Sequence record: MT129654.1 | Origin: Escherichia phage MN04 | Length of the DNA: 64,000 bases | Direction: 5' to 3' (one strand) | Shown: positions 1 through 64,000 of the stretch, piece after piece | Layout of the letters: each line of letters opens with the position of its first letter | How positions within the stretch are numbered: the first letter of the stretch is position 1 | Translations under genes and position numbers: made by a program | Notes under the pieces: generated by a model | Seen by the model: only the letters and a program-made list of their open reading frames with translations | Told to the model about the DNA's origin: nothing | Databases searched by the model: none

Positions 1-68
1 TTAAGGCCGTAGAATCATATAAAGTTACAACCGATGAATATGCTGATTGTTCTGGGCGAGCCGATGCG

Positions 69-482
69 GTGTATTTTAATGTTAAACTAACTCGTGAATA
101 TCTTTTGTCTTATGCCCCTTACCAATCCCAACAAAAGGACCCACAAATGGAACGTCGTATATCTATCGCTACCTCCACAGTATCATGTGACAGCGTAGGC
201 CAGTATGCAGCCTATGACAAATTCAAAACCACGGCTGTGCCTAGTCCATTCAATTCCGAACCGTATCATTGGAAAATTAAACCCGATAATTCTTTGGTTG
301 TTACTAACCCTACGATGAAACCTATTGAGACCTATTATGCAGATAGCATTCAGGAATCAATCCACCGTTTAAATGGTCAGATTGAAGATGAGAAAAAGAG
401 TATTCAAGACGTATTGATTCGCATCAAGAATATGGAAAACCAGCGTGACAAGCTCAGCGCGGCCCTATTAGCTCTAAAATAG
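69..482 (+). CDS. hypothetical early protein (137 aa)
   Basis: Six-frame ORF, co-oriented with the early gene block; no recognised motif. Start may lie upstream. Confidence 0.4.
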   Translation: MYFNVKLTREYLLSYAPYQSQQKDPQMERRISIATSTVSCDSVGQYAAYDKFKTTAVPSPFNSEPYHWKIKPDNSLVVTNPTMKPIETYYADSIQESIHRLNGQIEDEKKSIQDVLIRIKNMENQRDKLSAALLALK

Positions 483-483
483 T

Positions 484-513
484 GTTTACATCCAAGGACG
501 GATGGAGTATAAT
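484..513 (+). promoter_or_regulatory. early promoter (GTTTAC -35 / TATAAT -10), PeSL-like
   Basis: GTTTACA, 18-nt spacer, TATAAT, then CTATCAACTA and SD. Confidence 0.55.
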
Positions 514-541
514 CCTTTTATCAACTACTGAGGAGAATATC

Positions 542-1552
542 ATGACCCGTACTGAATACATTAATGCCTTTACTACGTATATCACTGCCAACACCCCTCC
601 ATTAACCCCATATGTGGTAATAGTTTCTAATATCAATAAATGGGTCGACCAAATTGATGATGCATTATCGCGCTGTTTCAAAGCTGAAATCGAAAAGATA
701 GCGGGTCGTTTGTTTATTCCTGATATCGTAGATACATTTAAAGGTTCTCGACTGCTTTCTCGACTGGTCAATAAGGACATCCTTTCTGAGTTCGGTAAAG
801 AGAAATATCCGGGTTCTAGCCATGTTGTTAGCTACAAATGGTTTGGTGATACCATAAAAGATTATGTCAAAATTAAAGGTATGGACCCTAGTAGTTTATT
901 TCCGCAACGTTGGGTTAGCGAATTCAAGGCTAACTCTGCATTAATTCTCAAAGCGGCCTCTAAAACTATAGTTTCCGGTGATTGTCGTACTATTCACCCG
1001 ATGGCTAATTGCATGATTAAAACAAATAGTTATAAAGGAAAAGCTATTATTTCTGTTATTTGGTCACCTAATAGGAAACCTAAAGATGATGCGGAAGTTG
1101 TAAAGTATCAAGATATTGCTTACGATACCTTGAATACTATCGAACAAGCCTTAGCTTTGATGAATACAGTAGAGAAATATGAGACCCAAGAAGTTAAACA
1201 CCACTTAGGCTGGAAAGGATATGAAGTTTTAGTAACAGTTCGCGAAATCAAATACCCTGTTCTAAAAACTGACGCTGAAATTTACCAAGAAAAATGTGAG
1301 GAAATTGTGAATACTGATAAAGAGCCTGCTACATTAGAAGACTTGATTAACGACTTGAACAGCCCTATCATGGCCCATACACCAATTACTAAATCCAAGT
1401 TACCGGAAATCGTTGCCTTAGAAAAAGCGTATAAAGATGCCTTGGCTATTAACAAAAAACTGACTGGCCAATATACTGCTGCCAAGAAACTTTGGGAAGA
1501 GTCTACCAATCGTTTAGACCGTCTTGAACAAGCCCTGGAGCTGTTGAAATGA
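542..1552 (+). CDS. hypothetical early protein (336 aa)
   Basis: Long ORF; start refined to ATG 542, preceded by CTGAGGAGAA SD and a PeSL-like promoter at 484-513. Confidence 0.5.
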   Translation: MTRTEYINAFTTYITANTPPLTPYVVIVSNINKWVDQIDDALSRCFKAEIEKIAGRLFIPDIVDTFKGSRLLSRLVNKDILSEFGKEKYPGSSHVVSYKWFGDTIKDYVKIKGMDPSSLFPQRWVSEFKANSALILKAASKTIVSGDCRTIHPMANCMIKTNSYKGKAIISVIWSPNRKPKDDAEVVKYQDIAYDTLNTIEQALALMNTVEKYETQEVKHHLGWKGYEVLVTVREIKYPVLKTDAEIYQEKCEEIVNTDKEPATLEDLINDLNSPIMAHTPITKSKLPEIVALEKAYKDALAINKKLTGQYTAAKKLWEESTNRLDRLEQALELLK

Positions 1553-1770
1553 AATACCAATTAGCTGACGATATTGACCAAACTATTCCTGATTGGAATG
1601 CTGTTATTAAAATTGTCGAACGCCGTGAAAAAGCTTCTAAGAATGTTCCGAACTGTCCGGAATGTGGTACTGAACAGGTTCAGTTAGTCCAATGGCGACA
1701 TAATCCGCTTCAGTACAAATGCCGACATTGTAAGCACAAATTTGAGCGAGATGAAAATGGCAAAGCGTAA
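1549..1770 (+). CDS. small zinc-ribbon protein (CPECG...CRHCKH)
   Basis: Two CxxC pairs in the translation; start overlaps the upstream stop (ATGA). Confidence 0.45.
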
Positions 1771-1993
1771 AGAATATGTAGAGGCTGCCGATAAGGCAGT
1801 CCGCGAACTCACCGTAGCTTATTATAAAGAGCATGGTAAATTCCCGGACAGTTATTCAGTATTGAAATCTGCTTTAACTCGTTCGTATAATAATATACTA
1901 TCTGATGTGTATGATTTAAAATACGAACACCTAGAAAAATATGGAACGGAACTTGACCGTTCTGAAGCATTCAAACAAGTATTAGGAATTTAA
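1742..1993 (+). CDS. hypothetical protein (83 aa)
   Basis: ORF in the tight gene array; start uncertain. Confidence 0.4.
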
Positions 1994-1994
1994 A

Positions 1995-2258
1995 ATGTTT
2001 AAAGTTTATGGGTATGATTCAAATATTCACCGTTGTGTTTTCTGTGATAATGCTAAACGACTACTTGATGTTAAGAAACAACCTTACGAATTCATTAACG
2101 TGATGCCGGAAAAAGGTGTATTTGATGATGAGAAGATTGCTGAACTCTTGGCTGCACTTGGTCGTGAATCTCAAGTAGGTTTGACTATGCCTCAGGTATT
2201 TGCTCCTGATGGAACTTCTATTGGTGGCTTTGACCAACTGCGAGCATATTTCAAATGA
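1995..2258 (+). CDS. nrdC: NrdC thioredoxin/glutaredoxin
   Basis: 87 aa, MFKVYGYDSNIHRCVFCDNAKRLL... near-identical in pattern to recalled T4 NrdC; CxxC active site. Confidence 0.85.
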   Translation: MFKVYGYDSNIHRCVFCDNAKRLLDVKKQPYEFINVMPEKGVFDDEKIAELLAALGRESQVGLTMPQVFAPDGTSIGGFDQLRAYFK

Positions 2259-2412
2259 TTGAATTATTGTTGGGTGTTTTGTATCTTATCATCGGCATTG
2301 GTTATGCTAAGACTCTAGCTAAATTAGATGATTCCGGTGACTTTTGTTCGTGGCTGACGTCTATGATTTGTTGGCCTTTATTTCTGGTTGGTGCTTCATT
2401 CTGGAACTTTAA

Positions 2413-2601
2413 ATGACTGAATTTGATATGGCTTATGGAACCTGCGCAAGAGAGTTTGCAAGTGAGTTTGATACTCCCGCGCCTAGTAAAGAAACCGTAT
2501 TGGCAAATCTCCCGGATTGGTTAAAAGAAGAAGCCACTGAATGGGGTTGGACTGATACTTGTGTACGTGACCAGCTATTTGAATTTATGGTGGAATTATG
2601 A
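2413..2601 (+). CDS. hypothetical acidic protein (62 aa)
   Basis: ORF, gene packing. Confidence 0.4.
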   Translation: MTEFDMAYGTCAREFASEFDTPAPSKETVLANLPDWLKEEATEWGWTDTCVRDQLFEFMVEL

Positions 2602-2906
2602 TTGAATTAAACGAACAGACCATTTTTCTAGGTGATGGCACCGAAGATGACCTAGAATATAAACTATACGAATATATGGTTTGGTTGGCTAAAGCAGAAG
2701 GTATTGACTTTGTTGTGGCTAATCCGTATGGTGAGAATACTGTTGTAATCGGTGACATTGCTTATGAAGTCCAATGGCAATACGTTGGGCTTGAATCTGA
2801 AGAATTTGAAGAAGATGAACATGGCGATTGGCATCCGGTTGGTCCTTGGTACTGGGACGACGGTGAGCCTGATTTTGAAGTATCAAGCTATTGGAGTGAC
2901 CAATGA
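2598..2906 (+). CDS. hypothetical acidic protein (102 aa)
   Basis: ORF with overlapping stop/start (ATGA). Confidence 0.45.
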   Translation: MIELNEQTIFLGDGTEDDLEYKLYEYMVWLAKAEGIDFVVANPYGENTVVIGDIAYEVQWQYVGLESEEFEEDEHGDWHPVGPWYWDDGEPDFEVSSYWSDQ

Positions 2907-3223
2907 CTATTGAAAATGAATTAGATGTTGATGCTGTTTTAAGCGAAATCATTGAAGACCATGATGCGTTTACTGAATCATACGAGTTTGAATTTTCGGA
3001 CTACCTGGTTCCGGTTGAATTAGGCGAATGGACACAAACCGGCAAATACCAATATCGCCAGGCAATTTATTTCAGCAAAAAACATAATGTGCATGTGGCT
3101 GTAAACGAAACTCGTACCGGCTCTTATCATACCGACTGGGACCATATGGTCCCGACTGTTGAACTGGTTAAGCTCCAAGAACGTGTCGTAACCCAAACTA
3201 TCCGAGAATGGATTACGCTATAA
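2903..3223 (+). CDS. hypothetical protein (106 aa)
   Basis: ORF with overlapping stop/start. Confidence 0.45.
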   Translation: MTIENELDVDAVLSEIIEDHDAFTESYEFEFSDYLVPVELGEWTQTGKYQYRQAIYFSKKHNVHVAVNETRTGSYHTDWDHMVPTVELVKLQERVVTQTIREWITL

Positions 3224-3340
3224 AACCATGGTATACCGCTCGATGGGAAACCGTCGAGCCAGAGGAACCGGTTTACAACGATTCCGAAATAGAGTATAAT
3301 GAACCTTCAAACAATGATTTAATCGATATGGAGTTTGGAT

Positions 3341-3514
3341 ATGAGTACCAAAATTGAAATTGGCCGTCATAAAGGCCGTCTGATTGAACATTCGCTTTAC
3401 GAGTTATCGGATTCAGGTTCTTTACCTGACCTAGAGTCTGATTTGATTAAAGCTGCAGCCGATTATATCCATTGGCTTGAAGCGCAACTCCGCTTTGCTG
3501 ATAAGGCGTTCTGA
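3341..3514 (+). CDS. hypothetical small protein (57 aa)
   Basis: ATG with GGAG upstream; stop overlaps the next start (ATGA). Not in the ORF track (<60 aa). Confidence 0.35.
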   Translation: MSTKIEIGRHKGRLIEHSLYELSDSGSLPDLESDLIKAAADYIHWLEAQLRFADKAF

Positions 3515-3699
3515 TGAAAACTGTATTAGTCTATACTGAAAAGTTAAATGGCGACAAGGTATGGAAACTTCTTATCAAAGGAAGTCCTAATGACCAGTTT
3601 ATGGCTACCTGCGTAGGATTATACACTCGTCCTACCAAAAAGATGATTCGTCAATTTAAACGGTTACACCGTATGTTTTACGGTACATTTGAAAAATAA
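3514..3699 (+). CDS. small basic protein with C-terminal RPTKKMIRQFKR motif
   Basis: Shares the PTK(R/K)xIRQ basic motif with ORFs at 27309 and 28339. Confidence 0.4.
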   Translation: MKTVLVYTEKLNGDKVWKLLIKGSPNDQFMATCVGLYTRPTKKMIRQFKRLHRMFYGTFEK

Positions 3700-3734
3700 T
3701 AAATACCCTTATCTAATAATGGTAAGGGTTTATT

Positions 3735-4208
3735 ATGTTGTTGACCGGCAAATTATACAAAGAAGAAAAACAAAAACTTTATGATGCACAATGTGGTAAG
3801 TGTTTGATTTGTAAACGTGAATTAAACCCTGATGTTCAAAGTAACCACCTTGACCACGACCATGAATTGAGCGGGCCAAAAGCTGGTAAGGTTCGTGGTT
3901 TACTATGTAACCTGTGCAATGCTGCAGAAGGACAAATGAAGCATAAGTTCAACCGTTCTGGTCTTAAAGGTCAAAACGTTGACTACCTCGAATGGTTAGA
4001 GAATTTGCTGGTCTATCTGAAATCTGATTACACTGAAAACAATATCCATCCTAATTTCGTTCCTGATAAAACCAAAGAGTTCAGTAGATTAGGTAAGGAA
4101 GAAATGATTGCTGAAATGCTTTCGCATGGAATGACTTATAATGAATCTGACACAAAGAAACAAATGGTCGATTCATTTAAAAAACAACTGAGGAAATCGC
4201 TTAAATGA
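3735..4208 (+). CDS. 49: recombination endonuclease VII (gp49)
   Basis: 157 aa; MLLTGKLYKEEKQK... and the HLDHDHEL...CNLCN zinc-site segment match recalled T4 endo VII. Confidence 0.9.
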   Translation: MLLTGKLYKEEKQKLYDAQCGKCLICKRELNPDVQSNHLDHDHELSGPKAGKVRGLLCNLCNAAEGQMKHKFNRSGLKGQNVDYLEWLENLLVYLKSDYTENNIHPNFVPDKTKEFSRLGKEEMIAEMLSHGMTYNESDTKKQMVDSFKKQLRKSLK

Positions 4209-4302
4209 TTAATTTTTATGCCTTAACCGAATCTATGAATGATATTATCCGGCGCATGGGTGTTGAGTATCCTGCTCAATGGTTATTTGTTGTAACTAAT
4301 AC

Positions 4303-4530
4303 ATGGACTATCGTATGAATAAATTTCGTAATGCTGCTTCTGATATCCTGGCCAATATTACATTTGTCCTGTTTATTGTGTGCCTTTTAATCCTGGTTAT
4401 CCCATTTGGATTGCTGTTTGTAATGATTGGTGCGCTGAGTACTGAAAAGGGTCTTGAAGGGTCTGAGTTCGAAAAACGAATCCAGGCTGTGCATAGTGTT
4501 ATTGCTAAAATGATGAAGGTGAAAGAATGA
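4303..4530 (+). CDS. small membrane protein (75 aa)
   Basis: Long hydrophobic stretch (FVLFIVCLLILVIPFGLLFVMIGAL). Confidence 0.4.
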   Translation: MDYRMNKFRNAASDILANITFVLFIVCLLILVIPFGLLFVMIGALSTEKGLEGSEFEKRIQAVHSVIAKMMKVKE

Positions 4531-4823
4531 AACGTTTTGAAGAGTATGTAGCTACTGATTGGGCGGCTTGGGACAAGTTTGGCCAAGAATGGTACTTCCA
4601 TGACTGTGACCTGAACCCGGAATTCTTTATCGGTAAGGAAGATGACCTTAAAGATATCTATGCTCTGTCAGAGATTCACGGTATTAAACCTACCGTCTAC
4701 TTCTCTTTTGATGATATGGGATTCCTTATCCAGATTTACATCCCGTATGGAACTAATGAAGACGAAGTTATCAAAACTTGGGACTACCAAGGAGTTATTT
4801 CCTGTGGACCAAAAGTTAACTAA
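4527..4823 (+). CDS. hypothetical protein (98 aa)
   Basis: ORF with overlapping start. Confidence 0.45.
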   Translation: MKRFEEYVATDWAAWDKFGQEWYFHDCDLNPEFFIGKEDDLKDIYALSEIHGIKPTVYFSFDDMGFLIQIYIPYGTNEDEVIKTWDYQGVISCGPKVN

Positions 4824-5121
4824 AATTGAGATTTATGGTATCCCTGAGACAGTCATGCGCTGTCCAGGGTGCATTGCAGTTCTATCGCTCCTAAATTCCC
4901 TTTCTATCCCACATACTTTCTATCCTGTGATTAACCAGACGCCGTCAGGCGCAGTATATGACAAGCCTCTTATAGTATCATTGGCCAAACGTGCTGGCTT
5001 CAAGAGCTTAGCTATACGCTATCCTGTAATCTTTGTTGATAATAAGAAAATAGAAAATATTCCTGCCTTCAAATCCCTTTTGATTGAGCTTGGCTATGAC
5101 CGAGATTTAATTGAAGATTAG
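4804..5121 (+). CDS. glutaredoxin-like CxxC protein (possible NrdH-like); start uncertain
   Basis: IEIYG-x7-RCPGC looks like a glutaredoxin beta1-CxxC; the only in-frame ATG upstream (4642) overlaps the neighbour, so GTG 4804 is proposed. Confidence 0.4.
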   Translation: MDQKLTKIEIYGIPETVMRCPGCIAVLSLLNSLSIPHTFYPVINQTPSGAVYDKPLIVSLAKRAGFKSLAIRYPVIFVDNKKIENIPAFKSLLIELGYDRDLIED

Positions 5122-5171
5122 TATTTACTTCCTCTCCTCATGTGTTATAGTCTATCCTATCAACACATGAG
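5122..5171 (+). promoter_or_regulatory. PeSL-like element with an 11-bp stem that includes the SD
   Basis: TATTTAC...TATAGT, plus inverted repeat CCTCATGTGTT / AACACATGAGG. Confidence 0.45.
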
Positions 5172-5180
5172 GAGAACATT

Positions 5181-5363
5181 ATGACCATCCAAGATAAAGA
5201 AATTAAAGCCGACCAGTATTATTTGGTAAATGGACGTGCGGTTCGTGTAATTGCTGCTAGTGATTCAGACGTATGGTATCGTGTACTAGACCATAAAAAT
5301 ATTCCATTGATGGTATGTGACGGTAGCTTGTTTTGTTCGATAGCTAAGGAAATTAAATTATGA
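5181..5363 (+). CDS. hypothetical protein (60 aa)
   Basis: ORF following a PeSL-like element whose stem contains the SD. Confidence 0.4.
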   Translation: MTIQDKEIKADQYYLVNGRAVRVIAASDSDVWYRVLDHKNIPLMVCDGSLFCSIAKEIKL

Positions 5364-5614
5364 GCCTGAAATTACATTCAATGAAAAATGTCATCACCCT
5401 TAATCTTGATGATGAGCGCCTGATTTTTCTCACCGTCACTGATAAGAATATTGAAATTGCAAATGGTCCTAAGACTTATTGCTGCCCAGTGAAGAATTGG
5501 AAGCATGTAACCTTTTTGACCCTGGCCGACCGTCTGAAAGACCTTAAGTTGGATTTGGATATCAAAGATATCCAGTACATTAAAAATCTTATTGGATACA
5601 AACTGTTGAGGTAA
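5360..5614 (+). CDS. hypothetical protein (84 aa)
   Basis: ORF, overlapping start. Confidence 0.4.
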   Translation: MSLKLHSMKNVITLNLDDERLIFLTVTDKNIEIANGPKTYCCPVKNWKHVTFLTLADRLKDLKLDLDIKDIQYIKNLIGYKLLR

Positions 5615-5616
5615 CT

Positions 5617-5910
5617 ATGGGTAAAACTATCCGTCGTAAAGAATTGCCATCTAGAGATTTTAATTGCATTGCTAGACGTAAAGCACCTGATGGCGTATCG
5701 GAAGAAACTTTGAATGAAAATATCTTCCGGTCAGATAAATGGAAACGCTTTAGCGGTGTTGATTCTGAAGTTAAGAATGAAATGAATCGCCAACTTCGTA
5801 AAGAAGTGAGAAAGCTGAAAAAAGATGTTTACAACGACGATGAACCTGATTACAATACTTCTCATCGAGTTGCAAAACGTAAATCAAACGAGTGCTATCG
5901 TTACAGCTGA
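5617..5910 (+). CDS. hypothetical basic protein (97 aa)
   Basis: ORF; Lys/Arg-rich. Confidence 0.4.
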   Translation: MGKTIRRKELPSRDFNCIARRKAPDGVSEETLNENIFRSDKWKRFSGVDSEVKNEMNRQLRKEVRKLKKDVYNDDEPDYNTSHRVAKRKSNECYRYS

Positions 5911-6049
5911 GGAAAATATGAATATCAAACGTATGCTTTTTAAACAAGGATTATACACCTTAAATGTTGCTCCAAAAGGCGATACGACTAAGTGGTCAGT
6001 AAATGACTGGATTGAATTTATTGATGAAAACGGCAACTGGAAAATTTAA

Positions 6050-6250
6050 ATGAATCCTGAATCTAAATTATCACAACGAATTGCTGAAGCCCGTCGTCAG
6101 TTCTTTGAAAATATGGTAGCTCAAGGTATTGATGACGAAGTTTTTCTAAACTGGTTTTGGAATAACAAATATTCAAAATGTGCAGGAGCAATATTAATAT
6201 CGGCCGCAATGATGTATGAAGGTTGGAAAGGCGCACTAGCACAAAAATAG
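6050..6250 (+). CDS. hypothetical protein (66 aa)
   Basis: ORF, gene packing. Confidence 0.4.
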   Translation: MNPESKLSQRIAEARRQFFENMVAQGIDDEVFLNWFWNNKYSKCAGAILISAAMMYEGWKGALAQK

Positions 6251-6279
6251 TTTACAAACTCTTGGGACCAGAGTATAAT
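6250..6279 (+). promoter_or_regulatory. early promoter, PeSL-like
   Basis: GTTTAC, 18 nt, TATAAT; the -10 sits in the loop of GGGACCA/TGGTCCC. Confidence 0.55.
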
Positions 6280-6319
6280 GGTCCCCACGGATTATAAATT
6301 TTAAACTGAGGAAATTATT

Positions 6320-6649
6320 ATGTCACAAGCTATTAAAAACGTACTGAACTCTTTCGCTTTCGATAAAGTTAATGAACTGATGAAAACTGGCTTTGTAACT
6401 CCTCAGGTTCTTGACCAATGGGTTGCTGAACTGTTACCAATCATGCACTCTAAAGACCAAAAAATTGGTAAGAACGGTATTCGTGAAATCCTGGTTCAAT
6501 ATATTCTTGATGAGTTTGATGTTGCTGCCTTCGGTGTTGAATCTAAAGCTTGGCACCCAGGTGAAATCACAGACAAAACCATCCGTCGTATGAAGAACCA
6601 ACGTAAGAAAAAATTCGTTGACCTGAAAATTGTTAAGGCTGCGAAATGA
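6320..6649 (+). CDS. hypothetical protein (109 aa)
   Basis: ATG preceded by CTGAGGAAATTATT TIR and a PeSL-like promoter at 6250-6279. Confidence 0.5.
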   Translation: MSQAIKNVLNSFAFDKVNELMKTGFVTPQVLDQWVAELLPIMHSKDQKIGKNGIREILVQYILDEFDVAAFGVESKAWHPGEITDKTIRRMKNQRKKKFVDLKIVKAAK

Positions 6650-6912
6650 TTAAAATAAAACTCTCTAATTACGATAAAAACTTGGAAATGATTGCTATGA
6701 AAGAAGAACTCCTGAATGATGTCCGCTTTACAGGTTATGCAGTCCAATTTAATGGTGATGGGGCTCTCCAGATTGAAGGTGACCACTTTATTATCGAATA
6801 TGAATTTAAACGGTACTGGCTATACGCTAAAGATGAAGTTGGCGGTATTGATTACGTCGATGAGTTTGATAATCTTGATGATGCATTAGAAGGAGCTCGA
6901 TTCCTACAATGA
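6646..6912 (+). CDS. hypothetical protein (88 aa)
   Basis: ORF, overlapping start. Confidence 0.45.
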   Translation: MIKIKLSNYDKNLEMIAMKEELLNDVRFTGYAVQFNGDGALQIEGDHFIIEYEFKRYWLYAKDEVGGIDYVDEFDNLDDALEGARFLQ

Positions 6913-7172
6913 AACCCATATCCACCACCCTCGCTTATGAAGGTCTCGGATTTTTCTTAATAGATAACTGTATGGATGTTGAGTTTGTTTGTGGTGAGAC
7001 TTCTTTAGTATGGAAGTCTCATATTTCCAAATACAACCATCGGGATTATCCGGAACTTTTTAAAGAATTTTGCGGATATATGTCCGAACATGGATGTACT
7101 GATACAATTTCTTATCCCGAGTTCATACAAATCCTTGAAACAGTATTTCAGGCTTATTGCTTACTCCGTTGA
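6909..7172 (+). CDS. hypothetical protein (87 aa)
   Basis: ORF, overlapping start. Confidence 0.45.
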   Translation: MKPISTTLAYEGLGFFLIDNCMDVEFVCGETSLVWKSHISKYNHRDYPELFKEFCGYMSEHGCTDTISYPEFIQILETVFQAYCLLR

Positions 7173-7238
7173 TGCTTTAAACGGGTCTCCAAATACTATG
7201 ATATAATAGACCTATGATTTGAGTTATCTGAGGTAACA

Positions 7239-7796
7239 ATGACCGAAATTAAACTGACTAAAAATAACTATGTAAATAATAAGGAGCTTCTGAAAGCCAT
7301 TACCCAGTGGAAAACGGAACTCCGAGAAAATACCGACCCTAATAAAATAGTTCGTCAGAACGACGTTATCGGCTTGGCTATTATGCTCATTGCTGAAGGC
7401 CTTTCTAAGCGTTTCAACTTCTCCGGATATACCCAATCTTGGAAGCAAGAAATGATTGCTGATGGAATCGAAGCCTCTATTAAAGGTCTTCATAACTTCG
7501 ACGAAACAAAATACGACAACCCACATGCATATATCACTATGGCTTGTTTTAATGCCTTTGTTCAGCGTATCAAGAAAGAACGTAAAGAAATGGCAAAGAA
7601 ATACAGCTACTTCGTCCATAACGTTTATGACGCCAATGACGACGACATGGTAGGTATCGCAGATGAAACTTTTATCCAGGATATTTACGACAAAATGACT
7701 CAGTATGAAACCTCTTTAGTTAAAGCGCCAGGGTCTGATAAGAGCGCTGAATCTAAAGTTGGTGAGCTGGATTTTTTATATGGAACTCAAGATTAA
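7239..7796 (+). CDS. 55: late-transcription sigma factor gp55
   Basis: 185 aa; [55 protein letters not shown] matches recalled T4 gp55. Confidence 0.9.
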
Positions 7797-8007
7797 CCTG
7801 GTAGGCCTTTTAGAAGAAGTAGATGGAGAGTATTCGGCAATTCCTTATGTTCTTAAAATGTATCTTAAGGATATTGCCAAGCTTCCTATTGTAATAGACC
7901 CAAAACACCCTGATTCGGTAGAAATTAAAGCTGAAAAAGGAACATTAACTTATAACTATCACGTTACCGACGAAGATTTTTATATAAAACTGAATTACAA
8001 GGATTAA
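7780..8007 (+). CDS. hypothetical protein (75 aa)
   Basis: ORF overlapping the 3' end of gene 55; start uncertain. Confidence 0.35.
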
Positions 8008-8008
8008 T

Positions 8009-8320
8009 ATGCAAAGCCATGACATTTCTCAATTGACTGATGAGCAAATTGAAGAAGCCCAGCAACGTTTAGAAGAGCACAATATTAAAGAAGCCAATTC
8101 GCAAGCGGCTAAGATTCTTAAGAAGAATGCTCGTGAAATCCGTCGTTTAAATCTCCATGCCCAAGGCGCTGTACTTGAAAACAACTTTGAAGCATATAAG
8201 TACGCTTTAATTAAATTACGCGGTATTTACCGTCAACCTGTTACTGATGAACTTGTTCAATTGATGTGGGAATCTACCCGCAAACAAATTTGGGAAATCG
8301 TCAATGGCTCTAGTAAATAA
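8009..8320 (+). CDS. hypothetical protein (103 aa)
   Basis: ORF, gene packing. Confidence 0.45.
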   Translation: MQSHDISQLTDEQIEEAQQRLEEHNIKEANSQAAKILKKNAREIRRLNLHAQGAVLENNFEAYKYALIKLRGIYRQPVTDELVQLMWESTRKQIWEIVNGSSK

Positions 8321-8592
8321 ACCCTTTAAACGGCTTCTTATTGGAGCCGCCTTCAGACTTCGCTCATACGGTAATATTTGTATTAAGCAGACCGAAACCG
8401 AATATAAAATGGTTGGGCAGTATTCCGATGAAATTTTTCGGATTGAGCCTGTAGCCAAGGTTTGGGTGGATTCACATCAACTTAAGAAGTGGTGGCAACG
8501 ATGATAACATGGACAGGTGGCTAATGAAAGACGAACATCCGGATTTTTAAGCTATGAATGACGAATACGAAAAAGTTTAAGAGGTTTTATGA

Positions 8593-8766
8593 ATGACGAA
8601 TTCGATGGATTTTGATAAGATTAAATCTGACAAAAATGAGATGATACTTAAATTTGAAGCTGCTCGTATTAAAGCGGAAAATGAAGGTATTATTACCTAT
8701 AAGCCTATCAAGTTCAGGTCTTCTCATGAACCTCTGTATGGTGTATTAATTGGTAAAGGAGCTTAG
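8593..8766 (+). CDS. hypothetical small protein (57 aa)
   Basis: ATG with GAGG upstream; ends at the terminator hairpin. Confidence 0.3.
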   Translation: MTNSMDFDKIKSDKNEMILKFEAARIKAENEGIITYKPIKFRSSHEPLYGVLIGKGA

Positions 8767-8778
8767 GCTCCTTTTTTG
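8757..8778 (+). terminator. intrinsic terminator
   Basis: GGAGCTTAGGCTCC hairpin followed by TTTTTT. Confidence 0.6.
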
Positions 8779-8800
8779 CTTTATATTCGGATGATAAAAT
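8777..8800 (+). promoter_or_regulatory. middle promoter candidate (MotA box + -10)
   Basis: TGCTTTA, 11-nt spacer, TAAAAT, upstream of the 47/46 unit. Confidence 0.45.
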
Positions 8801-8820
8801 GAACCAACTGAGGAGAACAT

Positions 8821-8964
8821 ATGGAATTACTTTTAGGATATGTCGTGTTATTCATGGCATTCTACACATTCACACGAGCCTGTTGGATAGGATTCTTTTC
8901 TACTCCTGATGGGTTCATCTCAATAATTTTATTTTGCATTGCGATAACGGTGCTCGGCTTATGA
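8821..8964 (+). CDS. small hydrophobic protein (47 aa)
   Basis: CTGAGGAGAACAT-ATG TIR; predicted TM peptide; stop overlaps the gene 47 start (ATGA). Confidence 0.35.
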   Translation: MELLLGYVVLFMAFYTFTRACWIGFFSTPDGFISIILFCIAITVLGL

Positions 8965-9983
8965 AAATATTAAACACAGGTGACTGGCACCTTGGAGTGA
9001 AGGCTGATGATGTGTGGGTACAAAATATCCAACGTCAAGGTATCCAAGACGCTATCAATTATTCTAAAGCAAATGGTATTACCGTGTGGATTCAATACGG
9101 TGATATCTTTGACGTTCGTAAAGCAATTACTCATAAGTGTATGGAATTCGCTCGCGAAATCTCTGATTTGCTTAAAGCTAATGGCATTACCATGTATACC
9201 ATTGTTGGTAATCATGATATGCACTACAAAAACACCCTAACTCCTAACGCTGCTTCTGAAGTTCTCGGTAAATACGACCATATCAAGGTTATTGAGAAAC
9301 CTACTACGGTTAACTTTGATGGCACCGAAATTGATTTGATTCCATGGATATGTGAAGAAAACACGACTGATATCATGGACCATATCAAAAATACCACAGC
9401 AGATTTCTGTATTGGACATTGGGAATTAAATGGTTTCTATTTCTATAAAGGAATGAAATCTCATGGTTTAGAACCTGATTTCCTTAAAAAGTATAAGCAA
9501 GTTTGGTCAGGCCACTTCCACACTATTTCTGATGCAGCAAACGTCAAGTACATTGGTACTCCATGGACCCTGACTGCAGGTGATGAGAACGACCCTCGTG
9601 GTTTCTGGATTTTCGATACCGAAACTCATAAAATGGATTTCATCATTAATGAAACCTGTTGGCATCGTAAGATTCATTATCCTAATGCGACTATCGATTA
9701 CAAAGATTTTACAAATATCGCAGTTCGTGTTATAGTCGATAAAATCGATGACGGCCTTACTAAGTTCGAATCAGAGCTTGAAAAGGTTGTTCACTCTTTA
9801 CGTATTGTGTCTAAGGTAGATAATAGTGTTGATATCGATGATTCTGAAGAGGAAGATGAAGTTAAATCCCTCTTGGATATGATGTATGATTATATCGACG
9901 CCCTTCCTGATGGCCACACTGAAGAAGACGTTAAAGCCCTTAAGACTATGGCCGCACAACTTTATAATGAGGTTACACGATGA
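8961..9983 (+). CDS. 47: recombination endonuclease subunit gp47 (Mre11-like)
   Basis: MKILNTGDWHLGVKADD..., GDIFDVRKAITHK, GNHDMHYKN metallophosphoesterase motifs; matches recalled T4 gp47. Start refined from the track's 8934. Confidence 0.9.
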   Translation: MKILNTGDWHLGVKADDVWVQNIQRQGIQDAINYSKANGITVWIQYGDIFDVRKAITHKCMEFAREISDLLKANGITMYTIVGNHDMHYKNTLTPNAASEVLGKYDHIKVIEKPTTVNFDGTEIDLIPWICEENTTDIMDHIKNTTADFCIGHWELNGFYFYKGMKSHGLEPDFLKKYKQVWSGHFHTISDAANVKYIGTPWTLTAGDENDPRGFWIFDTETHKMDFIINETCWHRKIHYPNATIDYKDFTNIAVRVIVDKIDDGLTKFESELEKVVHSLRIVSKVDNSVDIDDSEEEDEVKSLLDMMYDYIDALPDGHTEEDVKALKTMAAQLYNEVTR

Positions 9984-10243
9984 CTTTAGATGAATTCAAA
10001 AAATCGGGACTTGAACTGGAACACGACTGTATAGTTATTGACGATGATGGGCAACCTAGTACAATTAAGTTCTGGTTTGAAGCCGTGAGCACTCGTGATA
10101 CCGGCGAGCTTATTAAAGTTTATGTTGCTACCGATTGGGCTGTAGAATTTAGCTTTAATGTAATGGTAGATGATACTCCAGAAACATTAATTCATATGGC
10201 TGAATCATGCATCAAGGATGCTTATAACGATGAAGACTTTTAA
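9980..10243 (+). CDS. hypothetical protein (87 aa)
   Basis: ORF between 47 and 46; overlaps both neighbours slightly. Confidence 0.45.
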   Translation: MTLDEFKKSGLELEHDCIVIDDDGQPSTIKFWFEAVSTRDTGELIKVYVATDWAVEFSFNVMVDDTPETLIHMAESCIKDAYNDEDF

Positions 10244-11912
10244 GTTAAAAAAAGTAACGTATAAAAATATTATGTCGGTAGGGCAGCAGCCCATTACAAT
10301 CCAACTTGACAAGGTCCAAAAGACCTTAGTCACTGGTAAAAATGGTGCAGGGAAATCAACATTCCTTGAAGCTGTAACATTTGCTCTGTTCGGTAAGCCT
10401 TTTCGTGATGTTAAGAAAGGGCAGTTGATTAACTCAAGTAACAAGAAAGACCTTTTGGTCGAACTGTGGATGGAATATGATGGCAAAGAATACTATATCA
10501 AACGCGGGCAAAAACCCAACGTTTTTGAAATCTCTTGTGACGGTGAACGTCTTGATGAATCTGCCAGCAGTAAAGACTTCCAAGCGGAATTTGAACAGCT
10601 TATCGGAATGTCCTATGCAAGCTTCAAACAAATTGTCGTACTCGGCACAGCTGGATATACCCCTTTTATGGGCCTATCCACTCCTGCAAGAAGAAAACTC
10701 GTCGAAGACCTGTTAGAGGTTTCTGTATTAGCGGATATGGATAAGTTGAACAAATCTTTAATTCGTGAGACTAATAGCCAAATCCAAGTAATAGACGTTA
10801 AGCAAGATTCTATTACCCAACAAATTAAAATTTATAATGACAACGAAGAACGTCAACGTAAATTATCCGGCGAGAACGCCGCCCGCCTACAATTAATGTA
10901 TGATGAGCTCGTTAAAGAAGCCAGGACTGCGAAGGCGAGCATAGAATCCCTGACTGATGAATTACTCAATGTTATCGTAGATGATGACCCTAGCGACTCC
11001 ATGAGTGACCTGAGTAATAAAGGATTTGCAATCAAAAATGATATGGCAACCTTTACAAAGGTGGTTAAGTTATACGAAACTGGTGGTCACTGCCCTACGT
11101 GTATGCAAGGGTTAGAAGAGCACGGTAATATCCTTACTAAAATTAAGGATAAAAACTTTGAGCTTCAAAAATCTTTGGATAAGATTAATGAGCAATACCA
11201 AGAACTCAAGCTCATTAAGGACCAAGTAACCGAACAACGCAATAAAGCGTTGGCTATTAAATCTCAGATAGCTACTCATAAGCAGCAAGCCATTACTGCT
11301 GTAGAGAAAGCCAAAAAGGTTAAGGTATTAATTGACCAAGCGGCAGCTGAGTTCGTAAGTAATGCCGAAGAGATTGCTGTGCTTCAAGCAGAGCTTGATA
11401 AAATCGTCTCTACCAAATCGTCCTTGGTAATGGAAAAATATCATCGTGGAATTCTGACAGAAATGTTGAAGGATACTGGTATTAAAGGTTCCATTATTAA
11501 GAAATACATTCCTATCTTTAATAAGCAGATTAATTCTTATTTGAAGATTATGGAAGCGGACTACGTCTTTACCTTAGACGAAGAATTCAACGAGACGATT
11601 AAATCACGTGGACGTGAAGACTTTAGTTATGCTTCATTTTCACAGGGTGAGAAAGCACGTATTGATATCGCACTTCTTTTTACATGGCGTGATATTGCTT
11701 CTAAGGTATCAGGTGTTAATATCAGCACGTTAATTCTTGATGAAGTTTTTGATAGTGCCACGGATTCTGAAGGCGTTAAGAGCATTGCAACCATCTTGAA
11801 TAGCCTTGAGGATACGAACGTGTTCATTATCTCTCACCGAGACCATGACCCACAAGCTTATGGCCAACATCTTCAAATGAAGAAAGTTGGGCGATTCACG
11901 GTGTTAGAATGA
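10230..11912 (+). CDS. 46: recombination endonuclease subunit gp46 (Rad50/SbcC-like ATPase)
   Basis: Walker A GKNGAGKST, coiled-coil middle with CPTC zinc hook, C-terminal LDEVFDSATD signature; matches recalled T4 gp46. Confidence 0.9.
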   Translation: MKTFKLKKVTYKNIMSVGQQPITIQLDKVQKTLVTGKNGAGKSTFLEAVTFALFGKPFRDVKKGQLINSSNKKDLLVELWMEYDGKEYYIKRGQKPNVFEISCDGERLDESASSKDFQAEFEQLIGMSYASFKQIVVLGTAGYTPFMGLSTPARRKLVEDLLEVSVLADMDKLNKSLIRETNSQIQVIDVKQDSITQQIKIYNDNEERQRKLSGENAARLQLMYDELVKEARTAKASIESLTDELLNVIVDDDPSDSMSDLSNKGFAIKNDMATFTKVVKLYETGGHCPTCMQGLEEHGNILTKIKDKNFELQKSLDKINEQYQELKLIKDQVTEQRNKALAIKSQIATHKQQAITAVEKAKKVKVLIDQAAAEFVSNAEEIAVLQAELDKIVSTKSSLVMEKYHRGILTEMLKDTGIKGSIIKKYIPIFNKQINSYLKIMEADYVFTLDEEFNETIKSRGREDFSYASFSQGEKARIDIALLFTWRDIASKVSGVNISTLILDEVFDSATDSEGVKSIATILNSLEDTNVFIISHRDHDPQAYGQHLQMKKVGRFTVLE

Positions 11913-12100
11913 GTGATTTTATAACAGGCCAGCATTTGTTGGCCGTTCCAGAAATAAAGAGATATGTTTTAGTTAACAACTTCTCTGGAGACGAACATCT
12001 TGTTACTGAAGATTATCTCCAAAATGCTTTTAAGTCAGAATATGTTACAATCATGTCAAATAGAAATCCATCATGGTTTGTCTATGAGTACTTTGATTAA
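11909..12100 (+). CDS. hypothetical protein (63 aa)
   Basis: ORF, overlapping start. Confidence 0.4.
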   Translation: MSDFITGQHLLAVPEIKRYVLVNNFSGDEHLVTEDYLQNAFKSEYVTIMSNRNPSWFVYEYFD

Positions 12101-12102
12101 AT

Positions 12103-12126
12103 TGCTTTAAAATATTGATTTATAAT
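12103..12126 (+). promoter_or_regulatory. middle promoter candidate (MotA box + -10)
   Basis: TGCTTTA, 11-nt spacer, TATAAT, upstream of the 12157 ORF and gene 45. Confidence 0.5.
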
Positions 12127-12156
12127 ACATTTACCAACTAAATGAGAGAAAATATT

Positions 12157-12576
12157 ATGTTTGCTACTTCTAATGGCGTTACCGTTAAAGATATCCAAGT
12201 TAAAACCATCCGTACTGATTCCAACCCACATAATCAGAACCGTATCCGTAAATCATGGGTACTGAATATTGATACCGACTCTGCACGCCGATTGCAGTCT
12301 CTTCCACAAGAAACCAAGTTTATGCTGTACAGTATCATCGATAATGATGTATCTGATAAGTGGATTGAAATCATGCGTAAACACTTTAAAGATTCTTTGG
12401 CTGCAGGTGCTAAACTTGTTATCGACCGCGACGGTTCTGAACGTTTAGAAGATGATTATTGCGTCGACCCTGATGAGCAGTTGCTTGAAGCCGGTTCTAT
12501 TATTGCTTCCAAGATTCCAGAGTATATTGAATCTCTGCCTGAATCAATCCGTAAACAAATGATCGTAATTGCTTAA
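12157..12576 (+). CDS. hypothetical protein; RpbA-like by position only
   Basis: ORF between 46 and 45 behind a MotA-box promoter; no sequence-level support for the RpbA name. Confidence 0.4.
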   Translation: MFATSNGVTVKDIQVKTIRTDSNPHNQNRIRKSWVLNIDTDSARRLQSLPQETKFMLYSIIDNDVSDKWIEIMRKHFKDSLAAGAKLVIDRDGSERLEDDYCVDPDEQLLEAGSIIASKIPEYIESLPESIRKQMIVIA

Positions 12577-12601
12577 TAATTTGACTTGATAAGGAAACAT
12601 T

Positions 12602-13300
12602 ATGAAATTCTCTAAAGAAACCCTGAACATTCTTAAAAACTTCTCTGGTATTAACCCAGGCATTATGCTTAAACCAGGTAACACCATTCTGACCCGATCT
12701 GTTACCGGTGCAAGTTATGGTGAAGCTACTGTAAGTGATACCTTCGATATCGAAGCAGCAATCTATGATTTGAATGGCTTCTTAAGTATTCTGTCTTTGG
12801 TATCGGAAAGTGCTGAAGTTTCGGTAAGTGAAGACCAAACCACGTTAATTATTAAAGACCAACGTTCAACAATTAAGTGGCCTATTGCTGACCCAAGCAC
12901 AATCGCATTCCCAAGTAAAGCTATTCCGTTCCCTGTGGCTGAAGTTATTTTCGACCTGAAAGCCGAAGATTATCAACAGTTGATGCGTGTGTCCTCTGGT
13001 CTGAGTATTGATACATTTGCAATCACTGTAGACGATGGTAAAATTGTTATCAACGGTTATAAACAAGTCGACGATAAAGAATTAACTCGTCCATTGTATT
13101 CTCTGGTCGTGGCTGACCATGATGGTCCTGACTTTAAGTTCATCATTAACAAAACTAATATGAAAATGATGCCAGCCGATTATCATGTGTTGTTATGGGC
13201 GCGCGGTGAAGGCCAGGATGCTCGATTTGCAGCTAAGTTTGAAGGTACACAAGCTTCTTACGTATTAGCTATGGAAGCAGGCTCAAGCCACTCGTTCTAA
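12602..13300 (+). CDS. 45: sliding clamp gp45
   Basis: MKFSKETLNILKNFSGINPGIMLK... matches recalled T4 gp45 (about 228 aa). Confidence 0.9.
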   Translation: MKFSKETLNILKNFSGINPGIMLKPGNTILTRSVTGASYGEATVSDTFDIEAAIYDLNGFLSILSLVSESAEVSVSEDQTTLIIKDQRSTIKWPIADPSTIAFPSKAIPFPVAEVIFDLKAEDYQQLMRVSSGLSIDTFAITVDDGKIVINGYKQVDDKELTRPLYSLVVADHDGPDFKFIINKTNMKMMPADYHVLLWARGEGQDARFAAKFEGTQASYVLAMEAGSSHSF

Positions 13301-13361
13301 AGCATAGGGAGGAATTTCCTCCCTTGGAGTATAATGTAAAAACAAACCTGAGGAAATTAAT

Positions 13362-14321
13362 ATGCTTACAGTAAATAATAATGAATTCATGTGGGAACAG
13401 AAATATCGTCCAGGTACTTTATCTGAATGTATTCTGCCTGCTCATGATAAAGAAACTCTCCAAGCCATTGTTAATAAGGGCCTAATCCCTAACATTATCC
13501 TAGTCTCTGCTTCACCAGGCACAGGTAAAACTACCGTGGCTAAAGCATTGTGTGCCGATACAAATTCAGACATGTTGTTTGTTAACGGTTCCGACTGTCG
13601 TATTGATTTCGTTCGTAACGAACTTACTCGTTTTGCATCTTCTAAATCTATCGAAGGTAAACGTAAGGTAATTGTTATTGACGAATTCGACCGTGCTGGT
13701 GTTGCTGAAGCTCAACGCCACCTTCGTTCATTCTTAGAGGCCTATTCCTCAAACTGTTCTGTAATTATTACAGCAAACAATATTGATGGTATCATTGGTC
13801 CACTTCAATCCCGTTGTCGTGTAATTAAATTTGGTGAAGCCACTCCAGCTGACCAAACAGCCATGATGAAAGAAATGATTCATCGTGCAGTAGCAATTTG
13901 TAAAAATGAAAATGTTGAAGTCGAAGACCTTAAAGTTATTGCGGCTTTAGTTAAACAAAACTTCCCTGACTTCCGTAAAACAGTTAACCAACTGGACCGT
14001 TATTCCTCAAGTGGTAAAATCGATACAGGCATTTTGAGTATTGTAATGAATACCAATTCGCCTATTGATGAAGTAGTGGCTGCACTGAAAGATAAAAACT
14101 TTAAAGAACTCCGTGCATTAGCTCCACGTCATGTCAATGATTATGCCAACTTTATTATGACATTGGCTAACGAACTCTATGGTAAATTGCCTGGGCCGAG
14201 CATTGTTAGAATGTATGAAATCGTCGGTGAAAATAACCAATACCATGGTATTGCTGCTAACCCAGAAATTCACCTGACTTATCTGTTTATCCAACTTGCT
14301 CTGGAGCTCCAATGGCTATAA
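13362..14321 (+). CDS. 44: clamp-loader ATPase subunit gp44
   Basis: 319 aa; Walker A SPGTGKTT, DEFD Walker B, SRC motif (PLQSRCRV). Confidence 0.9.
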   Translation: MLTVNNNEFMWEQKYRPGTLSECILPAHDKETLQAIVNKGLIPNIILVSASPGTGKTTVAKALCADTNSDMLFVNGSDCRIDFVRNELTRFASSKSIEGKRKVIVIDEFDRAGVAEAQRHLRSFLEAYSSNCSVIITANNIDGIIGPLQSRCRVIKFGEATPADQTAMMKEMIHRAVAICKNENVEVEDLKVIAALVKQNFPDFRKTVNQLDRYSSSGKIDTGILSIVMNTNSPIDEVVAALKDKNFKELRALAPRHVNDYANFIMTLANELYGKLPGPSIVRMYEIVGENNQYHGIAANPEIHLTYLFIQLALELQWL

Positions 14322-14884
14322 GTCTTTTTGATGATGACGTTGAACTGAATGAACATGAAGTTGCTTGGAAACAACGTAACGACGCTGCTATTCAAGCCTT
14401 GGCCGATTCATTTAAAGAAAAGGCTGAAAACGAATTGTTTGCCATTATGAACGATATCACATACGGTAAAAAACAACGTAACTTGGCTCAATCAGAAAAC
14501 TATAACCAATTTTGGCTAGATAATAGTTTGAGCCAACACGTAGATTGCATTATGCAAGCCGCGATGGTTAACTGTCTTAAACTTGACGACCAAAGTCACT
14601 TCAATTATCTTTTACATGCTGTTCCTAAGGGTAAGAGATTTGGTAAATGGGCTAAGGCCCATGATGATGAAGTTAGTGTAGTTTTTATTACTCGTTTATT
14701 GATGAAATACCATTCAATTAATAATGATGACGCTTATCGTTATCTCGAGACTTATAAAATTAAAGGCCATCTTCCGGCAATGCTTAAGAAGATGAAAGGG
14801 TTGGTTACGGACGAGTTCCTGAAATCCGTAACTAAAAATGTGAAAGAACAAAAAGACTTGAAAAAGAAAGCATTGGAATGGTAA
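14312..14884 (+). CDS. 62: clamp-loader subunit gp62
   Basis: 190 aa; ...GKRFGKWAK... and C-terminal LKGLVTDEFLKSVTKNVKEQKDLKKKALEW match recalled T4 gp62; overlaps the 44 stop. Confidence 0.85.
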   Translation: MAISLFDDDVELNEHEVAWKQRNDAAIQALADSFKEKAENELFAIMNDITYGKKQRNLAQSENYNQFWLDNSLSQHVDCIMQAAMVNCLKLDDQSHFNYLLHAVPKGKRFGKWAKAHDDEVSVVFITRLLMKYHSINNDDAYRYLETYKIKGHLPAMLKKMKGLVTDEFLKSVTKNVKEQKDLKKKALEW

Positions 14885-14890
14885 ATTAAA

Positions 14891-15253
14891 ATGATTGAAA
14901 TTACTCTGAAGCAACCTGAAGACTTCCTAAAAGTGAAAGAGACCCTGACTCGTATGGGTATCGCTAATAATAAAGAAAAGAAACTATATCAATCCTGTCA
15001 CATTTTGCAAAAGCAAGGACGGTATTATATTGTCCACTTTAAAGAGATGTTGCGTATGGACGGTCGCCAGGTAGATATCGATGGTGAAGACTACCAACGC
15101 CGCGATTCTATCGCCCAGCTTCTTAAGGATTGGGGACTTATTGATATTGTAGACGATTCTGAATTGTTCGAAATTACTAATAATTTCCGTGTCATTTCCT
15201 TTAAACAAAAAAATGACTGGGAACTATTGTCTAAGTATACCATTGGTAATTAA
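14891..15253 (+). CDS. regA: translational repressor RegA
   Basis: 120 aa; MIEITLKQPEDFLKVKETLTRMGIANNKEK... nearly matches recalled T4 RegA. Confidence 0.9.
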   Translation: MIEITLKQPEDFLKVKETLTRMGIANNKEKKLYQSCHILQKQGRYYIVHFKEMLRMDGRQVDIDGEDYQRRDSIAQLLKDWGLIDIVDDSELFEITNNFRVISFKQKNDWELLSKYTIGN

Positions 15254-15254
15254 T

Positions 15255-15455
15255 ATGATTCTTGAAATTGAAACGTGTGAACGTCTTAAAGAGGTGTACG
15301 GGCTTTCACCAACTCAAACTGTTTTTGACCTTTCCGAAGAGCTCCAAATAGAATTTCAAAAGGACCTCCATAAGTTACTACATCCAGGTCAGCAAGTCTT
15401 CCAGGCTATGATTAGAACTAAGGCGAAGATGGCAATCCGACTATTAAACGTTTGA
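15255..15455 (+). CDS. hypothetical small protein (66 aa)
   Basis: ATG immediately after the regA stop; followed by a terminator. Confidence 0.35.
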   Translation: MILEIETCERLKEVYGLSPTQTVFDLSEELQIEFQKDLHKLLHPGQQVFQAMIRTKAKMAIRLLNV

Positions 15456-15473
15456 CAATAGAAATTTAAGCAA

Positions 15474-15495
15474 AGGGACTTCGGTCCCTTTTTGG
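15474..15495 (+). terminator. intrinsic terminator upstream of gene 43
   Basis: AGGGACTTCGGTCCCT hairpin followed by TTTTT; then GGAGTATAAT. Confidence 0.6.
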
Positions 15496-15551
15496 AGTAT
15501 AATTATTCATCAACAAACAAAAGACAATCACTCGTCTATAAAGGAAATGAA

Positions 15552-18263
15552 ATGCAAGAATTCTATTTGACAGTCGAACAAATCGGTGATAATATTCTCG
15601 AACGTTACATCGATAAAAATGGTAAAGAACGTAGTCGTGAAGTTCCTTACAAGCCTACAATGTTTATGCATGCCAACCCAGAGCAAGCCGTAAAATATAT
15701 TGACATCTACGGTAAGGGCTGTGTTAAGAAAGAATTCGATTCAATGCGCGATGCTTCTCAGTGGATGAAGCGCATGGACGATATGGGTCTCGAAGCCCTT
15801 GGTATGGACGACTATAAATTAGCCTATTTGTCTGATACCTATCGTAAAGAAATCAAGTATGATTCTTCCAAGATTCGTATTGCTAACTTCGACATCGAGG
15901 TAACATCTCCTGATGGATTCCCTGAACCTGCTCAGGCTAAACATCCTATCGATGCCATTACTCACTACGACTCGATTGATGATAAATTCTATGTATTTGA
16001 CCTTTTAGTTTCACCTTATGGTACGGTCGAAGAGTGGTCGATTAAAATCGCTGAGAAACTCCAAGACGAAGGTGGTGACGAAGTTCCACAAGAAATCATT
16101 GACAAAATCGTTTATCTTCCGTTTAATTCTGAAGAAGAAATGATGCTTGAGTATCTGAATTTCTGGCAACAGAAAACTCCTGTGATTTTGACTGGATGGA
16201 ATGTTGAATCATTTGACGTGCCATACGTTTATAACCGTCTTAAAAATCTGTTTGGCGAGAACACTGCTAAGCGATTAAGCCCACATCGTAAGACTCGTGT
16301 TAAAGTTATCGAGAATATGTACGGTGTTCGTGAAATTATTACACTGTTCGGTATCTCTGTTCTGGATTATATCGACCTTTATAAAAAATTCAGCTTTACC
16401 AACCAGCCTTCTTATTCTCTGGATTATGTTTCTGAATATGAATTGAAAGTAGGTAAGTTGAAATATGATGGTCCTATCTCCAAGTTACGTGAGACGAACC
16501 ACCAACGATATATTTCCTATAACATTATCGACGTATATCGTGTTGTACAGATTGATATGAAACGCCAGTTCATTCTTCTGAGTTTGGACATGGGTTACTA
16601 TGCCAAGATGCAGATTCAGTCGGTGTTCAGTCCAATTAAGACTTGGGACGCTATTATCTTTAATAGCCTTAAAGAACAGGGTAAAGTTATTCCTCAGGCC
16701 AAATCGCATGCGGTTCAACCTTATCCGGGTGCTTTCGTTAAGGAACCGATTCCTAACGCGTACAAATATGTAATGAGTTTCGACCTTACATCTCTGTACC
16801 CGAGTATCATTCGACAAGTGAATATAAGCCCAGAGACCATCGCAGGGACATTCGCTAACGCACCGATACATGAATATATTGCCGGAACTGCTCCGCGTCC
16901 TAGCGACACCTACAGTTGCTCTCCTAACGGCATGATGTACTATAAAGACCGTGATGGTGTGATTCCTACAGAAATCACGAAGGTGTTCTTACAGCGTAAA
17001 GAACATAAAGGTTATATGCTTGCAGCTCAACGTAACGGTGAGTTAATTAAAGAAGCATTAGAAAATCCTAATCCGTCTGTTGATAGCCCACTGGATATCG
17101 ATTATCGTTTCGACTTCTCTGACGAAATCAAAGCCCAGATTAAAAAATTGTCAGCATCTTCTTTAAAAGAAATGTTATTCAAAGCCGAACGTACTGAAGT
17201 CGCAGGTATGACTGCTCAGATTAACCGTAAGTTGCTTATCAACTCCCTTTATGGTGCACTTGGTAACGTATGGTTCCGTTACTATGACCTCAGGAACGCA
17301 ACTGCAATCACATTGTTTGGTCAAATGGCCCTCCAATGGATTGAACGTAAGGTTAACGAATATCTGAATAGCGTGTGTAAGACTGAAAACCAGAAGTTCG
17401 TGCTTTATGGTGATACCGACTCCATTTATGTTAAGGCTGATGCAATTATCAATAAAGTAGGCGAAGATAAATTCCGTGATACTAACCACTGGGTTGACTT
17501 CTTAGATAAATTTGCACGTGAACGTATGGAACCAGCTATTGATGCAGGCTTCCGTGAGATGTGTGAATACATGAACAATAAACAGCACTTGATGTTCATG
17601 GACCGAGAAGCTATCGCTGGTCCTCCACTTGGTTCTAAAGGTCTTGGTGGATTCTGGACAGGCAAGAAACGTTATGCACTGAACGTTTGGGACATGGAAG
17701 GTACTCGTTATGCCGAACCACACTTGAAAATCATGGGTCTCGAAACCCAGAAATCAAGTACACCTAAAGCGGTTCAGAAAGCACTGAAAGAATGCATCCG
17801 TCGTATGCTTCAAGAAGGCGAGGCCTCTTTGCAAGAGTATTTCAAACAGTTTAATAAGGAATTTAACGAATTAGACTATGTAAGCATTGCTGCAGTATCC
17901 AGTGCTAACAACATTGAGAAATATAATGAAGGTGGTTTCCCTGGTTCTAAATGTCCGTACCACATCAAAGGTTGCTTAGCTTACATGCGTGCTTCTGCTG
18001 GTGATTTGACAATGCCTCGAATCGTTGATGGTGAAAAGGTATATGTACTGCCACTTAAAGAAGGCAACCCGTTCGGTGAAGCTTGTATGGCATGGCCGTC
18101 AGGTATTGAACTTCCGATTCAGATTCGTGACCAAGTCCTCCGTTGGATGGACTACAACGTACTGTTCCAAAAGACCTTTATCAAACCTCTGACCGGTTTT
18201 ACTGAGTCTGCTAAAATCGACTACGAGAAAAAAGCAACATTATTTGACATGTTCGACTTTTAA
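15552..18263 (+). CDS. 43: DNA polymerase gp43 (family B)
   Basis: 903 aa from ATG 15552 (MQEFYLTVEQIGD...); exo motifs FDIEV and YNIID, pol motifs DLTSLYPSII and YGDTDS; very close to recalled RB69 gp43. The track start 15492 is an in-frame upstream extension. Confidence 0.95.
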   Translation: MQEFYLTVEQIGDNILERYIDKNGKERSREVPYKPTMFMHANPEQAVKYIDIYGKGCVKKEFDSMRDASQWMKRMDDMGLEALGMDDYKLAYLSDTYRKEIKYDSSKIRIANFDIEVTSPDGFPEPAQAKHPIDAITHYDSIDDKFYVFDLLVSPYGTVEEWSIKIAEKLQDEGGDEVPQEIIDKIVYLPFNSEEEMMLEYLNFWQQKTPVILTGWNVESFDVPYVYNRLKNLFGENTAKRLSPHRKTRVKVIENMYGVREIITLFGISVLDYIDLYKKFSFTNQPSYSLDYVSEYELKVGKLKYDGPISKLRETNHQRYISYNIIDVYRVVQIDMKRQFILLSLDMGYYAKMQIQSVFSPIKTWDAIIFNSLKEQGKVIPQAKSHAVQPYPGAFVKEPIPNAYKYVMSFDLTSLYPSIIRQVNISPETIAGTFANAPIHEYIAGTAPRPSDTYSCSPNGMMYYKDRDGVIPTEITKVFLQRKEHKGYMLAAQRNGELIKEALENPNPSVDSPLDIDYRFDFSDEIKAQIKKLSASSLKEMLFKAERTEVAGMTAQINRKLLINSLYGALGNVWFRYYDLRNATAITLFGQMALQWIERKVNEYLNSVCKTENQKFVLYGDTDSIYVKADAIINKVGEDKFRDTNHWVDFLDKFARERMEPAIDAGFREMCEYMNNKQHLMFMDREAIAGPPLGSKGLGGFWTGKKRYALNVWDMEGTRYAEPHLKIMGLETQKSSTPKAVQKALKECIRRMLQEGEASLQEYFKQFNKEFNELDYVSIAAVSSANNIEKYNEGGFPGSKCPYHIKGCLAYMRASAGDLTMPRIVDGEKVYVLPLKEGNPFGEACMAWPSGIELPIQIRDQVLRWMDYNVLFQKTFIKPLTGFTESAKIDYEKKATLFDMFDF

Positions 18264-18265
18264 GT

Positions 18266-18295
18266 GTTTACATACCACATGGAACGTGGTAGTAT
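18266..18295 (+). promoter_or_regulatory. early promoter, PeSL-like
   Basis: GTTTAC, 18 nt, TAGTAT, then CTATCAACTACATGAGGAA. Confidence 0.5.
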
Positions 18296-18325
18296 CCTTC
18301 CTATCAACTACATGAGGAAATTATA

Positions 18326-18562
18326 ATGGAAGCTTTAATCGTTAGTGCTGGTGTTTTAGGATTTGGTTCTCTGGTTATTATGTTCATTGGTTACTTTTTA
18401 CCATGGATTCTGGCTCTTCTGCGAGGCACTCGTAGCAATGTTGGAATCTTCTTCCTTAATCTCCTGTTAGGATGGACTATGATTGGTTGGGTAGTGGCTT
18501 TAATCTGGGCTATCGTCGCTGAACGTAAATCAAACGCACAAATCATTATCGTTAAACAATGA
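18326..18562 (+). CDS. small two-TM membrane protein; Imm-like by position
   Basis: 78 aa with two hydrophobic helices, directly downstream of 43 where T4 has imm; no sequence-level confirmation. Confidence 0.4.
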   Translation: MEALIVSAGVLGFGSLVIMFIGYFLPWILALLRGTRSNVGIFFLNLLLGWTMIGWVVALIWAIVAERKSNAQIIIVKQ

Positions 18563-18703
18563 AGATAATTATTTTATTTCTTATAATGGCTGCCTTTACC
18601 ATTTATTGGGCAGTGGCAATTCCTCCAATGATTCCAACATTAATCATGGGATGGATTATTCTTATAGCACAAATTAAGTATAACTGTTTTAATTGAGGAT
18701 ATT

Positions 18704-19204
18704 ATGAAAAAGTTAATTATCGCAATGAGTATGCTCCTATCAGGTTGCGCAGTCCAATACGGTGATGCAGTTTCGGCTGATGAAGTTGGTAAAGCTCGTA
18801 TCGCAGCTGAACAGAAACAATTCGACGGCGAAATGAAATTCCGTGCCGGTTCTGGACTTGTGTATACCCGAGCTAATAATCAATGTGGTAATAACTGTGC
18901 AAAATATGCTCAAAGGGAAATCGAATTCCAACGTGAACAAGAGTCTAAGCGTGAAGCGGTACTAGCCAAACACCAGGCAGAAATGAAGCGCCAAGATGAT
19001 TTGTACAAAAAGCAGAAACTGTATTCTATGTGTGTAAACCATATCAATTTACAGATTTCTGTCCATGAGGCTCGTTATTACGAAATGCTCGAAACCGAGA
19101 GCTTCGATAAGGCTCGTGATTATAAGAAACAAATCAACAAGCTTAAGACCAAAGTGCCTGCTGCAGTAGAACAGTGCATGGAATACGGTAAAGATAAGAT
19201 TTAA
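18704..19204 (+). CDS. putative lipoprotein (166 aa)
   Basis: Signal peptide with lipobox LLSGC. Confidence 0.5.
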   Translation: MKKLIIAMSMLLSGCAVQYGDAVSADEVGKARIAAEQKQFDGEMKFRAGSGLVYTRANNQCGNNCAKYAQREIEFQREQESKREAVLAKHQAEMKRQDDLYKKQKLYSMCVNHINLQISVHEARYYEMLETESFDKARDYKKQINKLKTKVPAAVEQCMEYGKDKI

Positions 19205-19264
19205 GCAATAGAAATTTATTAAAAATAGTGTATAATGTACCTACATTCACTTGAGGAACAGATA

Positions 19265-20938
19265 ATGAAAAAGGTTGTTATTTTAGGCGCAGGTCTTGGC
19301 TCACGGTTGTATCCAATTACTAACGAAATCCCGAAGGTATTGGTTAACTATAAACAACATACGGTATTAAAGCATTTGTATGATTTGTATAGTAACCAAT
19401 CAGATGAAATTATTCTGGTTATTCACAGCAAATTTAACGACCTCGTTAAAGGCTATATTAAATCCATTAACATGATTACTGGTGATAAGCCTAAATTCAC
19501 TATTCGTAACGTTGATGTTGCTAATGGTTCAGCTCATGCTATCGATTGCATTGCCGAAGATATCATTGGCCATAACGTCCTGTTTAACTGGTGTGACATC
19601 ATTCCTGAAGGTCATAAAGTTGAGTGGGGTAACGACTACTGTTATACCTATGGAACTGACTGTCGTTTTACATTTGAAGAACCGTACTTACGTGAAATTG
19701 GCACTGGTGGTGGCGTAGTTGGTTTATATCAGGTGGCTAATTGGACAGGTTTCGACCGTTCTAATTACGGTGAAGACCTTGCTGATAACCTGGATTCAAT
19801 GGTCTATTTGACTGAACGTAAACTGGACTTTGTAGTTGATGTCGGTGACAAATTGAAACTGGCTAAGGCCCATGAAGATTCTGAAATTAACCGTGAATTT
19901 AATAAATTAGAATTCACCGAGAATCTGGCTATTAAAGTACCAACTAACGAATTAGGTAAAGAAATTCAATCTAAAGAAATCAATTGGTATAATTCTATTG
20001 ATTCTGAATTCGTTCCTAGCATTGTAGACTTTTCTCCAGGCGAATTCATTAAAATGGAACGTATCTTTGGTCGGACCATGGCAGATGCCTACCGGTTTAT
20101 GTCCAAAGAAACTAAAGTCCTCATGGTTTATAAGGTCATTAGTGCATTACGTTCATTCGGTGGAACTATTGATAATCCGTCCGATGAACAATGGTATTCC
20201 GATGTTAAGAAAGAAGTATTGGACAAGGTCCTTATTCGTAATGCTTCTATTGCCGGATTGATTGAAGGCTTTGCTCCACAAGGCATTACCCATGTTAACG
20301 ATTTCAAAGTAGGCGACCCTGAAAAACTTCTCCGCCATGCACTAGAAATTCTGTCTGAACATAAAGAACCGTACCAACTTATTCATGGCGACCCACACTA
20401 CAGTAATATTATGCTGTCGGACGAAGGTGATATTAAAATCATCGACCCACGTGGTTATTTCGGTAATAGTTCTAAAGGCCCTGCGATTTATGATGAAGCT
20501 AAGGTGCTTTATTCTATCGATGGCTATGACAAATTTAACTCAGACCCTCTATGGGGTGGATTAACCCGTAACGGAACTCGTGTATTCGTTGATATTGAAA
20601 AGGTTATGCCTTTAGACGATATCCCTATGTGCACATTTAAGCACAAGCTCTGGATTGCTGTTATTTGGATGGCTCTGGCAGGTTACTTTAAGAATAACCC
20701 TCTGAAAGCTCTGGGTGCTTATTATAACGGTTTGTACCAACTGAGTGTGCTGCTGAAGCGGCATCCTCGTAAGCGTAAGCTTATTACAGGTGAATTTGTC
20801 GATGAAGTTCGTGACCCTATCACGGCCCAAATTATTACTCGTTGTCCTGATAAGTGGGTTTTGCTTGACCAGGAAACTGGTGTAAAATATAAACCTACAG
20901 GTTCTACTGAACTCCACAAACAATGGAAGAAAATTTAA
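19265..20938 (+). CDS. bifunctional nucleotidyltransferase / APH-choline-kinase-like kinase fusion
   Basis: N-terminal ILGAGLGSRLYPIT (sugar-1-P/LicC-type nucleotidyltransferase G-x-G-x-R motif); C-terminal LIHGDPHYSNIM...IIDPRGYFG (Brenner kinase motif plus metal-binding DxG). Function inferred from motifs only. Confidence 0.6.
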   Translation: MKKVVILGAGLGSRLYPITNEIPKVLVNYKQHTVLKHLYDLYSNQSDEIILVIHSKFNDLVKGYIKSINMITGDKPKFTIRNVDVANGSAHAIDCIAEDIIGHNVLFNWCDIIPEGHKVEWGNDYCYTYGTDCRFTFEEPYLREIGTGGGVVGLYQVANWTGFDRSNYGEDLADNLDSMVYLTERKLDFVVDVGDKLKLAKAHEDSEINREFNKLEFTENLAIKVPTNELGKEIQSKEINWYNSIDSEFVPSIVDFSPGEFIKMERIFGRTMADAYRFMSKETKVLMVYKVISALRSFGGTIDNPSDEQWYSDVKKEVLDKVLIRNASIAGLIEGFAPQGITHVNDFKVGDPEKLLRHALEILSEHKEPYQLIHGDPHYSNIMLSDEGDIKIIDPRGYFGNSSKGPAIYDEAKVLYSIDGYDKFNSDPLWGGLTRNGTRVFVDIEKVMPLDDIPMCTFKHKLWIAVIWMALAGYFKNNPLKALGAYYNGLYQLSVLLKRHPRKRKLITGEFVDEVRDPITAQIITRCPDKWVLLDQETGVKYKPTGSTELHKQWKKI

Positions 20939-21321
20939 TGTCGCATCGAGTAGAAAATAAGCCACATTTATGTTTTGATATCGATAACACAATCACGATT
21001 TGGAACCATGACCGTGATTATGAGAACTTTAAACCGGACACCGAAATGGTGTCCATGATTAATAAGCTTTATGATGAAGGGTACGAGATTACATTGTTCA
21101 CCGCGCGTGGCATGACTTCATGTGGCCCAGGTCGAATCTTGGTTGAAGTAGTTCCTGCATTGGTTAAGAACCTTGAAAAGATTGGATTGAAATATCATAA
21201 TCTGCTTACACATAAGCCGAGTTATACTTTTATCATCGATGACCGAGCAATCCGTCCCGACCACTTTAAAGAAATGGTTCGTGAAGGAACTCTTGATAGT
21301 TATAAGGCCTATCATCCATGA
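20938..21321 (+). CDS. HAD-superfamily phosphatase-like protein
   Basis: LCFDIDNTIT (HAD motif I DxDxT) and TLFTARG; small KdsC-sized protein. Confidence 0.5.
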   Translation: MSHRVENKPHLCFDIDNTITIWNHDRDYENFKPDTEMVSMINKLYDEGYEITLFTARGMTSCGPGRILVEVVPALVKNLEKIGLKYHNLLTHKPSYTFIIDDRAIRPDHFKEMVREGTLDSYKAYHP

Positions 21322-21854
21322 ATCCAAAAATCATTGTTATAGACGGCCCGGATAATTCCGGGAAGTCCACTTTAATTAAAAATCTGTTATCCAATAAGAA
21401 ATACCGCCTTATTGATTTTCCTAAAAAGATTAATGGTAAGTGTATTTCATTAGGAACTGATAACGATAAGGCTTTAGTTGAAACTCTGTATAAGTTTTTA
21501 GACCCTAATTTCGTTTATATCCTTGACCGTGGTTATCCAAGTAATATTGTTTACTCAGGATTCCTTCGTGGTGAAATGGACCCTTATGTAGAACTGGAAG
21601 ATTGGAAAGGGTTTAAATCTGAATTTAACGTTATCGAGGTTATTTTAACTCGCAATCCATTAGACGAAGACTTCGAAGACGACCTTATTAAATTAACCAA
21701 AGATGAGTTCAACCTAACTATCCGGCAATACGAAACATGTTTTGAAAACGTGTTTAAAATCTTAAATCATGACGGCCATAATAATTTGCTTAATGTTGAT
21801 ATGGTAGAATTAAAACGTCTGAACGAATATATTGAAAATAAGGTGAATAGATGA
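21318..21854 (+). CDS. P-loop small-molecule/nucleotide kinase-like protein
   Basis: Walker A IVIDGPDNSGKSTL at the N-terminus; 178 aa. Confidence 0.5.
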   Translation: MNPKIIVIDGPDNSGKSTLIKNLLSNKKYRLIDFPKKINGKCISLGTDNDKALVETLYKFLDPNFVYILDRGYPSNIVYSGFLRGEMDPYVELEDWKGFKSEFNVIEVILTRNPLDEDFEDDLIKLTKDEFNLTIRQYETCFENVFKILNHDGHNNLLNVDMVELKRLNEYIENKVNR

Positions 21855-22549
21855 AACACATTACCGCTGTTAGTTTTGAAAATGCATTTAAACAAATGAA
21901 CGAAGAAATCCTGGAAGCTCCACAGTTTGCAGTTGATTCTCGTATCGGACGTTGTTATGAAATTGGTTCTGCTTCGGTAGAAGTACTGGATGCAAGCACC
22001 TATAAATTCACCGATCCTCGTATTAATCGTATTAGTTATGAATATGCCGAATCTTTCTGGAAGTTTATGATTTCTGGTGGTACTGACGCCGCCGAAGCAT
22101 TTAAGGAATACCCTAATGTTGCTAAGTTCATTGATAAGCCGAAAAGTGACGTATTGCCTGCAAACTTCAACACTTTCTATGGACCTCGAATTGTGGCCCA
22201 ACTCCCAGCCTTACTTAAAGAGCTTAAAGAAAAGCCTAACTCAAGACGCGTTGTGTTCCAGATTCTCCAAGAACAAGACCAAGCCCTCCTTGATTCTGAC
22301 GAATCCTTAGAATATCCTTGCACCGATTCGGTAACGTATTATATTCGTGATGGACGTCTGTATGCACACACTCATATGCGTTCACAGAACTGTGCTATTG
22401 TTATGCAGCTGGATTTCTATCTGCAGGGTAAACTGATGGCATTTATTGCTGAACAGTGCGGTGTCGGTTTAGGTACATATTCCCACACCATGGTAAGTGC
22501 ACACGTGTTTGAACGTGATTTTGACTACGTCCGAGGTTTCCTGAAATGA
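21851..22549 (+). CDS. 42: thymidylate-synthase-family pyrimidine hydroxymethylase (divergent dCMP hydroxymethylase, gp42 position)
   Basis: NSRR and CTDSVTYYIRDGRL...MRSQN align to the catalytic-Cys region of recalled T4 gp42, at lower identity than the neighbouring core genes. Confidence 0.6.
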   Translation: MKHITAVSFENAFKQMNEEILEAPQFAVDSRIGRCYEIGSASVEVLDASTYKFTDPRINRISYEYAESFWKFMISGGTDAAEAFKEYPNVAKFIDKPKSDVLPANFNTFYGPRIVAQLPALLKELKEKPNSRRVVFQILQEQDQALLDSDESLEYPCTDSVTYYIRDGRLYAHTHMRSQNCAIVMQLDFYLQGKLMAFIAEQCGVGLGTYSHTMVSAHVFERDFDYVRGFLK

Positions 22550-23439
22550 GTTTGTTTATCGTTCCTATTTTCAGTATGCGTAGTTACGAAACAGGTGAAT
22601 ATGCCGTCCTTAAGGACGGCAATTTTCAACTCCATTTAAATCGTGCTCGTCCAGGTGATTATCTGGCTTATCCTAGAAATTCGAGCGATATCAAAGAATG
22701 CATTGAATTATTCCCAGATCTGAATTTCGTACCACTTTGGTATAAAGAAAATGCTTATGAAACCCGTAAACATTTCTGGTCTGAAAATGAGTTTGTAGTC
22801 GATTCACTAATCGAATACTACGATTGCTCAGGACTGGTAACCGATATCACTGGTTACGATGGTGCTCATACTGTACAATTCAACTTTAATATCACAATGG
22901 ACCCTGAAGTTCCTCGTTATTATATCGACGAGTTCATTGATATTGATGTGGCTTCAGTTGAACGTTCACTTTATACTACAGTCCTGAATCAATGCCAGAA
23001 AGACGTCTTGGTGTCACGAGGTGCATCCTCTGATAAGATTTTTGTAGACCAAAAGGTAATTAATCCTGCAGTAATTGAGCGTTACTCTGAAGGTCTAGCG
23101 CCTATTAAAATTGATGGTATTTTCCATCCATTCCGTATTTCAGATAAGTGTTATCAATTCGAAAGAGTTGTAGACCAAGCTGCCGCTGAAGGTGCTCGTC
23201 TTTATATCACCGATCCGAATGATTCATTTAAGCGCGAAGACTATCGTCCTGATGTAGAGATTATTAAATTCAAACCAAGTAAGGTTGAATATTATCAAAT
23301 TCTGAAATCAAGACCACATATCATTTATCATGAGAACCCAGGTTTAGTATTCCATCCTGGTCTGGCTGAATTCATTTATTTCGGTGCCAATATTCATTCT
23401 GAATACGAAATGCCACGTTATGAGGACGTAGTATGCTAG
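22546..23439 (+). CDS. hypothetical protein; candidate DNA glycosyl/modification transferase (occupies the T4 beta-gt position)
   Basis: 297-aa ORF between the gp42-like gene and uvsX; functional call is by synteny only, no recognised motif. Confidence 0.35.
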   Translation: MSLFIVPIFSMRSYETGEYAVLKDGNFQLHLNRARPGDYLAYPRNSSDIKECIELFPDLNFVPLWYKENAYETRKHFWSENEFVVDSLIEYYDCSGLVTDITGYDGAHTVQFNFNITMDPEVPRYYIDEFIDIDVASVERSLYTTVLNQCQKDVLVSRGASSDKIFVDQKVINPAVIERYSEGLAPIKIDGIFHPFRISDKCYQFERVVDQAAAEGARLYITDPNDSFKREDYRPDVEIIKFKPSKVEYYQILKSRPHIIYHENPGLVFHPGLAEFIYFGANIHSEYEMPRYEDVVC

Positions 23440-23642
23440 GTCCTCTATTGCTTTTTATAGGTTTGTTATTATTCTCTTTCGGAGCCTTGCTATTACTAGT
23501 GTGGCTCGAGAAACGAGAAGTTCGGAAGATAGTCGATAAGGCTATCAACCGAGGAATTAAGTAATGCTGTAGCTGTGAAGTGATATAATTACCCTATCTT
23601 AAAACGTGAGAAAAAATATAATGATGCCTATGGAAAAATATA

Positions 23643-24815
23643 ATGTCTGATTTAAAATCCCGTTTGATTAAAGCTTCTACTTCTAAAATGACTGCCGACC
23701 TGACCAAATCTAAATTGTTTAATGGTCGTGACGAAGTTCCTACTCGTATTCCTATGCTTAATATTGCATTGGGTGGTGCATTGAATGCAGGCTTACAATC
23801 AGGTTTGACAATCTTTGCTGCACCGTCTAAACACTTTAAAACGTTGTTTGGATTAACTATGGTTGCGGCGTATATGAAGAAATATCCAGACGCAATTTGC
23901 TTGTTCTATGACTCTGAGTTCGGTGCTTCAGAATCTTATTTCCGTTCAATGGGTGTTGACCTGGAACGTGTGGTTCATACGCCAATCCAGTCAGTCGAAC
24001 AACTGAAGGTTGACATGACCAACCAATTAGAAGAAATTACTCGTGGCGAAAAGGTTATTATCTTTATCGACTCCATCGGTAACACTGCTTCTAAGAAAGA
24101 AACCGAAGATGCTTTGAACGAGAAAGTTGTAGGTGATATGACTCGTGCTAAGTCTCTGAAATCTCTGTTCCGTATCGTAACACCTTATCTGACTATCAAG
24201 GATATTCCTTGTGTAGCAATTAACCATACGGCTATGGAAATTGGTGGAATGTATCCTAAAGAGATTATGGGTGGTGGTACTGGTATTCTGTACTCTGCTT
24301 CTACTGTGTTCTTTATCTCTAAACGTCAGGTTAAAGATGGCACCGAGCTCACTGGTTATGACTTCACCCTGAAGGCCGAAAAATCTCGTACTGTTAAAGA
24401 GAAATCAACGTTCCCAATTACTGTGAACTTTGAAGGTGGTATTGACCCATTCAGTGGATTGCTCGAAATGGCTACTGATATTGGCTTTGTTGTGAAACCT
24501 AAAGCTGGTTGGTATAATCGTGCATTCCTTGACGAAACCACAGGTGAAATGGTTCAAGAAGAAAAATCATGGCGTGCTAAAGCTACCGATTGTGTCGAGT
24601 TCTGGGGACCACTGTTTAAACATGCTCCATTCCGTGAAGCAATCGAGAATAAGTATAAGCTCGGTGCAATTAATTCTATTAAAGAAGTCGATGATGCGGT
24701 GAACGACCTTATTAACTCTCGTGTCTCTAAGAACGTTGCTGTTAAATTAGGTGGCAATGCCCAAAGTGCCGCTGATATCGAAAACGATTTAGAAGAGATG
24801 GATTTAGATGACTGA
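23643..24815 (+). CDS. uvsX: recombinase UvsX (RecA-like)
   Basis: 390 aa; MSDLKSRLIKASTSK..., Walker A-like region, EDALNEKVVGDMTRAKSLKSLFRIVTPY; matches recalled T4 UvsX. Confidence 0.95.
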   Translation: MSDLKSRLIKASTSKMTADLTKSKLFNGRDEVPTRIPMLNIALGGALNAGLQSGLTIFAAPSKHFKTLFGLTMVAAYMKKYPDAICLFYDSEFGASESYFRSMGVDLERVVHTPIQSVEQLKVDMTNQLEEITRGEKVIIFIDSIGNTASKKETEDALNEKVVGDMTRAKSLKSLFRIVTPYLTIKDIPCVAINHTAMEIGGMYPKEIMGGGTGILYSASTVFFISKRQVKDGTELTGYDFTLKAEKSRTVKEKSTFPITVNFEGGIDPFSGLLEMATDIGFVVKPKAGWYNRAFLDETTGEMVQEEKSWRAKATDCVEFWGPLFKHAPFREAIENKYKLGAINSIKEVDDAVNDLINSRVSKNVAVKLGGNAQSAADIENDLEEMDLDD

Positions 24816-25137
24816 TTTATCTGATTTAGATAATTTTGTTAAAGATACTGAAGAGGGTCCTAGTGACCCTCGTTATTATGAGAAATCGTTAGATATAATC
24901 CGTAAGTCAATGGGTTCTGTTAAGCAGGAAATTATGCTTACATTACCCGATGGCACTGCTCACATCGTTTATGTGATGAATATTGTTATTGAGAAAGATG
25001 GAAAAGTGTCGGTTGATTTCGGAACGCCTTCCGAAGACCGAAAAGAAGAGCTAGCGCTTCATGTAGAAAAATGTGTTACAATGCAAATACAAGAAGAACT
25101 GGATAAAATTAAATCTAAGAGGTGGTGGAAGTGGTAG
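24808..25137 (+). CDS. hypothetical protein; gp40-like by position
   Basis: 109-aa ORF between uvsX and 41, as in T4; no sequence confirmation. Confidence 0.4.
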   Translation: MTDLSDLDNFVKDTEEGPSDPRYYEKSLDIIRKSMGSVKQEIMLTLPDGTAHIVYVMNIVIEKDGKVSVDFGTPSEDRKEELALHVEKCVTMQIQEELDKIKSKRWWKW

Positions 25138-26561
25138 AAACTATTTTGGCTCAACTGCTAGGCAATAGTGATTATTTCACTAAGGTCTGGCCTTATATGA
25201 ATGATTCTTATTTTGACCAGGGTCCGGCAAAGACCCTTTTCAAAGAAATCAAAAAACATGTCAATGAATATAATGCGGTGCCTTCTAAAAATGCTTTGAG
25301 TATTGCATTAGATAACAGCACCCTTTCAGAAGTTGAACACCAAGGAGCTAAAGAGCTTTTAAGTTCACTGAACGCTGGCCCTGAAGACCAAGAATGGTTG
25401 GTTAAAGAGACAGAGAAATATGTTCAGAAGGCAGCGATGTATAATGCCACTTCAAAAATTATTGAAATTCAAACTAATGCCGACCTTCCGGTTGAGCAAC
25501 AAAATAGAAAACTCCCAGGTATTGGTGCTATTCCAGATATCATGCGTGATGCATTATCGATTTGTTTCGATTCTGAATTAGGCCATGACTGGATGGATGA
25601 CTATGAAGAACGTTTTAAAAGTTATTCCGATAAAGCACGTAAGGTTCCATTCCGTCTTAATATTCTGAATAAGATTACTAAGGGTGGCGCTGAGTTTGGT
25701 ACTGAAAACGTATTGTTGGCAGGAACAAACGTAGGTAAGTCTCTGGGTCTGTGTTCATTGGCTGCTGATTACCTTCAATCCGGTTACGATGTTCTTTATA
25801 TCTCCATGGAGATGGCAGAGGAAGTATGCGCTAAGCGTATCGATGCTAACCTTCTAGATGTATCACTGGATGATATTGATGATGGTCACGTCTCATGGCC
25901 TGAATATAAAGCTAAGATGGATAAGTGGCGTTCAACTGCTACTTTAGGTCGTTTAAAGATTAAACAGTATCCTACTGGTGGTGCTAATGCCGATACATTC
26001 CGTGCATTATTAAACGAATACAAGCTCAAACAAAACTTTGTCCCACAGGTCGTTATCGTCGACTACTTGGCTATCTGTGCTTCATCCCGTACGAAAGTTT
26101 TCTCTGAAAACAGTTATGGATTGATTAAGATGGTTGCCGAAGAACTACGTGGACTTGCAGTAGAGAAGAAATTATTGTTGTGGACTGCAGCCCAGACTAC
26201 TCGTGGTGCGAACGTTGCCGCCGAAATCGATATGGCTGATATCGCTGAATCCTTTGGTATTGCACATACTGCAGACTTCATGTTAGGTGTGGTCGAGACA
26301 GAAGAGTTTGCTCAGATGGGTATGCAGATGGTTAAGCAGCTTAAATCTCGTTATGGTGATAAGAGCTACTACAACAAATTTAAGATTGGTGTTAAGAAAG
26401 GAAACCAGCGTTGGTATGAAGTTGAAGACGATTCTAACCCAGGCCCAGTGAACACCGTTCGTGAGGCTACAGGTGAAATGAACCGCCAAGCAGAGGTCAA
26501 TCGCCAGTCGCGTGTTAATAGAAGCGATTTAGACGATTTAGCAGCATCTATCAAATTTTAA
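25122..26561 (+). CDS. 41: replicative helicase gp41 (DnaB-like)
   Basis: 479 aa; GTNVGKSLGLCSLAADYL Walker A and IVDYLAIC; matches recalled T4 gp41. Confidence 0.95.
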   Translation: MVEVVETILAQLLGNSDYFTKVWPYMNDSYFDQGPAKTLFKEIKKHVNEYNAVPSKNALSIALDNSTLSEVEHQGAKELLSSLNAGPEDQEWLVKETEKYVQKAAMYNATSKIIEIQTNADLPVEQQNRKLPGIGAIPDIMRDALSICFDSELGHDWMDDYEERFKSYSDKARKVPFRLNILNKITKGGAEFGTENVLLAGTNVGKSLGLCSLAADYLQSGYDVLYISMEMAEEVCAKRIDANLLDVSLDDIDDGHVSWPEYKAKMDKWRSTATLGRLKIKQYPTGGANADTFRALLNEYKLKQNFVPQVVIVDYLAICASSRTKVFSENSYGLIKMVAEELRGLAVEKKLLLWTAAQTTRGANVAAEIDMADIAESFGIAHTADFMLGVVETEEFAQMGMQMVKQLKSRYGDKSYYNKFKIGVKKGNQRWYEVEDDSNPGPVNTVREATGEMNRQAEVNRQSRVNRSDLDDLAASIKF

Positions 26562-26586
26562 GGAGCTTCGGCTCCTTTTTTTTGTT
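26561..26586 (+). terminator. intrinsic terminator after gene 41
   Basis: AGGAGCTTCGGCTCCT hairpin plus T9. Confidence 0.7.
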
Positions 26587-26592
26587 TTAAGG

Positions 26593-26621
26593 GTTTACTT
26601 CTCCTGTAGGCATGATACTAT
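26593..26621 (+). promoter_or_regulatory. early promoter, PeSL-like
   Basis: GTTTAC, 17 nt, TACTAT with TG at -15, then AGACCTATCAACT. Confidence 0.55.
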
Positions 26622-26645
26622 AGACCTATCAACTTGGAGAACAAA

Positions 26646-26963
26646 ATGAAAACCATCGACTGTAAAGCGGAATATAAAGTGTATTACCATGGAAGTTGTA
26701 GTGTTGCTAATATTGGTAATATGCTTTGTCCTCCTGAGGAAACAGGAGTTCTGTCTGAAACTGGTCGTAAGAAAAACCTAAATCGTGTGTTCTTTACTGA
26801 AGATATCGGTTTGGCTAAGATTTATGCTGGACGAGCTGCTCGTTCGGTGGGAGGAGAACCTCGTCTTTATCGTGTAATTGCTCCGGTAGATGTGGTTTGT
26901 TTAAATGATACCAAAGGCGCTACGGTTTATCACGCTGAATGGGCCTTCTGTGAGGAAATCTAA
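26646..26963 (+). CDS. hypothetical protein (105 aa)
   Basis: ATG with GGAGAA SD after a PeSL-like promoter. Confidence 0.45.
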   Translation: MKTIDCKAEYKVYYHGSCSVANIGNMLCPPEETGVLSETGRKKNLNRVFFTEDIGLAKIYAGRAARSVGGEPRLYRVIAPVDVVCLNDTKGATVYHAEWAFCEEI

Positions 26964-27167
26964 ATGTATAAATTAGAGAACGTAGTGTTTATTGGTTGGT
27001 TTGAAAATGGTAATATGTTTACCAAAGAAACTGCGCTGGATGTTAGTGACCAAAAAATGATTGAATGGGTTACAGTGCAGTATGCAGAAGTGAATAATGC
27101 ACTGGTGAAAGCCTTTGTTAATGACAATAAAGTTTTTGAATATGATGCCCGCATTGAGGAAATCTAA
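26964..27167 (+). CDS. dmd: Dmd-like antitoxin (discriminator of mRNA degradation)
   Basis: VVFIGWFENGNMFTKE...QYAEVNNALVKAF resembles recalled T4 Dmd, in the 41-61 interval as in T4. Confidence 0.7.
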   Translation: MYKLENVVFIGWFENGNMFTKETALDVSDQKMIEWVTVQYAEVNNALVKAFVNDNKVFEYDARIEEI

Positions 27168-27308
27168 ATGGAAGAGGTTGAATGTGTAGTATGTGGTTGT
27201 TCGGTATGTGAAGACCAGGCAGTATTTGATGCTTGGGACAACGCAACTTGTTTAGACTGCGATAGCGAATACGAAGAAATTGCTCATAAACATGAAGACG
27301 AGGAATAA
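27168..27308 (+). CDS. small Cys-rich acidic protein (46 aa)
   Basis: CVVCGCSVC...CLDC; start overlaps the dmd stop. Confidence 0.35.
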   Translation: MEEVECVVCGCSVCEDQAVFDAWDNATCLDCDSEYEEIAHKHEDEE

Positions 27309-27548
27309 ATGAATATTGTATTAATGAAGCCAACCCCTAGCTCTTTTTGGAATAAATCTTTTGGTAAGCATAATATGTTTATCCAACGCACCGTAAGCAG
27401 CTGGGAACTAGTTCTTTCAGTAGGTCATAATGATTATGAACAGGAATATGTAGAGTTCTTCGAATTTCCTGTGAAGCCTACTAAGCGTCAGATTCGTCAG
27501 ACCAAACGTAAATTCCGTAAAATTTATTTGGAAGATTCGTTAAAATAA
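27309..27548 (+). CDS. small basic protein with PTKRQIRQTKRKFRK motif
   Basis: Paralogue of the 3514 and 28339 ORFs by shared C-terminal motif. Confidence 0.4.
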   Translation: MNIVLMKPTPSSFWNKSFGKHNMFIQRTVSSWELVLSVGHNDYEQEYVEFFEFPVKPTKRQIRQTKRKFRKIYLEDSLK

Positions 27549-27549
27549 A

Positions 27550-27579
27550 GTTTACATCGGTCTATGGTAGTGATACTAT
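27550..27579 (+). promoter_or_regulatory. early promoter, PeSL-like
   Basis: GTTTAC, 18 nt, TACTAT, then AGACCTATCCACT. Confidence 0.55.
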
Positions 27580-27607
27580 AGACCTATCCACTAATGAGGA
27601 GTTAAAA

Positions 27608-27901
27608 ATGAAAAAGTTATTAATCGCAGCAATCCTTACAGTAGCATCATGTGGCACGGCTCCGGTAACTGCCGGATTGGATAAAGACCTTTGTGAATGG
27701 TCTATGACTGCAGACCAAGAGTCAGTTGAACATCAGATTTATGCCGATATCATGAACATCACTAAACGTGACCGTCCTGACATGGTTAAAGAAGTGTCCG
27801 ACCAATTAGCTTCAACCGGTGTTATGCAGTACAACTATGTTTTGTATTGTGACGCTAATTTCGATAACAAAAACATTGTTAAAGAGGTTACAGGTGAGTA
27901 A
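27608..27901 (+). CDS. secreted/lipoprotein-like small protein; Sp-like by size and position
   Basis: 97 aa, signal peptide with a Cys (ILTVASCG); same size and locus as T4 sp. Confidence 0.45.
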   Translation: MKKLLIAAILTVASCGTAPVTAGLDKDLCEWSMTADQESVEHQIYADIMNITKRDRPDMVKEVSDQLASTGVMQYNYVLYCDANFDNKNIVKEVTGE

Positions 27902-27902
27902 A

Positions 27903-28337
27903 ATGATTAACAGAACTTTGGTTATTAAAAAGCTTCGTTGTAAAAATCCAAACGCACAAGCATACAGGATGTTTTGGAGCGACGACCATCAGTACCTAGG
28001 TTATTTTATTGTTGATAGCGACGATAGAATTGTATTCGCTCATAAACTTCTTAACAGAGAATTAAACCATTGGCAAGAACTTATTGCTGTTAAGTCTAAA
28101 TTATTTTCGCTCAATGCAATGCACCAATTGGTTTATTTTTTCGCTGACGGGTTTCCGGACAAGGTTGAATTTGAAGGATTCGAATTTAAAGATATCCACC
28201 CGGGCAACGAATTGAACGACCGCGTTAATATGGATATCCCTAGCAAGTATATCAAAAACAGTCTGTTGAAAATTCTGGAAGCTCCGGTTTATTCAATTGA
28301 CGACCAGATTTTTAATGCCTTTATGAACCGAGGTTGA
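27903..28337 (+). CDS. hypothetical protein (144 aa)
   Basis: ATG right after the upstream stop; the track's longer ORF (27819) overlaps the preceding gene. Confidence 0.45.
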   Translation: MINRTLVIKKLRCKNPNAQAYRMFWSDDHQYLGYFIVDSDDRIVFAHKLLNRELNHWQELIAVKSKLFSLNAMHQLVYFFADGFPDKVEFEGFEFKDIHPGNELNDRVNMDIPSKYIKNSLLKILEAPVYSIDDQIFNAFMNRG

Positions 28338-28338
28338 T

Positions 28339-28560
28339 ATGTTTGTCTTAACTCAATTCTCTAAAGCAGTGTATAGTTACTCTTGTCAGTGGGAAGTCTT
28401 TATTGATTCTCCTTCGCCCAAGTACGGCGTTTTTGGACGAGTAACTACTCAGGCTTACGTTGCACGACCTACTAAAAGACAGATTCGTAAGCTTAAAAAG
28501 GCACACCGTCAACTGATTAAAAGAAGGGAACAATATGAGTGCAATGTGTACGGGCTCTAA
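28339..28560 (+). CDS. small basic protein with RPTKRQIRKLKK motif
   Basis: Paralogue of the 3514 and 27309 ORFs. Confidence 0.4.
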   Translation: MFVLTQFSKAVYSYSCQWEVFIDSPSPKYGVFGRVTTQAYVARPTKRQIRKLKKAHRQLIKRREQYECNVYGL

Positions 28561-28726
28561 GATTTCTGTATTCGAACTGTTCGAAGAATATGAAATCGTA
28601 TCAAAAGACCAAGAAGCTATCCATATTATTGCAGGTGATGGCGTAACTTGGATTATCCCACTTTACCACGAAGATACGTATGAAGTCACTGATGCAAATG
28701 GTGATAAAGCTATTTTCGTAATATAA
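28535..28726 (+). CDS. hypothetical protein (63 aa)
   Basis: ORF; start uncertain. Confidence 0.35.
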   Translation: MSAMCTGSKISVFELFEEYEIVSKDQEAIHIIAGDGVTWIIPLYHEDTYEVTDANGDKAIFVI

Positions 28727-28729
28727 ATA
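28722..28729 (+). promoter_or_regulatory. late promoter consensus TATAAATA
   Basis: Exact TATAAATA about 14 nt before the SD of the 28743 small ORF. Confidence 0.4.
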
Positions 28730-28742
28730 AGGCCAGGAGCCT

Positions 28743-28904
28743 ATGAAATCTTTTAAAGAAGTTATGAACGAAGATATGGTCGCAGGCGATGCTGGTGGAA
28801 ATCCATCTAATATTGCCTCCGGAACTACCTCAGGCGCAGTCGTCAACAAAGGGCCTGAACAAATCCCATCTAAAAAGCGTAAAGAAAAATCCGAAAACGA
28901 ATGA
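28743..28904 (+). CDS. small Gly/Lys-rich protein (53 aa) behind a late-promoter consensus
   Basis: TATAAATA at 28722-28729, then GGAG and ATG 28743. Not in the ORF track (<60 aa). Confidence 0.35.
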   Translation: MKSFKEVMNEDMVAGDAGGNPSNIASGTTSGAVVNKGPEQIPSKKRKEKSENE

Positions 28905-28942
28905 TATAATGGCTCTATTAATTTAGAGCCCAAGGAAAAATA

Positions 28943-29971
28943 ATGTCATATGTCGATAGAGAATTTGCTGTACGTGCCTTGAATTACCAACCTAAATTCA
29001 GACAAGTAACTGGTAGTGATTTTAAATTAAATTGTCGTTGCCGTGTATGTGGTGACTCCCAAAAAGATGAAAACAAAGCTCGATTCTGGGCCTATCCGGC
29101 CAATGACGGCTCTGTAATGCTACACTGTTTTAACTGTGATTATTCGGCAGGAATTAAGAAGTACCTATACGAATATGAGCCTGATTTATATCGCGAATAT
29201 ATTCTTGAGAAACATAAAGAGCAATCGTTCGGGAGACAAGCTGCACCTAAGGTGGAGATATCTGAAAAAATTAAAGCTAAGATGCCTGTCATTGAAAAGC
29301 TTAATTTCTGTGAACGATTAGATAGAATGCCGAAAGACCATCCTATTATTAAGTATGTAACTCTGCGGTGCATTCCTGAAAATAAATGGAATCGGTTATG
29401 GTTTACTAAAGAATGGCCTGCATTGGTGAATTCTGTTAATCCAGGGACCTATTCCAAAGAAATGCCTGAACCACGTTTGGTTATTCCAATTTTCAATAAG
29501 AATAAGCAAATTGAAAGTTTTCAGGGCCGAGCCTTACGTAAAGATGCTCCACAAAAATATATTACAATAAAAGCTCATGACCAAGCTACAAAAATATATG
29601 GAATGGATACAGTTGACGAACGTCAATTGGTGTGGGTAATGGAAGGTCCTATTGATTCATTATTCGTACCTAATGCAATAGCAATTACTGGTGGGTCGTT
29701 GGACTTGGCTATGGTTCCGTGTAAAGAAACTCGTGCCTGGGTAATGGACAATGAACCCCGTCATCCTGACACAATTAAGCGTATGCAACGATTAGTTGAT
29801 GCCGGCGAAAGGGTCCTATTCTGGGACAAGGCTCCATGGCCTTCTAAAGATATAAATGATATGGTTATGAAAGATAAAGCTGATATAAATGATATATTGA
29901 CGTATATGAAAGCTAATATAGCCCAAGGGTTAATGGCAAAAATGAGGCTTTCAAAATATTCTAAAATTTAG
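28943..29971 (+). CDS. 61: DNA primase gp61
   Basis: 342 aa; zinc ribbon CRCRVCGDS...CFNC and VMEGPIDSLF Toprim; matches recalled T4 gp61. Confidence 0.9.
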   Translation: MSYVDREFAVRALNYQPKFRQVTGSDFKLNCRCRVCGDSQKDENKARFWAYPANDGSVMLHCFNCDYSAGIKKYLYEYEPDLYREYILEKHKEQSFGRQAAPKVEISEKIKAKMPVIEKLNFCERLDRMPKDHPIIKYVTLRCIPENKWNRLWFTKEWPALVNSVNPGTYSKEMPEPRLVIPIFNKNKQIESFQGRALRKDAPQKYITIKAHDQATKIYGMDTVDERQLVWVMEGPIDSLFVPNAIAITGGSLDLAMVPCKETRAWVMDNEPRHPDTIKRMQRLVDAGERVLFWDKAPWPSKDINDMVMKDKADINDILTYMKANIAQGLMAKMRLSKYSKI

Positions 29972-30168
29972 ACAGGAACTCCGCTAAAGAATCCAATTAT
30001 GCTTAATACGTGTTCCATTGTAACCGCTGGTAAAATTACCCCTTGGCTAGCGGCTACAGGAACTACTAAAAGATTCCAAAGGAATACGTCTAGCGCAAGA
30101 AAACCTAACATCATTTTCTTGTCTTTCTTTTCAGCCAATTTCCAGATTTGGTAAAAAATACTACCCAT
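29968..30168 (-). CDS. small hydrophobic protein on the opposite strand (66 aa)
   Basis: Strong SD (AGGAGG, 6 nt before ATG) on the - strand between 61 and 56; hydrophobic C-terminal half. Confidence 0.45.
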   Translation of the reverse strand: MGSIFYQIWKLAEKKDKKMMLGFLALDVFLWNLLVVPVAASQGVILPAVTMEHVLSIIGFFSGVPV

Positions 30169-30262
30169 GTTATCCTCCTGTTAAATTAATATTTATTCGC
30201 TTTAATCTAGCAGTTTATAATTATCTAACTTACTAACAAATGAATTGATAAGGAAAAATATA

Positions 30263-30784
30263 ATGGCTCATTTTAATGAATGTTCTCAACTGATTGCCGG
30301 TGCCGATAAAGCTGAAGAAGCTTATTTTAATGCTCTGATTCACGAAGATAAAGACCCTCTGCAGGTTATGCTTGATATGCAGAAATCTTTGCAGGTTCGT
30401 TTAGCTAAAGATAAGCCTGAATATAATCGTCATCCTGATGATTTGGCCACTGCGGGTGAAGTTGTCGATTGGCTTCGCAACCAGAAAGATTATATTGATG
30501 ACGAATTCCGTGAACTTCTGACTTCTCTTGGTGGTATGAGTAATGGTGAAAAAGATGCATCTGCAGTATGGAAGCCTTGGAAAGCTCAACATGCTGAACG
30601 TCGTGAAACCCTGATTAACGATTTGTCTCCTGAAGACCAGCTCGAAATTAAATTCGAAATGATTGATATTCTGCACTTTGTTCTGAATATGTTCCAGGGT
30701 CTTGGACTGACCGCTGAAGAAATCTTTAAACTGTATTACCTTAAAAATGCCGAGAACTTTGCTCGTCAAGACCGAGGTTATTAA
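30263..30784 (+). CDS. 56: dCTPase/dUTPase gp56 (MazG-like)
   Basis: 173 aa from ATG 30263; at the T4 gene 56 locus; function from recalled homology. Confidence 0.75.
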   Translation: MAHFNECSQLIAGADKAEEAYFNALIHEDKDPLQVMLDMQKSLQVRLAKDKPEYNRHPDDLATAGEVVDWLRNQKDYIDDEFRELLTSLGGMSNGEKDASAVWKPWKAQHAERRETLINDLSPEDQLEIKFEMIDILHFVLNMFQGLGLTAEEIFKLYYLKNAENFARQDRGY

Positions 30785-30786
30785 GT

Positions 30787-30794
30787 TATAAATA
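30787..30794 (+). promoter_or_regulatory. late promoter (TATAAATA) for soc
   Basis: Exact TATAAATA about 20 nt before the soc SD; soc is a late capsid gene in T4. Confidence 0.6.
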
Positions 30795-30825
30795 CACCTG
30801 TAATTAAACAACAAAGGAGTTAATT

Positions 30826-31059
30826 ATGGGTGGTTTCGTTAATATCAAAACCTTTACGCATCCAGCTGGTGAAGGTAAAGAAGTTAAAGGTACTGAGGTT
30901 TCAGTCCCGTTTGAAATCTATTCAAATGAGCATCGTATTGCCAATGCTCATTATCAGACTTTCCCTTCGGCCGTTGCAGCCTATACTACTGTAGTGACTG
31001 ATGCAGCCGATTGGCGAACTAAGAACGCGGCGATGTTTACGCCAACTGATATTGTTTAA
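30826..31059 (+). CDS. soc: small outer capsid protein Soc
   Basis: 77 aa; FVNIKTF...AHYQTFPS matches recalled T4 Soc; exact late promoter TATAAATA 30787-30794 upstream. Confidence 0.8.
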   Translation: MGGFVNIKTFTHPAGEGKEVKGTEVSVPFEIYSNEHRIANAHYQTFPSAVAAYTTVVTDAADWRTKNAAMFTPTDIV

Positions 31060-31064
31060 TTATA

Positions 31065-31088
31065 AGGAACCTTCGGGTTCCTTTTTTC
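31065..31088 (+). terminator. intrinsic terminator after soc
   Basis: AGGAACCTTCGGGTTCCT hairpin plus T6. Confidence 0.7.
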
Positions 31089-31097
31089 GTTTTAGTA

Positions 31098-31127
31098 GTT
31101 TACTTTACGAGTAGGCCATGTTAAGAT
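31098..31127 (+). promoter_or_regulatory. early promoter, PeSL-like (weaker -10)
   Basis: GTTTAC, 18 nt, TAAGAT. Confidence 0.4.
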
Positions 31128-31153
31128 AGATGTATCTTATAGAGGAGAACACT

Positions 31154-31363
31154 ATGTTAAATCGTTGGATTAAACCAAATAAAACTTTGGATGAAATTAT
31201 CGCTAATCACGTATTGAAAAAGTACTTCTATACTCCTTGGTATACCGAAGTTATTGTCCATTCATTTATGATGCATGAAGACGGTTCTATCGAATTTAAT
31301 GCCGAAATCCGTCACGAGACTGATGATATTGATAAGGTTGAATTTAAACGAGGTTTCCTATGA
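31154..31363 (+). CDS. hypothetical protein (69 aa)
   Basis: AGAGGAGAA SD before ATG 31154, downstream of a PeSL-like promoter. Confidence 0.4.
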   Translation: MLNRWIKPNKTLDEIIANHVLKKYFYTPWYTEVIVHSFMMHEDGSIEFNAEIRHETDDIDKVEFKRGFL

Positions 31364-31677
31364 TTCGTTGGCTTAAGAATTTTTTCAAGACCACTCCTGG
31401 TGAAGGTGTAGTTCCTATCTCAGGTCCGAAGGAATATGTTTATGTAGGCGATGGTATGATGGAAGAAGTTACCCGTCAACCTGAAAAGGCGGGTAATGTG
31501 GATGCCAAGGCTATTCCTTTGAATTCTAAAAAGTTTAAAGAACATCTAGAAGCTAGTCGAACAAGCCATATTGATACCACTCCTATTATGGTTGCGGCTG
31601 CCGTTAGTTCTTGGACCGGCGATTCGTCTTATTCTGACTCAGGAAGCTGTGACTCATCGTCCGGCTCGTGTGATTAA
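31360..31677 (+). CDS. hypothetical protein (105 aa)
   Basis: ORF, overlapping start; Ser/Cys-rich C-terminus. Confidence 0.45.
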   Translation: MIRWLKNFFKTTPGEGVVPISGPKEYVYVGDGMMEEVTRQPEKAGNVDAKAIPLNSKKFKEHLEASRTSHIDTTPIMVAAAVSSWTGDSSYSDSGSCDSSSGSCD

Positions 31678-31877
31678 TGAAACCTTTATCATGGCTTAAA
31701 GATTGGCTAGACCGTCCTGGTGATTATCTTGATGACGGTTGGTTAGACCAAGCTAATGCAGAAATGAAACGTGAATCCGAGGAATGGATTCTTAAAGGCA
31801 TCCGTGACGAACGCGAAAAGAAATTAGAACGCGAGGCCCTTAGGATTATGCGTGATATCTATGGGGATAAATCATGA
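31677..31877 (+). CDS. hypothetical protein (66 aa)
   Basis: ORF, gene packing. Confidence 0.4.
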
Positions 31878-32027
31878 CTATTGAAGAAGCTGAAGCACGT
31901 ACTAAAGAGGCAATGGATTTGCTTCTTAAAATTGGTAGTAAAATGATGGAAGAAAACGAGAAATACATCCAGGAAAATAAAATTCCGGATGGTCCTTTAG
32001 TAGGTAAACTAAAAAGAGGAAAACATA

Positions 32028-32519
32028 ATGAAAGTCTATGAACTCGAATTCCATGTACGTGATTCATCAGGCCAAACGCATCCTTATGATGCTACGGCGT
32101 GTCTTATCTTTGTCGACAATGGTATGAATTCTATAACCCAGTTAGAAACACGATTAAAAGATATTAAGCTGCCAGAAAATATTCTGATGAAGGCTTACCA
32201 TAACAAAAATGTTGATGTCGCTGAGGGATGCCCTTTTAGTGTGGCTCAAGCCTTGCATATCAAAGGCTATCGTTACCCGGCGGACCCGTATGCCGAAGGA
32301 ACAATGGATATTTTCTATAAAGATAGAGATAGAATGGCTACTGAACGTCTTAAAGGTCGTACTTATCTGATTTCTACCGTCGAAGACCTGACGGAGGTAG
32401 AATGTCAGATTTGGAAACACTTTGATATTGGTTTGCGTTTTACCCCGACCGAAGAAGCTATTCGTGATGCTAAGTTACGAGCTCGTATGTATGGTTATGG
32501 TCCTATCGGTGGTTACTAA
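32028..32519 (+). CDS. hypothetical protein (163 aa); Mrh-like by position only
   Basis: ORF between soc and the mod genes. Confidence 0.4.
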
Positions 32520-32707
32520 TGGACTTATTTGATATGTTTGTCATTCCGGACCCTGAGCCTGAAACAACTCAGGAGCCGCCTGTTGACCTTGTCAACGAAC
32601 TTGATATGATTATACAGAAGCACGGTTTTAAGTTGCCTAAAGATGCCCTGGCTGACCTTGCTTCTTACTATCAAGACCCTCCACCATGGGCACCTTGGGT
32701 AAAATAA
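32519..32707 (+). CDS. hypothetical acidic protein (62 aa)
   Basis: ORF, overlapping start. Confidence 0.35.
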   Translation: MDLFDMFVIPDPEPETTQEPPVDLVNELDMIIQKHGFKLPKDALADLASYYQDPPPWAPWVK

Positions 32708-32940
32708 TGAATTGGCTAACTAATATACCTACATCGGCATTAGATATCGACCGTAAACAAGCCCGTAAGGAAATCGAGCAAAAAAATATTCAGGCAAAAG
32801 CTCCTAAGATTACGGCCAAGGCGCCGGAAATAAAAAGCTCTTATGAAACAAAAAGCTCTTATACTTCATATACCCAATCCCTAACAGGCCAAGCCGCTGA
32901 CATTGCGGTGTTTGGCGTCCCACTCGGTGTGTTTAAGTAG
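32707..32940 (+). CDS. hypothetical protein (77 aa)
   Basis: ATG overlapping the upstream stop. Confidence 0.4.
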   Translation: MNWLTNIPTSALDIDRKQARKEIEQKNIQAKAPKITAKAPEIKSSYETKSSYTSYTQSLTGQAADIAVFGVPLGVFK

Positions 32941-32997
32941 TTTACACCTCCTCCCTTCATGTTATAATGACCTCTAAATCACTGGAGGTCATATGAA
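32940..32997 (+). promoter_or_regulatory. early promoter plus SD-sequestering stem-loop before modB
   Basis: GTTTACA...TATAAT, then ATGACCTC / GAGGTCAT inverted repeat enclosing GGAGG and the ATG. Confidence 0.5.
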
Positions 32998-33562
32998 CAT
33001 CGAACAAAAATGTCTTTATCAAGACCGAATCAATTCCAAATTTTCAAAATCTGAACAAGCGTTGTTAGAGAAATGTCTGGATGCCAAAAAAGACCCTAAC
33101 TTCCATTACGACCTAGACAAACTGGTTCGTAAGCATGTCACTTCAGTGGTTCCGGTAGAGCTTTATCGTGGGATTACCACCAGAGAACTTGGGCAATTAG
33201 AGCTCCTTTCAGTAGGATGTCAATGGTCTCCTGGCCGGGTTACTTCTTTTAGTACACAATACTCTCAGGCTTGCCAGTTCGCAGGGTCATGGGAATATGG
33301 AACCAAAACCATTTTAAGTCTCAGGAATGCACCCTTCATTTTTGACTACTACAATCATGCTATCGACCTTGTTCTTGCAGGGAGTGCGGACGAACTTGAA
33401 ATAGATGAAACCCGTATTGACCTCTATGATATGGTCGAAACCGAATGTGAGTTCATGGTCTCTAGCCTATCACGATTTGAGATTGTTGAAATCGAAACTA
33501 TCAAAAGAGACCCATACGACATCGAGTACAAAATAATTCATTTAAAAATGTTGGATTTTTAG
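32993..33562 (+). CDS. modB: ADP-ribosyltransferase ModB-like
   Basis: R-S-E-type hints (LYRGIT, S-x-S, acidic E-x-E region); paralogous to the next gene; soc-dda locus as in T4. Confidence 0.5.
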   Translation: MNIEQKCLYQDRINSKFSKSEQALLEKCLDAKKDPNFHYDLDKLVRKHVTSVVPVELYRGITTRELGQLELLSVGCQWSPGRVTSFSTQYSQACQFAGSWEYGTKTILSLRNAPFIFDYYNHAIDLVLAGSADELEIDETRIDLYDMVETECEFMVSSLSRFEIVEIETIKRDPYDIEYKIIHLKMLDF

Positions 33563-33591
33563 TTTACAGGCAAGGAAGCTTGTGGTACTAT
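33562..33591 (+). promoter_or_regulatory. early promoter, PeSL-like
   Basis: GTTTAC, 18 nt, TACTAT. Confidence 0.5.
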
Positions 33592-33616
33592 CTTTCTATC
33601 AACTGAGGAGAATAAT

Positions 33617-34231
33617 ATGTTATATCCAAGCCATAAATTAGCAGAATTTATCAACAATGCCAAATGCGACGATTTCCGTGAGAATACCCAGATAGAAATT
33701 GATGAGGTGTATTCTGATTTAGAACAGAGCACGCTCTGGCAGTGTATGGAAAATAAACCTGATTCTATCCAGGAAACTCTGAACAAAATTATTCGTAAGA
33801 ACCTGACTTCTGTAGTGCCTGATAAGCTCTATCGCGGTATATCTAAAAAGACCCTGAAGTATCTAGAGTCCACAATGTGTGTGGGTGCGGTAATTGAATT
33901 CGACCGCGTGATGAGCTTCTCTAAAGACTTCAACGTAGCAAGGAATTTCGCATCTTATAACTTCTACGGCACATTTAATATCTTTTGTATTAATGATGCG
34001 CCATTTGTGTACAATTATCAGGAAGAAATCTTTAAAATGTTATGTGCTGCGCCCCCTGAAGAGTTCCCAGGCGCATTTCCTGAATCTACACGTGTAGCAA
34101 ACTTACAATTAATTAATGATGAAGATGAGATGATGTTCCCTGCGGGAACTACGCTGCGCGTAGACTCTATTGAGAGAAATCCTAAATGGAATAATTACAC
34201 CATTTGGAATCTTTCCGTTCTTTCTTACTGA
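33617..34231 (+). CDS. modA: ADP-ribosyltransferase ModA-like
   Basis: LTSVVPDKLYRGIS block shared with the upstream paralogue (HVTSVVPVELYRGIT); position matches T4 modA. Confidence 0.5.
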   Translation: MLYPSHKLAEFINNAKCDDFRENTQIEIDEVYSDLEQSTLWQCMENKPDSIQETLNKIIRKNLTSVVPDKLYRGISKKTLKYLESTMCVGAVIEFDRVMSFSKDFNVARNFASYNFYGTFNIFCINDAPFVYNYQEEIFKMLCAAPPEEFPGAFPESTRVANLQLINDEDEMMFPAGTTLRVDSIERNPKWNNYTIWNLSVLSY

Positions 34232-34300
34232 ACCACCCGGTTTAATTGAAAGGCAAAGTCCTTGATTCATTATACTGTTGAAAATTTAAAGCAAAAAAGT

Positions 34301-34329
34301 GTTTACTTTATTAAGCAACATGATACTAT
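34301..34329 (+). promoter_or_regulatory. early promoter, PeSL-like
   Basis: GTTTAC, 17 nt, TACTAT, then AGACCTATCAACT. Confidence 0.55.
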
Positions 34330-34368
34330 AGACCTATCAACTAATCGTCCGTAAGATGAGAAAATATC

Positions 34369-35118
34369 ATGCCTACTATTAAAACTAACGATGAATTTGA
34401 GTTAAAGGTTTACAACCGCCGCAAACACACCAAAGCTTCTGCTTATAAACGCGGTAAGGACTTCAATCTGTCCAGTAAGTATGTTCGTAGACTTCTCGAA
34501 CAAAAAGTGTGCGCTTATTCAGGCGAGTACTTTGATGAAAATTCAGTTAATGATAAGATTTCATTTGAACGTTTTAACAACGATATCGGTTATATTGAGG
34601 GTAATGTAATCCCAGTTAAAGTTAAGTATAACAGCTTACGTGCCGATTTGTCCCTTGATGAACTGAAACGTGCTCAGACTCGTTTAGCAGTTCGTATTTC
34701 AGGTAGTTCTAAAATGCCTAATAGTTTTAAAGTTACTCCTGATAACTATTATAAAATCCGTAAAATCGTTAAAAATATAAAAGATACCCAAAGAGGTCTT
34801 AAAAAACGTGAAAAACGTCTTAAAGACCTTATTAAATCGGGAGCTACTGATAAGACTCCTTCTGTTATCGCGGTTAAGGCCCGTATCCATGGTTCTAACG
34901 CTTCAATAGGTACTATGGAAAAAGGTCTTAAATCTTTAATTGGTGGGCCTGATTGGCGTGTTAAGTTTAAATTGTCTGAAGCAGAAACGCGTTACGATAT
35001 GTATGATAAAATTATTCAAGGTCTGGAGCGTTTAGAACACCTTTCTTTTATTGACAAATTGAAGTTGAAAAAAGGTCTTCCGCTGAATGCTTCAATTTTT
35101 TCACTGATTAGAGGTTAA
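34369..35118 (+). CDS. hypothetical protein (249 aa); Srd-like by size and position only
   Basis: ORF between modA and dda where T4 has srd; basic, coiled-coil-like C-terminal half. Confidence 0.4.
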   Translation: MPTIKTNDEFELKVYNRRKHTKASAYKRGKDFNLSSKYVRRLLEQKVCAYSGEYFDENSVNDKISFERFNNDIGYIEGNVIPVKVKYNSLRADLSLDELKRAQTRLAVRISGSSKMPNSFKVTPDNYYKIRKIVKNIKDTQRGLKKREKRLKDLIKSGATDKTPSVIAVKARIHGSNASIGTMEKGLKSLIGGPDWRVKFKLSEAETRYDMYDKIIQGLERLEHLSFIDKLKLKKGLPLNASIFSLIRG

Positions 35119-35119
35119 C

Positions 35120-35419
35120 GTGATGTACTATGCATACGTATTAGTTCACAAGGACAAAGATGGGTATGAAATTCCATTAGAAGATGCCGGTGAAGTGACT
35201 TTGTATTCGACAAAGATTGGAGCCGACACTGCTTTAGAGGCTTATGAAATCTCAACAAAAAGATATCTTCGGCTTGGACGCCTTGAAACAGTGTGCACGC
35301 CAAGAAAGTGGTGGTTTGATAAGTGGGAAACTAAAACGGTTTTTCCTACCAAAGAACGGGCCCGAGAATTAAAATTGATTTTAGACACTTTATATGTTAA
35401 GCGAGTAAAATTGGCATGA
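35120..35419 (+). CDS. hypothetical protein (99 aa)
   Basis: ORF immediately upstream of dda. Confidence 0.45.
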   Translation: MMYYAYVLVHKDKDGYEIPLEDAGEVTLYSTKIGADTALEAYEISTKRYLRLGRLETVCTPRKWWFDKWETKTVFPTKERARELKLILDTLYVKRVKLA

Positions 35420-36747
35420 TTACATTTGAAGACTTGAATATTGGGCAACGGACGGCCTTTAAAGAAATCATTGAAGCTATTAAACGACGTAAGGGCGAAT
35501 GGATTACATTGAATGGTCCTGCTGGTACAGGTAAAACGACCCTTACTAAATTTATCCTTGACCACTTAGTCAAGAATGGCGAACTCGGAGTTATTTTGAC
35601 CGCACCTACACACGCGGCCAAGAAGGTATTGTCGAAACTCGCAGGCCAAGAAGCATCGACAATCCACCGAATCTTAAAGATTAACCCGACTACATACGAA
35701 GACCAGGATATTTTTGAACAACGTGAAGCTCCTGACTTGAGCAAATGTAATGTTCTTGTGGTCGACGAAGGCTCAATGATTGACGGTAAGTTGTTTAAGA
35801 TTATCGAAGCTTCAGTTCCGCCATGGTGCACTGTACTGGGGATTGGCGACCGAGCTCAGTTACAACCTGTAGAACCAGGAAGTGATGGAAGTCCTCAGTT
35901 GTCTCCATTCTTTACCCATCCTAAAATTAAACAGCTACACCTTACTGAAGTAATGCGTAGTAATGCTCCTATCATTGAGGTTGCTACTGAAATCCGTAAT
36001 GGTGGATGGTTCCGAGATTGTATATTCGAAGGTCACGGTGTCCATGGTTTTAAATCTCAAACGGCTTTAAAAGATTTTATGATGAATTATTTTTCCATCG
36101 TAAAAGATGCTGATGCCTTGTTTGAGAACAGGATGTTTGCTTATACAAATAAATCAGTTGAAAAACTGAATAGCATTATTCGTAAAAAGCTTTATGAAAC
36201 CGATACGCCTTATATCAAGGGCGAAATCCTCGTGATGCAAGAGCCTTTTATTAAGGAACTTGAATACGACGGTAAGAAATTCTCTGAAACCATTTTTAAT
36301 AACGGCCAGATGGTTCGTATTTTAGATGTGAACCACACCTCATTGTTCTTGTCTGCCAAGGATGTAGGCACTCGCCAGATGATTAATTACTGGGACCTCC
36401 AGGTTGAATCTGTTGATGAGGATGACGAGTACTATGTAGAACACTTGAAAGTTATTGATGAGGCTTCAGTTGAGAAGTTCCATTATTTCTTGGCTAAGGT
36501 GGCTACTGAGTACAAGGCTATGCGTGGAACAGGTAAGAAACCTAAGTGGGCTGATTTCTGGAAAGCTAAGAGAATGTTCACTAAGGTTCGAGCTCTTCCG
36601 GTGAGCACTGTCCATAAATCACAGGGTCTTACTGTCCAAAACAGTTTCATCTATACTCCGTGCATGCACATGGCAGATGCCAATTTAGCTTCACAGCTGG
36701 CTTATGTTAGTATTACCCGTGCTCGCACTGATGCCTATTATGTTTGA
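35416..36747 (+). CDS. dda: Dda DNA helicase (SF1B)
   Basis: 443 aa; Walker A GPAGTGKTT and VLVVDEGSM; matches recalled T4 Dda. Confidence 0.9.
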   Translation: MITFEDLNIGQRTAFKEIIEAIKRRKGEWITLNGPAGTGKTTLTKFILDHLVKNGELGVILTAPTHAAKKVLSKLAGQEASTIHRILKINPTTYEDQDIFEQREAPDLSKCNVLVVDEGSMIDGKLFKIIEASVPPWCTVLGIGDRAQLQPVEPGSDGSPQLSPFFTHPKIKQLHLTEVMRSNAPIIEVATEIRNGGWFRDCIFEGHGVHGFKSQTALKDFMMNYFSIVKDADALFENRMFAYTNKSVEKLNSIIRKKLYETDTPYIKGEILVMQEPFIKELEYDGKKFSETIFNNGQMVRILDVNHTSLFLSAKDVGTRQMINYWDLQVESVDEDDEYYVEHLKVIDEASVEKFHYFLAKVATEYKAMRGTGKKPKWADFWKAKRMFTKVRALPVSTVHKSQGLTVQNSFIYTPCMHMADANLASQLAYVSITRARTDAYYV

Positions 36748-36754
36748 GGAAAAT

Positions 36755-36994
36755 ATGATTAAAGTAACTAAAGACCAATTTTATAAGTTGAAATTCGAGA
36801 CGGAATATATTATTAAGGTCAACCCAGACGATACAAATATCCGTGGCAAGGCTCATAAGGTCTTGCATTCACTTAAAGAGATTGAAAGTGATTTTATTGC
36901 AGTGCAAAAACTGATGGACGACAATATCTCTTCGGTTTATATTGAAGACTATACTGTTGGCCAAATCCGAGACCTTATGAGGTACGTTAAATGA
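36755..36994 (+). CDS. hypothetical protein (79 aa)
   Basis: GAGGAAAAT-ATG TIR; ORF between dda and dexA. Confidence 0.4.
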   Translation: MIKVTKDQFYKLKFETEYIIKVNPDDTNIRGKAHKVLHSLKEIESDFIAVQKLMDDNISSVYIEDYTVGQIRDLMRYVK

Positions 36995-37665
36995 AAGATA
37001 TAATTATTGACTTCGAAACCTTTGCCACTACCCAAAATGCAGCAGTTATCGACCTCGCCGTAATTGCTTATGACCCTAATCCAGAGGTAGTAGAATCGTT
37101 TGAAGAGCTTACTCAACGCGGTCTTCGTATTAAATTTGATTTGGCTTCTCAACGCGATAAACGTCTGTTCTCTAAAAGCACATTGCAGTGGTGGAAAGAA
37201 CAAGGACCTGAAGCACGTAAAAACCTGGCTCCGTCCGAAATTGATGTGAGTACTTCTATCGGCATTGGTAATTTCCTGGAATACTGCCGTAAAAACGAAG
37301 TGGACCAATGGAAATCCCAGATGTGGTGCCGCGGAATGTCCTTTGACTTTCCGATCTTAGTCGACCTTATTCGTGATGCTTATCGTTCTGAAGGTGTTCC
37401 TGAGAACGAAATCGATACAACTAAGTTGGAACCGGTTAAATTCTGGAACCAACGTGATATCCGCACGGCCATTGAAGCCTATTCACTGACGCGTGGATTA
37501 AGCATGTGCCCTCTGCCTAACGGAACATTGAATGGCTTTGTAGCCCATGACTCTATCCATGACTGTGCTAAGGATATCTTGATGCTGAAATATGCCCAAC
37601 GATATGCTTTAAACCTGGAAGATGTTCCTGAGAATCCAGACCCATTAAGTGTAAAAAATCGATAA
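36991..37665 (+). CDS. dexA: exonuclease A (DexA)
   Basis: 224 aa; IIIDFETFATTQNAAVIDLAVIAYDPNPEVV and CRGMSFDFPILVDLIRD match recalled T4 DexA. Confidence 0.8.
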   Translation: MKDIIIDFETFATTQNAAVIDLAVIAYDPNPEVVESFEELTQRGLRIKFDLASQRDKRLFSKSTLQWWKEQGPEARKNLAPSEIDVSTSIGIGNFLEYCRKNEVDQWKSQMWCRGMSFDFPILVDLIRDAYRSEGVPENEIDTTKLEPVKFWNQRDIRTAIEAYSLTRGLSMCPLPNGTLNGFVAHDSIHDCAKDILMLKYAQRYALNLEDVPENPDPLSVKNR

Positions 37666-37669
37666 AAGT

Positions 37670-37698
37670 GTTTACTTCTCCTCATGACATGATATTAT
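37670..37698 (+). promoter_or_regulatory. early promoter, PeSL-like with stem-loop
   Basis: GTTTAC, 17 nt, TATTAT; TCCTCATG / CATGAGGA inverted repeat. Confidence 0.5.
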
Positions 37699-37725
37699 CT
37701 ACCCTATCAACATGAGGAGAACAAA

Positions 37726-38229
37726 ATGAAAATTTATCGAGTTGAGTCATCGTTCAGTATCTTAGATGATGGAAACGCTATCACAATACGACGAGACCTC
37801 TGTACTCAAATGACTCCGTATAGAAGTACAATGGACTCATGGAGTGAAGGCTGGTTATTGGAAGTAGGTTTCGACAGACCCAATTTTAAGCATCGTCATA
37901 CCATCAATAAAAATATTCCACTACCAAGTCAAGATAAGTTGCTGGTAGAAAATTCTAATAAAACCATTAGAACTAAGTGGAAACGGCCTGATTATGAAGA
38001 CTGTGATGATTATATTCCAGGTTGGTTTGTTAACCTCTACCATTTTGCTTTTGCCAGTGAGTATGATATGATGCGCTGGTTCACTCGTGAAGAGCGTAAA
38101 GAATTATCTTCTAAAGGATTCTATCTTGCCGTTTACGAAATACCTGAAGATGAGGTAGTCATTGGTGACCGCCAAGTAATGTTCCGCAAGTCCCATGCTG
38201 AACTCGTAGATTTTATTGAAATGAGATAA
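37726..38229 (+). CDS. hypothetical protein (167 aa)
   Basis: GAGGAGAA SD behind a PeSL-like promoter. Confidence 0.5.
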   Translation: MKIYRVESSFSILDDGNAITIRRDLCTQMTPYRSTMDSWSEGWLLEVGFDRPNFKHRHTINKNIPLPSQDKLLVENSNKTIRTKWKRPDYEDCDDYIPGWFVNLYHFAFASEYDMMRWFTREERKELSSKGFYLAVYEIPEDEVVIGDRQVMFRKSHAELVDFIEMR

Positions 38230-38231
38230 TT

Positions 38232-38783
38232 ATGAAATTTAATTATAATCCCAAATACACACCGAACCCGGCGGCCAAATTGATTGATTTTGATGTTTTA
38301 AGCACTTATGCAGCCCCTATTGAACCATTAGAAATTAAGGAAACCACTATGACTACTCAGACTATCGAAATCGGTAAAACCTACAAACTGGTTGAACCTG
38401 AAATTAAAACTAAGGCCTTGATTTCTGGTTATAAAACTCTGACTGATGTTTTTGGCGAAGGCGAATTTATTGTTGAAGAATTCGCTAAAAGTGAGTGGTT
38501 TGACAAATCTTACGTCATCCACGGTCGCCGGTTAGATAATAACAAAATAGAGAAAAACCTGGTTTATGAAGATGAATTTGGGCTTTTCCGTGAAGTCGGA
38601 GTCGAACAAGACCCTACAGACCTGTTGTGTGCTGCTGTGGCTATCCGTCGTCCTTTTGATAATCCTATCTGTGGTTGGGTAACAGACCAGTGGATTGAAG
38701 ATGGTGTTGAACTCCTGAACGTTGTACATGCTGGTGATTTTAGCGTAGTACCTCGTAGTGCAGTGGTTAATGTATTGAATTAA
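38232..38783 (+). CDS. hypothetical protein (183 aa), tandem paralogue A
   Basis: C-terminal W(V/I)TDQW(I/V)E(D/G)GV(E/K)L..V...G.F.VVP shared with the 38857 ORF. Confidence 0.5.
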   Translation: MKFNYNPKYTPNPAAKLIDFDVLSTYAAPIEPLEIKETTMTTQTIEIGKTYKLVEPEIKTKALISGYKTLTDVFGEGEFIVEEFAKSEWFDKSYVIHGRRLDNNKIEKNLVYEDEFGLFREVGVEQDPTDLLCAAVAIRRPFDNPICGWVTDQWIEDGVELLNVVHAGDFSVVPRSAVVNVLN

Positions 38784-38785
38784 TA

Positions 38786-38814
38786 GTTTACTTTATCGAG
38801 AGCCATGTTATAAT
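38786..38814 (+). promoter_or_regulatory. early promoter, PeSL-like
   Basis: GTTTAC, 17 nt, TATAAT; -10 in the loop of GAGAGCCAT/ATGGCTCT. Confidence 0.55.
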
Positions 38815-38856
38815 GGCTCTTATGGATTATAATCCTTTAACCAAGAGAGAAAAATT

Positions 38857-39408
38857 ATGATTACTATCGGTGAAATTGTTCGTGTATCCAAAGAATCTCG
38901 CTCAAAAGCCGCAGGTCGTTTTGTTGAAGTTGCAGGTATTCGTACCAATTTAGTAGGTGGAATTAAAGAAGTTAAAGTGCGTATTATTCCTAAAAATGGC
39001 CAGACCGAAACCGAATTTGCTTATGTTCGCCCTAAATTTTTAAAATCGACTGAATTTACCGGATACATCGCTCCTGTAGTTGAAGAAGTTGAATCCCATG
39101 ATGGGTATGTATGTGAAAGCAATGATATTCGCGGCGTAGTAGCTCAAGACGTTGAAACTATTGACCAATCTCATGTCGGCGTTGATTTCAAATGGAAATT
39201 AGGTCGAGGAGTGTGTTTTAATACTCCTAAACCGTTCAAATATGTTGACGAACCTTTTGGTACTTACGAAACCAGTAGCATGTCTGGTTACATCACAGAC
39301 CAGTGGGTTGAAGGTGGCGTTAAGCTCTATAACATCGTGTTCCTTGGAACCTTTAAGGTTGTTCCTGAAAGCTTTATTGTTGAATATGCTAACATTCACC
39401 GTGCATAA
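38857..39408 (+). CDS. hypothetical protein (183 aa), tandem paralogue B
   Basis: Same length and conserved C-terminal block as the 38232 ORF. Confidence 0.5.
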   Translation: MITIGEIVRVSKESRSKAAGRFVEVAGIRTNLVGGIKEVKVRIIPKNGQTETEFAYVRPKFLKSTEFTGYIAPVVEEVESHDGYVCESNDIRGVVAQDVETIDQSHVGVDFKWKLGRGVCFNTPKPFKYVDEPFGTYETSSMSGYITDQWVEGGVKLYNIVFLGTFKVVPESFIVEYANIHRA

Positions 39409-39569
39409 AGTTTAAAAAACAGTATACAATACGGTAGGGTAGTGATAAGATTACCCTATCAAAACAAATGAGTGAAATGGAGAATAAAAATGTTTGCACC
39501 TTATATTATGATTACAGTTATCGTTATCTGTCTGTATCTTTTAATTAAAGCTTGTTAAGGAGATTTAAA

Positions 39570-39791
39570 ATGACTACTAAAATCACTGCAAACTCGACTC
39601 GTGAAGAATTTGAAGATGTTCTGTTCAACCCTGATTTAATCGTGGTTCAAAAGGAACATTCTGATACGTTTTCTCATTTATCGTCGGTTTATGTATACGA
39701 AAATCAAGGTGATAAAAACCCTATGTATGCAGTGTTCCGTGAAATCACTGCTGAAGGCACCGACTTCTGGAAGGAAACTTACAATGCTTAA
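39570..39791 (+). CDS. hypothetical protein (73 aa)
   Basis: AAGGAG SD before ATG 39570. Confidence 0.4.
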   Translation: MTTKITANSTREEFEDVLFNPDLIVVQKEHSDTFSHLSSVYVYENQGDKNPMYAVFREITAEGTDFWKETYNA

Positions 39792-40287
39792 TCAAGAACT
39801 TGAATTTGAAAAAGGTAAATGGTACTATTTTAAAGATGACGCGGCAGAAGCTGAATTCCGTAAGCTGAATTCCCATAATATTAGGACTCCTAATAATTCT
39901 TCTATAGCAGATATTATTGTCAATTCTGAAGGTTTTTGCCCTGTTAGATTAGCGGCAGGTTATGTGATGAACGTGGACTTGGCTTATGGTGATAACATTG
40001 ATATGGTTTTATATCCAAGCGAGCGTAAATTCTTTACGGAAATGGTTGTAGTTGACAGTGAAGACGAATGGGCCGAAGATGGTTTTTCTGAAGAAGACCG
40101 GTCTGAACCGAGTGATTTCCCTTTGACTAAAATCACTATGGAAATGGGTTTAGTTGGCGGTGAAGACCAGTCTGAAGACGCAGCCCCATATGAACCGAGT
40201 GATTTCCCTTTGACTAAAATCACTATCTCCAATAATTCTGAAGCCTGGACTGTTTACCGGATGTTGAAAGCCCACTTTAAGGAATAA
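39784..40287 (+). CDS. hypothetical acidic protein with internal 11-aa repeat (EPSDFPLTKIT x2)
   Basis: ORF; nucleotide direct repeat inside the CDS. Confidence 0.45.
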   Translation: MLNQELEFEKGKWYYFKDDAAEAEFRKLNSHNIRTPNNSSIADIIVNSEGFCPVRLAAGYVMNVDLAYGDNIDMVLYPSERKFFTEMVVVDSEDEWAEDGFSEEDRSEPSDFPLTKITMEMGLVGGEDQSEDAAPYEPSDFPLTKITISNNSEAWTVYRMLKAHFKE

Positions 40288-40288
40288 T

Positions 40289-40465
40289 ATGCCACTTTAT
40301 GATTACAAATGCCAATCCGAAGACTGTGCAAAAGAATACGAAAAAATCAAGAAAATCTCTGAAAGAGATAATGATGTTTGCCCTGATTGCCATCGGTTGG
40401 CTGTTCGGTTAGTTTCAGCTCCTAAACATGTTAACGGCGGGTTCTATGACCTGCTAACTAAGTGA
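40289..40465 (+). CDS. small zinc-ribbon protein (58 aa), FmdB-like
   Basis: MPLYDYKCQSEDC...CPDCH; two CxxC pairs. Not in the ORF track (<60 aa). Confidence 0.4.
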   Translation: MPLYDYKCQSEDCAKEYEKIKKISERDNDVCPDCHRLAVRLVSAPKHVNGGFYDLLTK

Positions 40466-40471
40466 GAAATT

Positions 40472-40732
40472 ATGAAATATGTTAATCGTTCTATTGCAGC
40501 TCTTGTACTAGCAGTTTCGTTGGTTGGTTGTACTGATGCTGATAATGCCACCCGTGTATTGGATGCAAATGGCTACGAACAAATCCAAATCACAGGATAC
40601 AACTTATTTGGCTGTTCTGAAGATGATTTCCAACGTACAGGCTTTATTGCTGTAGGGCCGACAGGTAAAAGGGTTGAAGGAACAGTTTGTTCTGGGTTAT
40701 TCTTTAAAAAGTCAACCATTCGGTTTGATTAA
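40472..40732 (+). CDS. putative lipoprotein (86 aa)
   Basis: Signal peptide with lipobox LVGC; followed by a terminator. Confidence 0.45.
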   Translation: MKYVNRSIAALVLAVSLVGCTDADNATRVLDANGYEQIQITGYNLFGCSEDDFQRTGFIAVGPTGKRVEGTVCSGLFFKKSTIRFD

Positions 40733-40750
40733 GGGCTTCGGCCCTTTTAT
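40733..40750 (+). terminator. intrinsic terminator candidate
   Basis: GGGCTTCGGCCC hairpin plus a short T-run. Confidence 0.45.
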
Positions 40751-40774
40751 GCTTTAAGTGAAATGGGATAATAT
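40750..40774 (+). promoter_or_regulatory. middle promoter candidate (MotA box + -10)
   Basis: TGCTTTA, 12-nt spacer, TAATAT, upstream of gene 39. Confidence 0.45.
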
Positions 40775-40798
40775 TCTCCTACTACATGAGGAAATAAC

Positions 40799-42616
40799 AT
40801 GATTAAGAATGAAATTAAAGTACTGTCCGACATTGAACATATCAAAAAACGTAGTGGGATGTATATTGGCTCAAGTGCTAATGAAGCTCACGGTCGATTC
40901 CTGTTTGGTAATTTTACCCAGGTGAACTATGTTCCAGGGCTAGTTAAATTAATTGACGAAATCATTGATAACTCTGTCGATGAAGCTATTCGTACCAATT
41001 TTAAATTTGCAAATAAAATCGATGTTCAAATTAAGAATAATCAGGTTTCAGTTTCTGATAATGGCCGTGGTATTCCTCAAGCAATGGTTACCGACCAAAA
41101 CGGTGAACAAATTCCGGGCCCTGTAGCTGCATGGACTATTCCAAAGGCCGGTGGTAACTTTGGAGATGACGCCGAGCGTAAAACAGGCGGCATGAACGGT
41201 GTTGGTAGTAGTTTAACTAATATCTTCTCTGTTTTGTTCACAGGCATCACCTCTGATGGTGAGAATGAGATTACTGTTAACTGTTCCAACGGAATGGAAA
41301 ACAAAGGTTGGTCTACTAAGAAATCTAAAGGTAAGGGTACTTCGGTTATATTCACCCCAGACTTTAACCATTTCGAAGAAAATAGTCTGTCCCAAATTTA
41401 TCTGGATATTACATTAGACCGTCTTCAAACACTGGCCGTAATTTATCCAGATATCCAATTTACTTTTAATGGTAAAAAAGTAGATGGCAACTTTAAAAAG
41501 TATGCTAAGCAATTTGGTGAAGACTTTGTAATCCAAGAAACCGATAATGTTTCGATGGCATTTACTCCTTCTCCGGACGGGTTCCGTCAACTGACGTATG
41601 TAAACAATATCCATACTAAGAACGGTGGTCACCACGTTGAATGTGTGTTTGATGATATCTGTGAGCACCTTCTGCCTGGTATTAAAAAGAAATATAAAGG
41701 AATCGAAGTAACTAAGGCTCGTGTTAAAGAATGCCTTACTATGGTAATGTTCATTCGTGATATGAGCAATATGCGTTTTGATTCGCAGACTAAAGAGCGA
41801 TTAACCTCTCCGTTTGGCGAGATTCGTAACCATATCCAAATTGATGCTAAGAAAATTGCAACGGCTATTCTTAAGGTCGATGGGTTGATTATGCCTATCG
41901 TCGAAGCCGCTTTAGCACGTAAACTCGCTGCCGAAAAAGCCGCCGAAACAAAAGCTGCTAAGAAAGCTTTGAAAGCCAAGGTCCATAAGCATATTAAAGC
42001 CAATATGTATGGCAAAGATGCTGATACGACTTTATTCCTTACGGAAGGTGATTCTGCAATGGGTCCTTTCATTGAAGTTCGTAATAAAGACCTCCAAGGT
42101 GGTTATCCGTTACGCGGAAAGGTTATGAATACCTGGGGTATGACTGCTGCTGATATCATGAAGAACAAAGAATTGTTTGATATCTGTGCAATCACTGGAC
42201 TGGTTATTGGTGAACCTGCAGATAAAACCAACTATCGTAATATCGCTATCATGACTGACGCCGATGTGGATGGTACTGGTTCGATTTATCCTTCGTTATT
42301 AGCTTTCTTTAGTCAGTGGCCGGAATTGTTTGAACAGGGACGAATTCGTTTCTGTAAGACTCCTGTAATCATTGCTCAGGTTGGTAAAGAACAGGAATGG
42401 TTCTATGATGTACCTAGTTATACCAAAGCTAAGGACTCTCTACCAAAACATTCCATTCGATATATTAAAGGTTTAGGTTCTCTTGAGAAAGCTGAATATC
42501 GTCGAATGATTCAAGACCCTAAATTTGATGTGGTTCAATTACCTGAAGATTGGAAAGAACAGTTCGAAATGCTCCTAGGGAATGACCCACAGCTGCGTAA
42601 GGCTTGGATGTCATAA
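40799..42616 (+). CDS. 39: DNA topoisomerase II large subunit gp39, fused 39+60 form (GyrB-like)
   Basis: 605 aa continuous ORF; GHKL ATPase region (IDEIIDNSVDEA, GRGIP) and Toprim LFLTEGDSA. Confidence 0.9.
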   Translation: MIKNEIKVLSDIEHIKKRSGMYIGSSANEAHGRFLFGNFTQVNYVPGLVKLIDEIIDNSVDEAIRTNFKFANKIDVQIKNNQVSVSDNGRGIPQAMVTDQNGEQIPGPVAAWTIPKAGGNFGDDAERKTGGMNGVGSSLTNIFSVLFTGITSDGENEITVNCSNGMENKGWSTKKSKGKGTSVIFTPDFNHFEENSLSQIYLDITLDRLQTLAVIYPDIQFTFNGKKVDGNFKKYAKQFGEDFVIQETDNVSMAFTPSPDGFRQLTYVNNIHTKNGGHHVECVFDDICEHLLPGIKKKYKGIEVTKARVKECLTMVMFIRDMSNMRFDSQTKERLTSPFGEIRNHIQIDAKKIATAILKVDGLIMPIVEAALARKLAAEKAAETKAAKKALKAKVHKHIKANMYGKDADTTLFLTEGDSAMGPFIEVRNKDLQGGYPLRGKVMNTWGMTAADIMKNKELFDICAITGLVIGEPADKTNYRNIAIMTDADVDGTGSIYPSLLAFFSQWPELFEQGRIRFCKTPVIIAQVGKEQEWFYDVPSYTKAKDSLPKHSIRYIKGLGSLEKAEYRRMIQDPKFDVVQLPEDWKEQFEMLLGNDPQLRKAWMS

Positions 42617-42823
42617 TAAATACGTACGGTACATGAGTACCGTATAAAAGGAGACTTTATGAGAAAGTACTGGGTTACGCTCGTCACAGGTGAATATGGT
42701 TATCTCTGGACAGATACACGTCCTCTTTTTGCAGAGTACGTTACTATCACAGTTGAAACATGGGACGGCGAAGTTTACCAAACCCGTGGTCAAGTTTATA
42801 GAGTCGATTCAAGCAACTAATTA

Positions 42824-42846
42824 AGGGCCGCAAGGCCCTTTTTTGG
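42824..42846 (+). terminator. intrinsic terminator
   Basis: AGGGCCGCAAGGCCCT hairpin plus T6. Confidence 0.65.
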
Positions 42847-42895
42847 GGTTTACAACAGATTAAAAGTGTGATACGATTCTCTAAGAGGTGAGAAT

Positions 42896-43219
42896 ATGAT
42901 TATGCAAGATAATAGTATAGTGAACACTGGCAACTTGGCTTTGTCTTTTATGGAGACCGCAATTCGCAATTGTAAAGACGAAGGAGTAGTGATTACAAGC
43001 GGCAAGGGACTAGAATATCTCAAGGCTGTAAAATCTATTGCCTTAAAGATTAAAGATAACCAGGCGCTCTCTCCTGTTGTCCAGGAAAAGGTTCTAGAGA
43101 TATTGTATCGCCACAGAGAGCACAAAAGTACAATGGGTTCTATGAGAAGAATTCTGGCTGAACTAGGTTCTACCAGAGAATATGTTCAACATGAGGTAGT
43201 TAAAAATGACAAACTTTAA
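42896..43219 (+). CDS. hypothetical protein (107 aa)
   Basis: GAGGTGAGAAT-ATG TIR. Confidence 0.45.
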   Translation: MIMQDNSIVNTGNLALSFMETAIRNCKDEGVVITSGKGLEYLKAVKSIALKIKDNQALSPVVQEKVLEILYRHREHKSTMGSMRRILAELGSTREYVQHEVVKNDKL

Positions 43220-43409
43220 AGTCAACATTGATTTGTTTGATAAAGCTGTCCACAAAGAATTCCGGCTAATCCAGAGATTTTTTGATATCAATGCAGCTGA
43301 AGATTTTAAAGAACGCTTTAAAGAAATCAGATATAAAATACTCAACGACATCGCTACTAAGGAAGAGCTCCTTGAAGTAGCAGATATTTTTAAACGTAAC
43401 CTGAATTGA
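43206..43409 (+). CDS. hypothetical protein (67 aa)
   Basis: ORF upstream of rIIA. Confidence 0.4.
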   Translation: MTNFKVNIDLFDKAVHKEFRLIQRFFDINAAEDFKERFKEIRYKILNDIATKEELLEVADIFKRNLN

Positions 43410-43416
43410 GAAAAAT

Positions 43417-45627
43417 ATGATTATTGAAACCGAAAAAGAACAAATCATTGGCAACGGCTCTAAGTCCACAGGATTTACTATCCAGGCTTCGCCTAAGGTC
43501 TTTAAAATTCTTTCATCAGACCTTTATAGTAATAAGGTACGTGCCGTAGTTCGTGAACTAATTACCAACATGATTGATGCTCATATTCTGAATGGTAATA
43601 AAGAACGTTGGAAAGTACAGGTTCCTGGTAAGCTCGACCCTCGCTTTGTGTGCCGTGATTTCGGCCCAGGTATGAGCGATTTCCAGATTCGTGGTGATGA
43701 AAACGAAACCGGTTTGTATAACTCTTATTTCGCATCATCTAAAACTGCTTCTAATGATTTCATCGGCGGCTTTGGCCTTGGTTCAAAATCTCCGTTCAGT
43801 TATACCGAAACGTTTAATATTACCTCATGGCACAATGGCGAAGTTCGCGGTTATGTAGCTTATATGGATGGTGATGGGCCGCAGATTAAACCTACTTTCG
43901 TAGAACCTATGCAGCCAGGTGATAAAACAGGTATCGAAATCACGGTTCCTGTCGATGAAGAAGATTTCCGTAAGTTTGAAACTGAAGTTCGATATATCAT
44001 GCGTCCGTTCATTGGACTTGGCGATGTTGACGGTGTTGAAGTTGATTATTTCCCTGAATTTGAAGACTACTATCCTGTAACCACTACAAATTATGGCAGC
44101 TTCGAACGTTCAGGACTTTATGCAGTTTATGGTGGTATTGTTTATCCATTGGATTCTGCTTATAATAAAGGCACATGGATGCGTACTCGCCATGATGTAG
44201 TTTATATTAAGTTCCCTATGGGTTCGCTGGATATTGCTCCGTCTCGTGAAGTGTTGTCTCTTGATAAACGTACGATGGAAAATATTGCAACCCGTATCGA
44301 AGCACTGGATGCAGTGGTCTTTAAAAACGATACACAAGAATGGGTTGAATCTGATAATCCACGCCATGTTTATCGCGACCTTTCTAACCTTGGTTACAGT
44401 GCTCGTGACTATCTTACCAAAAAAGGTGGGACTAGCCTGTTTACTACAGAAAAATTGACATATGAGAAATTATACCAACGTTACACACTTCAAAACGACC
44501 TTATTAATTTAGGTGTGGTTTACGAAATCGTTTCAGACCCACGTTTGAAACGAATTAAGCCGAGTGGTAATACTTCTTCGGTGGCAGGACTTAGTAGCCT
44601 ATTAGGCATTAATAATAAAGAAATCCATATTGTTTATGATGATGAAAAGGGTCGTGTGCCACTAGTTCGAGGACTTTGGGCTCTGGCAATGGACAACAGT
44701 GCTTCGGCTAAGAAAATTGTTAAAGAGAACAATATTCCTAAATACGGAACCGACCTTATTTTTGTCGACCCAAATTCAATGCTGCAAATGCAACAACTTG
44801 AAAAGGTTAAAGAACTTTTTAAAGGTGACACTATTCATTTTTATAAAGTCTCTGAACTGAATAAAATTGTTAAGCCATGGATTCCGGTTACTGTCCGTTC
44901 ATCAGAACCTCGTCCTAAAACACCAAGTGCTTATCGTTGGTTCATTAAAGACGGACGTTGGCAACAAGAGACCTTGTACTTAACTGCTGCAGAAGCAGAA
45001 GAAATTACAGGGTACGTATTGTTTGGTAGTCGTTCTGATATCATGGGAATGGACGAAGCTTATGGTATCTTTGACATCAACACCACTACCATGTGTCGTA
45101 TGGCTAATTTGATTGGTGCTACCGAATTCCATATCATTCGTCCTCAAATTGCCAAAAAGATTAAAAAGTTAGGCCAATGTGAATGCTTGATGGAAACCAC
45201 GTTAGAAGCTTATGCCCAAGCCTTAGACGAAGTAGATGTTGACGATTACCTTGGTAGTAACACCCGTGCAAGATATTATCTTGAAATCATTGCCAAGTTC
45301 CCTGAGCTAGGTTTCATGACCAAGTATTTCAGTGATAAGCCGGTGTCTGAAGCATATACTCGTCTGAGCAATTTCTATGATATATTCCGTTATATGAATT
45401 TCCATGGCTATATCACTGATGACAAGCTTTCAGTTATCAAGAAAATTTGTAACACGACGTTCTATACGTTAACCGAAAATGCTTCAAGTAACAATGATAA
45501 AATGACTATACAGTTTGAATCTGATTACCATTTAGTTTCGGACTACATGTATCGTCGTGGAACATCCATTACCGAGGCTTCTGTAGCTCAAATCGTTAAA
45601 TTCATGAAAGCCGTGGAAGCGGCTTAA
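43417..45627 (+). CDS. rIIA: rIIA protein
   Basis: 736 aa; MIIETEKEQIIGNGSKS... and VVRELITNMIDAH N-terminal block match recalled T4 rIIA. Confidence 0.85.
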   Translation: MIIETEKEQIIGNGSKSTGFTIQASPKVFKILSSDLYSNKVRAVVRELITNMIDAHILNGNKERWKVQVPGKLDPRFVCRDFGPGMSDFQIRGDENETGLYNSYFASSKTASNDFIGGFGLGSKSPFSYTETFNITSWHNGEVRGYVAYMDGDGPQIKPTFVEPMQPGDKTGIEITVPVDEEDFRKFETEVRYIMRPFIGLGDVDGVEVDYFPEFEDYYPVTTTNYGSFERSGLYAVYGGIVYPLDSAYNKGTWMRTRHDVVYIKFPMGSLDIAPSREVLSLDKRTMENIATRIEALDAVVFKNDTQEWVESDNPRHVYRDLSNLGYSARDYLTKKGGTSLFTTEKLTYEKLYQRYTLQNDLINLGVVYEIVSDPRLKRIKPSGNTSSVAGLSSLLGINNKEIHIVYDDEKGRVPLVRGLWALAMDNSASAKKIVKENNIPKYGTDLIFVDPNSMLQMQQLEKVKELFKGDTIHFYKVSELNKIVKPWIPVTVRSSEPRPKTPSAYRWFIKDGRWQQETLYLTAAEAEEITGYVLFGSRSDIMGMDEAYGIFDINTTTMCRMANLIGATEFHIIRPQIAKKIKKLGQCECLMETTLEAYAQALDEVDVDDYLGSNTRARYYLEIIAKFPELGFMTKYFSDKPVSEAYTRLSNFYDIFRYMNFHGYITDDKLSVIKKICNTTFYTLTENASSNNDKMTIQFESDYHLVSDYMYRRGTSITEASVAQIVKFMKAVEAA

Positions 45628-45641
45628 TCTAAGGAAATATT

Positions 45642-46610
45642 ATGTACAATATTAAATGTCTATCCGAATCTGAACAGGTTGAAATCGTTAAGTTATATAT
45701 TTCTGGTAATTATACCCAACAAGAACTAGCCGACTGGTATAGTGTATCAGTTGATACAATCCGCAGAGTTTTGAATAACCATAAAGAAGCAGGACAAGCA
45801 CAAGTGGTTATTACCGGAAATATTACGGTAACGGTTCCTAACGAGCCTCGTGTAGTTCCGGTTGAAGTTACTATTGGTGGCTCTCGTCCGGAAATTATCT
45901 GGAACGCCAGTTCTAAATTCGTATCCATCACTGAAGGTCGTACAGTATGGAATACTACTAATAAGAACAAACACTTTGATGCCATCGTACAGGCCCTTAA
46001 AGAATCCCGTTTTGATGATGCGATTAAACTGATTTCCATTAAAGAAGCTGTTAAGGCTTTCGTTAAAGGTAACGTTCGTATTGAAGGTGGACGTCTGGTT
46101 TATCAAGGTATCGAATTGCGTTCAGGGTTGATTGACCGTATTATCACCTCAATGGAAAATGGCGAAGATTTTGAATTCTACCTGCCGTTCCTTGAGAATC
46201 TGTTAGAAAACCCAAGCGAAAAAGCTGTACAGCGTCTGTTCGACTTCCTGGTCGCGAACGATATCAAAATCACTGAAGACGGCCACTTTATCGCATGGAA
46301 AGTTGTTAATTCCGATTACACCGACTGCCGTACTGGTACGTTTGATAACTCGCCAGGTAAGCCAGTTAAAATGCCTCGTTCGCGTGTAAATGATGACGAC
46401 GAAGTAACTTGTTCAAGTGGTCTGCACGTTTGCTCTCGTAGCTATATTGGTCATTTTGGTAACTCTAACTGTAAAGTAGTTTCATGCAAAGTTAACCCGC
46501 GTGATGTTGTTAGTATCCCAGTTGATTATGGTGATGCTAAAATGCGTGTATGTTATTATGAAGTTCTGGAAGACGTCACTGAACAGTTCGCAAACGAATA
46601 CAAATACTAA
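45642..46610 (+). CDS. rIIB: rIIB protein
   Basis: 322 aa; MYNIKCLSESEQVEIVKLYISGNYTQQELADW... and C-terminal KMRVCYYEVLEDVTEQF match recalled T4 rIIB. Confidence 0.85.
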   Translation: MYNIKCLSESEQVEIVKLYISGNYTQQELADWYSVSVDTIRRVLNNHKEAGQAQVVITGNITVTVPNEPRVVPVEVTIGGSRPEIIWNASSKFVSITEGRTVWNTTNKNKHFDAIVQALKESRFDDAIKLISIKEAVKAFVKGNVRIEGGRLVYQGIELRSGLIDRIITSMENGEDFEFYLPFLENLLENPSEKAVQRLFDFLVANDIKITEDGHFIAWKVVNSDYTDCRTGTFDNSPGKPVKMPRSRVNDDDEVTCSSGLHVCSRSYIGHFGNSNCKVVSCKVNPRDVVSIPVDYGDAKMRVCYYEVLEDVTEQFANEYKY

Positions 46611-46648
46611 ATCAATAAACGGAGGCTCCGGCCTCCTAAGAGGAAATT

Positions 46649-46846
46649 ATGTTAGATTACCAAGCACGTGTAATTGATGAATATGCCCAACTGGTCTTGA
46701 AAATTAATGCACTTGAAGAGTTTATTAAAGGCGTCGTTTTTGAAACTCTTGATATCCGTCAACAAGGGTTACTGATTGCACAACTGGATGCAATGGGTGC
46801 ATATGCTCATTGTTTAGAGGTTCGTATTTCTTATTTCGGTGAGTAA
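46649..46846 (+). CDS. hypothetical protein (65 aa)
   Basis: AAGAGGAAATT-ATG TIR after an rIIB-distal hairpin. Confidence 0.4.
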   Translation: MLDYQARVIDEYAQLVLKINALEEFIKGVVFETLDIRQQGLLIAQLDAMGAYAHCLEVRISYFGE

Positions 46847-46847
46847 A

Positions 46848-47165
46848 ATGATTAATTTCATGAACGTCGGCGACGAAGATATCAAAGATAGTTATCTCCA
46901 AGGTAATCATGTGGCCGATAAGGTTTATTGTGTGGATGTAATCAAATCTGATAAAGCTACAGGCCATCTTTTTGCAACAGATGTGATTTTCGATTCAGTT
47001 GAAAACCTTAAAAAATTAGACCACAGTAAATTGAGTGAAAACTCTCGTATCTATTTTGGTAATGTTCACGTCGAAGAATTGTATATTGGTGGTGATTATG
47101 AATCCGTCAAATCCGGGACTAGTTCGACTGTCGAAGATGCCGACATTTACCCTGAAGACATCTGA
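46848..47165 (+). CDS. hypothetical protein (105 aa)
   Basis: ORF, start refined to ATG 46848. Confidence 0.4.
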   Translation: MINFMNVGDEDIKDSYLQGNHVADKVYCVDVIKSDKATGHLFATDVIFDSVENLKKLDHSKLSENSRIYFGNVHVEELYIGGDYESVKSGTSSTVEDADIYPEDI

Positions 47166-47178
47166 TTTAACGGGTGAA

Positions 47179-47655
47179 ATGAAGGTCAAGATTAAGGATA
47201 CCGTATTGTATTCCTTAAGCCAGGACCCATCCCAAGATAAGAAAGAAGTATTGACTCGGTGTGTTATTGCAACGTATGCAGAGTACATGGTGGCTGATTG
47301 GTTGAAAGGATATGTCAACAGTGGTCTGGAAGACCATGACGACCCTTATACCTACGCCTGGGACGTTTTAGCCCATCCTATGTACTGTGGACTACGTGTA
47401 GAGGTCAAGACCCACCAATCTGATTCTAAGTGGATTTCCTGCACTACAGGATACTCAGGTGACTTCCCTTATGGAACAGGGATAAACCTAGGACCGCTCT
47501 TGAATCATAAAGTTGCAGACTGTATAATTATATTCGACACTTCAGTAAATGAGGCAGGCGACGTCCTGTTCACTCCTAAGTTCTCTGGTGACAGAGAATC
47601 CATCAAAAAGCTAGTCCGTAAGAGTAATTACAACGGCTGGTATCTCGCCTTATAA
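47179..47655 (+). CDS. hypothetical protein (158 aa); sits where T4 has denB, not verified
   Basis: Start chosen at ATG 47179 to avoid overlap; the track's 47035 start overlaps the upstream ORF. Confidence 0.35.
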   Translation: MKVKIKDTVLYSLSQDPSQDKKEVLTRCVIATYAEYMVADWLKGYVNSGLEDHDDPYTYAWDVLAHPMYCGLRVEVKTHQSDSKWISCTTGYSGDFPYGTGINLGPLLNHKVADCIIIFDTSVNEAGDVLFTPKFSGDRESIKKLVRKSNYNGWYLAL

Positions 47656-47669
47656 TTTTAAAAATAAGT

Positions 47670-47699
47670 GTTTACATACACCATGGATGGTGTTACTAT
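47670..47699 (+). promoter_or_regulatory. early promoter, PeSL-like
   Basis: GTTTAC, 18 nt, TACTAT, then CTATCAACTACATGAGAGG. Confidence 0.55.
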
Positions 47700-47730
47700 C
47701 TTCCTATCAACTACATGAGAGGAAAACAAA

Positions 47731-47991
47731 ATGGATATCAAATTATATTACGCTAAACACAAAGTTACGGGTAAAGTTGTTGCCGCAATGTACGATGCAT
47801 CAGGTGAAGATGTTATTACGGAATTATCCCTTTCTAATTGTAGATTTCTTCGTCCTTTGATAGCGTCAAAAAAAGATTTACAAAAACTTATCGACGGTAA
47901 ATTAGATAATGTCGATGATATAGATATCCATTATGAACTCCGCCATGCACTGAATGATGGGTTTATGGAAATAAAAGAGCTAGTATTATGA
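47731..47991 (+). CDS. hypothetical protein (86 aa)
   Basis: GAGAGGAAAA SD behind a PeSL-like promoter. Confidence 0.45.
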   Translation: MDIKLYYAKHKVTGKVVAAMYDASGEDVITELSLSNCRFLRPLIASKKDLQKLIDGKLDNVDDIDIHYELRHALNDGFMEIKELVL

Positions 47992-48081
47992 GTAGCAAAA
48001 TGTGGTGCCTTATTTGGATAGCCTGTATCCCAGTGATTTGCGTATGTTTTAGTTTATTGTTGTGGAAATTGGCATAAATCA

Positions 48082-48110
48082 GTATACATCTCCATTAGAC
48101 ATGATATTAT
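48082..48110 (+). promoter_or_regulatory. early promoter, PeSL-like (variant -35 GTATAC)
   Basis: GTATAC, 17 nt, TATTAT, then AGACCTATCAACT. Confidence 0.45.
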
Positions 48111-48420
48111 AGACCTATCAACTAATGGAGATGATTATGAAAAACTTACTTAAAGCAATTTGGAACATGTTTGTGTTATTGGTTGTATTGAGCATTTTCC
48201 CAATAGTTTTTATGATTGACCATGTACGTGTATTCTTTAACTTCTGAGGAAAATATTATGGGTAATCGAATTTATAAAGTAAAGTTGCATGGTAAAGTGA
48301 TTACTACCGTTAGTTTTAATTTTTATATCAGCGCTGACTGCGCCCGCGATATCCTCATCGAGGAAGGATATAGCGAATACATCCAAATTGAAGAAGTTCT
48401 TTAATTCTGAGGAAAATATT

Positions 48421-48645
48421 ATGAAACTTTTTAAAGATATCGCAGTTGGTGAAAAATTTGTCTTAGGTAATGGTCAACAATTGATTCGCATTTCTCCTTT
48501 AATGGATAATAGTGAGCGGCCCATTCGTACTGAAAACTGTTTGGATTATCCTTTTTATCAAAAGCGTTTTGCTATTGAAAATAATACCGAGTGTTTCACG
48601 GTTGATGAACTGATGGAATTATCAGAAGAAGTCGACTCTGAATAA
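48421..48645 (+). CDS. hypothetical protein (74 aa)
   Basis: CTGAGGAAAATATT-ATG TIR. Confidence 0.4.
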   Translation: MKLFKDIAVGEKFVLGNGQQLIRISPLMDNSERPIRTENCLDYPFYQKRFAIENNTECFTVDELMELSEEVDSE

Positions 48646-48659
48646 TTGAGGAAAATATT

Positions 48660-49004
48660 ATGTCTAAAGTATTTTTTGGTAATTCTAAAGTTATGTTCTT
48701 TGAGCAACTCAGTCTTAAAGAGGCATTGGCAGCCTTCAATCAAGAACTGGTTACTGGGTTAGATTCAAAAACTATGGCAAGTGCGGATTTCGTTTTCGTT
48801 CAAGACCCGGATACAGGGTTTTATCGATTCATCAAATTCCGTATGAGCATGGACCCTGACTATCGTAGTGCTTACTATGTGAGTTACGAAAATGTTATCG
48901 AAGAATTACGTGATACCTATGGACGTGCTTTGAACCCACTGAATAAGGTTTATAATGCGTCCTTTTATACGAGCGGATTTATTTTAGAACAGCTACAAAA
49001 ATAG
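48660..49004 (+). CDS. hypothetical protein (114 aa)
   Basis: TTGAGGAAAATATT-ATG TIR. Confidence 0.45.
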   Translation: MSKVFFGNSKVMFFEQLSLKEALAAFNQELVTGLDSKTMASADFVFVQDPDTGFYRFIKFRMSMDPDYRSAYYVSYENVIEELRDTYGRALNPLNKVYNASFYTSGFILEQLQK

Positions 49005-49032
49005 TTTACAACCTCGAGAATCATGTTATAAT
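49004..49032 (+). promoter_or_regulatory. early promoter, PeSL-like
   Basis: GTTTAC, 17 nt, TATAAT; flanking near-palindrome GAGAATCAT/ATGGTTCTC. Confidence 0.55.
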
Positions 49033-49081
49033 GGTTCTCGTTGACTGGATAACAAAACATTAATCTACTGAGGAAATTGAT

Positions 49082-49531
49082 ATGAATACTTATATGACTC
49101 GCGGTAACGTTCTGTCTGCTGGTGCTACTACTGTTGCTTATGTTAAGAATGGCGAATACCAAAATGGTAAGCCTTCTAAAGAAATCTCAGCCCAGCCAGG
49201 CTTCTACTTCTTTGTTAAAGGTGAAGCAGATTCTCGTGTCGTAGCCGCTCGCTTTTATGTCGGCAACCAACGTTCAGCTCAAGGTCTTGATGGTATTGTG
49301 GCTAACATTCGTAAGAAACGTTCGCAATCAGCTCGTACTATGGCTGTGAATGGTGTAGTGTATGAAGTTCTTTATGTACCTGCTTCTAAAATGAAACCAC
49401 TGACTACAGGTTTTGGTAAGGGTCAAATTGCAATGGCTTTCACTCGCAACCATAGTTCCGACCTTCAGACCCTGGAAGAAATGAACCGCATGTTGGCTGA
49501 TAACTTTAAATTCGTTCTGCAGGCTTACTAA
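49082..49531 (+). CDS. ndd: nucleoid disruption protein Ndd
   Basis: 149 aa; RFYVGNQRS...[17 protein letters not shown]...TRNH...[19 protein letters not shown] matches recalled T4 Ndd. Confidence 0.85.
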
Positions 49532-49608
49532 TGAGCAATTTCCATAACGAACATGTGATGCAGTTCTATCGTAACAATCTTAAAACTAAAGGCGTCTTCG
49601 GACGCTAA
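49531..49608 (+). CDS. stp: Stp peptide (anticodon-nuclease activator / restriction inhibitor)
   Basis: 25 codons, [25 protein letters not shown], essentially identical to the recalled 26-residue T4 Stp; start overlaps the ndd stop. Confidence 0.8.
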
Positions 49609-49618
49609 TGAGGAAAAT

Positions 49619-49780
49619 ATGATTATCCTAGTTTTTATTGAACTTATTATGGCTATGGTTTGTTCAGTTTGCTTCTTTTTAGGTGTATGGACCCCTGGTC
49701 CGGTATTCTTAAGTTTTCTGTTTATTGGCTGGGTTCTTTCTACTTTTGTCGGTTTACTTAAGACGATTAAAAATGATTAA
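49619..49780 (+). CDS. small membrane peptide (53 aa); Ac-like by size and position
   Basis: AGGAAAAT-ATG; hydrophobic core; sits between stp and 52 where T4 has ac. Confidence 0.35.
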   Translation: MIILVFIELIMAMVCSVCFFLGVWTPGPVFLSFLFIGWVLSTFVGLLKTIKND

Positions 49781-49917
49781 GAAAATCTTGGGCTACTCGG
49801 TAGCCCTTGCTGCTTTATTGGTAGCACTGTATTATGGAGTAATATTCGGTCTTATCCAAGTTGTGCTTTTTATTTCCGATGTTATTATGGTTATTCATTC
49901 ACTAGTATGGTAAAATT

Positions 49918-51297
49918 ATGGCTGATGTAATTGATACCCTTTTTAAACAATCCTTAGATGTTTACGATGATGCTTTTACTCGTCGTGACTTAAAAAGCAT
50001 TATCGACAATGAAGCGCTGGCTTATGCAATGTATACTGTCGAAAACCGCGCCATTCCAAATATGATTGATGGCTTTAAACCTGTACAACGTTTTGTAGTT
50101 GCTCGTTGTCTTGATATGGCTCGTGGTAATAAAGAAAAATTCCACAAACTAGCTTCTATTGCAGGTGGTGTAGCCGACCTTGGATATCACCACGGTGAAG
50201 GTTCTGCTCAAGAAGCAGGTGCTCTGATGGCTAACACATGGAACAACAACTTCCCACTGTTGGATGGCCAAGGCAACTTTGGTTCTCGATTAGTTCAAAA
50301 GGCTGCAGCCTCTCGTTATATTTTTGCACGAATTGGAACTAATTTCGCAAAGGTTTATAAGGATACAGAATATGCTCCGGTTCATGCGGATGTCGAACAT
50401 AAGCCACCAGCTTTTTATCTGCCTATTATTCCTACTGTTCTTCTTAATGGTATTTCCGGTATTGCGACTGGTTATGCAACTAATATTCTTCCTCATAGTT
50501 TTGATTCTGTTAAGAAAGCTGTATTGCAGGTTCTTCAAGAAAAACGCGTAACCAAGCCTAAGGTGGCTTATCCGGAATTCCGTGGCGATGTGGTTGAGAT
50601 TGAACCAGGTAGTTATGAACTACGAGGCACGTATAAGTTCACATCTCGAACCCAAATGCATATCACAGAAATCCCGTACAAATACGACCGTGAAACGTAC
50701 GTGGCCAAGGTACTGGACCCTTTAGAAGACAAAGGGTATATCACGTATGATGACGACTGTGACGAGAATGGTTTCGGCTTCAAGGTTAAGATTCGTAAAG
50801 AATATGAATTGCCTACTGAAGAAAATAAGAAGCATGAAAAAATCATGAAGGACTTCGGGTTAATCGAACGTCGTTCGCAAAACCTGACCGTCATTAATGA
50901 GAAAGGTAAACTTAAGGTTTACGAAGATGTAGTTGAACTGATTCGTGATTTCGTTGAGGTCCGTAAGACCTTTGTACAAAAACGTATTGATGGTAAAATC
51001 ATCGAAACCGAAGAAGCTTTCAAACTGGCATTGGCTAAAGCTACATTCATTAAAGATGTTATTGATGGTGTGGTGGTTATCCAAGGTAAGACCCGTAAAG
51101 TTTTAACCGAAGAATTGGCCAGCAATAAAGTCTACGGTGAATACGCTGATAAACTCGTAGCAATGAATATTTTCCATATCACGTCCGATGAAGCTAAGAA
51201 ACTGGCTTTGGAAGCCAAGGCTAAGAAAGAAGAGCACCAATACTGGAAAACCACTGATGTTGTAACTGAGTATGTTAAAGATTTGGAGGCTCTATGA
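49918..51297 (+). CDS. 52: DNA topoisomerase II medium subunit gp52 (GyrA-like)
   Basis: 459 aa; ENRAIPNMIDGFKPVQRF (GyrA-type segment). Confidence 0.9.
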   Translation: MADVIDTLFKQSLDVYDDAFTRRDLKSIIDNEALAYAMYTVENRAIPNMIDGFKPVQRFVVARCLDMARGNKEKFHKLASIAGGVADLGYHHGEGSAQEAGALMANTWNNNFPLLDGQGNFGSRLVQKAAASRYIFARIGTNFAKVYKDTEYAPVHADVEHKPPAFYLPIIPTVLLNGISGIATGYATNILPHSFDSVKKAVLQVLQEKRVTKPKVAYPEFRGDVVEIEPGSYELRGTYKFTSRTQMHITEIPYKYDRETYVAKVLDPLEDKGYITYDDDCDENGFGFKVKIRKEYELPTEENKKHEKIMKDFGLIERRSQNLTVINEKGKLKVYEDVVELIRDFVEVRKTFVQKRIDGKIIETEEAFKLALAKATFIKDVIDGVVVIQGKTRKVLTEELASNKVYGEYADKLVAMNIFHITSDEAKKLALEAKAKKEEHQYWKTTDVVTEYVKDLEAL

Positions 51298-51398
51298 GCC
51301 TTGGAGTCGAGTTCTTGTTACTCTGTATCTTTGCTGTTATCCTAGGCCTGGCGACAGGCTTAGCTATAGGTTTAATAGCAGCCCACTTTAAAAAGTAA
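51294..51398 (+). CDS. small hydrophobic peptide (34 aa)
   Basis: ATG overlapping the gene 52 stop; single predicted TM helix; followed by a terminator. Confidence 0.3.
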   Translation: MSLGVEFLLLCIFAVILGLATGLAIGLIAAHFKK

Positions 51399-51420
51399 GG
51401 AACCTTCGGGTTCCTTTTTG
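51398..51420 (+). terminator. intrinsic terminator after gene 52
   Basis: AGGAACCTTCGGGTTCCT hairpin plus T5 (same sequence as at 31065). Confidence 0.65.
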
Positions 51421-51438
51421 GGTTTAGTGCAAAAAAGT

Positions 51439-51467
51439 GTTTACATCTGCTTTAAACATGATACTAT
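51439..51467 (+). promoter_or_regulatory. early promoter, PeSL-like (duplicate copy 1)
   Basis: GTTTAC, 17 nt, TACTAT, then AGACCTATCAAATAAATGAACTGAAAC. Confidence 0.55.
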
Positions 51468-51515
51468 AGACCTATCAAATAAATGAACTGAAACAAACAA
51501 CCCGGAGATACAAAA

Positions 51516-51743
51516 ATGAAATTTAAAATCGAAAACGAAATCGTTAAAGCTAAAAATGCTCTGACTGCTAACAAACTGGTTGTAGATGGTATTGAATATG
51601 ATATCTGTGGAGTTCGTGAAGAAAAACCCGGTGTTCTGACTTTCTTCACAATGATTTTTAAATTTAAAGGTGACACAGAATTCAAACAGTTTGATTTTGC
51701 CCCTGAAGACGAAATCGAAGTTCGTAATCTGAACATTAAGTAA
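51516..51743 (+). CDS. hypothetical protein (75 aa), flanked by duplicated PeSL-like elements
   Basis: ORF with GGAG SD between two near-identical ~60-bp cassettes. Confidence 0.45.
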   Translation: MKFKIENEIVKAKNALTANKLVVDGIEYDICGVREEKPGVLTFFTMIFKFKGDTEFKQFDFAPEDEIEVRNLNIK

Positions 51744-51782
51744 GTACTTTATTAGAGCTCTTGAAAAAGAGCTCAAAATAAA

Positions 51783-51811
51783 GTTTACTTCTGCTTTAAA
51801 CATGATACTAT
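51783..51811 (+). promoter_or_regulatory. early promoter, PeSL-like (duplicate copy 2)
   Basis: Near-identical to the 51439 copy over about 60 bp. Confidence 0.55.
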
Positions 51812-51848
51812 AGACCTATCAAATAAATGAACTGAAACGGAGATTAAA

Positions 51849-52484
51849 ATGTCTAAAATTACTTATATCATCAAAGCTTCTGAAGACGCCCTGAATGAAA
51901 AAACCGCTTCAATCTTAGTACATATCATCAAGCATAACTTCATCACTTCAGGCGAAGTCCGTGAAGCCCTGAGTGAACAATTTAGTGCAGCGGTAGTTAA
52001 CTCTAACATTGGTGTATTGATTAAGAAAGGATTCATCGAAAAATCTGGTGATGGACTGGTGGCTACGGGTGAAGCAATGGACCTAGTTCAAAAAGCTGCT
52101 GACCTGTTCGCTTCTGAAAATGCTCCAGAGATGTTGGAAAAACGTAAAACTCGCAGTTCACGTGGTGTTACTCCTGAAATGGTAGTATTGGCTGGTGAAG
52201 TTAAATCTTTGTTAGAAGACCGAATCGAGATTCGTGAAATCGCTGAAAACCGTAGCAATCTTGAAGTTCGATTCGCTAAACGTACCAACGGTATTCGTCA
52301 AATCGAAGTCCGTCGTGACGGAATGATGCGTATCTTCGGTTATAATATGACCGATAAAGAAAAACAAGTGTTTACTTCCTTGAATCTTGATGTTAAGATT
52401 AAGACTGGTGGTAAGAATACTTATATCGACTTCCAAAACGTATCATCTGAAGTTATCAAAACCGTAACCAACGCAATTATCTGA
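51849..52484 (+). CDS. motA: middle-transcription activator MotA
   Basis: 211 aa; MSKITYIIKAS...NSNIGVLIKKGFIEKSGDGL matches recalled T4 MotA (also 211 aa). Confidence 0.85.
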   Translation: MSKITYIIKASEDALNEKTASILVHIIKHNFITSGEVREALSEQFSAAVVNSNIGVLIKKGFIEKSGDGLVATGEAMDLVQKAADLFASENAPEMLEKRKTRSSRGVTPEMVVLAGEVKSLLEDRIEIREIAENRSNLEVRFAKRTNGIRQIEVRRDGMMRIFGYNMTDKEKQVFTSLNLDVKIKTGGKNTYIDFQNVSSEVIKTVTNAII

Positions 52485-52498
52485 CTGAGGAAATTATT

Positions 52499-52828
52499 AT
52501 GAACAAGCTGAATATTGTTAATGAACTTCGTCGTTGTGCAGAACCTACTCAAGAAGGTTGGGATATTTGGTACCATGGCGCTTATCTCGGCACTATTGTT
52601 AAGATTAAAGCAGGTAAATACTTAATCATCCGTGGTGGTTCTGAAGCTTCTATGGGAATTCGTAAGAACTTTATGGCAGCCATCAGCACCTTTGTTCCAG
52701 CTGCTTATGAAGTCTATAAAGCCGACTACAAAGAATACCAGGAATCACAACCGGTTATTCGTTCAATTGGTGTTAATAAAGCTCAACAGAAAACTTTATG
52801 GCAACGTGTTAAAGGATGGTTCAAATGA
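52499..52828 (+). CDS. hypothetical protein (109 aa)
   Basis: CTGAGGAAATTATT-ATG TIR. Confidence 0.45.
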   Translation: MNKLNIVNELRRCAEPTQEGWDIWYHGAYLGTIVKIKAGKYLIIRGGSEASMGIRKNFMAAISTFVPAAYEVYKADYKEYQESQPVIRSIGVNKAQQKTLWQRVKGWFK

Positions 52829-53163
52829 TTCCGATGGAACTTAACTGGGACGGCGAAGGTCATTCCCTTAAATTGATTGAAGAACAGCGTAATGATTGGG
52901 ACGAGCGTGTAGCTTTAGTAAACGGTATTAAGAAAATTTACCAACTCAACCTTCATATTGACAATGTTCATCTTGAATTTGGTATGCAGTTATTGCGGTT
53001 TCTTGAGATTATTTTTATAGAAAAGGTAAACATAACTTCGCATGGTGCTGGCCAATCGGTTGTTATTAAATTATCATCCTATTATAAAGGTGATTTAATT
53101 GAAACAGCCACCAAAATTCAAGAATTTGCTAAAGATAACGGCCATAAGGTGATTTTCAAATGA
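52816..53163 (+). CDS. hypothetical protein (115 aa)
   Basis: ORF, overlapping start. Confidence 0.45.
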
Positions 53164-53648
53164 ATCCATTAAAAGGTAAAGAATTATCCTTTAAAGACCG
53201 TATGGCTTTATTAGATAAAGCTCTTTCTCGTGAAACACCTGAAAGCTTAGCAGCTAAATTACGAGCCTATGGTGATTACACTGAATATTCGGAAGAGGAT
53301 GTTTTGGAAGAGGTTCCTGAAATCTGTTGGCAGATTGCTCATTGGAACAACAATGAAAAATATCAGCGACGAATTGTGTGTGCAGCCAATCGCTTTAAGT
53401 TAAAAGACGGCGGGACTTTGGTTATTCCTGGCGCGCGTCATTATTCAAAAGATATGGCGGAAGTGCTTGACCAAGTAAGTGATAAACTTGTGTCAGAGCA
53501 TGTTTGCGGTGATGACCAAGGATTTATCGACCAATACTCAAATTATTGGACTCGCGAAGAAGCAATGATTATTGCAACATATGCTAATCAAGTTCGTATT
53601 GAACGTGGTGGTAGTGAAAAAGAACTTTACTCTGAGGACCTTTACTAA
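53160..53648 (+). CDS. hypothetical protein (162 aa)
   Basis: ORF, overlapping start. Confidence 0.45.
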
Positions 53649-53929
53649 TGAATCTTAAACAACTCCAGATTGATGCAATCGAAGCCCATATCAACCATAT
53701 TAAACGTCTGAATGTTATGGTGGAAGATAATTGGGGAACTTATGTCAACCAACCGGCTTGGGATGCATTAGATCATGAATATATAAAGAATATTAGTTCT
53801 AAGACAATTCATGGGAATATGGAAGGGTTGAAGCCGTTCCTACGTGATATGTATATTGCAACTAATAAAGAAATTATCAGTTCTCTTGAATATCAATTAA
53901 GGAAATTACGTGAACAATCTTGTAGCTAA
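53648..53929 (+). CDS. hypothetical protein (93 aa); Arn-like by size and position only
   Basis: ORF between motA and asiA where T4 has arn; no sequence confirmation. Confidence 0.3.
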   Translation: MNLKQLQIDAIEAHINHIKRLNVMVEDNWGTYVNQPAWDALDHEYIKNISSKTIHGNMEGLKPFLRDMYIATNKEIISSLEYQLRKLREQSCS

Positions 53930-54232
53930 GCACGATTTCAATAAGGCTTCGGTCCATAAGGACAAGAAGAAAAATTTTAAAGAGTCCAAGCGTAAGCAGA
54001 AACATAAGGGTAAAGGGTATGAGTCATAACTTAGAGAATACCGTAACAGGTATGCGTACGCGTGAGCAGGAGTGCTTTGAGGAATTCCTAGGAGCTGATT
54101 TTAAGTTCCAGGAACCTATTGAAGAAATGTATCAGGAATATGTTAAAAAGAACGAAGAACATGTTTACAATCCATAAGGATATGTTATTATAGCCTTATC
54201 AGATAATGTCGTACTGAATTGAAGAGAATATT

Positions 54233-54508
54233 ATGACTAAAATTGAAATCGTTTCCGAAATTGCTACTATTGTTTCCATTTTGATTAAAACGGATTGTGA
54301 AGACATCATGCAACGCCGTGATGAGTTTATTGCCTTTTTGAATGAGTTGGGTATTCGTAATGAACATGGAAAGGAACTTAACGGTCTATCTTTTAATAAA
54401 CTCTTTAAGTCTTTAACTGAAGATGAACGTGATACTCTTATTGAGCAATTTAATGAAGGGTATGAAGATATACACCGTTATCTAATGATGTATACCTCCA
54501 ATTTTTAA
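54233..54508 (+). CDS. asiA: anti-sigma70 factor AsiA
   Basis: 91 aa; IVSILIK...FIAFLNELGI...LIEQFNEGYEDIHRYLMMYT matches recalled T4 AsiA. Confidence 0.8.
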   Translation: MTKIEIVSEIATIVSILIKTDCEDIMQRRDEFIAFLNELGIRNEHGKELNGLSFNKLFKSLTEDERDTLIEQFNEGYEDIHRYLMMYTSNF

Positions 54509-55158
54509 CGAGTTCGACCTAATGTCCTCCCGGCCTGACCACACATAGACGAAAGTCTAGGAAATCCTAAATCCGGTTTGATGTCATACCAGTATAATGA
54601 TATCGAACCGGCATAGATGTTATCCAAATTAAAAAACGGACATGAAAACATATACGTGAAATGGGTTTTCTTCTTTGTAGGAAGGAACACAGTTTCTGTA
54701 CTTGATTCAAAATAATTCCCGTTAACTCCCGCCATATACTCCACTGACGTTTTGTCAATCGGAAATCCTCCCGTATTTTTTGCGTCTACCGTTTCCGGTA
54801 ATTTACCCTCATAAGCAACCATGTCCACAAAATAATTCATGTTGGTTGGTCTAAAAGAATATATTGCTGTGAAGTCTGCGCCTGAAGAAGAATGCACTAT
54901 TCGGAGCTGCTCGATAGCCGCAATTTTAAATCTATTGTCCTGGTCTTGTCTAATCATTTCAGTATAAGAGGCATAAGTTGTCTCTTTATAAAAGTTTAGA
55001 ATATATTCGCCTTTATACCAAACCAGTGCCATAAAGAACAATAATATTACGACTAGGACCCGGGAAAAAACTACTTTCCCGGAAGAAGTATCTTTAAAAA
55101 TTCTATCAAGAAGTCCAAAAAGTAGGTCTGATAATGAAAATCCTACTTTTGGTTCCAT
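54505..55158 (-). CDS. t: holin T
   Basis: 217 aa; DLLFGLLDRIFKD, single N-terminal TM, YSFRP...YFVD..AYEGKLP, CPFFNLDNIYAG match recalled T4 T; late promoter TATAAATA just upstream. Confidence 0.9.
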   Translation of the reverse strand: MEPKVGFSLSDLLFGLLDRIFKDTSSGKVVFSRVLVVILLFFMALVWYKGEYILNFYKETTYASYTEMIRQDQDNRFKIAAIEQLRIVHSSSGADFTAIYSFRPTNMNYFVDMVAYEGKLPETVDAKNTGGFPIDKTSVEYMAGVNGNYFESSTETVFLPTKKKTHFTYMFSCPFFNLDNIYAGSISLYWYDIKPDLGFPRLSSMCGQAGRTLGRTR

Positions 55159-55176
55159 ACTTTTCTCCTTTAAAGA

Positions 55177-55184
55177 TATTTATA
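55177..55184 (-). promoter_or_regulatory. late promoter (TATAAATA) for holin t
   Basis: Reverse complement of TATTTATA gives exact TATAAATA on the - strand, just upstream of the t SD. Confidence 0.6.
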
Positions 55185-55200
55185 ATTTAATACTTTCGTA

Positions 55201-55974
55201 TTATAACCAAGAGCCGTAGATAGTGCCTGTAGCGCCCCATGATGGGGCGGAACCGAATACTGCTCTACCAGGAGCACCACCACCCGACCTGGATAAGTTT
55301 TTACCCCATCCATCTCCGCCCCAACCTCCAGCATCACCGCCATTGCCTCCGCCGAATTGGGAAGTGTAACCGGCGCCACCTGGACCATCATAACTAGCAT
55401 TGCCACCTGGCCAATTAACACCACCGCCGCCGAGACCAAATGGTCTGCCGCCACCGCCACCTGCTGTAGAATTTGCAGGCCAACTATTCTGTAATGATAC
55501 GGCACCGCCGCCACCACCACCGGAGGCTATCACACCATAATTCCAAATGCGAAGTCGCCCACCAATATCATTTTGGATTACGTCACCACCATTAGTGCCT
55601 GGGCTTCCATTTACGCTACCATTACCACCTCGGCCCCACATATGAACACCACCATGAATATTCAAAGTAACATATTCGTTAGGGGTATCACCGTACATAA
55701 AGAACAACGGAACATCTTTAGTATATGATACTAAGTTGCCTGTGATATTAAACACTATAGGAGCACCGCCGGCTTCAAAACAACGGTCTCTAAACCATTG
55801 CCCGTTAAAGTTATGGTCGGCCCCAAGCGTGTGAATTACTTCAACAGATCGACCTATCATATTACTCATCCAAAAAGGAACACCCATTCTTAATCTTACG
55901 GCTGCTCCTGCCATCCAAGGGTCTCCAGTTTGTACCCTTGCAGACCATCCTACCCACGGTCCTTCAACTGCCAT
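55201..55974 (-). CDS. 38: long tail fibre adhesin gp38 (T2-type, glycine-rich)
   Basis: 257 aa from the ATG behind GGAGG (the track's TTG start rejected); poly-Gly motifs ([25 protein letters not shown]) between conserved N- and C-terminal parts. Confidence 0.8.
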
Positions 55975-56005
55975 ATAAACCTCCAAGGGGCCTAAGCCCC
56001 TCTTA

Positions 56006-59000
56006 TTATTTTAACAATGATTTAACTAAAGCTTTAAGTTCTTCAATCTCTGATTTCAATTCTGTTATTTCGGCAGTATGCTCATTGATTGCAGCTGTAT
56101 TTAAACCAATTACACCGTTATAGTTCAAACGAAGTAAAGCTTCACTATTAGGGTCACCTTCAACCAATTCAGGTAAAATAGCTTGAACTTCTTGGGCAAT
56201 TAAACCAGCATTAGGTTCCCATTTCTGATTACCTTCCTCATCTAGGCCTCGCTTCTGCATATAAGTGTAACCGTTAATTTTAGAAAGCTTCTGAGAAGCA
56301 TTTTCAAATTTAACAAGGTCTTTTTTAACGCGAATATCAGAACGAACATAAACATCACGGACATATGTAGAATAGGCATCACTTTGTTGGATTAAATGAC
56401 CAAAAGAAATAATAGCCCTTCCTGTTTCGGTCCACAAAGCACCGGTGGTATCCCAAAGACCTTGATGGATATGGTAAGAGCTAGACCAAGATGCAATATG
56501 CATACCATTGGCAACCATATTGATTCGGCCATCACCGCCGTGTGATAATCCTGTGTCATTATCACCAATAGCAATACTAGGAGAGCCTAATCCGTTAACA
56601 GTTCCAACACCAATGGCAGGAGTCTGGACTAAAGTCGGGGCGTAAAATAAACCGCTAGAGTGGAATTCGAAAATACCTACAGGACCGTCGCCACGCTCGG
56701 CATTACCTACTCGAATTATCGCTTGTCCCCATGCTTGTGGAGTACGACGCATGCCTAATTCAACAGAAGTAGTATAACCCTGACCACTAATTACAGATCG
56801 GCCTTTAATAATGGGATAATAACTGTCTTCACCCACACTACCAAACTCAAGGAAATAAGGTGCTTCTAAGCCCCATTGGTCACCCCATGCACCAGATTTA
56901 TGTGCAATCCAGTTGGAACCGTTCATATAAATACGGTCTCGGTTTACATTGAATACTGAAGCACCTTGTGGAGATAAAACAACCTCACCATTATGGGTGA
57001 TATTAATACCACCTTGGGATTGGAAGCTCCAGAAGGCTAAACCGTTATCAGCACCACCATTACCTACATACCAGTTATCAACACCACCTTTTTTACCCTT
57101 AACATAACCAGCTTCATCTGCCGGATAATCAATAACAATAGCGTCTGAATTGGTTTTAAGAGTTAAGCGGCCTGTCATTGTGTCCCCGCCTTTACCAACA
57201 CGAGTATTCACCGCTGCGTCAAGGTTAGTAGCACCGCTATACTTGTTCCAAATAGAACCTGCAATATTACCATCAGTATTCATGAAAGCTGTACCGGCAT
57301 ATAAGCGGTTCTGAGCCATGAAGTTACCTTCTTTGGTAAAGCGCCAATATTTTAATCCTGTAGCATCACCATCACCAAGCAAATCACCTTGAGCAACAAT
57401 TCGATATTCACTTGTAGCTCGGTCCATACCTTGAGTAACAGTTACGTTCGAATCAATATTTTTCTGCTTAGTAATAGGGTAAAATGCTTGAGTTGCAGCA
57501 TCGAGCGTTTGATATACCAGAGCTTTAGTCGTGTTCTGGTTGGCATAAGATGCACCGTTACTATTAGGGAATTCTAATGCACCATTACCCCTAAAATAAA
57601 CCTGGTCTGCTTCTAAGTTAGGGATTTTAACCCGACCGGTGTCTAACATAATACTTAATGGGCGTAATGGACCCAATCCGCCACTTTCACCAGCATTAAC
57701 ATTGGTTGGGATAATATGTAGCTGGTCTTCTGAATTTCGAAAAATAACACCATACTTATCATTCCAAATACGAAGACCACTAGCAGCGCGGACTTTAATT
57801 TCATTGGAAACATATAGATTGCGTTTTAAAGATGTATCTTGACTGACAGACAATCCTTCGACGATGTTCATCGTGCCGTTTAAATAAGATTCGACTTTAC
57901 CTGCCGTATTTCGTTGAATATAGTGCATCCAGCCGGTAGCATCAGATGTTTCCAATACGTTTTTACGAGAACCACCTACCGTATTAAAAGTGTCACCCCA
58001 ACCTTTGAGCTCTATATTATCAACTGAACTATATCCTGAGGTACTTCCTTTAAAAAGCACAGTGGAAGCGTTACCACGACCGTCAATATTAACCGAACCA
58101 CCACGGACTTCAACGTTACCAGGAGTAACCAACAACCCACCATCAGTGTTAACGTTTGTTACACCTTTACCACGGAAATAATGGTGGTATTTACCACTCT
58201 GATGATAACCTAAAAGAGTCTGCCCATCACCAAAGCCGTTTTTATCATTAGTAGTATTAACAATAACTAATGGATAGTTTTGAGCTGTAGGAAGAATTAA
58301 ATCAGAACCGTTGGTTGAATAACCCGCAACTAACTGTTTAAGGCTTGTAACTTCAGTCGGAGTTGTAAGTAAAGTATAAGCTCCATTATTAACTGTATGG
58401 AACTGGCCGTCTTGTTTCCATTTCAAACCTGTGTTATTGTCACCAAGAGCAATTGAAGCCGTCCCTAATTCAGAATATCCTTTAGGGCCACCTGGAAGAC
58501 CTACAGAAATAGAATGACCGGCTTTCAATCCACCTGCCCAGTTAAACGACAAAATATAAGTGTCTAAGCCATCTCCGGAATACCAGGCTATTCCGTCATT
58601 AACATTAACTTCGTGGAAAATACCTGCTCCTACAGCATTTCGCATAACACGGAGGTGGTTAATAGCCGTTTCGCTTTCTGCCAATGGAGTGTTATTTGAT
58701 AATGAAGATATATCGTAATCGCCGGCGGCTTTACCGTCGGTAATAACTTTATTAGTATAAATTATTGGAGATTTTACCGATGTTCCACCAGAAATAGATG
58801 GAGCATAAAATAAACCGTCACCGTTGAATGCAAAAATATTAGATGTTGAATTAGTGTAATCCTGAACACGAACATTTAAGATTTGCTTGGTATCCCCAGC
58901 ACGGTTTTGAGAATAAATTATGCCTCTTTCACGCGCATCAGCCAAATCCTGGAATCGAACGTGGGTAGTTCCTGCACCCCGTACAAGAACTTCACCGTTA

Positions 59001-59320
59001 TCTGTCATTAGGCGAGATTTTGCTGTGATATCACCATTTGCTGTTATACTTCCGGATGTCGTATAACTACCTGTTTGGGTAAAAGCACCCTTCAGGGCAT
59101 AATCGCCGGTCTGGTTGTAGTTACCGTTATGAATAACGTTTCCGTCGATATTACCACCTTTAGCAAAGCCAAGGTCGATAATCGCTCCAGTGTCATCTTT
59201 GGTAAATAACAAACGGTCTTTTAAGTTAATAGCCAGCTCGCCTTCAGCCAACTGCGCTGGCGTAGGACGTACACCAGCTACTTTACTTCTTTTAAATTGT
59301 ATCTGTTTTAAAGTAGCCAT
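56006..59320 (-). CDS. 37: long tail fibre distal subunit gp37
   Basis: 1104 aa; [36 protein letters not shown] matches the recalled T4 gp37 N-terminus; C-terminal intramolecular-chaperone-like domain. Confidence 0.9.
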
Positions 59321-59328
59321 AATGCCTC

Positions 59329-59976
59329 TTAATAATAACCAAAATCTTGAATAGAATCTTTTTGAACAATCTGGTCAAAGCGAGGAACGTGTCCTGCACC
59401 AGAGGCCGGATTCCGTGAAATAAAGTTAGGAGCCGCTAGCACTCCATCCATTATTTGCATGTCAGTATTATTTATTTGGACCTGTTTTGCGTTATCTACT
59501 AATGACAATCCAACTTGAGCTTTAGTAGGGGTGTTGCCTGGGCTGAATACGCGGCCTGATTCATCATATACTTGACGGAATAATGAATCACCCATTACGG
59601 TAAGACGTTTAGCCCCAACTGTTGTATTTGGGTCAAATATCATAAACGGAGTACCATCTTCCGTTTCATATCCAAAAGCACCTTTAATACGGAAAGAAGC
59701 TGTGAACGGAGCCCCGCCGGTTCTTGCTCCTAATTTAATACCATATCCATTAGTATCATTAAAGGTCAAACCTTTTTCAAAATACACGTTGTTCTTATAA
59801 TTACCGCCGTTAGCTTTTGAAACGAAATCGTTATCAACTGCTTGAGGTTTATTATACTCGGTGTAAACTTTATATGTTTTGTAAAGAAGGTCATTTGATA
59901 CAGGCGTTAAGGGGAAATTACCTTGGTGCCATAATACCGAACCTCCTGCTGTAGAACCTAATTTTAAATCTGCCAT
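59329..59976 (-). CDS. 36: long tail fibre subunit gp36
   Basis: 215 aa; MADLKLGSTAGGSVLWHQGNFPL...HVPRFDQIVQKDSIQDFGYY matches recalled T4 gp36 termini. Confidence 0.85.
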   Translation of the reverse strand: MADLKLGSTAGGSVLWHQGNFPLTPVSNDLLYKTYKVYTEYNKPQAVDNDFVSKANGGNYKNNVYFEKGLTFNDTNGYGIKLGARTGGAPFTASFRIKGAFGYETEDGTPFMIFDPNTTVGAKRLTVMGDSLFRQVYDESGRVFSPGNTPTKAQVGLSLVDNAKQVQINNTDMQIMDGVLAAPNFISRNPASGAGHVPRFDQIVQKDSIQDFGYY

Positions 59977-60033
59977 TTTGAGTTTCCTTTGGGAGTTATA
60001 GCCTTTTATATATATTTATGGCTGTAGAAAACG

Positions 60034-60058
60034 AAAAAAAGGAACCCGAAGGTTCCTT
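60034..60058 (-). terminator. intrinsic terminator after gene 35 (- strand)
   Basis: Reverse complement reads AAGGAACCTTCGGGTTCCTTTTTTT. Confidence 0.65.
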
Positions 60059-61178
60059 AATATTTTTCTCTAAATTCAGCGACCCAAACCTGACCAGGTT
60101 TAGTGCCTGTTTTATCATATAGCTGGGCTATGGTAGTACCCATATTTTTAGTTTCCGTACCAAAGTTCATACGAATACCGTTAACACCAAATTCAGCAGG
60201 TTTTGGCTGAGGTTCTGATTCAGATATCTCACCGAACATAACATTTCGAACTCCGCCTTGGCCAGCCGAAGCTGTTTTTCTGGCATAAAGGGTAAAGTCT
60301 GTAGTACCTTCAGGAACCATTACTACCCGTTCAAACGTCATCCATGCACCAGCAGGAACGTTGGAAGGAACGTCCATATTAACTGTCCCAGTTAAAGCAC
60401 CTGAAGCATTAAAAAATCTAACAGACATCTGAGAAGTCCCGACGTCTTTTAAAGCCTGGTCGCACATCATTTGAAACTTAAGGTAAAAGAATTCACCTGG
60501 TTTCATATTATAATCTGTTAATGGGGTAGTAGGAGATTCGGTGGGAAATCGCTTAATTTCATCTCCCTCATTGCTTAGATAAGTGCTTTCGTCTTCAACA
60601 ATTCTGACAGGATATCCTGTACCACCGACGTCGCTGATATCATCAAATACCACTTCTAATGGAGTAGAAACATCTTCGACAAGCACCCCATCATTATAAA
60701 GCACATGTTCCATTACTATAGCATTCCTTCCCGAAACATAAAATGCTGAATAAGACGGCTCGAAGCGGTCTATTAGCCATTTAGATGGAAATGCGGTACT
60801 TCCTGCTGCATGGAACCAATCGATAAGTTTTTGTGAAGCATTTAATCTACCGGAAGATACTAAACAAACTATTCTATTGGCTGGTATAGAATTTATATAC
60901 GTTATAAAAGCTTCAGAAATAACATCAAAATCTTTTGTAAAACTATAAGTTTTGTTAGCCACTATTTTGGGTTCAGCACTAACATCGATTTCTATAAGGT
61001 TTAATCCATTTTGAAAATTTTGGGAACCGAAGTTCCCATCTTGAAATTTAACATATGCCTTTGTGGTAGACTTAGTACAACTACCCGCTATACTAAGTTT
61101 ATACCTTACGGCATTGTTTTCAGATAATGTAGGAACCTGGACATATCCTTGTCCAAATTCTGCCATAAATCTTTCCAT
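60057..61178 (-). CDS. 35: long tail fibre hinge protein gp35
   Basis: 373 aa ORF in the conserved 34-35-36-37 order; size matches T4 gp35. Confidence 0.8.
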   Translation of the reverse strand: MERFMAEFGQGYVQVPTLSENNAVRYKLSIAGSCTKSTTKAYVKFQDGNFGSQNFQNGLNLIEIDVSAEPKIVANKTYSFTKDFDVISEAFITYINSIPANRIVCLVSSGRLNASQKLIDWFHAAGSTAFPSKWLIDRFEPSYSAFYVSGRNAIVMEHVLYNDGVLVEDVSTPLEVVFDDISDVGGTGYPVRIVEDESTYLSNEGDEIKRFPTESPTTPLTDYNMKPGEFFYLKFQMMCDQALKDVGTSQMSVRFFNASGALTGTVNMDVPSNVPAGAWMTFERVVMVPEGTTDFTLYARKTASAGQGGVRNVMFGEISESEPQPKPAEFGVNGIRMNFGTETKNMGTTIAQLYDKTGTKPGQVWVAEFREKY

Positions 61179-61186
61179 AATACCTC

Positions 61187-64000
61187 TTATTCAATCCACT
61201 CAAATTTAACGGATTTAGTGACCGGGTCAGGAATAATGCGAACGTTACCAATACGTAACCAATCAAGGATTGTAATGTTACCCATTGTAGCGTTATCAGC
61301 AGGCAATGCACCAACCTCTTCCGCAGAAGGAGGGTTATCTGCGGTATAGACCATAGAGAACGTAGTCCATGCGTTTTTATTTTTCTGCCAGGTGCGAGTA
61401 TAACGAATAGTACCACCATTCAATCCTGTAGGATAGCACACCCAATCCTGATAACATGAATCCAATGTATTACCAAACTGTGTTAACGTACCAGGATATT
61501 TAACTTCCTTATCACGAACAGAATAATCAAACCAAGTACCACGTAATTTCTGACCTGATGTACCGAGAACTTCGTCACCAAAACTACCGTCTTCGTTACG
61601 ATAACGAATAGCCGGGGAACTAAATGCACCCGTTTCTGTCAACCAACCAGAAGCATTCCATATCTCATCAGAAACACCTGCAGGTTTAGTTTGGACCGTA
61701 TCGATATTAACCTGACGTTTAGTTTTCATCGTCCAATAACCTGGGAACAGGTTAAATGTAGCCGAATCATTGATATCGACAGACCAGAAGCCAACTGTTT
61801 CTGCAGTAGGGGCCTGGGATGCTAATGTAGGTTTAACACCAACAGAGCGGACGTATTTTTGAGCAACCAAACCATTGTTTGCCGATACTTGCCCTGTAGA
61901 AACGATAGTACCTGAAGTAGTTACGTTTTGCAATGAAGACAGAGCAGAAGCATTTAGTGTGGTTGTAGAAACACCGTTAGAAGTGGTTATACCTGTGATA
62001 TTAGCATTCTTAGAAATACTAATGGAACCACTATTAACAGCAAAGTCACCAGTCGTATTAAAGGTCCAGTAGGAAGATTCTAAAGAACCCGGCGATGGAA
62101 GATAATGTATTTTAAAATCACGAGTTCCATCGTTTACAGTGCCTAAAGAGAATGTACCTTGCCCTAAACGTTGTTTAACAATAGGATGGAACTTGGCATC
62201 CGGGGTCGAATTTATCTCGGCAAAAATCGGAGCTAAAGTATCGCCTTGAGAGTTCCAAGTACCGGCACCTGACTGTGGTCCTACAAATTTAATAGATTTA
62301 CCTGAGCTAACAGATACATCATTTTTAAAAGTAGAATTCCCGGTTACTTCCAGAGAACCTAAAATAGTGTTGCCGGTAATATTAGCAGTACTAGAAGACA
62401 CCAGAGGAGCCGCCAGGTTCAATTGTTTGGTCAGGATTAAAGAACCATTAACCGTTTGGTCGACGTCTCTACGAATGAACTGAAGTGAATCCAGACCATC
62501 CAATTTCTCGGAGTTCACAGCCGTAGCATTTATAGGTAAAAAGTTCTGTAAAGTTTTATTCATCTCGTAAGATGAAACCGCATAACCTGTTTTAGGATAG
62601 TTGGCTGCATTCAGAACAGTATCGTCGTTCTCATAAAGGCCTGTACCTGAGTTAAATTTAACACCAGAACCGGTAACTTTATTTCCTGAGTAAGTCAAAG
62701 CACCTTCGGTCAATTTAACAAATCCACGACGAAGTGCAGTAGCTTCCCAAGTGGTTTCGGACTGTACTACATATTTTAAACCAGAAGGGCTTACAGCCAG
62801 AACTTTAGAAGTTCCTGCAGTGGTTTCGGTATTCGTTGCAACACGAATAATACCTTCAGAACTTTCAGTAGATTTTTTAGAGTGTAATTTCAAAGGAGTG
62901 ATGATGGTTTTGTCATCAGTGCCAACATTGACTTCGGTCTGGGTAGCCAGACGAGCGGTACCACGTTGGGTCTCATTTGCTTCTCTAATATCTAGTGTAT
63001 AATGGTTCCATAAGGTTCCTGATTCAATCAAACCGCTGGCTGCTGAGACAGAAGTTCTAGCAGTATCATTAAGTCTTGTTTTAATTTTCAACGGAGTTGA
63101 AATAACATTATCTAACGTACCAGCATCAAATTCTGCTTGGGTTGCAATTCTAGCAATACCAGTCAATCCTTCCGTAGCTTTCCTGTCATTTAACGTTTTA
63201 GGCGTTACCGCACGAGTATAATCTGTTCCAGTATCGGTCTCTACTTGCGTAGCAATTTCAATTAACCCTGTACGAGTATCAAGAGCCACACGGGCATGCA
63301 ACGTTTCAGGAGAAACCGCACTGTTAGCAAATCCGCTAGCAGACTGTCCAGTATTAACTTCTGACTGGGTAGAAAGATATACTGTACCTTGTTGGGCTTG
63401 AGTAGCTTTATATTGGTCAAGTGCTTTAGGAGAAATAACCAAATTGCCTACGTTCTTATTATAAACGTTAGTACCTACAGTGTCCCTAGCAGTCGCAGGA
63501 GTGGTGTCCACCGTAGAGGTATATTTTACAATACCTGAAAGACTTTCAGTGCCCTGGCGCGTCTGTAGCTTCTTAGGAGTAATAATGGTGGTATCGTCAA
63601 CACCAGCATCAGTTTCCTGTTGCGTAGCAATTTCAGCTACACCACGACGAGTTTCGGTTGCAGTACGTTCGTTTAATTTCTTAGGAGAAATAATCAAATC
63701 GTCCTGGAATGCGAAGGTTGTGTCCTGGTTCACCTGAGCAGTAGTAGCAATACGAGCAATACCACGACGAGTTTCAGTGGCAACACGATTGGCTAAAGTC
63801 TGCGGAGTAATTGCAAGTTCTTTTTCAGGATTATTTTCATGGTCGACGTTTGCCTGGGTCTGAGACGCAAGGGCAATAACACCTAGACGAGCACGAGTTA
63901 AATCATCCTTAGAATCAACACGTTCTACCGTAGGAACGTTCTGAGCAACAACCCAATATTTACCACCTGTAGTGGTGTCTTCGATATAACTCAGTTCAAT
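61187..64000 (-). CDS. 34: long tail fibre proximal subunit gp34 (partial; N-terminus beyond the window)
   Basis: C-terminus GTLTQFGNTLDS..YQDW..YPT...ALP.DNATMGN.TI.D.LRIGNVRI.PDPV.K.VKFEW.E and internal PKKLNERTATETRRGVAEIATQQET repeats match recalled T4 gp34; the frame is still open at the window edge. Confidence 0.85.
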   Translation of the reverse strand: MELSYIEDTTTGGKYWVVAQNVPTVERVDSKDDLTRARLGVIALASQTQANVDHENNPEKELAITPQTLANRVATETRRGIARIATTAQVNQDTTFAFQDDLIISPKKLNERTATETRRGVAEIATQQETDAGVDDTTIITPKKLQTRQGTESLSGIVKYTSTVDTTPATARDTVGTNVYNKNVGNLVISPKALDQYKATQAQQGTVYLSTQSEVNTGQSASGFANSAVSPETLHARVALDTRTGLIEIATQVETDTGTDYTRAVTPKTLNDRKATEGLTGIARIATQAEFDAGTLDNVISTPLKIKTRLNDTARTSVSAASGLIESGTLWNHYTLDIREANETQRGTARLATQTEVNVGTDDKTIITPLKLHSKKSTESSEGIIRVATNTETTAGTSKVLAVSPSGLKYVVQSETTWEATALRRGFVKLTEGALTYSGNKVTGSGVKFNSGTGLYENDDTVLNAANYPKTGYAVSSYEMNKTLQNFLPINATAVNSEKLDGLDSLQFIRRDVDQTVNGSLILTKQLNLAAPLVSSSTANITGNTILGSLEVTGNSTFKNDVSVSSGKSIKFVGPQSGAGTWNSQGDTLAPIFAEINSTPDAKFHPIVKQRLGQGTFSLGTVNDGTRDFKIHYLPSPGSLESSYWTFNTTGDFAVNSGSISISKNANITGITTSNGVSTTTLNASALSSLQNVTTSGTIVSTGQVSANNGLVAQKYVRSVGVKPTLASQAPTAETVGFWSVDINDSATFNLFPGYWTMKTKRQVNIDTVQTKPAGVSDEIWNASGWLTETGAFSSPAIRYRNEDGSFGDEVLGTSGQKLRGTWFDYSVRDKEVKYPGTLTQFGNTLDSCYQDWVCYPTGLNGGTIRYTRTWQKNKNAWTTFSMVYTADNPPSAEEVGALPADNATMGNITILDWLRIGNVRIIPDPVTKSVKFEWIE

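Follow-up and report, generated by a model that had tools for sequence, protein, structure and literature searches.

The cassettes treated in this report belong to a class that has already been described, the PeSLs, one criterion of which is that recombination between neighboring cassettes yields mini-circles. In published accounts, a PeSL consists of an AT-rich stretch, a sigma-70 early promoter, a stem-loop, an SD and an ATG, situated between small early ORFs (Arbiol 2010, PMC2839356; Comeau 2014, PMC4122927); PeSL-like sequences in phage JS98 have been remarked on (Arbiol 2010, PMC2839356). T4-type early promoters carry GTTTAC at -36 to -31, an A-rich segment at -40 to -44, a GT-rich segment 5' of -12 and C at -3 to -1 (Nolan 2006, PMC1524935), and those of T4 have been described as "uber UP/-35/TGn/-10" (Hinton 2010, PMC2988021). 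The RegB/S1 cleavage consensus is GG*A(G/U)RAYARAA (PMC3014915).

How do the cassettes of Escherichia phage MN04 compare with these systems? We analyzed a window of 64 kb (64,000 nt, record MT129654.1). Over 10 kb, the MN04 stretch has 98.3% identity to JS98, and by this sequence comparison the source genome is a JS98-like Dhakavirus, a T4-type coliphage. The MN04 cassettes share with the PeSLs of RB49/phi1, T4/PST and KVP40/nt-1 the same composite order and the location between small early ORFs. In both, the stem lies mostly between the boxes or overlaps the -10 and contains G-T pairs, and an ORF with a cassette on each side may be found, missing or replaced in relatives, with crossovers between the -10 and the ATG. 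The differences are that the MN04 stems are not of the GGGG/CCCC type, that the promoter has the T-even form (GTTTAC, TAyWAT), and that there is no general enrichment at indels; SD masking and RegB sites are also absent from the discussion in Arbiol 2010 and Comeau 2014. The proposed PeSL identity was supported: the cassettes follow the published sequence definition, and their stems exceed chance and covary. To the existing description, the MN04 sequence adds stems that clearly covary and one gene module, bounded by cassettes, that different phage genera share.

The original prediction was of a recurring family of at least 19 early-promoter cassettes, each of 55–70 bp, ending at 51845. The strict pattern GTTTAC-N17/18-TAnnAT matched 20 times in the window, only on the plus strand, which is that of the early genes, vs. 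1 match expected; the pattern scan compared GTTTAC-N16-19-TAnnAT with shuffled sequence, which yielded a mean of 1.0 matches and a maximum of 4. When one -35 mismatch was allowed, three further copies emerged, at 5123 (ATTTAC) and at 39422 and 48082 (both GTATAC); relatives have GTTTAC at the counterparts of all three. The family was thereby confirmed, with 23 cassettes spanning 484 to 54233, and the position of the last one carries it slightly past the predicted end. Twenty of the 23 are intergenic, with the -10 located 18–49 nt 5' of a start codon, and the three that lie within coding sequence (3271, 5827 and 52370) have no stem. Junctions that hold a cassette have a median gap of 73 nt, vs. 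about 0 for those without one. An unsupervised repeat search returned the cassettes as its top direct-repeat families: D1 (65 nt, six copies), D2, D4, D5 and D8. The copies are as follows.

484–544, plus strand: cassette of the nrdC.4 homologue; GTTTAC, 18-nt spacer, TATAAT, ccttttATCAACT, GAGGAG SD, ATG at 542; small hairpin inside the spacer; conserved in relatives.
3271–3343, plus strand: weak or uncertain member in 49.1-like coding sequence, without TGn or stem; T4 positional counterpart at 47452.
5123–5183, plus strand: cassette before the 55.6 homologue, with an ATTTAC -35; anti-SD stem of 12–14 bp (5132–5145 with 5163–5175) around the -10 and presumed start, MFE -25.5, z -7.7; the L070 version of the stem has wobble-compatible changes.
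5827–5920, plus strand: weak or uncertain member in 55.5-like coding sequence; the 55.4 homologue comes next; T4 counterpart at 41261.
6250–6322, plus strand: family-B cassette before the 55.2 homologue; stem GGGACC/GGTCCC (6264–6269 with 6280–6285) with TATAAT in the loop, then GGATTATAAAT; no difference from the T4 motB promoter cassette between the -35 and the end of the stem.
18266–18328, plus strand: cassette before the imm homologue, just 3' of gene 43, with a hairpin in the spacer; paralogue of 47670 (repeat D4), 83% identical over 72 nt to the JS98 counterpart of 47670, upstream of orf262.
26593–26648, plus strand: cassette before the orf34 homologue; AGACCTATCAACT exact; its SD, GGAGAACAAAA, fits the RegB consensus at 11/11 positions; weak anti-SD pairing TTCTCC/GGAGAA.
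27550–27610, plus strand: cassette before sp (spackle); 11-bp stem (27559–27569 with 27574–27584) pairing the spacer with the -10 and start region, z -3.1.
31098–31156, plus strand: cassette before the mrh.2 homologue; T4 counterpart at 15288.
32940–32995, plus strand: cassette before modB; a leader hairpin (32969–32974 with 32984–32990) pairs the SD in the cassette's own transcript, z -3.7.
33562–33619, plus strand: cassette before modA.
34301–34371, plus strand: cassette before srd; AGACCTATCAACT exact; repeat D1.
37670–37728, plus strand: cassette before motB.2; SD GGAGAACAAAA, RegB consensus 11/11; anti-SD stem (37676–37686 with 37711–37721) around the -10, z -5.8; the T4 orthologue has the same fold with other arm sequences.
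38786–38859, plus strand: family-B cassette before motB; stem GAGAGCCAT/ATGGCTCTT (38798–38806 with 38813–38821) around the -10, z -3.0.
39422–39491, plus strand: cassette with GTATAC, followed by a 100-nt insert specific to the window; stem GGTAGGGTA/TACCCTATC (39433–39441 with 39452–39460) around the -10, z -4.2.
42848–42898, plus strand: cassette in the gap after gene 39; the ORF at 42896 (107 aa) exceeds in length JS98 rIIA.1, the next same-strand gene annotated in JS98; the matching T4 motif is at 2458, between rIIA.1 and gene 60.
47670–47733, plus strand: cassette before the orf262 homologue.
48082–48139, plus strand: cassette with GTATAC before a 36-aa ndd.4-like ORF; AGACCTATCAACT exact; 11-bp anti-SD stem (48088–48098 with 48122–48132), z -5.5; orthologues retain the stem with different sequences.
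49004–49084, plus strand: family-B cassette before ndd; stem CGAGAATC/GGTTCTCG (49015–49022 with 49033–49040) around the -10; the leader site GGATAACAAAA at 49047 fits the RegB consensus at 11/11 positions.
51439–51518, plus strand: twin cassette 1, which duplicates the motA promoter cassette and precedes the ORF at 51516–51743; repeat D1.
51783–51851, plus strand: twin cassette 2, the motA promoter; TGCTTTA in the spacer; SD GGAGATTAAAA.
52370–52501, plus strand: weak or uncertain member in motA coding sequence, about 100 nt 5' of the arn.4 homologue.
54163–54235, plus strand: cassette before asiA; stem ATAAGG/CCTTAT across the -10.

We then asked whether the copies align beyond their hexamers. 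Indeed, they share an A-tract, a TGn and a CCT-ATCAAC block. In the logo of the cassette alignment, the A-tract UP element occupies positions -8 to -3 before the -35, and CCT-ATCAAC falls at the presumed start site; among the 20 strict matches, the extended -10 TGn is present in 16, and YYTATC lies 3' of the -10 in 11, vs. 2% by chance (P=6e-14). The block AGACCTATCAACT, once thought to run through the whole family, proved to be a subfamily trait confined to six copies (three exact, three with one mismatch). The overall sequence is that of an "uber" promoter: an A-rich UP element, a GTTTAC -35, TGn, a TAyWAT -10 and CC(T) immediately 5' of a start at A. At the level of sequence, all conserved blocks agree with what has been published on T4 sigma-70 early promoters; the cassettes are first and foremost ordinary T4-type early promoters. 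They share with the T4 set the consensus blocks and the strand, and 12 have T4 positional counterparts with the same genes downstream (motB.2, motB, srd, modB, mrh.2, sp, 55.6 and others). They differ from it in a start region that is more uniform in the MN04 lineage (CCTATCAAC) and in the placement of some cassettes at junctions that are promoter-less in T4, e.g. 55.2.

The GAGGAG SD attributed to the family is found at cassette 484, and SDs of the GGAG type occur in only 13 of the 23 cassettes. This is still a marked excess over the other genes (8/88; p=3e-6). Ten of the 19 sense-strand RegB/S1 consensus sites fall within cassette leaders, which make up 1.5% of the sequence (P=4e-14), and 10 of the 23 leaders match the consensus at 9 or more of its 11 positions. 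In these candidate sites, either the cassette SD or a sequence just 3' of the hairpin fits the cleavage consensus. The 11-nt consensus in early leaders and SDs is the same as in T4, and the closest relative also has regB (annotated in JS98; the gene lies outside the 64-kb window); T4 differs in that some of the MN04 candidates lie just 3' of a hairpin rather than in the SD.

Four inverted repeats had been singled out in the original prediction, and all are present, at 5132–5175, 32969–32990, 37676–37721 and 38798–38821. The cassettes fold with a mean z of -1.86, vs. -0.32 for controls (p=9e-4), and cognate spacer-leader duplexes among the window cassettes are stronger than non-cognate ones (P<5e-5). 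In 131 non-redundant T4-like promoters, there were 41 strong spacer-leader duplexes vs. 12.6 expected. In the 6-bp helix whose loop holds the -10, pairing was 100%, with compensatory double changes at 6/6 pairs, and 0/500 shuffles matched the score; the covariation alignment had 19 rows, five of them picked by a stem-based search. G.U accounts for about 9% of the pairs in the stems, and sense folding beats antisense folding 30 vs. 17 (p=0.01), a modest bias; both features point to RNA structure. Judging from these predicted folds, the stems behave as sense-strand RNA structures, several of which mask the SD only in transcripts started upstream.

Strong promoter-spanning stems are found in only about 9 of the 23 window cassettes. 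A stem-loop around the promoter or a terminator just upstream is present in about two thirds of the copies, and some stem or upstream terminator in 20 of 23. The promoter-spanning stems have no U-tract and thus are not canonical intrinsic terminators. At the 55.2 junction, the very place that holds the promoter-in-loop hairpin in other phages is taken in T4 by a plain intrinsic terminator. Hairpins of the terminator type stand just 5' of five cassettes, four of them with a T-run (26560, 31064, 42823 and 51397) and one without (51754):

26560–26583, plus strand: intrinsic terminator, AAGGAGCTTCGGCTCCTT then T8, directly 5' of cassette 26593; repeat D6.
31064–31087, plus strand: intrinsic terminator 5' of cassette 31098; repeat D6; its 23-nt core (31064–31086) is identical to 51397–51419.
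42823–42844, plus strand: terminator-like hairpin, GGGCCGCAAGGCCC then T6, directly 5' of cassette 42848; read from the sequence and absent from the terminator-scan list.
51397–51419, plus strand: intrinsic terminator 3' of gene 52 and 5' of cassette 51439; repeat D6.
51754–51774, plus strand: hairpin AGAGCTC-ttgaaaa-GAGCTC(T), between the cargo ORF (51516–51743) and twin cassette 2.

In the T4 genes e, soc, 49 and I-TevI, a hairpin sequesters the SD unless the transcript starts at the proximal promoter. Do the MN04 stems mask the SD in the same way? Masking, suggested earlier as something that folding might reveal, was predicted at 5123, 37670 and 48082 (weakly at 26593) and also at 32940; anti-SD stems occur in only 3–4 of the 23 cassettes. 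At 5123, 37670 and 48082 (weakly at 26593), four of four SD nucleotides are paired to the spacer, with z of -5.5 to -8.2. The anti-SD stems are kept in T4 and other lineages with different arm sequences; the SD itself forms the 3' arm in 16 of the 41 strong stems found among the 131 promoters, and spacer positions 1–3 show an excess of anti-SD 5-mers. The likeness to the T4 genes is that the SD-pairing 5' arm is predicted to lie upstream of the proximal promoter start; the difference is that the embedded promoter there is late and the logic temporal, whereas in MN04 it is an early sigma-70 promoter.

The cassettes were also proposed to drive modular gene shuffling. Specific cases bear this out. 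The twins at 51439 and 51783 are identical at 55 of 56 nt, unconstrained spacer and leader positions included, and flank a cargo ORF:

51516–51743, plus strand: cargo ORF of 75 aa (phrog_10955) between the twin cassettes.

This ORF is absent in two relatives, a different ORF takes its place in JS98, and a T4-like genome has it at 98% identity. The twin-cassette module has a counterpart of 97.9% identity in a T4-like genome with flanks of 62–64% identity, and the switches in identity occur inside the cassette. In relative g7520, the core of the 47670 cassette is duplicated and flanks an extra ORF. An indel of an 84-aa ORF ends exactly at the -35 of cassette 32940 (modB), one cassette type is found before five unrelated genes, and one genome holds three copies with the same stem. 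As a general tendency, however, shuffling did not hold up: across five close relatives, indel boundaries fell at 8 of 23 cassettes vs. 25 of 84 other junctions (OR 1.26, p=0.41).

Could the cassettes be plain promoters that evolved independently, alike under strong sigma-70 constraint, with incidental stems and indel links and no mobility? Every conserved block does have a known promoter or RBS role, and indel boundaries show no overall enrichment at cassettes. Nevertheless, such promoters would not be expected to match at unconstrained positions, as the twins do, nor to reproduce the T4 motB cassette at 55.2 from the -35 through the stem, nor to place one arbitrary stem at three loci in one genome. 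The covarying stems and the cassette-bounded module, 98% identical across genomes with 62% flanks, likewise speak against this explanation, and we consider it improbable. At the opposite extreme, the cassettes might be autonomous, selfish mobile elements (MITE-like or integron-cassette-like) with a dedicated transposase or recombinase. The dispersed copies and repeat-bounded modules would suit such elements, but all copies have a single orientation and are placed as promoters, no terminal inverted repeats, target-site duplications or associated recombinase were seen among the cassettes, and the crossovers lie within shared homology, as general homologous recombination predicts. This alternative is exceedingly improbable.

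The stems themselves admit other functions. In the original PeSL interpretation, they are purely transcription terminators or attenuators with no role in translation. One RB49 PeSL stem-loop cut downstream lacZ as strongly as rrnB T1 (Arbiol 2010, PMC2839356), the T4 55.2 junction substitutes a plain terminator for the promoter-in-loop hairpin, and five window cassettes have a terminator-type hairpin just upstream, four with T-runs. Yet the promoter-spanning stems lack U-runs, and a pure terminator would need neither an SD as the 3' arm (16 of 41 strong stems) nor the enrichment of anti-SD 5-mers; a purely terminating function is rather unlikely on this evidence. A role in DNA would accommodate the many stems that have the -10 hexamer in their loop: the repeats could extrude as a cruciform or hairpin and expose the -10, or serve as a site for phage-protein binding or recombination. 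How early promoters are shut off is said not to be understood (PMC2988021, PMC3014915), and a stem-binding recombination protein has been speculated upon (Arbiol 2010, PMC2839356). A role of this kind is highly doubtful, as the G.U stem pairs (~9%) become A.C mismatches on the other strand, folding is better in the sense than in the antisense direction, and the arbitrary arm sequences offer no common protein site. Loops of 10–30 nt are, moreover, unfavorable for cruciforms.

The cassettes are very probably sigma-70 early promoters of a JS98-like T4-type phage, packaged as compact expression units of the PeSL kind. We infer all functional steps for them from T4. Host RNA polymerase would fire the promoters immediately after infection, giving each small ORF its own burst of mRNA, which RegB would then inactivate. 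The stems would form in read-through sense RNA from upstream starts and may insulate the module by attenuating or stabilizing upstream RNA. For cassettes of the anti-SD class (5123, 37670, 48082 and, weakly, 26593), the stem would hide the ribosome-binding site, so that, we propose, the ORF is translated only from own-promoter transcripts. The modB cassette (32940), whose SD is paired even in its own transcript, does not fit promoter gating. Phage homologous recombination may occasionally cross over between cassettes, moving, deleting or swapping the intervening ORF, presumably because the same 50–70 nt recur on one strand.

More tentatively, about one T4-like early promoter in three might carry a hairpin that is a sense-RNA device, active only on read-through and belonging to one of two classes. 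One class, in which the loop contains the -10 and a RegB-type site comes next, would mark the borders between modules and insulate them; the other, which carries an anti-SD in the promoter spacer, would make an immediate-early ORF translatable from its own promoter alone and keep it silent on delayed-early or middle read-through RNA. If so, the latter class would do at early promoters what the gene e/soc mechanism does at late ones. The literature searched, a body that did not include the main T4 genome review (Miller 2003), yielded no account of such an early-promoter version. The modules also resemble lambdoid morons, which are single ORFs with their own promoter and terminator; unlike the MN04 modules, morons lack a repeated, conserved cassette at their borders, and they are regarded as products of illegitimate insertion.

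The original prediction held that at least 19 cassettes resembling promoter-early stem-loops (PeSLs) are dispersed over positions 484–51845. Indeed, the pattern GTTTAC-N16-19-TAnnAT was matched 20 times in the window, always on the + strand, compared to a mean of 1.0 (maximum, 4) in shuffled sequences. Allowing one mismatch in the -35 added 5123, 39422, and 48082 (cassettes are named by their first coordinate), the orthologues of which have GTTTAC in relatives. The dispersed family is thus real and comprises 23 units. Twenty are intergenic, with the -10 placed 18–49 nt 5' of the start codon; the other three (3271, 5827, and 52370) are located within coding sequence and have no stem. The median gap is 73 nt at cassette junctions vs. 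about 0 at other junctions. The early genes, on the + strand, run from nrdC.4 through gene 43, dda, rIIA, motA, and asiA to about 54.5 kb, beyond which the tail-fibre genes occupy the - strand. Over a 10-kb piece of the window, identity to Escherichia phage JS98 (Dhakavirus, Tevenvirinae) is 98.3%; the alignment of JS98 to the entire window gave about 95%.

The top families from an unsupervised repeat search are again the cassettes: D1 (65 nt, six copies), D2, D4, D5, and D8; a terminator family, D6, was returned as well. The intrinsic terminators at 31064–31086 and 51397–51419 have the same 23-nt sequence (AAGGAACCTTCGGGTTCCTTTTT), and an early promoter cassette lies just 3' of each; because a third, related copy is found at 26558–26587, they can be regarded as a small repeat family. 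A generic sigma-70 scan was uninformative (66 matches vs. 57 expected), and Rfam had no family within the window.

The copies align outside of the hexamers as well. The logo displays an A-tract 5' of the -35, (A/T)TC after it, (C)ATGn 5' of the -10, and CCT-A-TCAAC after the -10. Among the 20 strict matches, which were selected by their hexamers only, TGn is present in 16, and YYTATC occurs no more than 16 nt from the -10 in 11 (2% by chance; P = 6e-14). The 13-mer AGACCTATCAACT, put forward earlier as a general block, is found in only three exact copies and three with one mismatch, and is therefore a trait of a subfamily rather than of the whole family; as a loose motif with up to three mismatches, it is not significant (26 matches vs. 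19.4 expected).

T4-type early promoters have been described as having GTTTAC at -36 to -31, an A-rich UP region at -40 to -44, a segment rich in G and T 5' of -12, and C at -3 to -1 (Nolan 2006, PMC1524935), and as "uber" UP/-35/TGn/-10 promoters with extra consensus (Hinton 2010, PMC2988021). Judged by sequence, every block of the cassette has a counterpart among these features, and the cassettes appear to be, above all else, early promoters of the standard T4 type, which refines the earlier interpretation. The start site would be the A of ATCAAC in (C)CTATCAAC, 7–8 nt after the -10. Twelve cassettes have T4 counterparts 5' of the same genes; these were located by a pattern scan, as the T4 GenBank record contains no promoter features. 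Among them is a promoter 5' of motB.2, at about 8.2 kb, which from its map position may be the mutationally analysed P8.1. Known regulatory elements are hereby recognized in one more T4-type lineage, which aids annotation by marking at least 20 early transcription units along with the site where each probably starts.

A heptamer similar to a MotA box, TGCTTTA, occurs in the spacer of the motA promoter (51789–51801; also 51445–51457), but at a distance of just 7 nt from the -10; in middle promoters, 11–13 nt separate the two elements. The TGCTT..AAAC part of this spacer recurs in many promoters of motA orthologues from distant T4-like phages, and TGCTTTA could be a candidate site for MotA autoregulation.

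All four of the inverted repeats that had been listed in the prediction are present, and the stem-loops exceed chance in both folding and duplex energy. Folded from the -35 to the ATG, the cassettes had a mean z of -1.86, compared to -0.32 for random 70-mers (p = 9e-4), with z below -2 in seven. The duplex between a cassette's own spacer and own leader stood at -9.09, vs. -6.80 for non-cognate pairings in the window (permutation P < 5e-5); nine window cassettes have such a duplex at or below -10 kcal/mol. Across 131 non-redundant promoter-leader units from T4-like loci, 41 duplexes reached this level (12.6 expected), the -10 being enclosed in 24 of them and the SD paired in 16. Many phages contributed to an alignment of 19 cassettes located at the 55.2, motB, or ndd junction, five rows of which were picked via a stem search. 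In this alignment, a 6-bp helix with TATAAT in its loop is paired in 113 of 113 cells and has double-sided changes at all six pairs; slid controls were 40–54% paired. Its covariation score is 0.89 vs. 0.39 in shuffles, and none of 500 shuffles reached 0.89. G.U pairs make up 41 of 458 in the stems, and the sense strand folds better than the antisense (30 vs. 17, p = 0.01; control at 54%), both of which favour structure in the sense-strand RNA. The evidence favours selection on the promoter-spanning stems as RNA structures. Because the 5' arm is upstream of the start site, the stem could form only in transcripts begun further upstream. At the T4 55.2 junction, a plain intrinsic terminator takes the position of the stem and is followed by the same GGATAATAAAA element, which fits a role in which the stems would insulate or attenuate upstream RNA.

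Folding indicates that the stem masks the SD in 5123, 37670, and 48082, and weakly in 26593; the other cassettes fall outside this class. In these four, the part of the spacer that immediately follows the -35 can base-pair with the SD region, and the stems have free energies of -19 to -25 kcal/mol (z -5.5 to -8.2). An equivalent fold, made from other arm sequences, is seen at T4 motB.2 (-23.7, z -6.2). The stem of the ndd.4-like gene is kept in three lineages that differ in its sequence and even in the placement of an arm, and one 55.6 orthologue carries two changes, both wobble-compatible. Spacers are enriched in anti-SD 5-mers (11 of 131 vs. 2.7%), which nearly always occupy positions 1–3. 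Although the architecture is that of the translational gate of T4 e, soc, 49, and I-TevI (PMC3014915), the promoter in the window's stems is early. An ORF of this class would be translated from its own promoter only. This gating scheme does not fit the modB leader hairpin (32969–32990), in which the SD is paired in the cassette's own transcript as well. A literature search of partial coverage yielded no specific description of early-promoter anti-SD hairpins and no mention of translation in the context of PeSLs or early cassettes.

GGAG-type SDs precede 13 of the 23 cassette genes, compared to 8 of the 88 remaining genes on the + strand (p = 3e-6). Strong RegB/S1 sites follow the consensus GG*AGRAYARAA, with cleavage at GGAU too (PMC3014915). 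Requiring a match at 9 or more of 11 consensus positions, we counted 19 sense-strand sites in the early region (window 1–54520), 10 of them in the cassette leaders, which total 803 nt (P = 4e-14), and 31 on the antisense strand. Presumably, the cassette mRNAs are tagged for inactivation by RegB, as are T4 early mRNAs; JS98 encodes regB. This concentration is one quantitative addition to the known picture and, together with the anti-SD subclass and the strength of the stem covariation, is a less familiar point. Outside the cassette leaders, only nine sense-strand matches remain vs. 31 antisense (window 1–54520), which suggests that RegB-type sites are avoided within early coding sequence.

Do the cassettes also drive gene shuffling, as had been proposed? 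A comparison of the early region with that of five close relatives yielded 27 events, either indels or replacements. Their boundaries coincided with 8 of 23 cassette junctions and 25 of 84 other junctions (OR 1.26, p = 0.41). There was thus no enrichment, and a general driving role is not supported by this sample. One IMG/VR contig, 2974741249 (155 kb; L076, L020, L052, L007), was left out because its regular gap pattern resembles an assembly artefact; relative to the window, it is without blocks of ~100 nt at many scattered conserved-gene positions.

Specific events, in contrast, have the signature expected of cassette exchange. Cassettes 51439 and 51783, identical at 55 of 56 positions, lie on either side of a 75-aa ORF; in two relatives, a single cassette without the ORF occupies this locus, and JS98 has another ORF between the twins. 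L031, a T4-like IMG/VR genome, contains the same ORF, hairpin, and motA cassette with 97.9% identity over 333 nt, whereas its gene 52 end and motA are 62–64% identical to the window. The high identity begins within the cassette, where CTATCAA immediately follows the -10, and stops at the motA SD/ATG; Arbiol 2010 (PMC2839356) mapped mini-circle crossovers to the same interval, from -10 to ATG. L031 and the window provide a clear-cut case of phage genera having a cassette-bounded gene module in common. The relative g7520 has an extra ORF between duplicated copies of the cassette 47670 core, and one cassette type stands 5' of five unrelated genes across phages. Three copies with the same stem occupy different loci of one genome, while other stems are found at the orthologous loci elsewhere, a pattern that would be expected of copying between loci. 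Cassette-mediated exchange is documented by individual events, not by a general enrichment. A reading as MITEs or transposons was rejected: the cassettes all point the same way and show neither terminal repeats nor target duplications, and their crossovers fall within stretches of shared homology.

The window's units conform to the sequence-level definition of PeSLs, and PeSL-like sequences near gene 43 of JS98 were already mentioned by Arbiol 2010. By this definition the cassettes can be classed as PeSL-type elements of an already described kind, and the interpretation first offered is upheld with two refinements, the promoter class and exchange by single events. Together, the data provide directly testable hypotheses on insulation, expression timing, and exchange of small early genes in T-even phages.

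Several smaller differences from relatives were observed. An 84-aa ORF (32686–32940, phrog_14077) is shared with JS98 alone; five other relatives lack it, and the segment missing from them stops precisely at the -35 G of the modB promoter. Right after cassette 39422, an insert of ~100 nt (39473–39576) found only in the window contains a mini-ORF whose 22-aa product (MFAPYIMITVIVICLYLLIKAC) is hydrophobic; the counterpart of this cassette in relatives directly adjoins the next gene. None of the six Dhakavirus relatives compared has the 106-aa ORF of 2903–3223, which belongs to phrog_2294 (family label, ribonucleotide reductase); the insertion that holds it has no cassettes at its boundaries. 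The most divergent part of the window with respect to close relatives is the gp37/gp38 distal tail-fibre/adhesin region (55551–59223), with replacement blocks of 0.5–4 kb. The goF-like gene contains a 50-nt direct repeat (40090–40139 and 40177–40226; 88% identity, 87 nt apart) that coincides with a length polymorphism in relatives (40139..40204). Finally, motB.1 and motB have in common a 59-nt stretch (38667–38725 and 39280–39338; 73% identity), consistent with their being paralogues.

What the first reader, a model, noticed from the sequence alone, without database searches (positions are those of the whole stretch)
3514..28560. Family of small basic proteins sharing a PTK(R/K)xIRQ C-terminal motif
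Three dispersed early ORFs (3514..3699, 27309..27548, 28339..28560; 61-79 aa) share ...(R/K)PTK(R/K)(Q/M)IRQ.K+..+ near the C-terminus. This looks like a small paralogous family, possibly nucleic-acid-binding, that has spread among early-region modules.
Basis: seen in the sequence. Interest (0 to 1): 0.4.

Follow-up and report, generated by a model that had tools for sequence, protein, structure and literature searches.

The report
Three TifA-family anti-toxin paralogs
The three small basic ORFs are real, conserved genes of the known TifA family (Pfam DUF7279) of phage RNA-binding proteins, whose T4 member blocks a bacterial anti-phage toxin, so the family is already described and only what these three copies target is still open.

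Summary
The window is a JS98-like T4-type phage (Dhakavirus). ORFs 3514-3699, 27309-27548 and 28339-28560 all match Pfam DUF7279 (E 1e-16 to 1e-20). They are the only three members in the window, and the rest of a JS98-type genome holds none. They evolve under strong purifying selection (dN/dS 0.02-0.14).

DUF7279 is the TifA family. T4 gp61.4 (TifA) and RB69 TifA match the same model. ORF 27309 is the positional tifA ortholog, in the dmd operon. AlphaFold2 gives the TifA fold, three beta-strands plus a C-terminal helix, for the two copies modelled.

So "nucleic-acid-binding paralogous family" is right, but already published (Srikant 2022; Guegler 2023). Proteins identical to 27309 and 28339 were tested there and neutralised none of seven type III toxins. 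Their targets are unknown, and 3514 is untested.

My increment is small. The three belong to separate, deeply diverged lineages in fixed early-gene slots: dmd-tifA, the 61.2/adfA-61.1 stretch, and pin-49. The loop that sets ToxN specificity in TifA differs in all three, which suggests different targets.

The parts
27309..27548 (+). tifA ortholog (T4 gene 61.4 position), 79 aa. Last gene of the early operon orf34-dmd-46aa ORF-tifA.
   Evidence: Annotated 61.4 in JS98 and 100% identical to it. DUF7279 70.8 bits; phrog_2375 E 2e-35. 47-49% identical to T4 TifA. dN/dS 0.02-0.12 against Dhakavirus orthologs.
28339..28560 (+). Second TifA-family gene (JS98 orf29), 73 aa. Lies in the next early operon, one base after the stop of orf30 (the 61.2/adfA slot) and upstream of orf28, 61.1 and 61.
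   Evidence: DUF7279 71.4 bits. Identical string to 'tifA vB_EcoM_005' in Table S2 of PMC10853763. AF2 model E2-8, E17-24, E34-40, H46-61, pLDDT 72. dN/dS 0.02-0.09.
3514..3699 (+). Third TifA-family gene (JS98 orf76; described there as RB69 orf087c-like), 61 aa, the shortest form. Its ATG overlaps the stop of the PinA-like ORF; gene 49 follows.
   Evidence: DUF7279 60.6 bits; phrog_3272 E 1.5e-33. AF2 model E2-9, E15-22, E31-36, H42-60, pLDDT 83. Same pin-X-49 slot in Tequatrovirus KIT03 and Mosigvirus phiC120. dN/dS 0.07-0.14.
3272..3300 (+). Promoter-like site (TTTACA-17-TATAAT, 11 of 12) upstream of the PinA-like ORF and the 3514 gene.
   Evidence: sequence. A consensus match only.
3335..3514 (+). 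Short PinA-like ORF (59 aa, the C-terminal third of the Lon protease inhibitor PinA). Co-transcribed neighbour of the 3514 gene.
   Evidence: Pfam Inhibitor_I24 E 1e-6, profile positions 88-136 of 136. phrog_9092 'inhibitor of host Lon protease' E 4e-41.
3705..3729 (+). Terminator-like hairpin plus T-run between the 3514 gene and gene 49.
   Evidence: A consensus match only.
26594..26630 (+). T4-type early promoter (GTTTAC...TGATACTAT, then AGACCTATC) driving orf34-dmd-46aa ORF-tifA.
   Evidence: Read in the sequence. The signature TGATACTATAGACCTATC occurs 8 times, all on the + strand, against 0.05 expected by chance.
26964..27167 (+). dmd (inhibitor of the RnlA/LsoA toxins), in the same operon as tifA.
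   Evidence: Pfam Dmd E 2e-20; JS98 annotation.
27551..27588 (+). Second early promoter with the same signature, driving sp-orf30-28339 gene-orf28.
   Evidence: (repeat family D4, 95% identical).
27903..28337 (+). orf30, in the slot of T4 61.2/adfA, immediately upstream of the 28339 gene.
   Evidence: Only its last ~18 residues match the RB14 61.2-like protein (80% identity). Weak, sub-threshold AdfA hit on the C-terminus. phrog_8539, function unknown.

Best explanation
The three ORFs are expressed early genes of a JS98-like T4-type phage. [quoted passage not shown] The helix is capped by Pro-Thr and lined with Lys/Arg.

Shown here: family membership, the fold for two of the three, conservation of the RNA-binding residues, purifying selection, and fixed positions in early operons next to known anti-toxin genes.

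Taken from the literature: in T4 and RB69 TifA this helix binds RNA. RNA binding is required to trap the type III endoribonuclease toxin ToxN in an inactive ribonucleoprotein complex. Specificity for the toxin depends on the variable sheet and loop, notably residue 41.

Inferred: each of the three copies uses the same RNA-anchoring helix and presents a different sheet/loop surface. Each therefore neutralises a different host RNA-targeting toxin or defence effector. Their actual targets are unknown. Proteins identical to 27309 and 28339 failed to neutralise the six ToxN homologs and one TenpN tried so far. The 3514 lineage has not been tested.
For: Membership: DUF7279 hits at E 1e-16 to 1e-20 for all three. 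The same model is hit by T4 TifA (72.7 bits) and RB69 TifA (63 bits).

Orthology of 27309: it is annotated 61.4, lies downstream of dmd in the same operon, and is 47-49% identical to T4 TifA.

Motif: P-T-K-(R/K)-x-I-R is invariant in all three and aligns with TifA P53 T54 K55 R56 R59. Those residues are required for RNA co-purification, ToxN rescue and ToxN co-immunoprecipitation (PMC10853763).

Fold: AF2 gives beta-beta-beta-helix, with the helix starting directly after the Pro-Thr pair, for 3514 (pLDDT 83) and 28339 (pLDDT 72). This matches the published description of TifA.

Real genes: dN/dS is 0.02-0.14 at dS 0.35-0.95. The ORFs are tightly packed, with overlapping or abutting stop and start codons, behind early promoters.

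Anti-toxin context: 27309 shares an operon with dmd. 28339 lies in the stretch holding the adfA (61.2) slot, which Srikant et al. call a possible anti-TA island (PMC9391042). 3514 follows a PinA-like Lon-inhibitor gene in three genera.

Different specificity: the beta2-beta3 loop that carries TifA residue 41 differs in sequence in all three and in length in two, while the helix is conserved. The three fall in separate clades of a family tree.
Against: The only functional data on these exact proteins are negative. The JS98 and vB_EcoM_005 homologs, identical to 27309 and 28339, neutralised none of seven type III toxins, and expression was verified for the latter. An anti-toxin role for them is therefore extrapolation from T4 and RB69 TifA.

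RNA binding of these three has never been measured. TifA also binds ssDNA and dsDNA in vitro with similar affinity.

The AF2 models rest on a shallow 16-sequence alignment, and 27309 was not modelled. No solved or predicted structure of known function resembles the fold (best PDB E 0.63, best BFVD E 0.01). The tree is from about 77 columns without bootstrap support.
Confidence: 0.65

Rival explanations
1. The family's common function is general binding of RNA or the ribosome early in infection, for example binding 16S rRNA, protecting or chaperoning RNA, or tuning translation. ToxN trapping would then be a specialisation of the T4/RB69 branch only. On this reading the three copies here are housekeeping-like RNA binders, not defence inhibitors.
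For: What is conserved across the family is the RNA-binding helix, not the ToxN-facing loop. TifA binds RNA without ToxN, and the complex carries 16S rRNA. Six of ten homologs tested, including two of the proteins in this window, inhibit no toxin tried.
Against: The copies sit in variable accessory regions beside dmd, the adfA slot and pin, not among core genes. Presence and copy number vary. The pin-49 type is in 339 phage records and the others in about 620-650, and the sampled T4-type loci hold a single copy within 6 kb of tifA. The tifA slot is dimorphic among close relatives (52% against 97% identity for the neighbouring copy). These features are typical of host-range genes.
Confidence: 0.2
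2. They are small DNA-binding proteins, such as early transcription or nucleoid modulators, that use the basic helix on DNA.
For: TifA from RB69 binds short ssDNA and dsDNA in vitro with affinity similar to RNA. The proteins are very basic, pI about 10.
Against: The nucleic acid that co-purifies with TifA is RNase-sensitive and DNase-insensitive. No match to any DNA-binding domain in Pfam, NCBIfam or the structure libraries.
Confidence: 0.07
3. The resemblance is a chance basic patch, or the extra copies are decaying, non-functional duplicates.
For: The ORFs are short and pairwise identity is low (23-30% in the alignments). The loose regex alone would be expected about 0.5 times by chance in six frames; that figure is my own estimate, not a tool result.
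Against: Pfam E-values are 1e-16 to 1e-20. A conserved Trp strand lies outside the patch. dN/dS is 0.02-0.14 with many synonymous changes. Synteny is conserved across three genera. No frameshifts were seen in any of the loci examined.
Confidence: 0.01

Closest known systems
TifA (T4 gene 61.4; RB69 TifA): ToxN inhibitory factor A (Srikant et al. 2022, PMC9391042; Guegler et al. 2023, PMC10853763)
   Same: Same Pfam family, DUF7279. Same Pro-Thr-capped basic helix, with the K55/R56/R59 equivalents present. Same predicted beta-beta-beta-helix fold. Early expression. ORF 27309 occupies the same dmd-tifA position.
   Different: The JS98-type ortholog (27309) and the 28339 protein did not neutralise any ToxN or TenpN tested. 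The loop around TifA residue 41 differs in all three. 3514 lacks about 15-20 N-terminal residues and has a shorter loop. 27309 and 3514 lack the C-terminal extension of T4 TifA. 28339 and 3514 lie outside the dmd operon.
Dmd (T4 gene 61.5), protein inhibitor of the RnlA/LsoA toxins
   Same: A small early protein that neutralises a host RNase toxin, encoded in the same operon (26964-27167).
   Different: Unrelated sequence family (Pfam Dmd, PF17587). According to the papers cited here it inhibits the toxin directly, whereas TifA needs RNA.
AdfA (T4 gene 61.2), anti-DarT factor
   Same: Another anti-toxin gene of the same dmd-to-61 'anti-TA island'. The 28339 gene lies directly after the gene that fills the adfA slot.
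   Different: No homology to the three ORFs. The slot gene here (orf30) shares only its last ~18 residues with a 61.2-like protein.
HIV-1 Vif with APOBEC3, an RNA-glued viral antagonist (analogy drawn by Guegler et al.)
   Same: A viral inhibitor that needs RNA as a third partner to neutralise a host antiviral enzyme.
   Different: Entirely unrelated protein and host. The resemblance is a functional analogy only.

Membership tests
TifA family / Pfam PF23945 (DUF7279) | Score above the curated gathering threshold of the DUF7279 model (24.5 bits) | tested here: met
   60.6, 70.8 and 71.4 bits for 3514, 27309 and 28339. T4 and RB69 TifA score 72.7 and 63 bits on the same model.
TifA family / Pfam PF23945 (DUF7279) | Pro-Thr helix cap followed by the basic cluster (TifA P53 T54 K55 R56 R59) | tested here: met
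   P40 T41 K42 K43 R46 in 3514; P57 T58 K59 R60 R63 in 27309; P44 T45 K46 R47 R50 in 28339. The one difference is a conservative R56-to-K change in 3514.
TifA family / Pfam PF23945 (DUF7279) | [quoted passage not shown] | tested here: met
   AF2 gives E2-9, E15-22, E31-36, H42-60 for 3514 (pLDDT 83) and E2-8, E17-24, E34-40, H46-61 for 28339 (pLDDT 72), compared.
tifA orthologs (gene 61.4 proper) | Position downstream of dmd in the same operon, between genes 41 and 61 | tested here: met
   Met for 27309 only: dmd at 26964-27167, a 46-aa ORF, then 27309. Not met for 28339, which is in the next operon about 0.8 kb downstream, or for 3514, which is in the pin-49 slot about 24 kb away.
TifA as an RNA-binding protein | Binds RNA through the basic helix | not testable with these tools
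   Shown only for RB69 and T4 TifA. Inferred here from the conserved residues.
TifA as a ToxN inhibitor | Neutralises ToxN toxicity or restores plating on toxIN-positive cells | not testable with these tools
   Published assays on identical proteins were negative. The JS98 (=27309) and vB_EcoM_005 (=28339) homologs rescued none of six ToxN homologs and one TenpN. The 3514 lineage is not in the tested panel. Sequence-family membership holds, but the function 'ToxN inhibitor' should not be transferred.

The most novel reading that the evidence does not exclude
TifA-fold proteins would be a modular platform of RNA-tethered inhibitors. T4-like phages would keep several deeply diverged copies, three in Dhakavirus and at least two around pin in the Mosigvirus phiC120. 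Each copy would trap a different host RNase toxin or defence effector on abundant RNA. The pin-49 copy would form a second anti-toxin module together with the Lon inhibitor PinA. The two copies that failed against ToxN and TenpN would then point to defence toxins not yet linked to any phage inhibitor.
Probability: 0.3. Interest if true: 0.55.

Novelty: already known. Interest (0 to 1): 0.3.

Why it matters
The family and its motif are already in the literature, so the finding itself is not new. It still has practical value in three ways.

1. It links the 'unknown function' Pfam entry DUF7279, and the 'hypothetical protein' labels on these genes, to the characterised TifA family.

2. It shows that homologs treated in the published screen as coming from different phages are in fact co-resident paralog lineages in one genome. 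Each is under purifying selection and each has a different specificity loop.

3. It gives three concrete candidates for finding new toxin or defence targets. Two have documented negative results against ToxN and TenpN, and one has never been tested.

Tried and rejected
**Fourth member.** I looked for a divergent fourth copy with a regex and two HMMs over all six frames of the window and the rest of JS98. None was found.

**Structure matches.** Foldseek of the 3514 model against PDB and BFVD gave nothing significant. The best PDB hit had E 0.63. The best BFVD hit had E 0.01 and was an uncharacterised 54-aa protein of Salmonella phage S16. The third fold-search job was not used.

**Other libraries.** NCBIfam has no model for any of the three or their neighbours. 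A full-text search for 'DUF7279' found no paper.

**Homolog collection.** The search for homologous proteins returned only close relatives (13 and 3 hits), so the structure alignments stayed shallow. The exhaustive profile search found only 43 clusters at 50% identity. One of them, P0031 (195 aa, repetitive), looks spurious and was dropped. Proteins from that search could not be passed to structure prediction.

**Recent duplication.** I considered that 28339 might be a recent duplicate of 27309. I rejected this because they are about 23% identical and fall in separate clades.

**orf30 as AdfA.** I considered that orf30 upstream of 28339 might be an AdfA homolog. Only a C-terminal ~18-residue stretch is shared.

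**T4 49.1.** I considered that the 49.1 ORF (3208-3357) might be a degenerate member, because phiC120 has a member at that position. It was not detected at E below 1.

**T4 and RB69 genome census.** I did not scan whole T4 or RB69 genomes. 'One copy in T4-type phages' holds only for the region within 6 kb of tifA in five loci.
Full report
**What the window is.** Megablast of the two regions holding the ORFs matches Escherichia phage JS98 and other Dhakavirus genomes (T4-like, Straboviridae). Identity is 96.7% over 86% of one query and 98.9% over all of the other. The + strand of the window is the direction of early transcription. In the JS98 annotation the three ORFs are:

- orf76, a hypothetical protein between a Pin-like gene and gene 49 (endonuclease VII);
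- gene 61.4, downstream of dmd;
- orf29, a hypothetical protein between sp/orf30 and 61.1/61.

- A six-frame scan for PT[KR][KR]..[KR] finds exactly these three sites.
- The alignment has an invariant Trp about 25 residues upstream of the invariant P-T-K..I-R..K...R.
- Pairwise BLASTP E-values are 3e-6 to 6e-5.
- All three exceed the gathering score of Pfam PF23945 (DUF7279), with E 1.3e-16, 8.6e-20 and 5.7e-20.
- They fall in related PHROGs that cross-hit each other: 3272, 2375 and 12748.
- HMMs built from 9 and from 47 family members find no further member in the window, nor in JS98 coordinates 45,000-154,000. The window plus those loci tile the whole JS98 genome.

A JS98-type genome therefore holds exactly three members.

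[quoted passage not shown] T4 escapes the type III toxin-antitoxin system toxIN by amplifying the dmd-tifA locus. Guegler et al. (NAR 2023, PMC10853763) reported the following:

- TifA binds RNA.
- Its AlphaFold model is a three-stranded beta-sheet packed on a C-terminal basic helix.
- The Pro-Thr pair capping that helix and the basic cluster after it are conserved in homologs.
- The P53A/T54A and K55A/R56A/R59A mutants lose RNA co-purification, ToxN rescue and ToxN co-immunoprecipitation.
- Loop residue 41 tunes ToxN inhibition.

I confirmed that T4 and RB69 TifA match DUF7279 at 72.7 and 63 bits. DUF7279, described in Pfam as of unknown function, is therefore the TifA family. The equivalents are P40-R46 in the 3514 protein, P57-R63 in 27309 and P44-R50 in 28339.

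**Structure.** AlphaFold2 on 16-sequence alignments gives strand-strand-strand-helix for both proteins modelled, with the helix starting directly after the Pro-Thr pair. The 3514 protein has mean pLDDT 83 and the 28339 protein has 72. This agrees with the published TifA description. Foldseek against PDB and BFVD gives no significant match, so the fold has no characterised structural relative.

**Are they real genes?** Against orthologs in other Dhakavirus genomes, and for 3514 also against a Tequatrovirus, dN/dS is 0.02-0.14 with dS 0.35-0.95. The gene layout also supports expression.

- A terminator after gene 41 is followed by a T4-type early promoter at about 26594-26630.
- That promoter drives orf34, dmd (26964), a 46-aa CxxC ORF (27168) and tifA (27309).
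- A second promoter with the same 18-nt signature, at about 27551-27588, drives sp, orf30, the 28339 gene and orf28. Genes 61.1 and 61 follow on the same strand.
- The signature occurs 8 times in the window, always on the + strand, against 0.05 expected by chance.
- The 3514 gene follows an 11/12 promoter match at 3272-3300 and a 59-aa PinA-like ORF whose stop overlaps its ATG. It is followed by a hairpin plus T-run before gene 49.

**Relationship of the three copies.** They are 23-30% identical to each other. Each is much closer to proteins of other phages.

| ORF | Closest relatives | Identity |
|---|---|---|
| 27309 | T4-type TifA | 47-49% |
| 3514 | Gene in the same pin-X-49 slot of Tequatrovirus KIT03 | 78% |
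| 3514 | Gene in the same slot of Mosigvirus phiC120 | 53% |
| 28339 | Other clusters, and T4 TifA at 37-40% | up to about 46% |

A neighbour-joining tree on 77 columns, without bootstrap and so only indicative, places them in three separate clades. They are old lineages in fixed slots, not recent dispersed duplicates.

- In all seven Dhakavirus-like IMG/VR loci the 27309 and 28339 types lie about 1 kb apart. Five T4-type loci have only tifA within 6 kb on each side.
- phiC120 has two members flanking pin.
- The family is small: 43 clusters at 50% identity among 1.84 billion representatives.
- It is not limited to T4-like phages. It occurs in IME11-like and Felixounavirus-size genomes. It also occurs in the nin region of contigs related to phages of Proteus and Providencia.

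**What is known about these exact proteins.** Table S2 of Guegler et al. lists the ten TifA homologs that were screened against six ToxN homologs and one TenpN.

- 'tifA vB_EcoM_005' is string-identical to the 28339 protein.
- 'tifA JS98' is the 27309 protein. The genome-encoded JS98 protein is 100% identical to the window's. The PDF text shows the same composition with one displaced E, which I take to be an extraction or typing artefact.

The paper states that only the T2, T4, T6 and RB69 homologs neutralised ToxN proteins and that the other six neutralised none. Expression was verified for the vB_EcoM_005 and CB4 versions. Neither paper uses the word 'paralog' or says that two of the tested clusters occur in one genome.

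**Mechanism proposed.** The steps have different standing.

- Shown here: family membership, the fold for two copies, conserved RNA-binding residues, selection and early-operon context.
- From the literature: the helix binds RNA, and RNA binding is needed to trap ToxN in an inactive ribonucleoprotein complex. The variable loop sets toxin specificity.
- Inferred: each of the three copies anchors on RNA in the same way and presents a different sheet/loop surface, and so acts on a different host RNA-targeting toxin or effector.

Support for the inference is indirect. The loop that corresponds to TifA residues about 33-43 is SPSPKYGVFG in 28339, VGHNDYEQE in 27309 and a shorter GSPNDQFM in 3514. 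The neighbours are dmd (anti-RnlA), the adfA slot (anti-DarT in T4) and a PinA-like Lon inhibitor. Among close relatives the tifA slot is dimorphic: the JS98 type and the VR7 type are 52% identical, while the 28339 gene about 1 kb away stays 97% identical. That is a pattern expected of host-range genes.

The main rival is that the family's common role is general RNA or ribosome binding, and that ToxN trapping is a speciality of the T4/RB69 branch. The negative screen is compatible with either reading.

**Comparison and novelty.** As a sequence family this is TifA/DUF7279, and every sequence and fold criterion I could test is met. The functional label 'ToxN inhibitor' should not be transferred. 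For two copies the published assay was negative, and for the third there is none. The incremental points are the DUF7279-TifA link, the three co-resident lineages with fixed slots, and the untested pin-49 lineage.

**Verdict.** The finding is ordinary in kind, but it offers three well-defined candidates for target discovery. Interest 0.3.

Noticed in passing
window 27168-27308 (+): A 46-aa ORF with CxxC...CxxC spacing (MEEVECVVCGCSVCEDQAVFDAWDNATCLDCDSEYEE...) fits exactly between the dmd stop and the tifA start. It is not annotated in the JS98 RefSeq record. It is conserved in frame in six Dhakavirus loci, one of them with an in-frame 5-aa deletion, and matches phrog_13952 (E 5e-30). It is probably a real small zinc-ribbon-like gene inside the dmd-tifA operon.
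   Followed up: partly
window 27903-28337 (+): orf30 fills the slot of T4 61.2/adfA (anti-DarT). It shares only its last ~18 residues (SIDDQIFNAFMNRG, 80% identity) with the 61.2-like protein of RB14. This looks like a mosaic junction where the gene body was replaced and the 3' end kept. Some records label it 'nucleotidyltransferase', but Pfam and NCBIfam give no support for that.
   Followed up: partly
window 3335-3514 (+): The 'Pin-like' gene here is only 59 aa and matches just the C-terminal third of PinA (profile positions 88-136 of 136). KIT03 and phiC120 have longer pin genes (447 and 414 nt) in the same slot. It could be a truncated remnant or a minimal inhibitor domain.
   Followed up: no
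window 7199, 26613, 27571, 34321, 39153, 48102, 51459, 51803 (+): The 18-nt signature TGATACTATAGACCTATC (extended -10 plus downstream bases) occurs 8 times, all on the + strand, against 0.05 expected by chance. It marks T4-type early promoters. Two copies flank the orf34-dmd-tifA cassette and could serve as recombination substrates, like those that amplified dmd-tifA in T4.
   Followed up: partly
L012 and L013, 6001-6294 compared with 7074-7304 / 7441-7671: Among Dhakavirus genomes the tifA slot holds one of two alleles, the JS98 type (79 aa) or the VR7 type (98 aa, with a T4-like C-terminal extension). They are only 52% identical, while the second family gene about 1 kb downstream stays 97% identical.
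   Followed up: partly
L050 (Mosigvirus phiC120) 579-773 and 1192-1377: Two DUF7279 members flank the pin gene (HMM E 5e-12 and 3e-13). The upstream one sits where T4-type phages have gene 49.1. The window's 49.1-position ORF (3208-3357) is not a detectable member.
   Followed up: partly
L025-L048 (IMG/VR contigs of 16-86 kb): A short family member (...FWMLKINVGWIEEHYKFPCKPTKRQIRKKKKEW...) recurs in these contigs. The one contig searched (L037) matches Proteus and Providencia phages of about 40-51 kb, where the surrounding genes are annotated DNA helicase and NinG. The family is thus not confined to virulent T4-like phages.
   Followed up: partly
C-termini of family members (window 28339 protein residues 66-73; P0016, P0017, P0020, P0025, P0029, P0039, P0044): A second conserved C-terminal motif follows the basic helix in many members: ...WEGIHCDIIGL, ...EEIVISVLGME, YECNVYGL in the 28339 protein, and VTCDYAEILK in T4 TifA. 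It is absent from the 3514 and 27309 proteins and from RB69 TifA. Its role is unknown, and the AF2 model has low confidence there.
   Followed up: no

Follow-up and report, generated by a model that had tools for sequence, protein, structure and literature searches.

In phage T4, the canonical DNA glucosylation system comprises gp42, a dCMP hydroxymethylase, and the glucosyltransferases a-gt and b-gt, for which hydroxymethylcytosine is the substrate. The T4 gene order around a-gt is 55, a-gt.5, a-gt.4, a-gt.3, a-gt.2, mobB, a-gt, 47.1 and 47, with mobB, which encodes a homing endonuclease, and a-gt filling the ~2.1 kb between a-gt.2 and 47.1. A second type of modification has been described for RB69 (Mosigvirus; genes gp45–gp55 and gp3; Thomas 2018, Lee et al. 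2026). The arabinosylation genes of this type were proposed in 2018, and the chemistry was revised in 2025–2026 to arabinosyl-5-hydroxycytosine. RB69 DNA is fully arabinosylated, with a mixture of mono- and di-arabinosylation. In Lee et al. (2026), RB69 gp48 is reported to make 5-hydroxy-dCMP, the D169N substitution is common to every homologue that the authors verified as a 5-hydroxy-dCMP synthase, and Dhakaviruses are named as phages that possess the arabinosylation cluster. The Afh pathway of phage HY126 (He et al., as outlined in PMC13326640; PDB codes 9iqc, 9iqu, 9iqw and 9iqz) is closely comparable to the genes described below. Shewanella phage Thanatos, a distant member of Straboviridae with another host, carries a single arabinosyltransferase, which is syntenic with the RB69 gp46:47 type, and is mono-arabinosylated; among published cases, it sets the precedent that one arabinose goes with a single transferase. 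JS98 and RB69 lack glucosyltransferase genes, according to Petrov et al. (2010).

The DNA analyzed here is a stretch of 64,000 nucleotides (the window) from the ~171-kb genome of Escherichia phage MN04 (MT129654.1). Comparison with database genomes identifies it as part of a T4-like phage of the JS98 type (Dhakavirus). Along its entire length, the region 7000–10300 shows 97% identity to UP19, JS98, JS10 and IME281, which are all Escherichia phages of the genus Dhakavirus. The JS98 genome and the whole window are collinear; in JS98 coordinates, the window starts at ~45.7 kb, descends via rIIA and, having wrapped round, finishes among the tail-fibre genes. Identity is ~97–98% in the replication and modification module and falls to 71–85% in the tail-fibre region. 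Apart from this diverged tail-fibre module, the differences are trivial and consist of the absence of gp46.1 from the window and a few small indels. The complete JS98 genome (170,523 bp) was assembled and searched together with the window, and genome-wide statements rest on JS98 as a proxy for the ~107 kb of MN04 that lie outside the window.

The initial annotation had placed a-gt between genes 47 and 55 in T4, which agrees with the T4 gene order, and had claimed that the same interval here holds no gene of a-gt size, only open reading frames (ORFs) of 75, 103, 66, 57 and 47 residues. The two flanking genes are indeed 55 and 47, and ORFs of exactly these sizes are found at 7780–8964 (Table 1). 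The interval (7797–8960) is 1164 bp long, compared to 1203 bp for the coding sequence of T4 a-gt; five small genes take up 1021 of the 1164 bp, and the longest stop-free stretch across the six frames is 108 codons. Therefore, a gene the size of a-gt is physically impossible in this interval, and the scan of all six frames also disposes of the concern that such a gene had been overlooked in a mis-read frame.

Table 1. Features of the gp55–gp47 interval and of the modification cassette in the MN04 window.
Feature	Coordinates	Strand	Evidence
Gene 55, late sigma factor (left border)	7239..7796	+	78% identity to T4 gp55; PHROG_234 late sigma factor, E = 3e-68
a-gt.5 homologue, 75 aa, small conserved early gene	7780..8007	+	51% identity to T4 a-gt.5, E = 2e-17; PHROG_1169, E = 5e-29; annotated a-gt.5 in JS98
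a-gt.4 homologue, 103 aa	8009..8320	+	41% identity to T4 a-gt.4, E = 4e-20; PHROG_951, E = 1e-39
a-gt.3 homologue, 66 aa	8304..8504	+	45% identity to T4 a-gt.3, E = 6e-14; PHROG_1648, E = 6e-29
Non-coding gap, 88 bp, between a-gt.3 and a-gt.2	8505..8592	+	tblastn alignment and translation
a-gt.2 homologue, 57 aa	8593..8766	+	45% identity to T4 a-gt.2, E = 4e-17; PHROG_2140, E = 7e-31
Empty a-gt slot, 54-bp a-gt.2/47.1 junction	8767..8820	.	T4 gene order; JS98 and RB69 junctions also empty
47.1 homologue, 47 aa, predicted membrane protein	8821..8964	+	80% identity to T4 gp47.1, E = 1e-20; PHROG_6693
Gene 47, SbcD-like nuclease subunit (right border)	8961..9983	+	71% identity to T4 gp47; PHROG_100, E = 2e-135
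Bifunctional sugar kinase/nucleotidyltransferase, 567 aa (RB69 gp52:53 / HY126 AfhE type), predicted to make UDP-arabinofuranose	19235..20938	+	Pfam domains; identity to RB69
HAD-type sugar phosphatase, 132 aa (RB69 gp51 / HY126 AfhF type)	20923..21321	+	62% identity to RB69 ORF051c; PDB 9iqw, E = 5e-54
Thymidylate-kinase-like nucleotide kinase, 178 aa (RB69 gp45 type)	21318..21854	+	38% identity to RB69 ORF045c, E = 2e-30; PHROG_761 thymidylate kinase
ThyA-family enzyme in gene-42 position, 232 aa, predicted flavin-dependent 5-hydroxy-dCMP synthase	21851..22549	+	Identity to RB69 gp48; residue signature; PDB matches
GT-B glycosyltransferase, 297 aa, predicted first DNA arabinosyltransferase (RB69 gp46:47 / DLP3 gp79 type)	22546..23439	+	68% identity to RB69 transferase

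By homology, the five small ORFs are the conserved T4 genes a-gt.5, a-gt.4, a-gt.3, a-gt.2 and 47.1 and not filler. Since they are the genes that neighbour a-gt in T4, the slot itself is cleanly empty: the interval in T4 measures 3152 bp and contains mobB and a-gt in addition, and the stretch that these two genes occupy corresponds to 54 bp in the window. The a-gt.2/47.1 junction is likewise empty in RB69 and JS98. The locus in JS98, JS10 and UP19 shares 97% DNA identity and the order 55, a-gt.5, a-gt.4, a-gt.3, a-gt.2, 47.1, 47 with the window. In the distant Klebsiella phage Roth51, exactly this slot is filled by an a-gt that is 66% identical to that of T4. The gp55–gp47 interval thus represents the unoccupied form of the conserved T4-type a-gt slot, as is normal for JS98-type phages. 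The start of the a-gt.5 homologue can be read in two ways, with an upstream TTG giving 82 residues and the ATG at 7780 giving 75 residues, as in the JS98 annotation.

Neither of the two non-coding gaps, of 88 and 54 bp, yielded a remnant of an a-gt pseudogene on inspection. The 88-bp gap instead contains, in frame, what is left of the ancestral N-terminus of a-gt.2 (MKDEHP, 8524–8541), revealed by tblastn and translation, which is followed by an insert of ~54 bp that carries three stop codons and a direct repeat of 13 bp (ATGAATGACGAAT, copies at 8554 and 8589). A terminator-like hairpin (8755–8774) overlaps the start of the 54-bp junction.

The region at 19.2–23.4 kb, which had been proposed to be an alternative modification cassette, is a gene-for-gene homologue of the RB69 and HY126 clusters for cytosine arabinosylation. 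It consists of five overlapping or abutting genes, and the same five-gene cassette is found in JS98 (orf38–orf42), between imm and uvsX. The first gene encodes the bifunctional architecture of AfhE, with Pfam matches to NTP_transferase (residues 13–110) and an APH kinase (residues 356–427), and is 44% identical to RB69 ORF053c and 41% to ORF052c, two pieces of a single gene that a sequencing error divides in the RB69 record. Its start is placed 30 nt further downstream, at 19265, in the JS98 annotation. A role of AfhE-type enzymes in UDP-arabinofuranose synthesis is described for HY126 and RB69 in PMC13326640. The nucleotide kinase gene occupies a different place in the cluster than in RB69, and a lipoprotein-like ORF stands at the position of RB69 gp55, the arabinose-5-phosphate isomerase. 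No homologue of gp55, gp50, gp49 or gp3 (the second arabinosyltransferase) of RB69 was found in the window or in JS98, nor did a second or third arabinosyltransferase of the DLP3 gp76-77 / RB69 gp3 type match either of them. The gp39–rIIA interval, which is the site of gp3 in RB69, was considered as a location for a second arabinosyltransferase and rejected, as it contains only ORFs of up to 107 residues. Every large candidate among the other uncharacterised ORFs has a homologue in T4, so that none of them is peculiar to phages that arabinosylate their DNA.

The ThyA homologue in the gene-42 position resembles RB69 gp48 (80% identity) far more than T4 gp42 (25% identity), and its best PDB matches are 9iqu and 9iqc (E = 2e-126), as against 8e-6 for T4 gp42 (1b49). 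It shares L143E, C146, D169N and N177D (E. coli ThyA numbering) with RB69 gp48, whereas T4 gp42 keeps D169. When the window protein is aligned with E. coli ThyA, T4 gp42 and RB69 gp48, its corresponding segment reads RSQN...QLD, like that of RB69, and that of T4 reads RSND...RND. PMC13326640 gives D169N, together with N177D, as the mark of 5-hydroxy-dCMP synthases. An assignment of this protein as an ordinary gene 42 product (dCMP hydroxymethylase) was rejected on the grounds of both the identities and the D169N signature. Thus, the modified base is most likely 5-hydroxycytosine and not 5-hydroxymethylcytosine.

The 297-residue ORF lies directly downstream of the ThyA homologue and overlaps it, which is the position of b-gt in T4. 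Structure prediction, and no other method, revealed a GT-B fold with high confidence, and the Foldseek results are concordant. The initial annotation had stated that no b-gt is recognizable; this holds at the sequence level, but the b-gt slot is not empty, since a compact GT-B enzyme that cannot be recognized from sequence is located there. The arrangement follows the T4 scaffold, with a ThyA-family enzyme at gene 42, a GT-B DNA glycosyltransferase just downstream, and the a-gt.x genes and 47.1 conserved. The family of the 297-residue protein is found in 352 phage records and, among the matches listed, adjoins the ThyA homologue. A profile of this (Aat1) family identifies exactly one member per genome. 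We predict that the protein acts as the first DNA arabinosyltransferase.

These features point to the following pathway. The gp56 dCTPase, located at ~30.2–30.8 kb of the window by collinearity with JS98, would supply dCMP, which the ThyA homologue would convert to 5-hydroxy-dCMP. Kinases would raise this product to the triphosphate for incorporation by the phage DNA polymerase. In parallel, the AfhE-like kinase/nucleotidyltransferase and the AfhF-like phosphatase would convert arabinose-5-phosphate to UDP-arabinofuranose, and the single 297-residue GT-B enzyme would then attach one arabinose to the 5-hydroxyl group. As the phage isomerase is absent, arabinose-5-phosphate would have to come from the host. 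E. coli makes its own arabinose-5-phosphate in the Kdo pathway (KdsD/GutQ), so a phage isomerase is dispensable. Since a second transferase of the RB69 gp3 type is missing, one arabinose is expected, unlike the mixture of mono- and di-arabinosylation in RB69. We consider the explanation as a whole highly probable, namely that the slot free of a-gt and mobB belongs to a phage in which cytosine is replaced by arabinosylated 5-hydroxycytosine, with one arabinose added by a single GT-B enzyme. The analysis demonstrates the lack of a-gt and b-gt, the homology of every cassette protein, the D169N signature and the GT-B fold; which sugar is attached, its addition once and not twice, and the supply of arabinose-5-phosphate by the host are inferred. 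MN04 DNA is accordingly predicted to contain mono-arabinosylated 5-hydroxycytosine. Searches of the literature that could be queried yielded no chemical data on the DNA of any Dhakavirus.

The sugar might be other than arabinose, or a longer chain might be built by an unrecognized second transferase, so that the chemistry would resemble neither T4 nor RB69. The AfhE-like enzyme and the nucleotide kinase are only 41–44% and 38% identical to those of RB69, and the sugar specificity could differ; four RB69 genes (gp55, gp50, gp49 and gp3) have no counterpart in the window or JS98. The related 5-hydroxy-dCMP system of Rhizobium phage RL38J1 attaches galactose and glucose, and divergent GT-B enzymes are invisible to Pfam, which matched neither RB69 gp3 nor the 297-residue protein. 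However, RB69 has close relatives of the phosphatase (62%), the ThyA homologue (80%) and the transferase (68%), and the host Kdo pathway removes the need for a phage isomerase. The single Aat1-family member per genome argues against a second transferase, and Thanatos, with one such transferase, is mono-arabinosylated. Such a departure from the RB69 chemistry is therefore regarded as unlikely. For JS98-type phages in general, it is unlikely that a non-arabinose sugar is attached or that the cytosine adduct otherwise differs from those of RB69, DLP3 and Thanatos.

In another rival reading, cytosine is hydroxymethylated or hydroxylated and left without a sugar, and the cassette is put to a different use, for instance in the metabolism of nucleotides or of cell-envelope sugars. 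Non-glycosylated cytosine was left open for JS98 and RB69 by Petrov et al. (2010), the label given to the phosphatase homologue by its PDB depositors is 'capsule biosynthesis protein', and activity in vitro of the first transferase type (RB69 gp46:47 / DLP3 gp79) is undemonstrated even in the reference phages. Nevertheless, this reading is very improbable, given that RB69, with the same core genes, has fully arabinosylated DNA, that a high-confidence GT-B protein lies directly downstream of the ThyA homologue and overlaps it, and that this protein family recurs beside the ThyA homologue among the matches listed from its 352 phage records.

The canonical enzymes were also sought beyond the interval. 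In tblastn searches of the window and the complete JS98 genome, the best E-value was 0.1 for T4 a-gt and 1.4 for T4 b-gt. Unfiltered phmmer with both proteins gave a best E-value of 0.15 overall and 0.75 for b-gt in the same two sequences; the set used for phmmer and hmmsearch comprised 1104 stop-to-stop ORFs of at least 60 residues. A relocation of a-gt or b-gt to another site was rejected for JS98 on the basis of these whole-genome searches by tblastn, phmmer and hmmsearch. A profile search for glucosyltransferases had been suggested along with the initial annotation. The Pfam families PF11440 (AGT) and PF09198 recovered their positive controls (T4 a-gt at 3e-260 and T4 b-gt at 9e-98, respectively), and no glycosyltransferase family matched the large JS98 ORFs without known function. 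In the phage collection, 657 records contain a-gt (phages of T-even type together with some Klebsiella phages) and 126 contain b-gt; there are no JS98-like phages among the a-gt or b-gt matches listed. The proposal that the canonical glucosylation system is absent is thus upheld for the window and, with JS98 as the proxy, for the rest of the genome. That glucosylation is not really absent, with an a-gt or b-gt homologue lying outside the window, is extremely improbable, because although the window covers 64 kb of a ~171-kb genome, both genes are widespread in other Straboviridae and modules are exchanged among T4-like genomes, JS98 is collinear and ~97–98% identical in the relevant modules and yields no match, and hydroxymethylcytosine is probably not made, given the 5-hydroxy signature of the ThyA homologue.

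The observation that the glucosyltransferases are missing is correct, as is its reading in terms of a replacement cassette, and the literature already contains both. The absence of glucosyltransferases from JS98-type phages has been on record since 2007–2010, and the arabinosyl-5-hydroxycytosine pathway was worked out in 2018–2026. The window adds only one more JS98-like isolate, and its significance is small beyond correct annotation: the 'gene 42' homologue should be annotated as a 5-hydroxy-dCMP synthase instead of a dCMP hydroxymethylase, and the 'hypothetical protein' downstream of it as a DNA glycosyltransferase. Compared with the known clusters, the JS98-type cassette is, in terms of its recognizable genes, the most reduced version, with one GT-B enzyme, no isomerase, and no counterparts of gp50, gp49 and gp3. 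As Thanatos also has a single transferase, the second and third transferases are an optional feature of the cluster family. The DNA chemistry of this reduced, single-transferase cassette is a modest question. The predicted mono-arabinosylated cytosine would affect which restriction, CRISPR and type IV defences the phage evades or triggers, which is relevant to therapeutic use.

Outside the tail-fibre/adhesin region, the window is 91–98% identical to JS98, a closely related coliphage. Identity falls to only 71–85% within that region (gp38 and distal gp37), which also contains two segments with no alignment to JS98; given this difference in identity, the region is probably a host-range module swap. 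Small indels also separate the window from JS98: approximately 317 bp of the window have no counterpart in JS98, and JS98 orf77 is absent from the window. In addition, gp46.1 lies between 46.2 and 46 in JS98 and is missing from the window, where the start of gene 46 falls within the end of 46.2.

Coordinates of the features compared between the window and related phages
Feature	Window	Other phage
Segment without JS98 counterpart	2903–3219	
orf77		JS98 42197–42490
a-gt.3/a-gt.2 gap (88 bp)	8505–8592	
13-bp direct repeat, two copies	8554; 8589	
Terminator-like hairpin	8755–8774	
46.2/46 boundary	10218–10243	
gp46.1		JS98 35279–35482
166-aa ORF	18704–19204	
Thymidylate-kinase-like gene	21318–21854	RB69 (L003) 8903–9451
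Divided genes 053c/052c; 047c/046c		RB69 (L003) 3718–5404; 8001–8901
Tail-fibre/adhesin region	51700–57900	
Segments without JS98 alignment	56211–56787; 57203–57872	
a-gt slot region		Roth51 (L010) 1359–5290

The five-gene cassette predicted to direct cytosine arabinosylation differs from the homologous RB69 cluster (record AY303349.1; L003) in gene order. The thymidylate-kinase-like gene is flanked in the window by the phosphatase and ThyA homologue genes, whereas in RB69 it is located downstream of the transferase. Two RB69 cassette genes are divided in the GenBank record (053c/052c and 047c/046c), but their counterparts are single intact ORFs in both the window and JS98, which agrees with published statements that the splits are RB69 sequencing errors. 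Between imm and the cassette, at the place held in RB69 by an arabinose-5-phosphate isomerase, the window carries a lipoprotein-like 166-aa ORF with a lipoprotein-type signal (MKKLIIAMSMLLSGC) containing a lipobox. This ORF matches PHROG_1754, a family of unknown function, and its JS98 counterpart is orf43.

In the gap between a-gt.3 and a-gt.2, the in-frame residues MKDEHP, which match VKDEHP of T4, are a relic of the N-terminus of an ancestral a-gt.2. The relic is separated from the present a-gt.2 start codon by an insert of approximately 54 bp that includes a 13-bp direct repeat (ATGAATGACGAAT) as well as three stop codons. The window a-gt.2 seems to have gained a new start following a small duplication or insertion.

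A terminator-like hairpin, with an 8-bp stem that includes four G-C pairs and is followed by a T-run, is located precisely at the a-gt.2/47.1 junction of the window, the slot where T4 has mobB and a-gt. In Klebsiella phage Roth51 (locus L010), a distant a-gt homologue (66% identical) occupies the same slot, in the order sigma factor, four small ORFs, a-gt and gp47, and this region contains neither a homing endonuclease nor an annotated 47.1. The equivalent position of a-gt in Roth51 indicates that the slot is conserved across genera. Whether it is filled or empty follows the modification type.
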